DNA of 36,140 nt from Guillardia theta CCMP2712 (GCF_000315625.1 NW_005434673.1:1387739-1423878); one strand, 5' to 3'. Positions 1 through 36,140 are shown, counted from the stretch's first letter. Program-made: numbers and translations. The notes: generated by a model from the sequence alone, not told the origin.

Positions 1-1003
1 GCATCGGATGGAAGAGATCGAGTCAGCGGAGGCAAAGGCTCTCAAGAAGATTAAGGAGATGCAGGAGATAAAACCCTCAGAGCTCGCAAGGCAGCCAGAA
101 AAGGAGCGGAAGGAATCTAAGAAGGCGGAGGAGGAAGGAGGAAGGAAAGACTTGAGCTGTCCTACCAGCGGTGTGCAGCTCAAGAGAACCTTGAAGGGTC
201 TCAAGAAGGACCTGCCCTCCGTGCTCGCCCTGCTCACCATCATTCCGGTGAACCAGGTCAGCTTCCTCCTCCTCTGCTGCAGCACCTGAGGCTTCTCCTT
301 CAGTTTGCTCGCCTCATGAGCTCGGGGATTGAGGAGGAAGACCTCGTGCTCTTCGTTGACGCCATCGCTGAACACGGACTGAAGTCACCCACCACCTCCT
401 TCAAGATCTTGCAAGGGATTTCCAAGGTATTTGTGGACTCGAAATCTCCTCCCTGCTCCCTGCTCCCTGCTCCCCGCTCCCTGCTCCCTGCTCCCCGCTC
501 CCCGCTCCTCTTACTCTGCCTACAGGTCTCTCGGATCAAGATTGCTTGTGCCATGTTGGACAAGAAGGTTCTAAAATCCTCTTTCTCTATCCTTCCATCC
601 GTCCGTCCCTCGTCCCCCTTCATACCTTCCTCTCCCTTCCTCTCTCCTTCCTTCGTCTGAATATCTCGACAGGCCTCAAGAACTCTTCAGTCCGTCTTTC
701 TCCACCTTCATCCTTCCAAGGCTGCCGAGGTGCTTCCCTCTTCCTGTTCTTTCCCTCCTGCCTGTCCCCCATCCCTCCTCTCTTACCTTCTCCATCCGCT
801 CCTGCCCCCTCCGTTTCTTCTTCTCTCTCCTCCCCTTTCCCGCTCTCCTCCCTTCCCCTTCGCTGCTTCTCTTCTCCCGCTTCTCTTCTATCCTTCTCCC
901 CTTTTCGCTCCTTCACCGCTGCCACCTCAACCTCTTCCAGGTGGAGCAGATCGACTACGACGTGCAGGCCTGGGCGCTGGTGCGAGAATCGTTTGGAGTG
1001 TGA
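1..1003 (+). CDS. 3' part of a spliced gene ending in an RPAP3 C-terminal-like domain (RPAP3/SPAG1/CCDC103 type); 5' end lies outside the window
   Basis: Exons joined by eye at GT-AG sites (about 1-257, 304-426, 526-567, 673-729, 941-1003) give PTSGVQLKRTLKGLKKDLPSVLALLTIIPVNQ|FARLMSSGIEEEDLVLFVDAIAEHGLKSPTTSFKILQGISK|VSRIKIACAMLDKK|ASRTLQSVFLHLHPSKAAE|VEQIDYDVQAWALVRESFGV*. The helical pattern fits RPAP3_C as I recall it. TGA at 1001-1003. Confidence 0.65.
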
Positions 1004-1063
1004 AGACGAGAAGCATTGTAGAATAAAGAAACACCACGAGTTACGAAGAACAAGTTTTGAATC

Positions 1064-1143
1064 AGGAGGAGGAGGAGGAGGAGGAGGAGGAGGAGGAGGA
1101 GGAGGAGGAGGAGGAGGAGGAGGAGGAGGAGGAGGAGGAGGAG
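1064..1143. repeat. (GGA)n microsatellite between convergent genes
   Basis: Directly visible pure GGA run. Confidence 0.95.
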
Positions 1144-1308
1144 TTGAGAGGGAGACAAGGATGAGCAGGAAAGAGAGAAATCTGAATGGTTAGAACCTAA
1201 AGAGGTGATGAGGAAGGGCGGAGGGAGGAAGGGGAGAGGAATAACAGCAGGAGGGGGTAAAGGGAAGGGTTGCAGATCGATGTGGGAGGAAGGGAGGAAA
1301 GGAAAAGA

Positions 1309-4300
1309 TCAGAGGTTTTGCATCATCCAGACGGCGCGCAAGGGGTTGATCTCGTCGAAGTCGCAGCGGACGGCCATGGTGGTGATATGCCACAGCCTGT
1401 GATGATACGAGTCAGGAGGTACGAGGAGGAGAGAAAGGAGAGAAGGAGGTAACGAGCAGTAGCAGTACTAGTAGAAGTAGTAGTAGTAGTAGTAGGAGGA
1501 GGAGGAGGAGGAGGAGTAGGAGTAGGAGTAGGAGGAGGAGGAGGAGAAGGAGGAGGAGGAGGAGGAGGAGGAGGAGGATCAGGCAATACCTTGGAAAGCT
1601 CGGGGAGTAGATGCGTCCTAGGCAGGAGATTTCCACGCTCTTGTCTCCTTTCTTCACTTCGACCTGCCGCAAGCTGCTGCCCCTCGTCAGACCCGAGCTG
1701 CTCGTCAGCTCCAGCACGAAGGGAGGAGGAGTCTGTGAGGGGATCTCGGCGATGAAGGGAGAGCCCGTGAAGGACGAGGCGTCGAAGAAGGTGTTTCTAT
1801 CGCTGATGATCGCGTCCACCTCCACTCCAGCACCCAGCAGGTTCTTCGCTTCCAGCAGCCCAGCAGGCTGCTTCATCACGTTGCCAACGAGCGATGTGCG
1901 AGTGTCGAAGGAAAAGTGCTCGACGTCGATGACGTAAGAGGAGACACTGGCCGCCGCCGCCTCGAGCCTCTCGGATAGGCTGAGCATGAACATGCACACA
2001 CATTTGATCGCCATGGCGCTCTTCTCCGTCACCGTCCACTTCTTGAGGGAGGGATGGAGCTCCGAGTGCATCTGCTTGGAGGTGCCGTGGAAGCTCGAAG
2101 GCAGGCTCGTCCTGATAGATCGGAAGATCCTAACAAACGAGCTCGCCCTCCTTGCCCGCACGATCTTCTTCACCTCCTCCTGCTTCTGCTCCTTCTCGAC
2201 CTTGGGCGGGGTGAAGACGAGGGAGACGTTGAGAGTGGACTTGACGGGGGGTCGGAGGTGGCGGCTGACGATGCTTGCGAACTCAGTCGCCATCTGCTCA
2301 GTGAGGAACTCAAGGGATACGGAGAGGGAGGCAGAGAGCTTGAGCTCGATCTTCTCGGGGGACGCAGCATCCCTCTCCAGCCCCGTCACCAGCCACAAGG
2401 AGATACTCTCCTTGCTCGGGTCATCTAGGAACGACAGGGAGTTGGAAGCCTCGTCGACAGCGAGCTTGTGGTCAACCTTGTGCCCCTGGGGAGATCGCGC
2501 GAGGTACCTGAAGATGGTCTGCTGACCCTTGCGTATGCCTCCTGCCTGCACAAAGTGCGAGAGGATGGAGAAGAAGAGATCTGCCTCGTCCTGGGAGGCA
2601 AACGACAGGTTATAGTCCTTCTGCCCTCCTCCTGCTATGACGTTGCGGTTCTTGTCCAACAAGTCCCTGGCTATGAACTCGATCTTGACCTGTGCCGACC
2701 CTCGAGCTCCTCTGATGATCCTCAGAAGCTGTTGGAAGGGAAACTCGCGCACTATCCTGTCCCTCTTCCTGTTTCTGAGCATCCTGCTGTGGATGTCGAT
2801 TTCAATCTTCCTGGTCTGTCTTTGCAGATAACGAGACTTGCTCGTCGTGAAGGCAACGACGTTCTGGTCCAAGTCAAACCACAAGGTCTCGCCCCGCAGC
2901 CTCATCAGTTCCTCTCGATACTGCCGCAGAGAGATCGAGTACGTCGCTCCTTGTTCCTGATCGCGCCTCTGCTGCGCGGTCTCGTTCCTTTCGAAGGGAT
3001 TGACGAGGTAAAGGTTGGCGTCAAGGAAGTAGTGGGATCTAGAGAAGACCAGTGAGCGGAGGATCGAAAGTGGAGTAGGAGGAGGACGAGGAGTAGGAGG
3101 AGGACGAGGAGTAGGAGGAGGACGAGGAGTAGGAGGAGGACGAGGAGTAGGAGGAGGACGAGGAGTAGGAGGAGGACGAGGAGTAGGAGGAGGACGAGGA
3201 GTAGGAGGAGGACAAGGAGTAGGAGGAGGACGAGGACCAGGACGATGAGTAGGAGAAGGACGAGGAGTAGTAGGAGGAGGAGGAGTAGTAGTAGAAGTAG
3301 GAGTAGGAGACGTTGTACCAGGAAGGAAGAGGTGTGCTGCTAGGGGAAAAGAGCAGATGGGGATGGGGGGCGGCAGGAAGCCTAGAGGAAGGAGGAGAGG
3401 ATGGAAAGAAGAGCAACAAGGGGAAGGAGGGACAGGAGTGTGGAGGAGGGAGGAAAGGAGAGGGGGGGTGAAAGGAGACGGGCAGCAAGGGAGGCCTCAC
3501 CCATATCCTGACTTGACGAGGGAGGAAAGGGGGACTGAGCAATAACCTACGAGGGTGTTGTTATCGTCGTCCAGGCTGTTTCGCTGCTTTCGCTGCTGTT
3601 GTACGGGCTTGTAGAACACCTGGAGGCTCAGTGACTGATACGATCGCCAAGATGCTGCCGTCACCTCTACCAAGATGTGACTGTTCTTGGGCAAAGCACT
3701 GGAGACTGACTCGTGAGACAAGGAAAGAGCACGAGGAGAGGGAAACAGCAGCAGCAGTCACCTTATGTTAACCTCCATCATCTCCTGCATCCTGCTCGGA
3801 CCGATCAGAGACAATGGTGCGAGAGGAGCAAGCAGCGCTGCTGCTGCCTTACTTGACTTCCGACGGACTCGAGTTCCAGTGCACCTTTCCCGTTGCTGTT
3901 GCAACCTCTTTTGAGTTCTGCGACTTCCAGGTCACTAGAGGGCAGAGCAAGGCCATGAAGAGTCTGCACCATCAGGTGACTCTTGTCGTCTGCCATGATC
4001 ATGTCAAGGAGTTGAAGTTCTCAAGCACATCTAACCGTCGATTAGGCTGATCTTTACATAAGGATTGCACCTCTTCTGACTCGAGAACAGGATCGGCAAA
4101 CTCCGAGCCTCCTTGACTAACACTTTCAGACGACCATCGTATGATCCTGTTTGAGAGATGTAAGAGACAAGATTCGTCCTTCCATTCCCTTCCTTCCCCT
4201 CCTTCCATCTCAACTTGTCATAAGTCTGTGTGCCCTATCTTGTTTTCTCTACTCTTTACTGACCCATTTTTGCTGCTTGCTCCGAGATCCAATCAAGGTT

Positions 4301-5309
4301 TGGCTCCACCGCCTTCGACAACCTAGCAGGGCAAACAGTGATGATAGACGATGGCTGACAGCGACGAAGCTCAGGAATCATGAGCAATGTTAGTAGACAG
4401 GTCGAGAAGTAGGTCGTTCCCAGCACATAGTCAACTCCGTCCGTTGTCAAGTCGGACTTCGGATTGCTGTCATGATGCAAGGTCAACAAACTCCAATATC
4501 ACCAACTTGTCCTCACCTATCCTGGAAACCGACGCAGTTGATGAGCAGCCGTATCTTCATCTTCTCCGAGGAAATCTTTTCGCACAAGTCGCGAACTATG
4601 GGTATTGAGTTAGTGCAATGGAGATGTTGCATGTGAATTTCTACTTTCTGTAATGTTTGCAACGTTAACTTCATCCGCAATCAATCTATTGCCGTGCTCC
4701 TTCGAGAGAGTATCAAACCATGCGTTAGCTTTGTTCCTCCTTATCCTGCGAACATTTCAAAACCTCGTTGTCAGTGATGCCTGTTATCACCCTTGAGGAG
4801 GAATGAGCACTCGGACATGCCATCCGTGTTGTAGCAGCTTCCTACACACGTCCTGTCCACACCAAGATACAGATAAGAACAAGTAAGTAAGATGTTGCAT
4901 GCAACAATTGAGTTTGAGATCAAAGGCAACGCGCGGCATGCTCTCACTTCTGCAATCCCCGAGCTTCCGCCTGTAACCAGAGCCCACTGGGAACTTTGCA
5001 GGTGAAGCTCAAGCACCTTGGAGCAATGCATTGTCAGATCCCTTCGGCAGCAAACACTACTTTTCCTAAGAACATCTATTTTTCCTGAAAACATCTACTC
5101 CAAGGTCGATGCAGCCTAGCTGCAAAGTACGTTTTGAGTACTGACTCCACCATGGTAGTCACCTCGCCTGCGCTGCATCGCCATCAACCTCTGTGCCACT
5201 ACTCCCTCATTCTTTCTTCGGCTCTCTATCGTTGGTTCAGCCATGGTCTCCTCCCCCCTCTTCCTTCTCTTCTCTCGTCGAGCCCACATACCCGCCACTG
5301 ACTTACCAT
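1309..5309 (-). CDS. Multi-exon gene: N-terminal half of a retinol-dehydrogenase-like SDR fold, then C2-like and PH-like domains, then the C-terminal half of the SDR fold; 5' end uncertain (ATG at 5309 or 5244)
   Basis: Exons read WALVTGGSSGIAE|DVCRKLLQHGWHVRVL, KIRLLINCVG, LTTDGVDYVLGTTYFSTCLLTLLMIPELRRCQPSSIITV, then the C2-like GRLKVLVKEARSLPILFSSQKRCNPYVKISL. A long exon at 1590-3039 contains AIKCVCMFMLSLSERLEAAAASVSS, and the last exon (1309-1396) reads LWHITTMAVRCDFDEINPLRAVWMMQNL*. Confidence 0.6.
3073..3235. repeat. 18-bp minisatellite (GAGTAGGAGGAGGACGAG)n, about 9 copies, intronic
   Basis: Visible tandem array inside the predicted intron at about 3040-3546. Confidence 0.9.
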
Positions 5310-6019
5310 GGCGGTCGACTCTTGACGCCGAACGAAACGGTTCGTAACGGATTAATACCTCTGTCACTCAGAACTCAGCAGAGGCCGCCGGTCCCGGCGA
5401 CCGGGCCCGGCCCGGTGACGGACCGTGACCGTGACTTTTAAAGTTTTACAACTAGTAATATGGCTCCGTTTTTAGAATCATTTTCGATGTTGCCCTCGTT
5501 GCCACTGCAGCTCATACCGTCACGCACCACCCTACCATCCCTTTCCGTTTTGTTCAGCCGTGTGTACACCCGTCAATCGACACCCCTACCATCAAAATTC
5601 CAAGTGAAACGAGGTATTTAAGGGGTACTTAGTAACCCCCTCCGAAGGATGTACCCACCCTTGTTAACCCATCACCCTACCTGATCCTCACTGAGTGATC
5701 TCTGACTGAACAAAGTGAAGTGCTACAGCGACCGTACGCTCTAACTGAGGAGGGTGGGTACTTAAAAAGTCTAGAACACAGGGGTACTTAAAAGGGGAAA
5801 AGGGGGTGGGGAGGATAGCGAAGATAACCCCCACCAACACAATTCCAACGGAAGATGAAGTGATAGCACCGGTGGTATAACTTTGTGAGGACTTGTGGGT
5901 CAATGGGACCGGTGCAAGAAGAATCCACTTGCTATATTAAAAGACTTCAGTCCCTCCTTCCTTCTACTCCTCCTCCCTGTCAATCGGCGACTTACACATC
6001 CTCCCGTTGCTCACCCGTC

Positions 6020-8091
6020 ATGGCGATGACTGATCACTATCTACTCCTTGTGCTCTGCCTCGCAGCCGTGTGCTCCTCCCTCCAGCAGGGCCAGGGCCAG
6101 CAGCGACAAGGAGAAAACAAAAACGTGCCAGGGTTTTCAAATCAACAACCGCCGCCTTCATGCAATAACAAGGTACGTCACACTACCCTCTTTCCTTGCT
6201 AGACACCGCTTCTCATCTGCTTGTACAGGTTTGCATCAACGCTCATTGCTTCATGGAAGACAACAGGCCCATGTGTCGCTGTTGGAACAGCTCCTACGTT
6301 CCTGCTGGCCCCGACGGCTGCATCCCCGCCAAACAAGTCGGAGCTTCGAACCAACTTGTCCAAGACAAGAACGACCAGATGCAGGGGGCGATGGGCGCCA
6401 TGGAGAGGGCCAAGGCCTGCACAGGGTCTACGGTGCCATGCCCGCCATTGCCTGAGATCCCAAGCGACATGCACGGGAAGTGCGTCAAGACGTTACGCGA
6501 CTGCGCCAACGGAAACCAGACGGTTCTCAACAAGATGGCGGAGAAGAGCAACAGCTGCGGTGCGGGCAGCATGGTAAAGGCAGAGAGAGGGTCGGGGAGC
6601 CGGTTGTGACTCGGTAGCGCAGTGGTGCCCGCTGGAAGCCATGTGCAGCAAGGGGATCCCATGTGCCCCTCCCAACCCTCCGTGCAACGCAACCTCTGTG
6701 CGCTGTCCGGACTGGAGCTGTGCGGCTGATGCCGCGAGCTGCCCGAGCAGCGGCAACGGCTCTGTGACCTGCCCCGACGGCATGACGACGGCCAGGTACG
6801 CAAGGCCTGGTGGCGAGTAGAGCCGACAGCACGCGGCATACTTGAGACAAGCTGGGAGCGGGCGGGCGGACGAGGGAGGGAGGGAGGAGCGGGAGGGAGG
6901 GAGGGAGGGAGATGACTGGCTTGTTGCAGCTCCTTCAGAGCGTGCGCGGAGAAAGGGATCTTCTGGCAGGGATGCCCCCCGGGATCGAAGCCTTGCTCGG
7001 CCAACCCCAACATCTGCGTCAAGCATCAAGATGTGCGTCGCTCGCAGAGGAAGCGGCTGCGCGGGAGCTCGCTGACCTTGTGCTTGCTGCTTCAGGAGTG
7101 CGAGGCGCTCACCGGGTGTCCCGAGACGATGAAGGTACGGGCTCGCTGCGGGCTTCGCCCTGCGGCTGCAGTCGATGACGGGAGGTATGGCAGAGCTGCG
7201 GTCCTCAGCGCAACGCTCAGGGGGTCGCCCTGTACAACAGCTCGACCAACAGGTACAGGTCGCGACATGTCCTGCTCTGACCGCTGACGGGAGGAGCCGC
7301 GCAGGCCCATCATGACCTGCGCGTCGCAGTGTCAGTCCCGGCCGCCTCAGCCTGCTCCTACCACCGCTGCTCTACGACCCGGACAGGGGTCGGAGGCGAT
7401 GGAGGTGAAGGCGGCGGACGGAGCGGTAACGCTGTCTTGCTGGGAGGGGGGAGAGGCGGCTGACTGGCTTGTTGGCTCAGCCTGCGTTCGCGATGAAGGC
7501 GCTACACTCCAACGCCTTCCGTCGCATGGACAACCTGTCAGAAGCTGTCAACTTCACCATCGCTCCTGTCTCCGCGTCGGCGCTGCAGGAGGGCCCTTTC
7601 GCGCTGCTCTACTCGTCCGGAAACATCGTCAGCAGCGTCATCACCATCGAGCCCTCAGCGGCGCTTGTCATCGACGGGGGCTTGACGATCGACATCCCCA
7701 TTGACGGTGAGGCAGCATGACGGGAGGCGAGGGAGGGGCCGGGCATGTGACAGGAGGGCTGGTCGCAGGGAGCAAGGAGATGTGCAGCCAGATCTTGCAG
7801 AACGTGCAGATGGTGGTTGTGTCGGACCTGCTCAACTTCAACGCGACTCCGGAGGGCCTTGGGAACTGCTCGATGGGATCGGTAGGGAACTGCTCGTGCG
7901 CAGCGACGATCTATCACTTCAGCACCTACGGTGAGCAGAGGAAGGAGGAGATCAAGGAGGAGGAGAAGGAGGAGGACAAAGCAGGCAAGGGAGGAGACTG
8001 ACAGTGCCCGATGGCAGCTGTTGCCAATGCCTACTACACGTCCCCGACGACGGACTCGGGCACGACCAACACCAACTCACCGGGGAGCGAT

Positions 8092-8135
<44 letters not shown>

Positions 8136-8292
8136 CACTGAGGACAGCGGATCGCTGAAGAATGGCTCGCCTGCAACGACGAGCTTCAAGGTGAAGCGCA
8201 AGACTGGTGGCGAGGCAGAGCTGACGAATGTGCAGGGGATGATGTTGCTGAGTGTTATGATGAGCTTGGGGGCGATGCGTGTATATAAGTAA
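6020..8292 (+). CDS. Spliced secreted/cell-surface Cys-rich protein: signal peptide, EGF-like and CPDxSC-type repeats, ZU5-like domain ending in HFS, Thr-rich stalk, hydrophobic tail (possible GPI signal)
   Basis: MAMTDHYLLLVLCLAAVCSS signal-like start. Introns at 6173-6228, 6574-6622 and 7931-8017, among others. Motifs CINAHCFMEDNRPMCRC, RCPDWSC, TCPDG, VSSVITIEPSAALVIDGGLTIDIPI and CAATIYHFSTY|AVANA, then poly-Thr and MMLLSVMMSLGAM. TAA at 8290-8292. Confidence 0.75.
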
Positions 8293-9410
8293 AGGAGATG
8301 TGCGGTCACGTGACATCATCTTCGCCCCTGCTTTGGTCTCTTGGCCTGATCTGTCCTGGCCCCTCATCGCCTCCCGCTCTCACAGCCCACGCGCAGTTAC
8401 AGACTATGGTGCGGGATGAAGCCAGTGCAGTACGGATGTGGGAGATCCGACGGTCCCATTGGTTCGGACAGGACTTTACTACAAACTACTCATCGCCTGG
8501 AAAACGGCATGTACTGCTGGTCTCGATGGAGATCGGATGTGCTTGTACGATGTGAGGTAGGAACGTTATCGCAACTCCAGTAGTGTTGTTGCACAGTACA
8601 AGTACTACTGAGATGAGGCCCATCTCTGACTCTATCAAAGGGAGGGTAGATCCTCTCTCTTCTATTCCTCGGAGTACGGACAACGGATAGCAGTGTCTGT
8701 ATGGTCTGCTGTACATGAAGGAATCTGGCTTCAAGCTTGCATCCTCCTCGTCCCAAGCGCGTCTTGGCTACTTCGTTGGGAAAGCTCCCTCATCAGCAGC
8801 ATCTGCTCCTGTCGTCGCTGCCTCCACAAGGCTCAGGTAGTGCACGAGTCTGGCGCATGCTCGGTCAATGCGGGATGGGGGATGTCGGGTTTTATTTCAC
8901 ACACTTGACAACGTCCTGCTTGATCCTCGCACTAGGCCTCGCGCACGGCATTCTTGTGCCATCGACACTCCCGCCGGCCTCGGCCTGCAGCTTCTCGATG
9001 TAGGCGATGGAGTGGGACAAGGCCTCGACTTGCTTCTGCTTCACCAGGGAGAGCCTGGCGTATCTCTCGCTCAGCTTCGTGTCCTCGCTGACGAGGGTCG
9101 ACACCTCGGGCTCCTCGGCTGGCTCATGGTCGCGGGTGTCCTCGGCCTCGTGCTTCACCTTGTGCTCAGGCACGTGGGAGCTGGGGAAGCTCTCGGGCCC
9201 GCTGCACATCGGGAGCGGCATGCAGAACGGAAGGGCCGGGGAAGCATTGGCGCTTGCGATCAAGGCAGTGCGGCTGACGCTGAAGGTCTGGATGCACATG
9301 GTGTGTGAGGTGTGAGGGGGCAGGGAGTAGGGGGGGCTTGCGGTAGCTGAGGTGAGGGGGAGGAGGTAGACGAAGGAGGTAGACGAAGGAGGAAGACGAA
9401 GGAGGAGGAA
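7576..9410 (+). repeat. Left arm of palindrome 1 (near-identical inverted repeat of 10305-12108)
   Basis: Mirror ORF sets on opposite strands. The outer breakpoint GTCGGCGCTGC at 7576 pairs with GCAGCGCCGAC ending at 12108. Confidence 0.95.
8892..9299 (-). CDS. Hypothetical 135-aa intronless protein with a short coiled coil (copy 1)
   Basis: ATG-TAA ORF with GC3-rich codons like the neighbouring genes. The mirror copy encodes an identical protein. No family recognised. Confidence 0.5.
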   Translation of the reverse strand: MCIQTFSVSRTALIASANASPALPFCMPLPMCSGPESFPSSHVPEHKVKHEAEDTRDHEPAEEPEVSTLVSEDTKLSERYARLSLVKQKQVEALSHSIAYIEKLQAEAGGSVDGTRMPCARPSARIKQDVVKCVK

Positions 9411-9462
9411 GAGGAAAGTTTGTTTGTGGAGACCGTGCGGAAGCGAGATTGTTCCCCTGTGT

Positions 9463-10232
9463 TACGGAGGGAGGGAGGGGTCAAGGAGTCGGTAGGCCGG
9501 AAAGCAGAATCCTCAGGGAGAGGGGAGAGGAGGATAAGATAGAGAGAGACATAGGAGAAGGAGAGGGTATACCCCCCATCGTTTTGCCTTCAGCCTGCCG
9601 ATGGATATACAGCACCCTGTCCCGGGGGTGCAAATTTCCGTAGACCACCCTACTAGTACCCCTTCTCGTTTCCCTGGGAAGAGTACCCCTCCTTTGGGAG
9701 TCTCAGTCAGGTCCCTGCACGTCCCCCAGCGATTCCAGTCAGCTTGCGACCACGTAAACCTTTTTACTACCTGATACATGCACTCTGGGGCGGGCTCGCA
9801 GACCTTTCAGGGCCTTCTTCGGAATGTTCCGACCCGCACGGTGATGGTAGTAAAGTTCGGAAAGTCAGCTTTACTCAATGATGACAAGCATACCATCGTT
9901 TGGTGTTCGAAAACGAGTCTTTTCTGCAAACGTTGACAACACAGCTAGGTAAGATGACCCGAATCACTGTGAACTGACGGATATGACTGAGTCTGCGCAG
10001 GAGGGGGTGGGGTAGAAAAAGCAGAGATGTCGGTATGGTGGGTGGGGTTCGGCATATCCATGAAGCTGGAAGTGACCCAGTAGAAGAGGAACGATGGGGG
10101 GTATACTCTCTTCTTCTCCTATGTCTCTCTCTATCTGATTACCCTCTCCCTTCTCCCCTCCCTCTCCCTGAGGATTCCGCTTTCCGGCCTACCGACTCCT
10201 TGTACCCCTCCCCCCCCCCCCCACCTTCCGTA
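9463..10232. mobile_element. Possible non-autonomous element with diverged ~150-190 bp inverted ends, at the centre of palindrome 1
   Basis: 9463-~9617 is an imperfect reverse complement of ~10043-10232 (AAGGAGTCGGTAGGCCGGAAAGC / GCTTTCCGGCCTACCGACTCCTT; GTATACCCCCCATCGT / ACGATGGGGGGTATAC) around a unique non-coding core. No target-site duplication identified. Confidence 0.35.
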
Positions 10233-10402
10233 TCCTTTACACGAGCAGTCTCATCTTCACTCCCCAAATAGATCCTTAAATCATTCGTATCTCGATCTCC
10301 TCTGCTCCTCCTCCTTCGTCTTCCTCCTTCGTCTACCTCCTCCCCCTCACCTCAGCTACCGCAAGCCCCCCCTACTCCCTGCCCCCTCACACCTCACACA
10401 CC

Positions 10403-10810
10403 ATGTGCATCCAGACCTTCAGCGTCAGCCGCACTGCCTTGATCGCAAGCGCCAATGCTTCCCCGGCCCTTCCGTTCTGCATGCCGCTCCCGATGTGCAG
10501 CGGGCCCGAGAGCTTCCCCAGCTCCCACGTGCCTGAGCACAAGGTGAAGCACGAGGCCGAGGACACCCGCGACCATGAGCCAGCCGAGGAGCCCGAGGTG
10601 TCGACCCTCGTCAGCGAGGACACGAAGCTGAGCGAGAGATACGCCAGGCTCTCCCTGGTGAAGCAGAAGCAAGTCGAGGCCTTGTCCCACTCCATCGCCT
10701 ACATCGAGAAGCTGCAGGCCGAGGCCGGCGGGAGTGTCGATGGCACAAGAATGCCGTGTGCGAGGCCTAGTGCGAGGATCAAGCAGGATGTTGTCAAGTG
10801 TGTGAAATAA
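10403..10810 (+). CDS. Hypothetical 135-aa protein (copy 2, head-to-head with copy 1)
   Basis: Translation identical to 8892-9299. Confidence 0.5.
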   Translation: MCIQTFSVSRTALIASANASPALPFCMPLPMCSGPESFPSSHVPEHKVKHEAEDTRDHEPAEEPEVSTLVSEDTKLSERYARLSLVKQKQVEALSHSIAYIEKLQAEAGGSVDGTRMPCARPSARIKQDVVKCVK

Positions 10811-11409
10811 AACCCGACATCCCCCATCCCGCATTGACCGAGCATGCGCCAGACTCGTGCACTACCTGAGCCTTGTGGAGGCAGCGACGACAGGAGCAGA
10901 TGCTGCTGATGAGGGAGCTTTCCCAACGAAGTAGCCAAGACGCGCTTGGGACGAGGAAGATGCAAGCTTGAAGCCAGATTCCTTCATGTACAGCAGACCA
11001 TACAGACACTGCTATCCGTTGTCCGTACTCCGAGGAATAGAAGAGAGAGGATCTACCCTCCCTTTGATAGAGTCAGAGATGGGCCTCATCTCCGTAGTAC
11101 TTGTACTGTGCATCAACACTACTGGAGTTGCGATAACGTTCCTGCCTCACATCGTACAAGCACATCCGATCTCCATCGAGACCAGCAGTACATGCCGTTT
11201 TCCAGGCGATGAGTAGTTTGTAGTAAAGTCCTGACCGAACCAATGGGACCGTCGGATCTCCCACATCCGTACTGCACTGGCTTCATCCCGCACCATAGTC
11301 TGTAACTGCACGTGGGCTGTGAGAGCGGGAGGCGATGAGGGGCCAGGACAGATCAGGCCAAGAGACCAAAGCAGGGGCGAAGATGATGTCACGTGACCGC
11401 ACATCTCCT

Positions 11410-12108
11410 TTACTTATATACACGCATCGCCCCCAAGCTCATCATAACACTCAGCAACATCATCCCCTGCACATTCGTCAGCTCTGCCTCGCCACCAGTC
11501 TTGCGCTTCACCTTGAAGCTCGTCGTTGCAGGCGAGCCATTCTTCAGCGATCCGCTGTCCTCAGTGCTCGTCGTCGTCGTCGTCGTCGTCGTCGTATCGC
11601 TCCCCGGTGAGTTGGTGTTGGTCGTGCCCGAGTCCGTCGTCGGGGACGTGTAGTAGGCATTGGCAACAGCTGCCATCGGGCACTGTCAGTCTCCTCCCTT
11701 GCCTGCTTTGTCCTCCTCCTTCTCCTCCTTGATCTCCTCCTCCCCCTGCTCACCGTAGGTGCTGAAGTGATAGATCGTCGCTGCGCACGAGCAGTTCCCT
11801 ACAGATCCCATCGAGCAGTTCCCAAGGCCCTCCGGAGTCGCGTTGAAGTTGAGCAGGTCCGACACAACCACCATCTGCACGTTCTGCAAGATCTGGCTGC
11901 ACATCTCCTTGCTCCCTGCGACCAGCCCTCCTGTCACATGCCCGGCCCCTCCCTCGCCTCCCGTCACGCTGCCTCACCGTCAATGGGGATGTCGATCGTC
12001 AAGCCCCCGTCGATGACAAGCGCCGCTGAGGGCTCGATGGTGATGACGCTGCTGACGATGTTTCCGGACGAGTAGAGCAGCGCGAAAGGGCCCTCCTGCA
12101 GCGCCGAC
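11410..12108 (-). pseudogene. 5'-truncated duplicate of the last exons of the Cys-rich/ZU5-like gene
   Basis: Homology stops mid-exon at 12108, so the signal peptide and Cys-rich exons are absent. Confidence 0.8.
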
Positions 12109-12363
12109 CCACCCAATGTCTGATCTTGCGATGCAGGCTCATACCTCTACATATTGCAAGACTAGGAGCAAGAAGAGGCTGGGTGGAGGCAACTTTCAGC
12201 AGAAGCTCGTGTTTTTTGTGTGAGTTTCTTTATTGAATAAGGATTTACATGCGAGTTTCATGTGAGTTGAATTTTTTATTCAAGTCATTGAAATGCCATG
12301 ATGGATAATGGATTTGATAATGTATTGAAGTCATTGAAATGGATAATCTATTGAAGCCTGGCA

Positions 12364-13893
12364 TTGAAATTGATAATGGATTGGATAGTCTATTCGAAGT
12401 TCTTGCAGCAGCGGTGGGATTTTGAAAGATCGAGCTTGTTCCCTCCATCCCATCTAAGGGAGGACAGAATCAAGAAACTTCAAACCAAACAGGAATACTG
12501 GCCAGAGCAAAAGAAGAAGCTTGACAAGGAGAGGAATGATACAGTGGAATACCTCCGAGCACAAAAGGAGAAGCTCGACAAAGGAGAGGGCTGAGGTCCG
12601 GGAGACAGAGGCAGACATCGCATTTTGGACGGAGAAACCCTTGAATCGTGATCTGGTTGGGCACAGAGAGGCGAACAAGCTCTTCTGTGTCGATGGATCG
12701 TTTCTTGATTCAATCAGCTCGGCACAAGCTGACGACAGGGTGTGCAAGGCCGGGTGTTTGGGTTGGATTCTAGGGCCTCCGGGGACGGGGAAGACGGCGA
12801 CGACGATGTCCTTCATACAATCGCGAGGCATTGAGGAGGGATGGAGGGTGATATGCGCCTGCCGACAGTTCGGTGGCTTGGATAAAGAAATTTCTCAGAG
12901 AATGGGCACCAAGCAAGAAGAAGTCTTTGGTGTCTATAGATGGTTACATATTGGGGGTGCAAGCACATGATTTTACGGGAGAATCGGCGGCTTGTGATTA
13001 CGACATCGATGAGCTCTCGAGCAAAGAAGAATTCCGAGCAAGATGCGAGAGAAGGTCGAAGAAATGATGGTGTATTCGTGGACAATGGAGGAGTATCTGG
13101 AAGCCTGTAGGTACGACGCGTTCTGTAAGAGTGTGGCTGATGTGATGGAATGGAGCTTGGATGAAGGCGAGAGAGACATGGATGAGACAGAACAAGAGAG
13201 AAGGTCGAGAGAAATCGAGCCAAAGGATCAGATTGTAGGAGGCTCATGCCGATATGTTTGAACGTGGGACAGATGAAGCGATCCACGAACTCCGTGACGG
13301 GATACAGGCTGTTCCTGATTTTGCGTCCCTGTTTGACATGGGGATGGGAGAGCGTGCAAACAATGCTGTGAATCGCCTGCATGGGAAGTATCGTGTCGGA
13401 GACGAGGTGCACTGGACGCTCGTCAGCAGGTTTGTTTCCACGGAGCTAGCACAGAAGCTTGGAGAATCGTTTGTGAGGCAGATTGAAGAGCTCTCTGACG
13501 CAACCGGGAATCCGACACTCAAGGGTGTGTTGTTTGAGATGCTGTTCTTTGCTCGGATAGGACGAGGGGCAGGGATGCAACTTACCATGAGGTAAGAGAG
13601 ACACACGACGATCCAGAGAAAGTCGTCGATTGGAAAAGCTGTAACGTGAAAAGTCTGGATGCAAGAGAAATCAACAAGCTGCGGGGCAAGATGAAAGTAA
13701 CAAGAGTGTGCCTGAAGCCGTTGAAATGGAATCAGGGGGGTTACGATGCTGTGATTGTTGACTGGAGTGAAAACTTTGTGCGCTTCGTGCAGGTAACGAC
13801 TGGGCAGTCGCATGACCTTAAACTGCAATACATGGCAGAGTGCCTGCAACTTTTGGGCATTAGAAAGGATGAAAGCTGGAAGGTGGAGATAGT
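12364..13893 (+). pseudogene. Diverged, frameshifted, 3'-truncated CR-type NTPase-REase paralogue (copy 0)
   Basis: Pieces in different frames: GWILGPPGTGKT, LVSIDGY, VYSWTMEEYLEA, IVGGSCRY, LKGVLFEMLFF, PLKWNQGGYDAVIVDW, FVQVT..HDLKL. Homology ends at WKVEIV. Internal deletions relative to the intact copies. Confidence 0.9.
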
Positions 13894-14496
13894 GCGGTAG
13901 AGTAAGATCTCCCAGATGATGGTCCTCCGGTTCCTGCAGTGCTGATGTATCCGAGCTTGAATGCCAGCACTAAAGATGAGGGTTTTCAGTTGTTTGATGC
14001 TACGCACCGCATAAGCCCGGGCCCCCGGACGCTGCGATGCATGAGAGCGCTTGTCGCAGAATGGCAACTGGGAGCCCGTGAAGAAATTTGTCGATTGCAG
14101 TCAGCATACTGATGGGGTGCTGTTCGAGTGTACCATGGATGACGAGCCGGGCGGCCAGAGGTTGAGGTGAGGGACGCGTCCGGGGATGACTCACGAGGAG
14201 CCCACCATCCTCCTTCCATCAGGCCATATACATAAGGAACACGATCACAACGATCACGTCCTGGTAAAGTCGCGGGGTACGAACCTGAGAAAGGAGGAGA
14301 GATGAGGGTGATGTGCGTGAGGGTGAGGGTATCAAAGTGAGAGTTGGTATTGGGATCTTTCAGTGTTCGAGCAGAGCAGCAGTTATTGCTCCAGCTGGAG
14401 GAGAACAGATGCTCTATAATATGATCAAGTCGCACCGCAACAGGCCGGGCGAGGAGTCCGCGGACTCCCACCTCCTTCGCTCTCGATCTCGCGGAT

Positions 14497-16403
14497 CTAC
14501 CTTCGCGGTCCTGAGTCCATCCCGACAACATTAGCATCAATCTCCTCCTGGCTGTATGCCCACCCGTACTTTCTAAGTATGTCTTTGTTTTCCACATGTC
14601 TCACTGCGAAGTTGTAGAGGTTCTCCTTCTTAACGATAAACACAATCCTCACCTCCCAGTTCCCCCCTGGCTCAACGCCCAAAGAATCCAGGCACTCAGA
14701 CATGTATCGCAGTTTGAGGTCATGTGTCTCCGCAATGGATCACCTGCACGAAACACACCGACGTCTTGTTCCAGTCGACGATCACTGCATCGTAAACCTC
14801 CTTGATTCCATTTCAATGGCTTCAGGCACATCCGCGTCATCCCATTCTCCGAGCCCTCGTCGATTTCGCTTGTGTCCAGATATTTCACATCGTACAAACC
14901 CCAGCGGTCCCATTTCTCTGGCACGCCTGGTGGCTCTGACTCCCTCCCTGACCTGAGCAATACCTGCAGCCCTGGCTCTCGTCCTATCCGAGCAAAGAAC
15001 AGCATCTCAAACAACACACCCTTAAGTGTCGGATTCGCAGCAATGCCAGAGAGCTCCTCAATCTCCCTCACAAAAGATTCTCCAAGCCTCTGTGCTAGCT
15101 CCGTGGCAACAAACCTGCTCACAGGCGTCCAGTACACTTGGCTTCCCATGCGATACTTCCCCTGTAGCCGATTGACAAACTGGTCTGAAGTATCGCCCAT
15201 GCTCATGTCAATGAGCTTCTTGTAATCAGCGACACTGTCCATCGCTTGACGAAGATCGTTGATTGCTTTCTCTGTCGTATGTTCGAACATATATCGGCAT
15301 GAGCCTCCAACAATCTGAAACTTCGACTCCACCTCTCTAGACCTTTTCTCTGCTTCTTTCACATCCGATTCCAAGCTCCATCCCATCACTCCAGCCACAC
15401 TCACGTAGAACAACTCGTGCCTAATGGCCTCTAGGTACTCCTCCAGTGTCCACGAGTACACCATCAGCTCCTCTACTTTCTCATTTCTATCTTGCTCAGG
15501 TTTTTTCTTTGCTCGAGAATTCATCGATGTCGTGATTACAACCCGCCGATTGGCCCGGTCCTGGTGGAGCCACAATACACATTCAGTAAGCACAGACTCA
15601 TGTAACCCCTGTTGATAACCGTCCAAGGACACGAGATACTTCTTGTCGCTCTGTGTCCATTCCCGAAGAATCCTCCTCAGCCCCTTGTCAATCTCATTGT
15701 GTGTCATCTCAACAACTCTCAACACTCCTTGATCGACTTGTAGGACTTTGACTGGACCCCACTTCCACACCCGTACGCACATCACTCCCCATTTCTTGTC
15801 CTTGCTCAGCGATAGGAGGAAGGACATNNNNNNNNNNNNNNNNNNNNNNNNNNNNNNNNNNNNNNNNNNNNNNNNNNNNNNNNNNNNNNNNNNNNNNNNN
15901 NNNNNNNNNNNNNNNNNNNNNNNNNNNGGAGGGCCCAGGATCCAACCCAAACACCCGGCCTTGCACACCTTCTCCTCGATGAAACGCCACTGCTCATTGA
16001 AGCATTCCCTGCAGTAGAGCACCTCCTGTTTTGCTTGCCCGGAGCTGAACTGATCCACAAAGGATCCACCGAGACAGAAAAGATTGCCCCCCTCTTTGTG
16101 CCCAACTGTATCACAATTCCAAGCTATCTCTGTCCAGCAAATGCTGTCTTCCTCCTTCAATTCAAGCTTCTCCCGCTTGATTCTGAGCTTCTCCTTCTCC
16201 TCCTTAATCTGCTCTTGAAGCTTCTCCTCCTTGATTCTAAGCTCCTGCTTCTCCTCCTTGATCTGCTCTTGNNNNNNNNNNNNNNNNNNNNNNNNNNNNN
16301 NNNNNNNNNNNNNNNNNNNNNNNNNNNNNNNNNNNNNNNNNNNNNNNNNNNNNNNNNNNNNNNNNNNNNNNTCCTTGTCGCTGCTATGTCGGCGTTTGGT
16401 CAT
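14497..16403 (-). pseudogene. CR-type coiled-coil/NTPase/REase gene copy A, frameshifted in the nuclease domain (or sequencing errors); two 100-N gaps
   Basis: Near-identical to 24075-26492, but the frame is lost at WNQGG|LRCS (about 14795) and resumes at MSECLDSLG. Stop at 14497-14499. Confidence 0.8.
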
Positions 16404-16932
16404 AGCGGCGCTGTGCTAGCGAAATTCCGAAAGAGCTCCTCAGAATCGTCGGGGAGGGTTCATATTGTAGGGGCAGATTTGAAACTGAGAGATGAATGGG
16501 TGGGGGTAATCGAATGACACATAGTACGGGGTTAATGGACTAGTCTAATCCAGATATATGATGGGTGGGGGTCATTTCGGAGTAGGTGGGGGTTTGCAAC
16601 AATCGCAATGGTGGCGCGTACATGGTGGGGAGGAGAGCATCCAATTTCACAGTAGCAGCACGTTGTGAGCCTGCAGAATATGTACACGTATTCAGAACTA
16701 CATTTGATATTCTAATCTTAAGTGAATGATATCTTGATTGTGTGTGGTACAACATTCTGTTTTCACCATTTTTCGAGTCGCCAACTGCTGCAGATTTGCA
16801 TTTAGAAGTACCATGCCGGATGATTTTGGTGTGCTGACTCACTTCTGAAGCCATGTTGATCTTGTACAAATGTATCTGAAAAGGATTTATTTATTAGCAA
16901 CATCATCTTATACGATTTCACCCATGATGATC

Positions 16933-17605
16933 TTAGTGCTCCTATAAGCAATTTCATCGACACGCTGGTCCGCAGATACCAAATGGTCTCTTAAGAGGAT
17001 CATTCTTGCTACAAAGTGAACAACAGAAGGTAGTGTACAAACCCTTTCCATTGCCACTTCTACAGATCCTGCATCTCACTCTTTTCGACCGCTGTGCATT
17101 CACCCCTTGTGTACTTTGTTGGATGAGCGTGGTCGTCAACAAGCATGATCCAACGGCGCTTCTGCTTCATGACTGTCATCATCCACGCTGGTATCTGTGC
17201 TATCCTGTCCTCCTCTTCTTGGGATCGATGAATCTGGACAACCTTGGTACGAATTTCTCATGAACACCAGATGACTGGGGACTTCTTTTGGTGGCATTCC
17301 AACACGGAAAATCTTGTATGCATCCACTTCAATGAACCCAAGTATCGTACAGAACATTCTGAATCTCCAGTCATGAGTTCCAACTTTTTCTTCTAGTCCC
17401 AGTCCACTCTGTCTGAGGTGATTGTGCACATCGATCACAGATGCTCCGTTGAAATATGACTTGATCATGGCTGTTCTTGGAGTTGATATCTTGTTTTTCT
17501 TCCCTGTTCCTGGCTGACCCTTCCTTCGATACCGAACTTTCAAATGGGGATCGGTTTCTTCTGTTGATCTACCATTCCCAAGTAATCAACCAAGTACCAA
17601 TCGAC
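16933..17605 (-). mobile_element. piggyBac-like DDD transposase 3' remnant (copy A)
   Basis: IKSYFNGASVIDVHNHLRQ...THDWRFRMFCTILGFIEVDAY, then in another frame the Cys-rich tail RCRIC...TTFCCSLC...GICG. Confidence 0.75.
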
Positions 17606-17609
17606 CATC

Positions 17610-20890
<3,281 letters not shown>

Positions 20891-21771
20891 CTTCTCCGAC
20901 CTTTCCTGCTGCCTGCTCATTTCTCTTCCTCTGTTTGGTTCTCTCAGTCTCCCCCATCCTCTCTTTCTCCTCCTCCTCCTCCTCCTCCTCCTCCTCCAGC
21001 GTTCTCCTCCCCCTCCTCCTCCCCCTTCCCCCCTCCTCCTCCCCCTCCCCCCTCCTCCTCCAGCAGCAGCAGCCGAGGAAGCAGAAAGAAGCAGCAGCAG
21101 CTGAGGAAGCAGAAAGAAGAAATGGAAAGGAAATCAGAAGAGGGAGGGACAAGTGGGGATGACACTAGAGGAGGAGAGAAGGGGGGTAGTACTAGAGGAG
21201 AGGAAGGGGGTAGTAGTGGAAGTTACACCAGGAACTCACCGAGCGTGTCCTCTTGCTCCCTCCAACGCATCTCCTCCTGGAGCATGTGGTCGCTATGGAG
21301 CTGAGAAAATGATCAGTCAGACTTGAAGTGCTACAAACCCCAACCCTACTTGCTCTTCCTCATTCTTCCTCCTCCTCCTCTTCCTTATTTCCGTCTCCTC
21401 CTCCTCCTCCTCATTATCATGATCATGATCATGATCATCATCATCAGCAGCAGCAGGAGCAGCAGGAGCAGTAGCCCCATTTATTCATCCCCGTATTCAT
21501 AATCATATTCCTGTACCTCCCTACTCCCCTCAGCATCCTCCTCCCTTATCCCCTCCTCCTCATCTTGTTTGAGAGCAGGTTGATCCACGGCTTGTCAGAG
21601 AGGATGGACTGCCGCGCAAGTCAGAGGAAGACTCAGCTGAGCAGTAGCTCACCTTTCTGCTGGGAACGTTCGTGCTGGGACCCTCCTGACCACATGGTGA
21701 GTGACAAGCGAGTAGGACGCTAGAAGAGAAAGAAGAGAGAGGAAAGGGAGGCGAGGATGAAGCGAGCAGAG

Positions 21772-21809
<38 letters not shown>

Positions 21810-22869
21810 GGGGGGGNNNNNNNNNNNNNNNNNNNNNNNNNNNNNNNNNNNNNNNNNNNNNNNNNNNNNNNNNNNNNNNNNNNNNNNNNNNNNNNNNNNN
21901 NNNNNNNNNNNNNNNNNNNNNNNNNNNNNNNNNNNNNNNNNNNNNNNNNNNNNNNNNNNNNNNNNNNNNNNNNNNNNNNNNNNNNNNNNNNNNNNNNNNN
22001 NNNNNNNNNNNNNNNNNNNNNNNNNNNNNNNNNNNNNNNNNNNNNNNNNNNNNNNNNNNNNNNNNNNNNNNNNNNNNNNNNNNNNNNNNNNNNNNNNNNN
22101 NNNNNNNNNNNNNNNNNNNNNNNNNNNNNNNNNNNNNNNNNNNNNNNNNNNNNNNNNNNNNNNNNNNNNNNNNNNNNNNNNNNNNNNNNNNNNNNNNNNN
22201 NNNNNNNNNNNNNNNNNNNNNNNNNNNNNNNNNNNNNNNNNNNNNNNNNNNNNNNNNNNNNNNNNNNNNNNNNNNNNNNNNNNNNNNNNNNNNNNNNNNN
22301 NNNNNNNNNNNNNNNNNNNNNNNNNNNNNNNNNNNNNNNNNNNNNNNNNNNNNNNNNNNNNNNNNNNNNNNNNNNNNNNNNNNNNNNNNNNNNNNNNNNN
22401 NNNNNNNNNNNNNNNNNNNNNNNNNNNNNNNNNNNNNNNNNNNNNNNNNNNNNNNNNNNNNNNNNNNNNNNNNNNNNNNNNNNNNNNNNNNNNNNNNNNN
22501 NNNNNNNNNNNNNNNNNNNNNNNNNNNNNNNNNNNNNNNNNNNNNNNNNNNNNNNNNNNNNNNNNNNNNNNNNNNNNNNNNNNNNNNNNNNNNNNNNNNN
22601 NNNNNNNNNNNNNNNNNNNNNNNNNNNNNNNNNNNNNNNNNNNNNNNNNNNNNNNNNNNNNNNNNNNNNNNNNNNNNNNNNNNNNNNNNNNNNNNNNNNN
22701 NNNNNNNNNNNNNNNNNNNNNNNNNNNNNNNNNNNNNNNNNNNNNNNNNNNNNNNNNNNNNNNNNNNNNNNNNNNNNNNNNNNNNNTAACTACGCAGCGA
22801 TTGATCCTCCCCACCCCTCCTCTTCCCCTCCTCCTCTTCCCACCTTCTCTGCGTCCTGCACGACTGGAT

Positions 22870-23543
22870 GGTCGATTGGTACTTGGTTGATTACTTGGGA
22901 ATGGTAGATCAACAGAAGAAACCGATCCCCATTTGAAAGTTCGGTATCGAAGGAAGGGTCAGCCAGGAACAGGGAAGAAAAACAAGATATCAACTCCAAG
23001 AACAGCCATGATCAAGTCATATTTCAACAGAGCATCTGTGATCGATGTGCACAATCACCTCAGACAGAGTGGACTGGGACTAGAAGAAAAAGTTCCAACT
23101 CATGACTGGAGATTCAGAATGTTCTGTACGATACTTGGGTTCATTGAAGTGGATGCATACAAGATTTTCCGTGTTGGAATGCCACCAAAAGAAGTCCCCA
23201 GTCATCTGGTGTTCATGAGAAATTCGTACCAAGGTTGTCCAGATTCATCGATCCCAAGAAGAGGAGGACAGGATAGCACAGATACCAGCGTGGATGATGC
23301 CAGTCATGAAGCAGAAGCGCCGTTGGATCATGCTTGTTGACGACCACGCTCATCCAACAAAGTACACAAGGGGTGAATGCACAGCGGTCGAAAAGAGTGA
23401 GATGCAGGATCTGTAGAAGTGGCAATGGAAAGGGTTTGTACACTACCTTCTGTTGTTCACTTTGTAGCAAGAATGATCCTCTTAAGAGACCATTTGGTAT
23501 CTGCGGACCAGCGTCTCGAAGAAATTGCTTATAGGAGCACTAA
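22870..23543 (+). mobile_element. piggyBac-like transposase 3' remnant (copy B)
   Basis: YFNRASVIDVHNHLRQ and WRFRMFCTILGFIEVDAY, then the Cys-rich domain RCRIC..CCSLC..GICGPASRRNCL*EH. Frameshifted, with a premature TAG and no N-terminal catalytic part. Confidence 0.75.
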
Positions 23544-24074
23544 GATCATCATGGGTGAAATCGTATAAGATGATGTTGCTAATAAATAAATCCTTTTCAG
23601 ATACATTTGTACAAGATCAACATGGCTTCAGAAGTGAGTCAGCACACCAAAATCATCCGGCATGGTACTTCTAAATGCAAATCTGCAGCAGTTGGCGACT
23701 CAAAAAATGGTGAAAACAGAATGTTGTACCACACACAATCAAGATATCATTCACTTAAGATTAGAATATCAAATGTAGTTCTGAATACGTGTACATATTC
23801 TGCAGGCTCACAACGTGCTGCTACTGTGAAATTGGATGCTCTCCTCCCCACCATGTACGCGCCACCATTGCGATCGTTGCAAACCCCCACCTACTCCGAA
23901 ATGACCCCCACCCATCATATATCTGGATTAGACTAGTCCATTAACCCCGTACTATGTGTCATTCGATTACCCCCACCCATTCATCTCTCAGTTTCAAATC
24001 TGCCCCTACAATATGAAACCCTCCCCGACGATTCTGAGGAGCTCTTTCGGAATTTCGCTAGCACAGCGCCGCTA

Positions 24075-26492
24075 ATGACCAAACGCCGACATAGCAGCGA
24101 CAAGGAGGAGTCCACAGTTGGGAGCAAGAGGTTGCAGCTGCGCTCAGACAAGGAGGAGGAGAAGCTTCAAGAGCAGATCAAGAAGGAGAAGCAGGAGCTT
24201 AGAATCAAGGAGGAAAAGCTTCAAGAGCAGATCAAGGAGGAGAAGGATAATCTTCAAGTGAAGGAGGATAAGCTTCAAGAGCAGATCAAGGAGGAGAAGG
24301 AGAAGCTTGGAATCAAGGAGGATAAACTTCAAGAGCAGATGGAGAAACTTCAAAACCAGAAGGAAGAGGCTATGCTAAAATATTATGGGCAGGGGGAAGA
24401 AAACAAGGAGTACTGGAAGGAGGTCCTGAAGTCGCTTGAGGACCAGCAAAAGAGACTAGAAGAGGAGAAGGGAACCCTCAAGGAGGAGAAGGAGAAGCTT
24501 GGAATCAAGGAGGAGAAGGAGAAGCTTGGAATCAAGGAGGAGAAGGAGAAGCTTGGAATCAAGGAGGAGAAGCAGGAGCTTAGAATCAAGGAGGGGAAGC
24601 TTGAAATAAAGGAGGGGAATCTTCAAAACCAGAAGGAAGAGGCTATGCTGAAATATTATGGGCAGGGGGAAGAAAACAAGGAGTACTGGAAGGAGGTCCT
24701 GAAGTCGCTTGAGGACCAGCAAAAGAGACTAAAAGAGGAGAAGGGAGCCCTCAAGGAGGAGAAGGAGAAGCTTAGAATCAAGGAGGAGAAGCTTCAAGAG
24801 CAGATCAAGGAGGAGAAGCAGGAGCTTAGAATCAAGGAGGAGAAGCTTCAAGAGCAGATTAAGGAGGAGAAGGAGAAGCTTAGAATCAAGCGGGAGAAGC
24901 TTGGATTGAAGGAGGAAGACAGCATTTGCTGGACAGAGATAGCTTGGAATTGTGATACAGTTGGGCACAAAGAGGGGGGCAATCTTTTCTGTCTGGGTGG
25001 ATCCTTTGTGGATCAGTTCAGCTCCGGGCAAGCAAAACAGGAGGTGCTCTACTGCAGGGAATGCTTCAATGAGCAGTGGCGTTTCATCGAGGAGAAGGTG
25101 TGCAAGGCCGGTTGTTTGGGTTGGATCCTGGGCCCTCCAGGAACGGGGAAGACGATGACAACCATGTCCTTCCTCCTATCGCTGAGCAAGGACAAGAAAT
25201 GGGGAGTGATGTGCGTACGGGTGTGGAAGTGGGGTCCAGTCAAAGTCCTACAAGTCGATCAAGGAGTGTTGAGAGTTGTTGAGATGACACGCAATGAGAT
25301 TGACAAGGGGCTGAGGAGGATTCTTCGGGAATGGACACAGAGCGACAAGAAGTATCTCGTGTCCTTGGACGGTTATCAACAGGGGTTACATGAGTCTGTG
25401 CTTACTGAATGTGTATTGTGGCTCCACCAGGACCGGGCCAATCGGCGGGTTGTAATCACGACATCGATGACTTCTCGAGCAAAGAAAAAACCTGAGCAAG
25501 ATAGAAATGAGAAAGTAGAGGAGCTGATGGTGTACTCGTGGACACTGGAGGAGTACCTGGAGGCCATTAGGCACGAGTTGTTCTACGTGAGTGTGGCTGG
25601 AGTGATGGGATGGAGCTTGGAATCGGATGTGACAGAAGCAGAGAAAAGGTCCAGCGAGGTGGAGTCGAAGTTTCAGATTGTTGGAGGCTCATGCCGATAT
25701 ATGTTCGAACATACGACAGAGAAAGCAATCAACGATCTTCGTCAAGCGATGGACAGTGTCGCTGATTACAAGAAGCTCATTGACATGAGCATGGGCGATA
25801 CTTCAGACCAGTTTGTCAATCGGCTACAGGGGAAGTATCGCATGGGAAGCCAAGTGTACTGGACGCCTGTGAGCAGGTTTGTTGCCACGGAGCTAGCACA
25901 GAGGCTTGGAGAATCTTTTGTGAGGGAGATTGAGGAGCTCTCTGGCATTGCTGCGAATCCGACACTTAAGGGTGTGTTGTTTGAGATGCTGTTCTTTGCT
26001 CGGATAGGACGAGAGCCAGGGCTGCAGGTATTGCTCAGGTCAGGGAGGGAGTCAGAGCCACCAGGCGTGCCAGAGAAATGGGACCGCTGGGGTTTGTACG
26101 ATGTGAAATATCTGGGCACAAGCGAAATCGACGAGGCTCGGAGGAATGGGATGACGCGGATGTGCCTGAAGCCATTGAAATGGAATCAAGGAGGCTACGA
26201 TGCAGTGATCGTGGACTGGAACAAGACGTCGGTGTGTTTCGTGCAAGTGACCATTGCGGAGACACATGACCTCAAACTGCGATACATGTCTGAGTGCCTG
26301 GATTCTTTGGGCGTTGAGCCAGAGGGGAACTGGGAGGTGAGGATTGTGTTTATCGTTAAGAAGGAGAACCTCTACAACTTCGCAGTGAGACATGTGGAAA
26401 ACAAAGACATACTTACAAAGTACGGGTGGGCATACAGCCAGGAGGAGATTGATGCTAATGTTGTCGGGATGGACTCAGGACCGCGAAGGTAG
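24075..26492 (+). CDS. Intronless 805-aa Crinkler/RHS (CR)-type protein: coiled-coil header, P-loop NTPase, restriction-endonuclease-fold domain (copy B)
   Basis: Walker A GPPGTGKT, Walker B YLVSLDG, sensor-like VVITTS, VGGSCRYMF, then GVLFEMLFF...PLKWNQGGYDAVIV...FVQVT...HDLKL (E...D...QxT nuclease pattern typical of CR-REase domains). Uninterrupted ATG-TAG ORF. Confidence 0.85.
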   Translation: MTKRRHSSDKEESTVGSKRLQLRSDKEEEKLQEQIKKEKQELRIKEEKLQEQIKEEKDNLQVKEDKLQEQIKEEKEKLGIKEDKLQEQMEKLQNQKEEAMLKYYGQGEENKEYWKEVLKSLEDQQKRLEEEKGTLKEEKEKLGIKEEKEKLGIKEEKEKLGIKEEKQELRIKEGKLEIKEGNLQNQKEEAMLKYYGQGEENKEYWKEVLKSLEDQQKRLKEEKGALKEEKEKLRIKEEKLQEQIKEEKQELRIKEEKLQEQIKEEKEKLRIKREKLGLKEEDSICWTEIAWNCDTVGHKEGGNLFCLGGSFVDQFSSGQAKQEVLYCRECFNEQWRFIEEKVCKAGCLGWILGPPGTGKTMTTMSFLLSLSKDKKWGVMCVRVWKWGPVKVLQVDQGVLRVVEMTRNEIDKGLRRILREWTQSDKKYLVSLDGYQQGLHESVLTECVLWLHQDRANRRVVITTSMTSRAKKKPEQDRNEKVEELMVYSWTLEEYLEAIRHELFYVSVAGVMGWSLESDVTEAEKRSSEVESKFQIVGGSCRYMFEHTTEKAINDLRQAMDSVADYKKLIDMSMGDTSDQFVNRLQGKYRMGSQVYWTPVSRFVATELAQRLGESFVREIEELSGIAANPTLKGVLFEMLFFARIGREPGLQVLLRSGRESEPPGVPEKWDRWGLYDVKYLGTSEIDEARRNGMTRMCLKPLKWNQGGYDAVIVDWNKTSVCFVQVTIAETHDLKLRYMSECLDSLGVEPEGNWEVRIVFIVKKENLYNFAVRHVENKDILTKYGWAYSQEEIDANVVGMDSGPRR
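24150..24915 (+). repeat. Coding minisatellite mosaic: 27-bp (EEKEKLGIK), 54-bp (EEKLQEQIKEEKQELRIK) and two longer LQNQKEEAMLKYYGQGEENKEYWK modules
   Basis: Visible in both DNA and translation. Confidence 0.9.
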
Positions 26493-26787
26493 ATCCGCGA
26501 GATCGAGAGCGAAGGAGGTGGGAGTCCGCGGACTCCTCGCCCGGCCTGTTGCGGTGCGACTTGATCATATTATAGAGCATCTGTTCTCCTCCAGCTGGAG
26601 CAATAACTGCTGCTCTGCTCGAAGAGAGAAGGAGAGGGAAGAGACATGTTACAAAGAGCTCCAATGTGGACATTCCTAGGGCGGTCCAACGAGAACGCCG
26701 TGATGATTGAGGAAGGATGTCCCATTGCGAATTAGCTCGGGAATCCCTTGAGCTCGAAGGAGCGCTGACGCTGCTTTGCCACGCAGC

Positions 26788-27085
26788 ATGGCAGAGATCG
26801 AAGATGCGGACAAGGTTATCTGTGCGATGAGGTCCTCGGTGCCAGTGGACCTTGAGGAGGAAGACCTACTACTGGTGCACCTGCGGGCGTTCCAAAAAGC
26901 AGCCGTTCTGCGATGGCTCTCACCAAGGGACTGCGTTCAAGCCCATGTCCTACACTGCAACGGCAACTGAGCAGCGAAAGCTGTGCCAGTGCAAGCAGAC
27001 GGCCAACGCTCCCTTCTGTGACGGCAGGCACAAGAAGCTGCCAGAGGATGCGGCCGGCAAGGCCTTGCCCCGAACTCGGGCCTAA
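26788..27085 (+). pseudogene. Double CDGSH iron-sulfur domain gene (CISD3/MiNT-like), frameshifted
   Basis: KTYYWCTCGRSKKQPFCDGSH and LCQCKQTANAPFCDGRH. The upstream MAEIEDADKVICAMRSSVPVDLEE is in a different frame, with the shift at about 26851-26861. A CTGAC...CAG acceptor precedes the ATG. Confidence 0.8.
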
Positions 27086-27129
27086 AGGTAGAGGAGGAGG
27101 AGCAGGAGCGTGTTGTTCTTTTCGATTAT

Positions 27130-29860
27130 TCAAGTCGATTTGGAGAAAATTTCTTGCTCGGACTCTTTCACGTGGATGCTATAGCTATGATCCTTCTGCT
27201 GCTGCTGCTGCTGCTGCTGCGTCCTCCTCTCCACAATCACCTGCTAGGCGTCAGCTGCACTTGCCGCCCCTCGTTGGCTCACCTTGTTGCTTGACGCGTC
27301 CCACCACCTCGTCGACTGCACTGTGAGCTGAACCTACCGATGCATGTGAGGAAGAAGGATGGGAAAAGAATTAAGCAGAGAAAGAGGAAGGAGAGGGGAG
27401 GAACGAAACAAAGNNNNNNNNNNNNNNNNNNNNNNNNNNNNNNNNNNNNNNNNNNNNNNNNNNNNNNNNNNNNNNNNNNNNNNNNNNNNNNNNNNNNNNN
27501 NNNNNNNNNNNNNNNNNNNNNNNNNNNNNNTGACGAGTAGGCGGAGTTCCTGCAAGAGAAATGAGTGGAAGAGAGCGAAAAAGAGAAGAGGAGAAGGAGA
27601 GGGAGAAGGGGCTACACACCTCGACAGCAAGCGCCTCAACGGGGATGTCGTTGACTGCGATGATCTAGAGCACAAGAGGTGAGAGATGCGAGAGGACAGC
27701 AGCAGCNNNNNNNNNNNNNNNNNNNNNNNNNNNNNNNNNNNNNNNNNNNNNNNNNNNNNNNNNNNNNNNNNNNNNNNNNNNNNNNNNNNNNNNNNNNNNN
27801 NNNNNNAATATGATCAGGTAGGATGCTAATAGAGGAGCGAGGAGAGAAAACGAGGAAGAGAAATGAGCAGGCAGGAGGAAAGGTCGGAGAAGACCTCGTG
27901 ATGGTGTAAGGCCAGATGGAGGAGATGCCGATGCCAACGCCGCACCAGGTCTCGCGTCCTTCGACCTGATCCGGATTTTGCTGGAGAGGAGGATGAGCAT
28001 TAGGAGCAAGAGGAGCAGGAGGAGCAGGGAAGGGGCAGGAGAGCAGGAGGAGCAGGAGGAGCAGGCCGGAGGAGAAGGAGCAGGCCGGAGGAGGAGGAGA
28101 TTGGAAGGAGGAGGAGTGCCTCGTGTCGCTGTGAAGAAGCACAAGGAGGAGCAAGGGCAGAGGGGAGGGACATGAAGAACGGCAGCAGAAGCAGGGAGGA
28201 CAGAAGCATCGCGGAGAACGGAAGAGGGAGAAGGAAGGATGAAGGAGGAGGAAGAAGAGAGAGAGGAAGAGGAAGAAGAGGAAGAAGAGGAAGGGATTTA
28301 TTTCTACCTGCAACTTGACAAGTTCTTGGACCAGAAACTCGCACTGTTCGCTTGAGGGGTCAGCCTTGCGACCGTTGACAAGCTCCATGACTGCAATGAG
28401 AGAAAAGAAGAGAAAAGAAGAGGAGAGGAGAGGAGAGGAGAGGAGAGTAGAGGAGGAGGTAGGAAAAAGACGGAAAAAGGGGAAGAAGGGAAGAGGAGGG
28501 AAAGGAAAGTTGTGGAGTCAAAGGTTCAGACATTCATCGCATGGACATCGATCATCTGATCGATGGAGACGCGATATAGAAGGAGAGGAGAAGGAGCAGC
28601 ATCAGCTGAAGGAGGAGGAGGAGGAGGAGGAGCAGCAGCAGCAGCTGAGGAAGCAGAAAGAAGAAATGGAAAGGAAATCAGAAGAGGGAGGGACAAGTGG
28701 GGATGACACTAGAGGAGGAGAGAAGGGGGGTAGTACTAGAGGAGAGGAGGGGGGTAGTACTGTTCATTTTCTCTGCTCTATAGCGACCACCTGGTGTAAC
28801 TTCCACTCCTACTCGCTCTTCCTCATTCTTCCTCCTCCTCCTCTTCCTTATTTCCGTCTCCTCCTCCTCCTCCTCCTCCTCCTCATTATCATCATCATCA
28901 TCAGCAGCAGCAGCAGCAGCAGGAGCCCCATTTATTCATCCCCGTATTCATACTCATATTCCTGTACCTCCCTACTCCCCTCAGCATCCTCCTCCCTTAT
29001 CCCCTCCTCCTCACCTTGTTTGAGAGCAGGTTGATCCACGGCTTGTCGGAGAGGATGGACTGCCGCGCAAGTCAGAGGAAGACTCAGCTGAGCAGTAGCT
29101 CACCTTTCTGCTGGGAACGTTCGTGCTGGGACCCTCCTGACCACATGGTGAGTGACAAGCGAGTAGAGGAGGACGCTAGAAGAGAAAGAAGAGAGAGGAA
29201 AGGGAGGCGAGGATGAAGCGAGCGGAGGAGAGAGAGGGGGGAGGGGGGCGAGAGAGAGGAGCAGCTGCAAAGAATGAAGGGGAGGACGAGGAGCTGGAGC
29301 GAGCGTACCATGGACTTTCTCAGAGTTCCAGAGCTCTTCTTGTTTGACTTTCTCAGTTAAGCTTTGTCTCAAGCGGCTGCCAGTCAAATCAGCGCAGAAG
29401 GAGAGCACCAGCGCCAGCACTAGGACTAGGACTAGGACTAGGAGAAGGAGCAGGAGCAGGAGCAGGAGCAGGATGGCACGTCGTTGACACTGACGATCTG
29501 ATCGCCGGGCTGGACGGGAGAATCTCCGCCCTAAGAGAGCAGGGGGAAGGATGAGAACACGAGAGACGAGGAGAGAAGAAACGAGCGAGAAGACTGTCCT
29601 CACCTCTATCCCGAGCTTTTGGATGATGTAAGGATGGACGCTGGTGATGACAATCCCTGCGGGCAGATGAGGATGAGGAGACGCTGGTGATGACAATCCC
29701 TGCGGGCAGATGAGGATGAGGACGAGGATGAGGATGAGGATGATGATGAGGAGGAGGAGCAGAGACAGTCGTAGGGGGAGCGGGAGAAGGCGAGAGCAGA
29801 AGAAAGCAGAAGATAAGCAGAGGTTGGGAGAAGGGGGGCAAGACGAGAAACGTGTATGAT

Positions 29861-29941
<81 letters not shown>

Positions 29942-30236
29942 TCGAGGAAGGGAGTCACCGAGTCCTCGCCAGTCCGTCTTATGTCGCTCAGATGCGTCCA
30001 TCTCCATCTCGTGAGTCTGCCGTTCAGCTTAGCTCCTGCTCCTCCATCTCTCCTCCCTCCTCCTCCCCTTCCTCCCCTTCCTCCCTGCCTCCTCTCCCTC
30101 CCTGCCTCCCTGCCTCCCTCCCTGCTCTTCTTCATTCTCACACTCTCCTGCTTCGCTCTATTTCTCCTTGAATTCCCCACCCCTCCTCTTCCCCTCTTCC
30201 TCTTCCCACCTTCCCTGCGTCCTGCACGACTGGATG
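27130..30236 (-). pseudogene. Two-PDZ-domain gene, decayed and 5'-truncated at the transposase remnant (copy B)
   Basis: Spliced exons give PDZ1 as DWRGL|GIVITSVHPYIIQKLGIE|GGDSPVQPGDQIVSVNDVP (exons 29959-30016, 29604-29656, about 29473-29530) and PDZ2 as WCGVGIGISSIWPYTITR...IIAVNDIPVEALAVE|ELRLLV(KGPASSL)|VQLTVQ. The last exon ends EQEIFSKST*. Exons are missing and there are indels. Confidence 0.7.
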
Positions 30237-30239
30237 GTT

Positions 30240-30983
30240 GATTGGTACTTGGTTGATTACTTGGAAATGGTAGATCAACAGAAGAAACCGATCCCCATTT
30301 GAAAGTTCGGTATCGAAGGAAGGGTCAGCCAGGAACAGGGAAGAAAAACAAGATTATCAACTCCAGAACGGCCATGATCAAGTCATATTTCAACGGAGCA
30401 TCTGTGATCGATGTGCACAATCACCTTAGACAGAGTGGACTGGGACTAGAAGAAAAAGTTCCAACTCATGACTGGAGATTCAGAATGCTCTGTACGATAC
30501 TTGGGTTCATTGAAGTGGATGCAGACAAGATTTTCCGTGTTGGAANNNNNNNNNNNNNNNNNNNNNNNNNNNNNNNNNNNNNNNNNNNNNNNNNNNNNNN
30601 NNNNNNNNNNNNNNNNNNNNNNNNNNNNNNNNNNNNNNNNNNNNNATGAGAAATTCGTACGAAGGTTCCTCCAGAGTCTTAAATCCCAAGAAGAGGAGGA
30701 CAGGATAGCACAGATACCAGCGTGGATGATGACAGTCATGAAGCAGAAGCGCGGTTGGATCATGCTTGTTGACGACCACGCTCGATTTTTCATCCAACAA
30801 AGTACACAAGGGGTGAATGCACAGCGGTCGAAAAGAGTGAGATGCAGGATCTGTAGAAGTGGCAATGGAAAGGGTTTGTACACTACCTTCTGTTGTTCAC
30901 TTTGTAGCAAGAATGATCCTATTAAGAGACCATTTGGTATCTGCGGACCAGCGTGTCGATGAAATTGCTTACAGGAGCACTAA
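30240..30983 (+). mobile_element. piggyBac-like transposase 3' remnant (copy C)
   Basis: YFNGASVIDVHNHLRQ, EKFVRRFLQSLKS and the Cys-rich tail; ends NCLQEH* after a frameshift. Contains a 100-N gap. Confidence 0.75.
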
Positions 30984-31567
30984 GATCATCATGGGTGAAA
31001 TCGTATAAGATGATGTTGCTAATAAATAAATCCTTTTCAGGTACATTTGTACAAGATCAACATTGCTTCAGAAGTGAGTCAGCACACCAAAATCATCCGG
31101 CATGGTACTTCCAAATGCAAATCTGCAGCAGTTGGCGACTCAAAAAATGGTGAAAACAGAATGTTGTACCACACACAATCAAGATATCATTCACTTAAGA
31201 TTAGAATATCAAATGTAGTTCTGAATACGTGTACATATTCTGCAGGCTCACAACGTGCTGCTACTGTGAAATTGGATGCTCTCCTCCCCACCATGTACGC
31301 GCCACCATTGCGATCGTTGCAAACCCCCACCTACTCCGAAATGACCCCCACCCATCATATATCCGGATTAGACTAGTCCATTAACCCCGTACTATGTGTG
31401 AATCGATTACCCCCACCCAGTCATGGAGCACTTGCCGCTCTGATACTGTCTACGATTGGAATCAGGAGAACATTTCATCTCTCAGTTTCAAATCTGCCCC
31501 TACAATATGAACCCCTCCCCGACGATTCTGAGGAGCTCTTTCGGAATTTCGCTAGCACAGCGCCGCT

Positions 31568-34183
31568 ATGACCAAACGCCGACATAGCAGCGACAAGGAG
31601 GAGTCCACAGTTGGGAGCAAGAGGTTGCAGCAGGCCAAGGGACTGCGCTCAGACAACAAGGAGGAGAAGCTTCAAGAGCAGATCAAGGAGGAGAAGCAGG
31701 AGCTCAGAATCAAGGAGGATAATCTCCAAGTGAAGGAGGATAAACTTCAAGAGCAGATCAAGGAGGAGAAGAAGGAGCTCAGAATCAAGGAGGAGAAACT
31801 TCAAAAGCAGATCGAGGAGGAGAAGGAGAAGCTCAGAATCAAAGAGGAGAAGCTTCAAAAGCAGATCGAGGAGGAGAAGCAGGAGCTCAGAATCAAGGAG
31901 GAGAAGCTTGGATTGAAGGAGCAGAATCTTCAAAACCAGAAGGAAGAGGCTATGCTGAAATATTATGGGCAAGGGGAAGAAAACAAGGAGTACTGGAAGG
32001 TTGTCCTGAAGTCGCTTGAGGACCAGCAAAACAGACTAGAAGAGGAGAAGGGAACCCTCAAGAAGGAGAAGGAGAAGTTTGAATTGAAGGAGGAGAAGCA
32101 GGAGCTTGGAATCAAGGAGGAGAAGCAGGAGCTTGGAATCAAGGAGGAGAAGGAGAAGCTTGGAATCAAGGAGGAGAAGGAGAAGCTCAGAATCAAGGAG
32201 GAGAAGGAGAAGCTCAGAATCAAGGAGGAGAAGCTTGAATTGAAGGAGCAGAAACGTCAAAACCAGAAGGAAGAGGCTATGCTGAAATATTATGGGCAAG
32301 GGGAAGAAAACAAGGAGTACTGGAAGGTTGTCCTGAAGTCGCTTGAGGACCAGCAAAACAGACTAGAAGAGGAGAAGGGAACCCTCAAGAAGGAGAAGGA
32401 GAAGCTTGAATTGAAGGAGGAGAGGCTTCAAGAGCAGATCAAGGAGGAGAAGCAGGAGCTTAGAATCAAGGAGGAGAAGCTTCAAGAGCAGATCAAGGAG
32501 GAGAAGCAGGAGCTCAGAATCAAGGAGGAGATGCTTCAAGAGCAGATCGAGGAGGAGAAGGAGAAGCTTGGAATCAAGAGGGAGAAGCTTGAATTGAAGG
32601 AGGAAGACAGCATTTGCTGGACAGAGATAGCTTGGAATTGTGATACAGTTGGGCACAAAGAGGGGGGCAATCTTTTCTGTCTCGGTGGATCCTTTGTGGA
32701 TCAGTTCAGCTCCGGGCAAGCAAAACAGGAGGTGCTCTACTGCAGGGAATGCTTCAATGAGCAGTGGCGTTTCATCGAGGAGAAGGTGTGCAAGGCCGGG
32801 TGTTTGGGTTGGATCCTGGGCCCTCCAGGAACGGGGAAGACGATGACAACCATGTCCTTCCTCCTATCGCTGAGCAAGGACAAGAAATGGGGAGTGATGT
32901 GCGTACGGGTGTGGAAGTGGGGTCCAGTCAAAGTCCTACAAGTCGATCAAGGAGTGTTGAGAGTTGTTGAGATGACACGCAATGAGATTGACAAGGGGCT
33001 GAGGAGGATTCTTCGGGAATGGACACAGAGCGACAAGAAGTATCTCGTGTCCCTGGACGGTTATCAACAGGGGTCACATGAGTCTGTGCTTACTGAATGT
33101 GTATTGTGGCTCCACCAGGACCGGGCCAATCGGCGGGTTGTAATCACGACATCGATGAATTCTCGAGCAAAGAAAAAACCTGAGCAAGATAGAAATGAGA
33201 AAGTAGAGGAGCTGATGGTGTACTCGTGGACACTGGAGGAGTACCTGGAGGCCATTAGGCACGAGTTGTTCTACGTGAGTGTGGCTGGAGTGATGGAATG
33301 GAGCTTGGAATCGAATGTGACAGAAGCAGAGAAAAGGTCTAGAGAGGTGGAGTCGAAGTTTCAGATTGTTGGAGGCTCATGCCGATATATGTTCGAACAT
33401 ACGACAGAGAAAGCAATCAACGATCTTCGTCAAGCGATGGACAGTGTCGCTGATTACAAGAAGCTCATTGACATGAGCATGGGCGATACTTCAGACCAGT
33501 TTGTCAATCGGCTACAGGGGAAGTATCGCATGGGAAGCCAAGTGTACTGGACGCCTGTGAGCAGGTTTGTTGCCACGGAGCTAGCACAGAGGCTTGGAGA
33601 ATCTTTTGTGAGGGAGATTGAGGAGCTCTCTGGCATTGCTGCGAATCCGACACTTAAGGGTGTGTTGTTTGAGATGCTGTTCTTTGCTCGGATAGGACGA
33701 GAGCCAGGGCTGCAGGTATTGCTCAGGTCAGGGAGGGAGTCAGAGCCACCAGGCGTGCCAGAGAAATGGGACCGCTGGGAATTGTACGCTGTGAAAGATC
33801 TGGACACAAGCGAAATCGACGAGGCTCGGAGGAATGGGATGACGCGGATGTGCCTGAAGCCATTGAAATGGAATCAAGGAGGCTACGATGCAGTGATCGT
33901 GGACTGGAACAAGACGTCGGTGTGTTTCGTGCAAGTGACCATTGCGGAGACACATGACCTCAAACTGCGATACATGTCTGAGTGCCTGGATTCTTTGGGC
34001 GTTGAGCCAGAGGGGAACTGGGAGGTGAGGATTGTGTTTATCGTTAAGAAGGAGAACCTCTACAAGTTCGCAGTGAGACATGTGGAAAACAAAGACATAC
34101 TTTTAAGAAAGTACGGGTGGGCATACAGCCAGGAGGAGATTGATGCTAATGTTGTCGGGATGGACTCAGGACCGCGAAGGTAG
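31568..34183 (+). CDS. Intronless 871-aa CR-type coiled-coil/NTPase/REase protein (copy C)
   Basis: Same catalytic motifs as copy B, intact ORF, longer coiled-coil header. Confidence 0.85.
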   Translation: MTKRRHSSDKEESTVGSKRLQQAKGLRSDNKEEKLQEQIKEEKQELRIKEDNLQVKEDKLQEQIKEEKKELRIKEEKLQKQIEEEKEKLRIKEEKLQKQIEEEKQELRIKEEKLGLKEQNLQNQKEEAMLKYYGQGEENKEYWKVVLKSLEDQQNRLEEEKGTLKKEKEKFELKEEKQELGIKEEKQELGIKEEKEKLGIKEEKEKLRIKEEKEKLRIKEEKLELKEQKRQNQKEEAMLKYYGQGEENKEYWKVVLKSLEDQQNRLEEEKGTLKKEKEKLELKEERLQEQIKEEKQELRIKEEKLQEQIKEEKQELRIKEEMLQEQIEEEKEKLGIKREKLELKEEDSICWTEIAWNCDTVGHKEGGNLFCLGGSFVDQFSSGQAKQEVLYCRECFNEQWRFIEEKVCKAGCLGWILGPPGTGKTMTTMSFLLSLSKDKKWGVMCVRVWKWGPVKVLQVDQGVLRVVEMTRNEIDKGLRRILREWTQSDKKYLVSLDGYQQGSHESVLTECVLWLHQDRANRRVVITTSMNSRAKKKPEQDRNEKVEELMVYSWTLEEYLEAIRHELFYVSVAGVMEWSLESNVTEAEKRSREVESKFQIVGGSCRYMFEHTTEKAINDLRQAMDSVADYKKLIDMSMGDTSDQFVNRLQGKYRMGSQVYWTPVSRFVATELAQRLGESFVREIEELSGIAANPTLKGVLFEMLFFARIGREPGLQVLLRSGRESEPPGVPEKWDRWELYAVKDLDTSEIDEARRNGMTRMCLKPLKWNQGGYDAVIVDWNKTSVCFVQVTIAETHDLKLRYMSECLDSLGVEPEGNWEVRIVFIVKKENLYKFAVRHVENKDILLRKYGWAYSQEEIDANVVGMDSGPRR

Positions 34184-34477
34184 ATCCGCGAGATCGAGAG
34201 CGAAGGAGGTGGGAGTCCGCGGACTCTCGCCCGGCCTGTTGCGGTGCGACTTGATCATATTATAGAGCATCTGTTCTCCTCCAGCTGGAGCAATAACTGC
34301 TGCTCTGCTCGAAGAGAGAAGGAGAGGGAACAGATATGTTACAAAGAGCTCCAATGTGGACATTCCTAGGGCGGTCCAACGAGAACGCCGTGATGATTGA
34401 GGAAGGATGTCCCATTGCGAATTAGCTCGGGAATCCCTTGAGCTCGAAGGAGCGCTGACGCTGGTTTGCCACGCAGC

Positions 34478-34777
34478 ATGGCAGAGATCGAAGATGCGGA
34501 CAAGGTTATCTGTGCGATGAGGTCCTCGGTGCCAGTGGACCTTGAGGAGGAAGACCTACTACTGGTGCACCTGCGGGCGTTCCAAAAAGCAGCCGTTCTG
34601 CGATGGCTCTCTCCAAGGGACTGCGTTCAAGCCCATGTCCTACACTGCAACGGCAACTGAGCAGCGAAAGCTGTGCCAGTGCAAGCAGACGGCCAACGCT
34701 CCCTTCTGTGACGGCAGGCACAAGAAGCTGCCAGAGGATGCGGCCGGCAAGGCCTTGCCCCGAACTCGGTGGCCTAA
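34478..34777 (+). pseudogene. Double CDGSH gene copy 2; same frameshift plus CDGSH>CDGSL
   Basis: WCTCGRSKKQPFCDGSLQ. A 2-nt difference near 34770 takes the TAA out of frame. Confidence 0.8.
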
Positions 34778-34821
34778 AGGTAGAGGAGGAGGAGCAGGAG
34801 CGTGTTGTTCTTTTCGATTAT

Positions 34822-36140
34822 TCAAGTCGATTTGGAGAAAATTTCTTGCTCGGACTCTTTCACGTGGATGCTATAGCTATGATCCTGCTGCTGCTGCTGC
34901 TGCTGCTGCTGCGTCCTCCTCTCCACAATCACCTGCTAGGCGTCAGCTGCACTTGCCGCCCCTCGTTGGCTCACCTTGTTGCTTGACGCGTCCCACCACC
35001 TCGTCGACTGCACTGTGAGCTGAACCTACCGATGCATGTGAGGAGGAAGGATGGGAAAAGAATTAAGCAGAGAAAGAGGAAGGAGAGGGGAGGAACGAAA
35101 CAAAGAAGGGGAGAGAGAAGGAAGGAAGCAGAGAATGGGGGGCAAGAGAGTTGAGGACAGGACAAGACAGGACAGGACAGGACAGGACAGGACAGGAGGT
35201 ACCAAGCTGCTCGCTGGTCCCTTGACGAGTAGGCGGAGTTCCTGCAAGAGAAATGAGTGGAAGAGAGCGAAAAAGAGAAGAGGAGAAGGAGAGGGAGAAG
35301 GGGCTACACACCTCGACAGCAAGCGCCTCAACGGGGATGTCGTTGACTGCGATGATCTAGAGCACAAGAGGTGAGAGATGCGAGAGGACAGCAGCAGCTG
35401 TAAAGGTGAGCGAGAGGGGGCAGACAAGAGCGGGGAGGAGGGGAGCGACAAGAAGAAGTAGAGAAGAGAAGCGAGGAAATATGATCAGGTAGGATGCAAA
35501 TAGAGGAGCGAGGAGAGAAAACGAGGAAGAGAAATGAGCAGGCAGGAGGAAAGGTCGGAGAAGACCTCGTGATGGTGTAAGGCCAGATGGAGGAGATGCC
35601 GATGCCAACGCCGCACCAGGTCTCGCGTCCTTCGACCTGATCCGGATTTTGCTGGAGAGGAGGATGAGCATTAGGAGCAAGAGGAGCAGGAGGAGCAGGG
35701 AAGGGGCAGGAGAGCAGGAGGAGCAGGAGGAGCAGGCCGGAGGAGAAGGACGCAGGCCGGAGGAGGAGGAGATTGGAAGGAGGAGGAGTGCCTCGTGTCG
35801 CTGTGAAGAAGCACAAGGAGGAGCAAGGGCAGAGGGGAGGGACATGAAGAACGGCAGCAGAAGCAGGGAGGACAGAAGCATCGCGGAGAACGGAAGAGGG
35901 AGAAGGAAGGATGAAGGAGGAGGAAGAAGAGAGAGAGGAAGAGGAAGAAGAGGAAGAAGAGCAAGGGGGTGATTTTTACTAGGAACCAAACACATTGAGC
36001 AATTAATCCCCATCAGAGTTGCAAGAAGCGTTGAACATGAAACCCACACGCCAACTCCATGGCAGTGAACGAGAAAAGAAGAGAAAAGCGAGGAGAGGAG
36101 TGGAGTGGAGAGGAGAGTAGAGGAGGAGGTAGGAAAAAGA
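34822..36140 (-). pseudogene. 3' exons of the PDZ gene (copy C)
   Basis: CGVGIGISSIWPYTITR, IIAVNDIPVEALAVE, ELRLLVKGPASSL and VQLTVQSTRWWDASSNK exons with GT-AG introns. Confidence 0.7.

What the first reader, a model, noticed from the sequence alone, without database searches (positions are those of the whole stretch)
14366..36140. Amplifying chimeric cassette built around an intact CR NTPase-nuclease gene, with a transposase remnant and decaying captured host genes
Seen: three recent copies of a ~7.5 kb unit (the inverted copy A stops before the CDGSH gene). The unit has a piggyBac-like 3' remnant, an intronless NTPase-REase ORF, a frameshifted CDGSH gene and a broken intron-containing PDZ gene. 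Only the CR ORF is intact (copies B and C); every passenger is broken. Known: CR proteins with an NTPase+REase core are widespread eukaryotic effectors and have been proposed to derive from transposon-like elements. Inference: this is a selfish or conflict locus, possibly in a free-living alga, where the nuclease gene is either selected for copy number or itself causes the breaks that amplify it and drag neighbouring DNA along, Pack-element style.
Basis: partly seen in the sequence, partly recalled or inferred. Interest (0 to 1): 0.85.

Follow-up and report, generated by a model that had tools for sequence, protein, structure and literature searches.

The report
Duplicated Crinkler-type nuclease gene block
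The end of a Guillardia theta scaffold carries a recently duplicated 7.5-kb block (two direct copies plus one fold-back copy) holding one member of a roughly 100-copy Crinkler-type ATPase-nuclease gene family and some junk DNA copied along with it; it looks like ordinary gene-family turnover, with nothing showing that the nuclease amplifies itself.

Summary
Homologue names identify the genome as Guillardia theta CCMP2712. The window's last 22 kb are the end of scaffold C1. They hold two direct copies (B, C) and one inverted copy (A) of a 7.4-7.7 kb block, and more copies open scaffold C123.

Each block carries:
- a 5'-truncated, frameshifted piggyBac-family fragment;
- an intronless ORF with a coiled-coil header, a P-loop NTPase and a restriction-endonuclease-like domain, 30-33% identical over 98% of its length to Crinkler C-termini;
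- 1.07 kb copied from scaffold C160, with a CDGSH gene carrying a 2-bp deletion;
- low-complexity spacer.

The PDZ gene is not supported, although RNA-type contigs show a spliced minus-strand transcript in the spacer.

The selfish-amplification reading is not supported:
- The passengers were fragments when captured, or broke once before B and C split.
- The CR coding sequence is no better conserved between B and C than its neighbours (99.0% against 99.0-99.7%).
- Copy A's CR gene is itself frameshifted.
- Different subfamilies share no conserved ends.
- Block limits differ between copies.

The family has at least 97 loci, is mostly intact (omega about 0.5) and commonly sits in tandem or inverted clusters. 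This scan already holds 42 Crinkler notes on other DNA of this genome. Verdict: a new member of a known kind, of modest interest.

The parts
12731..13906 (+). Older, degraded CR paralogue, convergent with copy A
   Evidence: Six-frame matches at 55-65% aa identity with TGA, TAA and TAG stops (C1:1400469-1401644). 75% nt identity to B 25434-26300.
14366..20936 (-). Inverted copy A, the left arm of the fold-back. Reading rightwards: 131 bp of 3' flank, CR gene, piggyBac remnant, then inverted spacer.
   Evidence: 98.9-99.4% identical to B in reverse complement. The outer junction at 14366 lies inside contiguous sequence.
14497..16403 (-). CR gene of copy A: frameshifted, with two assembly gaps inside
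   Evidence: Two +1 insertions at the equivalents of B 26194 and 26250. Gaps 15828-15927 and 16272-16371.
16372..17980 (-). piggyBac-family 3' remnant of copy A
   Evidence: 99.4% identical to B 22808-24106.
19872..21436 (.). Centre of the fold-back: arms 19872-20226 and 21080-21436 around an 853-bp asymmetric loop (20227-21079). The arm ends lie in (CTG)n/(CAG)n.
   Evidence: 98.6-100% complementary arms within one gap-free contig. Sequence at the arm ends.
22910..23978 (+). piggyBac-family 3' remnant of copy B: 5'-truncated and frameshifted
   Evidence: 88% nt identity to C8:383-1500 and C147:12845-13873, which run upstream into PF13843 hits. tblastx 58% over 93 aa and 47% over 68 aa to the C181 transposase frame, in two different window frames. 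zf-Tnp_2 E=0.06 on copy C.
24075..26492 (+). CR gene B, 805 aa: coiled-coil repeat header, P-loop NTPase, helical linker, REase-like domain
   Evidence: Open ORF. AAA_25 E=2e-6. 30-33% identity over 98% coverage to annotated Crinkler proteins. AF2 pLDDT 90.6 with AAA+/STAND matches at Z 11-12. C-terminal domain pLDDT 91.7 with McrC at Z 6.0 and many REases at Z 4-5.
26725..27706 (+). Segment copied from scaffold C160 (copy B)
   Evidence: 90-93% nt identity to C160:58378-59371. The homology starts about 60 bp upstream of the CDGSH ATG.
26788..27085 (+). CDGSH iron-sulfur gene copy, frameshifted by a 2-bp deletion near 26858
   Evidence: PF09360 E=1.3e-18. Alignment with the intact C160 and L029 copies. 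The deletion is present in DNA-type run X4, and the intact C160-type version is the abundant one in RNA-type run X9.
27531..27983 (-). Two exons (27983-27895 and 27664-about 27584) of a spliced minus-strand transcript, with a GT..AG intron at 27894-27665
   Evidence: The joint 27664/27895 appears in RNA-type runs X9 and X7, whereas the one DNA-type X4 contig spanning the place reads through it, bridging the gap with 79 letters. Intron ends. The 27531-27706 exon is C160-derived, and the other exists only in cassette copies.
27807..30173 (.). Low-complexity CT/GA/CTG-rich spacer of unit B
   Evidence: No Pfam domain. Elsewhere in the genome it matches only cassette copies and simple repeats. B and C are 90.6% identical here.
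30276..31450 (+). piggyBac-family 3' remnant of copy C. It keeps 54 bp that are deleted in A and B.
31568..34183 (+). CR gene C, 871 aa. It differs from B mainly in the number of header repeats.
   Evidence: Open ORF. 99.3% identical to the C123 copy.
34415..35468 (+). C160-derived segment of copy C, including the CDGSH copy with the same 2-bp deletion
35478..36140 (.). Start of the spacer of unit C, cut off by the end of scaffold C1
   Evidence: the contig has 1,423,878 bases, which is window position 36140.

Best explanation
This is a young segmental-duplication cluster at a repeat-rich scaffold end of Guillardia theta.

A roughly 7.5-kb block was assembled once. It combined:
- one gene of a large, intronless, lineage-specific Crinkler-type family (coiled-coil header, AAA+/STAND-like P-loop NTPase, helical linker, PD-(D/E)xK-like domain);
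- a dead piggyBac-family 3' fragment just upstream of that gene;
- 1.07 kb of DNA copied from the C160 locus, holding a CDGSH gene and the last exon of its convergent neighbour;
- low-complexity spacer.

The block was then multiplied as a whole. Unequal or ectopic recombination gave the head-to-tail copies (B, C, and those on C123). One fold-back event, primed in CTG/CAG repeats, gave the inverted copy A.

SHOWN: the anatomy of the block, the C160 origin of one part, the shared CDGSH frameshift, the fold-back geometry, and the size and intactness of the family.

INFERRED: the recombination mechanisms, and that the CR protein acts as an ATP-regulated nuclease inside the cell (nuclear or conflict-related) rather than as a secreted effector.

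The passengers are hitch-hikers of a DNA-level duplication. They are not evidence that the nuclease drives the amplification.
For: - Repeat map and identities.
- The window ends at the end of the scaffold, and C123 opens with the same block.
- An independent ENA contig carries spacer, piggyBac piece, CR, CDGSH and spacer in the same order.
- C160 holds an intact 104-aa CDGSH ORF with no CR gene nearby.
- B and C share the 2-bp deletion, which is absent from L029.
- The family has at least 97 six-frame matches, nearly all full-length ones without stops, many in tandem or inverted clusters on C84, C19, C17, C13, C193, C28 and C132.
- Family-wide omega is 0.45-0.6.
- A second young burst (C132 twice, C180, C96) has blocks of 5-8 kb with differing limits and no transposase ORF.
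- Between subfamilies, homology stops within about 40 nt of the stop codon.
- The fold-back arm ends lie in CTG/CAG tracts.
- Structure and homology of the protein.
Against: - The assembly is gap-ridden and breaks inside the array, so true copy number and long-range order are unknown.
- Two young bursts in one family, dispersed over several scaffolds, are more than a single accident. They leave room for an active process.
- The AAA+ domain resembles the transposition ATPases MuB and TnsC about as well as it resembles STAND and archaeal ATPases.
- The REase-like fold match is weak (Z at most 6, and nothing from Foldseek).
- The predicted active site is non-canonical (D...QxT).
Confidence: 0.68

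Rival explanations
1. One reading: a selfish or conflict locus in which the CR nuclease is selected for copy number, or itself makes the breaks that amplify it and drag neighbouring DNA along.
For: - Recent amplification, including a fold-back of the kind that follows a double-strand break.
- A second, independent young burst in another subfamily.
- The CR ORFs are intact in B, C, C123 and L029, while the passengers are broken.
- The family is fast-evolving, with omega about 0.5.
Against: - CR is no better conserved than the flanking DNA between B and C.
- Omega of the young copies cannot be told from 1.
- Copy A's CR is frameshifted.
- The passengers were fragments at capture, or broke once before the B/C split.
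- There are almost no CR reads in the one raw RNA run.
- No nuclease activity or cleavage site is known.
Confidence: 0.13
2. The block, or the CR gene alone, is a discrete mobile element (a non-autonomous piggyBac, Helitron, Crypton or Pack-type transduplicating element) that captured host fragments.
For: - A transposase remnant lies about 100 bp upstream of the CR start.
- Gene fragments were captured from another locus.
- Copies lie on two scaffolds with different proximal flanks.
- CTCTC and GAGAG motifs sit at the two ends of the CR segment.
- Unchecked scan notes describe similar arrays with Crypton or 'TCTCTC' ends elsewhere in this genome.
Against: - Only the 3' part of the piggyBac element is present, and CR lies outside it.
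- No terminal inverted repeats surround the block; all long inverted repeats are whole-copy pairs.
- The proximal limits differ: inside the piggyBac piece on C123, and 131 bp after the CR stop for copy A.
- Subfamilies share no noncoding ends.
- The second burst has variable block limits and no transposon ORF.
Confidence: 0.08
3. Assembly artefact: the copies are mis-scaffolded or uncollapsed haplotypes of one or two real copies.
For: - Eight gaps in 22 kb, the array sits at a scaffold end, and most component boundaries coincide with gaps.
- Six variants private to B were not seen in any of three other runs.
Against: - The A/unique junction (14366), the fold-back centre (19872-21816) and the spacer-to-piggyBac junction (27807-30545) each lie in gap-free sequence.
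- Copies differ by 1-9% in a component-specific way.
- Two variant types of the CR 3' region occur in independent runs.
- An independent contig has spacer on both sides of one unit.
- C123 has a different proximal flank.
Confidence: 0.08

Closest known systems
CR (Crinkler-RHS-type) proteins with an NTPase + HTH + REase C-terminal module (Zhang et al. 2016, as summarised in PMC5289972)
   Same: - Full-length homology of the 480-aa module to annotated Phytophthora, Aphanomyces, Pythium and chytrid Crinklers (30-33% identity, 98% coverage, E about 1e-50).
- P-loop motifs and a predicted AAA+-like domain, a helical region and an REase-like domain.
- Occurrence in free-living eukaryotes and variable alpha-helical headers are already described.
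   Different: - No ubiquitin-like Crinkler header (PF20147) or LxLFLAK motif.
- The header is an in-frame repeat coiled coil with a basic N-terminus.
- The organism is a free-living alga, so a role as an injected effector is unlikely.
Tail-to-head arrays of DC-domain CRN genes in transposon-rich regions of Phytophthora infestans (Haas et al. 2009, cited in PMC5289972), and subtelomeric RHS families of trypanosomes
   Same: Members of the CR family sit in tandem arrays next to transposon remnants and in unstable, repeat-rich regions.
   Different: - Here the associated element is a piggyBac-family fragment, not a Helitron or retroelement.
- The array includes a fold-back inversion.
- A subtelomeric position is not shown: no telomere repeats were found.
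Birth-and-death clusters of NLR/STAND immune genes
   Same: A large lineage-specific family, tandem and inverted clusters, elevated omega, a coiled-coil N-terminus followed by a STAND-like NTPase, and recent local duplications with pseudogenes.
   Different: There is no C-terminal repeat sensor domain; a nuclease-like domain follows the NTPase. No immune function is known.
Pack-MULE or Helitron-type gene-fragment capture
   Same: A block containing fragments of unrelated host genes is multiplied.
   Different: There are no terminal inverted repeats and no constant ends. The capture includes intergenic DNA and parts of two convergent genes, as expected for a DNA-level segmental copy.

Membership tests
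CR (Crinkler-RHS-type) protein family | C-terminal NTPase-HTH-REase module homologous to that of known CRNs | tested here: met
   HMMER E 1e-47 to 1e-56, 30-33% identity and 96-98% coverage to proteins named Crinkler (CRN) in Phytophthora, Lagenidium, Aphanomyces, Pythium and chytrids.
CR (Crinkler-RHS-type) protein family | P-loop NTPase with Walker A and Walker B motifs | tested here: met
   GPPGTGKT and hhhhDG are nearly invariant in a 60-sequence alignment. The AF2 model matches AAA+/STAND ATPases at Z 11-12.
CR (Crinkler-RHS-type) protein family | Restriction-endonuclease (PD-(D/E)xK) fold with catalytic residues | tested here: inconclusive
   The domain model has pLDDT 91.7. The best VIA hits are McrC at Z 6.0 followed by about 30 REase-superfamily nucleases at Z 3.4-4.9. 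Foldseek and PDB sequence searches found nothing. The conserved residues are E...GGYD...QxT...H, with no canonical lysine.
CR (Crinkler-RHS-type) protein family | Ubiquitin-like Crinkler N-terminal header (PF20147, LxLFLAK) | tested here: not met
   No PF20147 hit on the whole B and C proteins. The N-terminus is a KEEK-rich repeat coiled coil, as in other G. theta paralogues.
CR (Crinkler-RHS-type) protein family | Delivery into another cell as an effector | not testable with these tools
   No signal peptide is evident. The organism is a free-living alga.
piggyBac transposon (DDE_Tnp_1_7) | DDE transposase domain PF13843 | tested here: not met
   The window holds only the part downstream of about profile position 290. 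Fuller copies on C8, C88, C147 and C181 carry PF13843.
piggyBac transposon (DDE_Tnp_1_7) | C-terminal cysteine-rich domain | tested here: inconclusive
   zf-Tnp_2 E=0.061, below the cut-off. 47% identity over 68 aa to the C-terminal part of the C181 transposase frame.
piggyBac transposon (DDE_Tnp_1_7) | Terminal inverted repeats and a TTAA target duplication | tested here: not met
   The 5' end is absent, and no TTAA is evident where the 3' homology ends.
CDGSH iron-sulfur domain proteins (PF09360) | CDGSH motifs | tested here: met
   Two stretches match, E=1.3e-18.
CDGSH iron-sulfur domain proteins (PF09360) | Intact reading frame | tested here: not met
   A 2-bp deletion in B and C relative to the intact 104-aa ORFs of C160 and L029.
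PDZ domain gene | Match to a PDZ profile | tested here: not met
   No hit at E up to 10 on the candidate exons. No PF00595 match in the window among 150 scored of 375 candidates. Only short PDZ-like strings were seen (IIAVNDIPVE, AGIVITSV).
Pack-type / transduplicating DNA transposon | Terminal inverted repeats and constant ends around the captured fragments | tested here: not met
   All long inverted repeats are whole-copy pairs. The proximal limits of the block differ between C1 and C123.

The most novel reading that the evidence does not exclude
The Crinkler-type NTPase-nuclease genes of Guillardia theta actively promote their own duplication. Their products, or the repeats that travel with them, would create breaks that are repaired by fold-back and template-switching. 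That would explain repeated young bursts in different subfamilies, palindromic junctions and captured foreign DNA. Such genes would be a living intermediate between a transposon and a cellular toxin or immune gene.
Probability: 0.08. Interest if true: 0.8.

Novelty: new member of a known kind. Interest (0 to 1): 0.3.

Why it matters
Crinkler-type NTPase-nuclease proteins are best known as effectors of crop and amphibian pathogens. What they do in free-living eukaryotes is an open question.

This locus documents three things in a model cryptophyte: a very large, intronless, fast-evolving and mostly intact family with coiled-coil headers; at least two very recent bursts of block duplication; and a clean example of a fold-back inversion anchored in CTG/CAG repeats with captured DNA of known origin.

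That makes G. theta a tractable place to test whether these proteins are intracellular defence or conflict nucleases. As a genomic structure, however, the cassette is an ordinary product of segmental duplication. The present data give no sign that the nuclease drives it.

Tried and rejected
- **PDZ gene.** Pfam scans of all candidate pieces and a genome-wide PF00595 scan gave nothing in the window. The upstream part of the possible parent gene on C160 lies in a 10.9-kb run of N, so its identity cannot be recovered.
- **CR carried inside a piggyBac element.** Rejected: only a 5'-truncated 3' part is present, and CR lies downstream of where the element's homology ends.
- **Conserved termini of a CR 'unit'.** Rejected: homology between subfamilies ends 14-40 nt after the stop codon.
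- **Telomere repeats at the scaffold ends.** None found in the window or at the start of C123, so 'subtelomeric' remains a guess.
- **Copy number from depth.** Not possible. The only DNA-type run is held as contigs, with no single-copy control in the laid stretch.
- **Expression.**
  - The one raw RNA run gave only a handful of reads on CR. A pile-up at 23757-23913 consists of reads that fit only partly, and it was disregarded.
  - Contigs of two runs cover the CR coding sequence at modest depth. Their splice joint shows they contain RNA. This suggests transcription, but not from which copy.
- **Zhang et al. 2016** (NAR 44:3513) could not be read. Its content is cited through the review PMC5289972.
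- **PDB sequence searches** with the protein and with the domain profile gave no meaningful hit.

Full report
**Where this is**

The window is G000:C1:1387739-1423878. Window position 36140 is the last base of a 1,423,878-bp scaffold in an 87.1-Mb, 669-contig genome. Names attached to near-identical proteins identify the genome as Guillardia theta CCMP2712, a free-living cryptophyte alga.

**Checking the repeat structure**

Self-comparison shows two direct copies.
- B runs from about 21080 to 28470.
- C runs from about 28626 to the scaffold end.
- The period is 7366-7692 bp, depending on the component.

It also shows one inverted copy, A (14366-20936).
- A mirrors B from B's upstream spacer through the transposon remnant and the CR gene, to 131 bp past the stop codon (B 26623).
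- A and B form a palindrome of about 5.5 kb per arm around an 853-bp asymmetric centre (20227-21079).
- The inner arm ends lie in (CTG)n/(CAG)n tracts.

Three junctions each lie in gap-free sequence:
- the outer junction of A (14366);
- the palindrome centre (19872-21816);
- the spacer-to-remnant junction between B and C (27807-30545).

There are eight gaps, two more than the program listed (27707-27806 and 30546-30645).
- Every gap is collinear with a paralogous copy, so order and orientation across the gaps are consistent.
- The 100-N gaps stand for about 25, 690, 79, 79 and 35 nt, judged from the other copies.
- One of them (27707-27806) is bridged by 79 letters in a DNA-type contig of an independent run.
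- No gap lies in the CR ORFs of B or C.
- Copy A's CR gene contains two gaps, so its frame cannot be followed there.

The array is not confined to this scaffold. Scaffold C123 (204 kb) begins, on its minus strand, with remnant, CR, CDGSH, spacer, remnant and the start of another CR. Its proximal flank is unrelated to the window. An independent 5-kb ENA metagenome contig (L029) carries spacer end, remnant, CR (808 aa, 98% identical), CDGSH and spacer start in the same order, with two internal deletions. The unit and its tandem context are therefore real. The true copy number is unknown, because the assembly breaks inside the array.

**The components**

*(i) CR gene*
- B (24075-26492, 805 aa) and C (31568-34183, 871 aa) are open. 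They differ mainly in the number of repeats in a KEEK-rich coiled-coil header.
- The C-terminal 480 aa are 30-33% identical over 96-98% of their length to proteins annotated as Crinkler (CRN) in oomycetes and chytrids.
- An AlphaFold model is confident (pLDDT 90.6).
  - Residues 1-280 match AAA+/STAND-type ATPases at Z 11-12. The matches include archaeal ATPases, Avs5, MuB and TnsC.
  - The last 190 residues, folded alone (pLDDT 91.7), match McrC at Z 6.0 and then a long run of restriction-endonuclease-superfamily nucleases at Z 3.4-4.9.
  - Foldseek finds nothing significant for that domain.
- The REase-like fold is thus supported by the make-up of the hit list and by the published classification of this module, but not by any single strong match.
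- The conserved residues are E...GGYD...QxT...H, without the canonical lysine.
- There is no Crinkler ubiquitin-like header. Other G. theta paralogues also have coiled-coil headers.

*(ii) piggyBac-like remnant*
- Directly, only a sub-threshold zf-Tnp_2 match is seen.
- However, 22910-23978 is 88% identical to repeats on C8, C88 and C147 that continue upstream into PF13843 transposase matches.
- Its translation matches the end of the DDE domain and the C-terminal region of an 803-aa transposase frame on C181, but in two different frames.
- It is therefore a 5'-truncated, frameshifted 3' fragment of a multi-copy piggyBac-family element. The CR start codon lies about 100-140 bp beyond where that homology ends.

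*(iii) CDGSH*
- 26852-27085 matches PF09360 at E=1.3e-18.
- A 1.07-kb stretch (26725-27706 in B, 34415-35468 in C) is 90-93% identical to C160:58378-59371. That locus has an intact 104-aa ORF and no CR gene on its scaffold.
- B and C share a 2-bp deletion, which is absent from C160 and from the cassette-linked copy in L029.
- The deletion is present in the DNA-type run X4. The abundant contig in the RNA-type run X9 is the intact C160 version.

*(iv) PDZ*
- Not supported.
- There is a real feature behind it, though. Contigs of two runs skip 27665-27894, whereas the one DNA-type X4 contig spanning the place reads through it.
- On the minus strand that skipped piece begins GT and ends AG.
- The downstream exon is part of the C160-derived DNA. 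It is the last exon of a gene convergent with CDGSH, whose upstream part is hidden in a 10.9-kb run of N on C160.
- The upstream exon exists only in cassette copies.
- The capture therefore took a piece of genomic DNA spanning parts of two convergent genes. That indicates a DNA-level copy, not a retrocopy.

**Is CR preserved while the passengers decay?**

Identity between B and C, by component:

| Component | Identity |
|---|---|
| Transposon remnant | 95.4-97.5% |
| CR coding sequence outside the repeats | 98.97% |
| CR-CDGSH intergenic | 99.0% |
| CDGSH | 99.7% |
| DNA after CDGSH | 99.3% |
| Spacer | 90.6% |

- The CR coding sequence is not better conserved than its neighbours. The pattern looks like a mosaic of exchange between copies.
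- Omega among the young CR copies is 0.4-0.9, based on 3-20 substitutions per pair, which cannot be distinguished from neutrality.
- Copy A's CR has two +1 insertions.
- The remnant and the neighbour-gene exon were already fragments when captured.
- The only post-capture disabling event in a passenger is one shared deletion.

The description 'CR intact in B and C, passengers broken' is correct. The inference of differential selection within this cassette is not supported.

**The family**
- The 480-aa core has at least 97 six-frame matches in the genome. Of roughly 50 full-length ones, all but two are free of stops and none is interrupted. The family is therefore intronless and largely intact.
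- Pairwise omega is 0.45-0.6 over dS 0.05-0.6. That indicates constrained but fast evolution.
- Many members sit in tandem or mixed-orientation clusters on C84, C19, C17, C13, C193, C28 and C132.
- A second subfamily shows an even younger burst (dS about 0) of four copies on three scaffolds. Its duplicated blocks are 5-8 kb with differing limits and contain no transposase-like ORF.
- Between subfamilies, nucleotide homology ends within about 40 nt of the stop codon. There are no conserved noncoding termini of the kind a transposon would have.
- The piggyBac and CDGSH pieces accompany only this young subfamily.

**Expression**
- In the one raw RNA-seq run (about 6% of it was read), the CR coding sequence received only a few reads. 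The CDGSH reads carry the C160-specific base.
- Contigs of two runs cover the CR coding sequence at modest depth. The splice joint shows that these runs contain RNA. This suggests transcription but does not say from which copy.

**Mechanism**
- The best reading is that a chimeric block was built once, probably during break repair that copied DNA from C160 next to a CR gene lying beside a dead transposon.
- It was then multiplied as a block by unequal or ectopic recombination and by one fold-back event at CTG/CAG repeats.
- An older CR pseudogene (12731-13906) and a second palindrome (7576-12108, 95%) just upstream show that this scaffold end has been rearranging for some time.
- By homology and fold, the protein is most likely an ATP-regulated nuclease acting inside the cell. 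This is inferred, not shown.

**Comparison with what is known**
- CR proteins with this module, their presence in free-living eukaryotes, their variable helical headers, their proposed transposon ancestry and their occurrence in tandem arrays in transposon-rich regions are all described (Zhang et al. 2016 and Haas et al. 2009, as summarised in PMC5289972).
- This scan has already logged 42 Crinkler notes on other DNA of this genome. In one that was followed up, the agent likewise concluded that the structure was a rearrangement scar and not a mobile cassette. I did not recheck those notes.
- One unchecked note proposes TCTCTC-flanked transposon-like units. Here CTCTC and GAGAG do sit at the two ends of the CR segment. 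In this CT/GA-rich DNA, and given, I regard that as chance.

**Verdict**

The self-amplifying-nuclease interpretation is untested and gains no support from the tests that were possible. The locus is a new member of a known kind.

Noticed in passing
window 7576-12108: A second palindrome just upstream: arms 7576-9583 and 12108-10090, 95% identical overall with 99% cores, around a spacer of about 500 bp. The ORFs tested in it have no Pfam domain.
   Followed up: partly
window 12731-13906 (+): An old CR pseudogene, 55-65% aa identity with several stops, convergent with copy A and ending 460 bp from A's breakpoint.
   Followed up: partly
G000:C132:100110-116607, C180:76991-82464, C96:175749-183722 (L032-L040): A second CR subfamily with four nearly identical copies (dS about 0) on three scaffolds. 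The duplicated blocks are 5-8 kb with different limits and contain no transposase ORF.
   Followed up: partly
window 27531-27983 (-): A spliced minus-strand transcript in the 'spacer': a GT..AG intron at 27894-27665 joins a cassette-only exon to an exon copied from C160. It is seen in contigs of two RNA-type runs, while the one DNA-type contig spanning the place reads through.
   Followed up: partly
G000:C160:59844-70739 (L028, L030): A 10.9-kb run of N lies directly beside the intact CDGSH gene. It hides the rest of the convergent neighbour gene whose last exon was copied into the cassette.
   Followed up: no
window 23985 (B), 16490 (A) versus 31425-31478 (C): A 54-bp deletion at the 3' end of the piggyBac remnant is shared by A and B but absent from C and from the C8 and C88 elements. 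Together with the shared CR variants, this makes A and B sisters, with C closest to the C123 copy.
   Followed up: yes
window 24904, 24995, 25112, 25471, 25652, 25655: Six bases private to copy B were not seen in contigs of any of the three other runs that cover them. They could be rare, strain-specific, or errors of the reference.
   Followed up: no
window 24900-27400: Contigs of freshwater and lake-water metagenome runs hold 26-68% of the sampled words of this stretch. That is unexpected for an alga described as marine, and contamination or relatives were not examined.
   Followed up: no
window 23757-23913: A pile-up of RNA reads (depth 36, one orientation) that fit only partly and run on into unrelated letters at 23873-23882. 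They probably come from other copies of the piggyBac-family repeat or from an unrelated abundant RNA.
   Followed up: no
window 29660 and 29703 (-): The string HLPAGIVITSV is encoded twice, 43 nt apart and in different frames, which is a small tandem duplication inside the low-complexity spacer.
   Followed up: no
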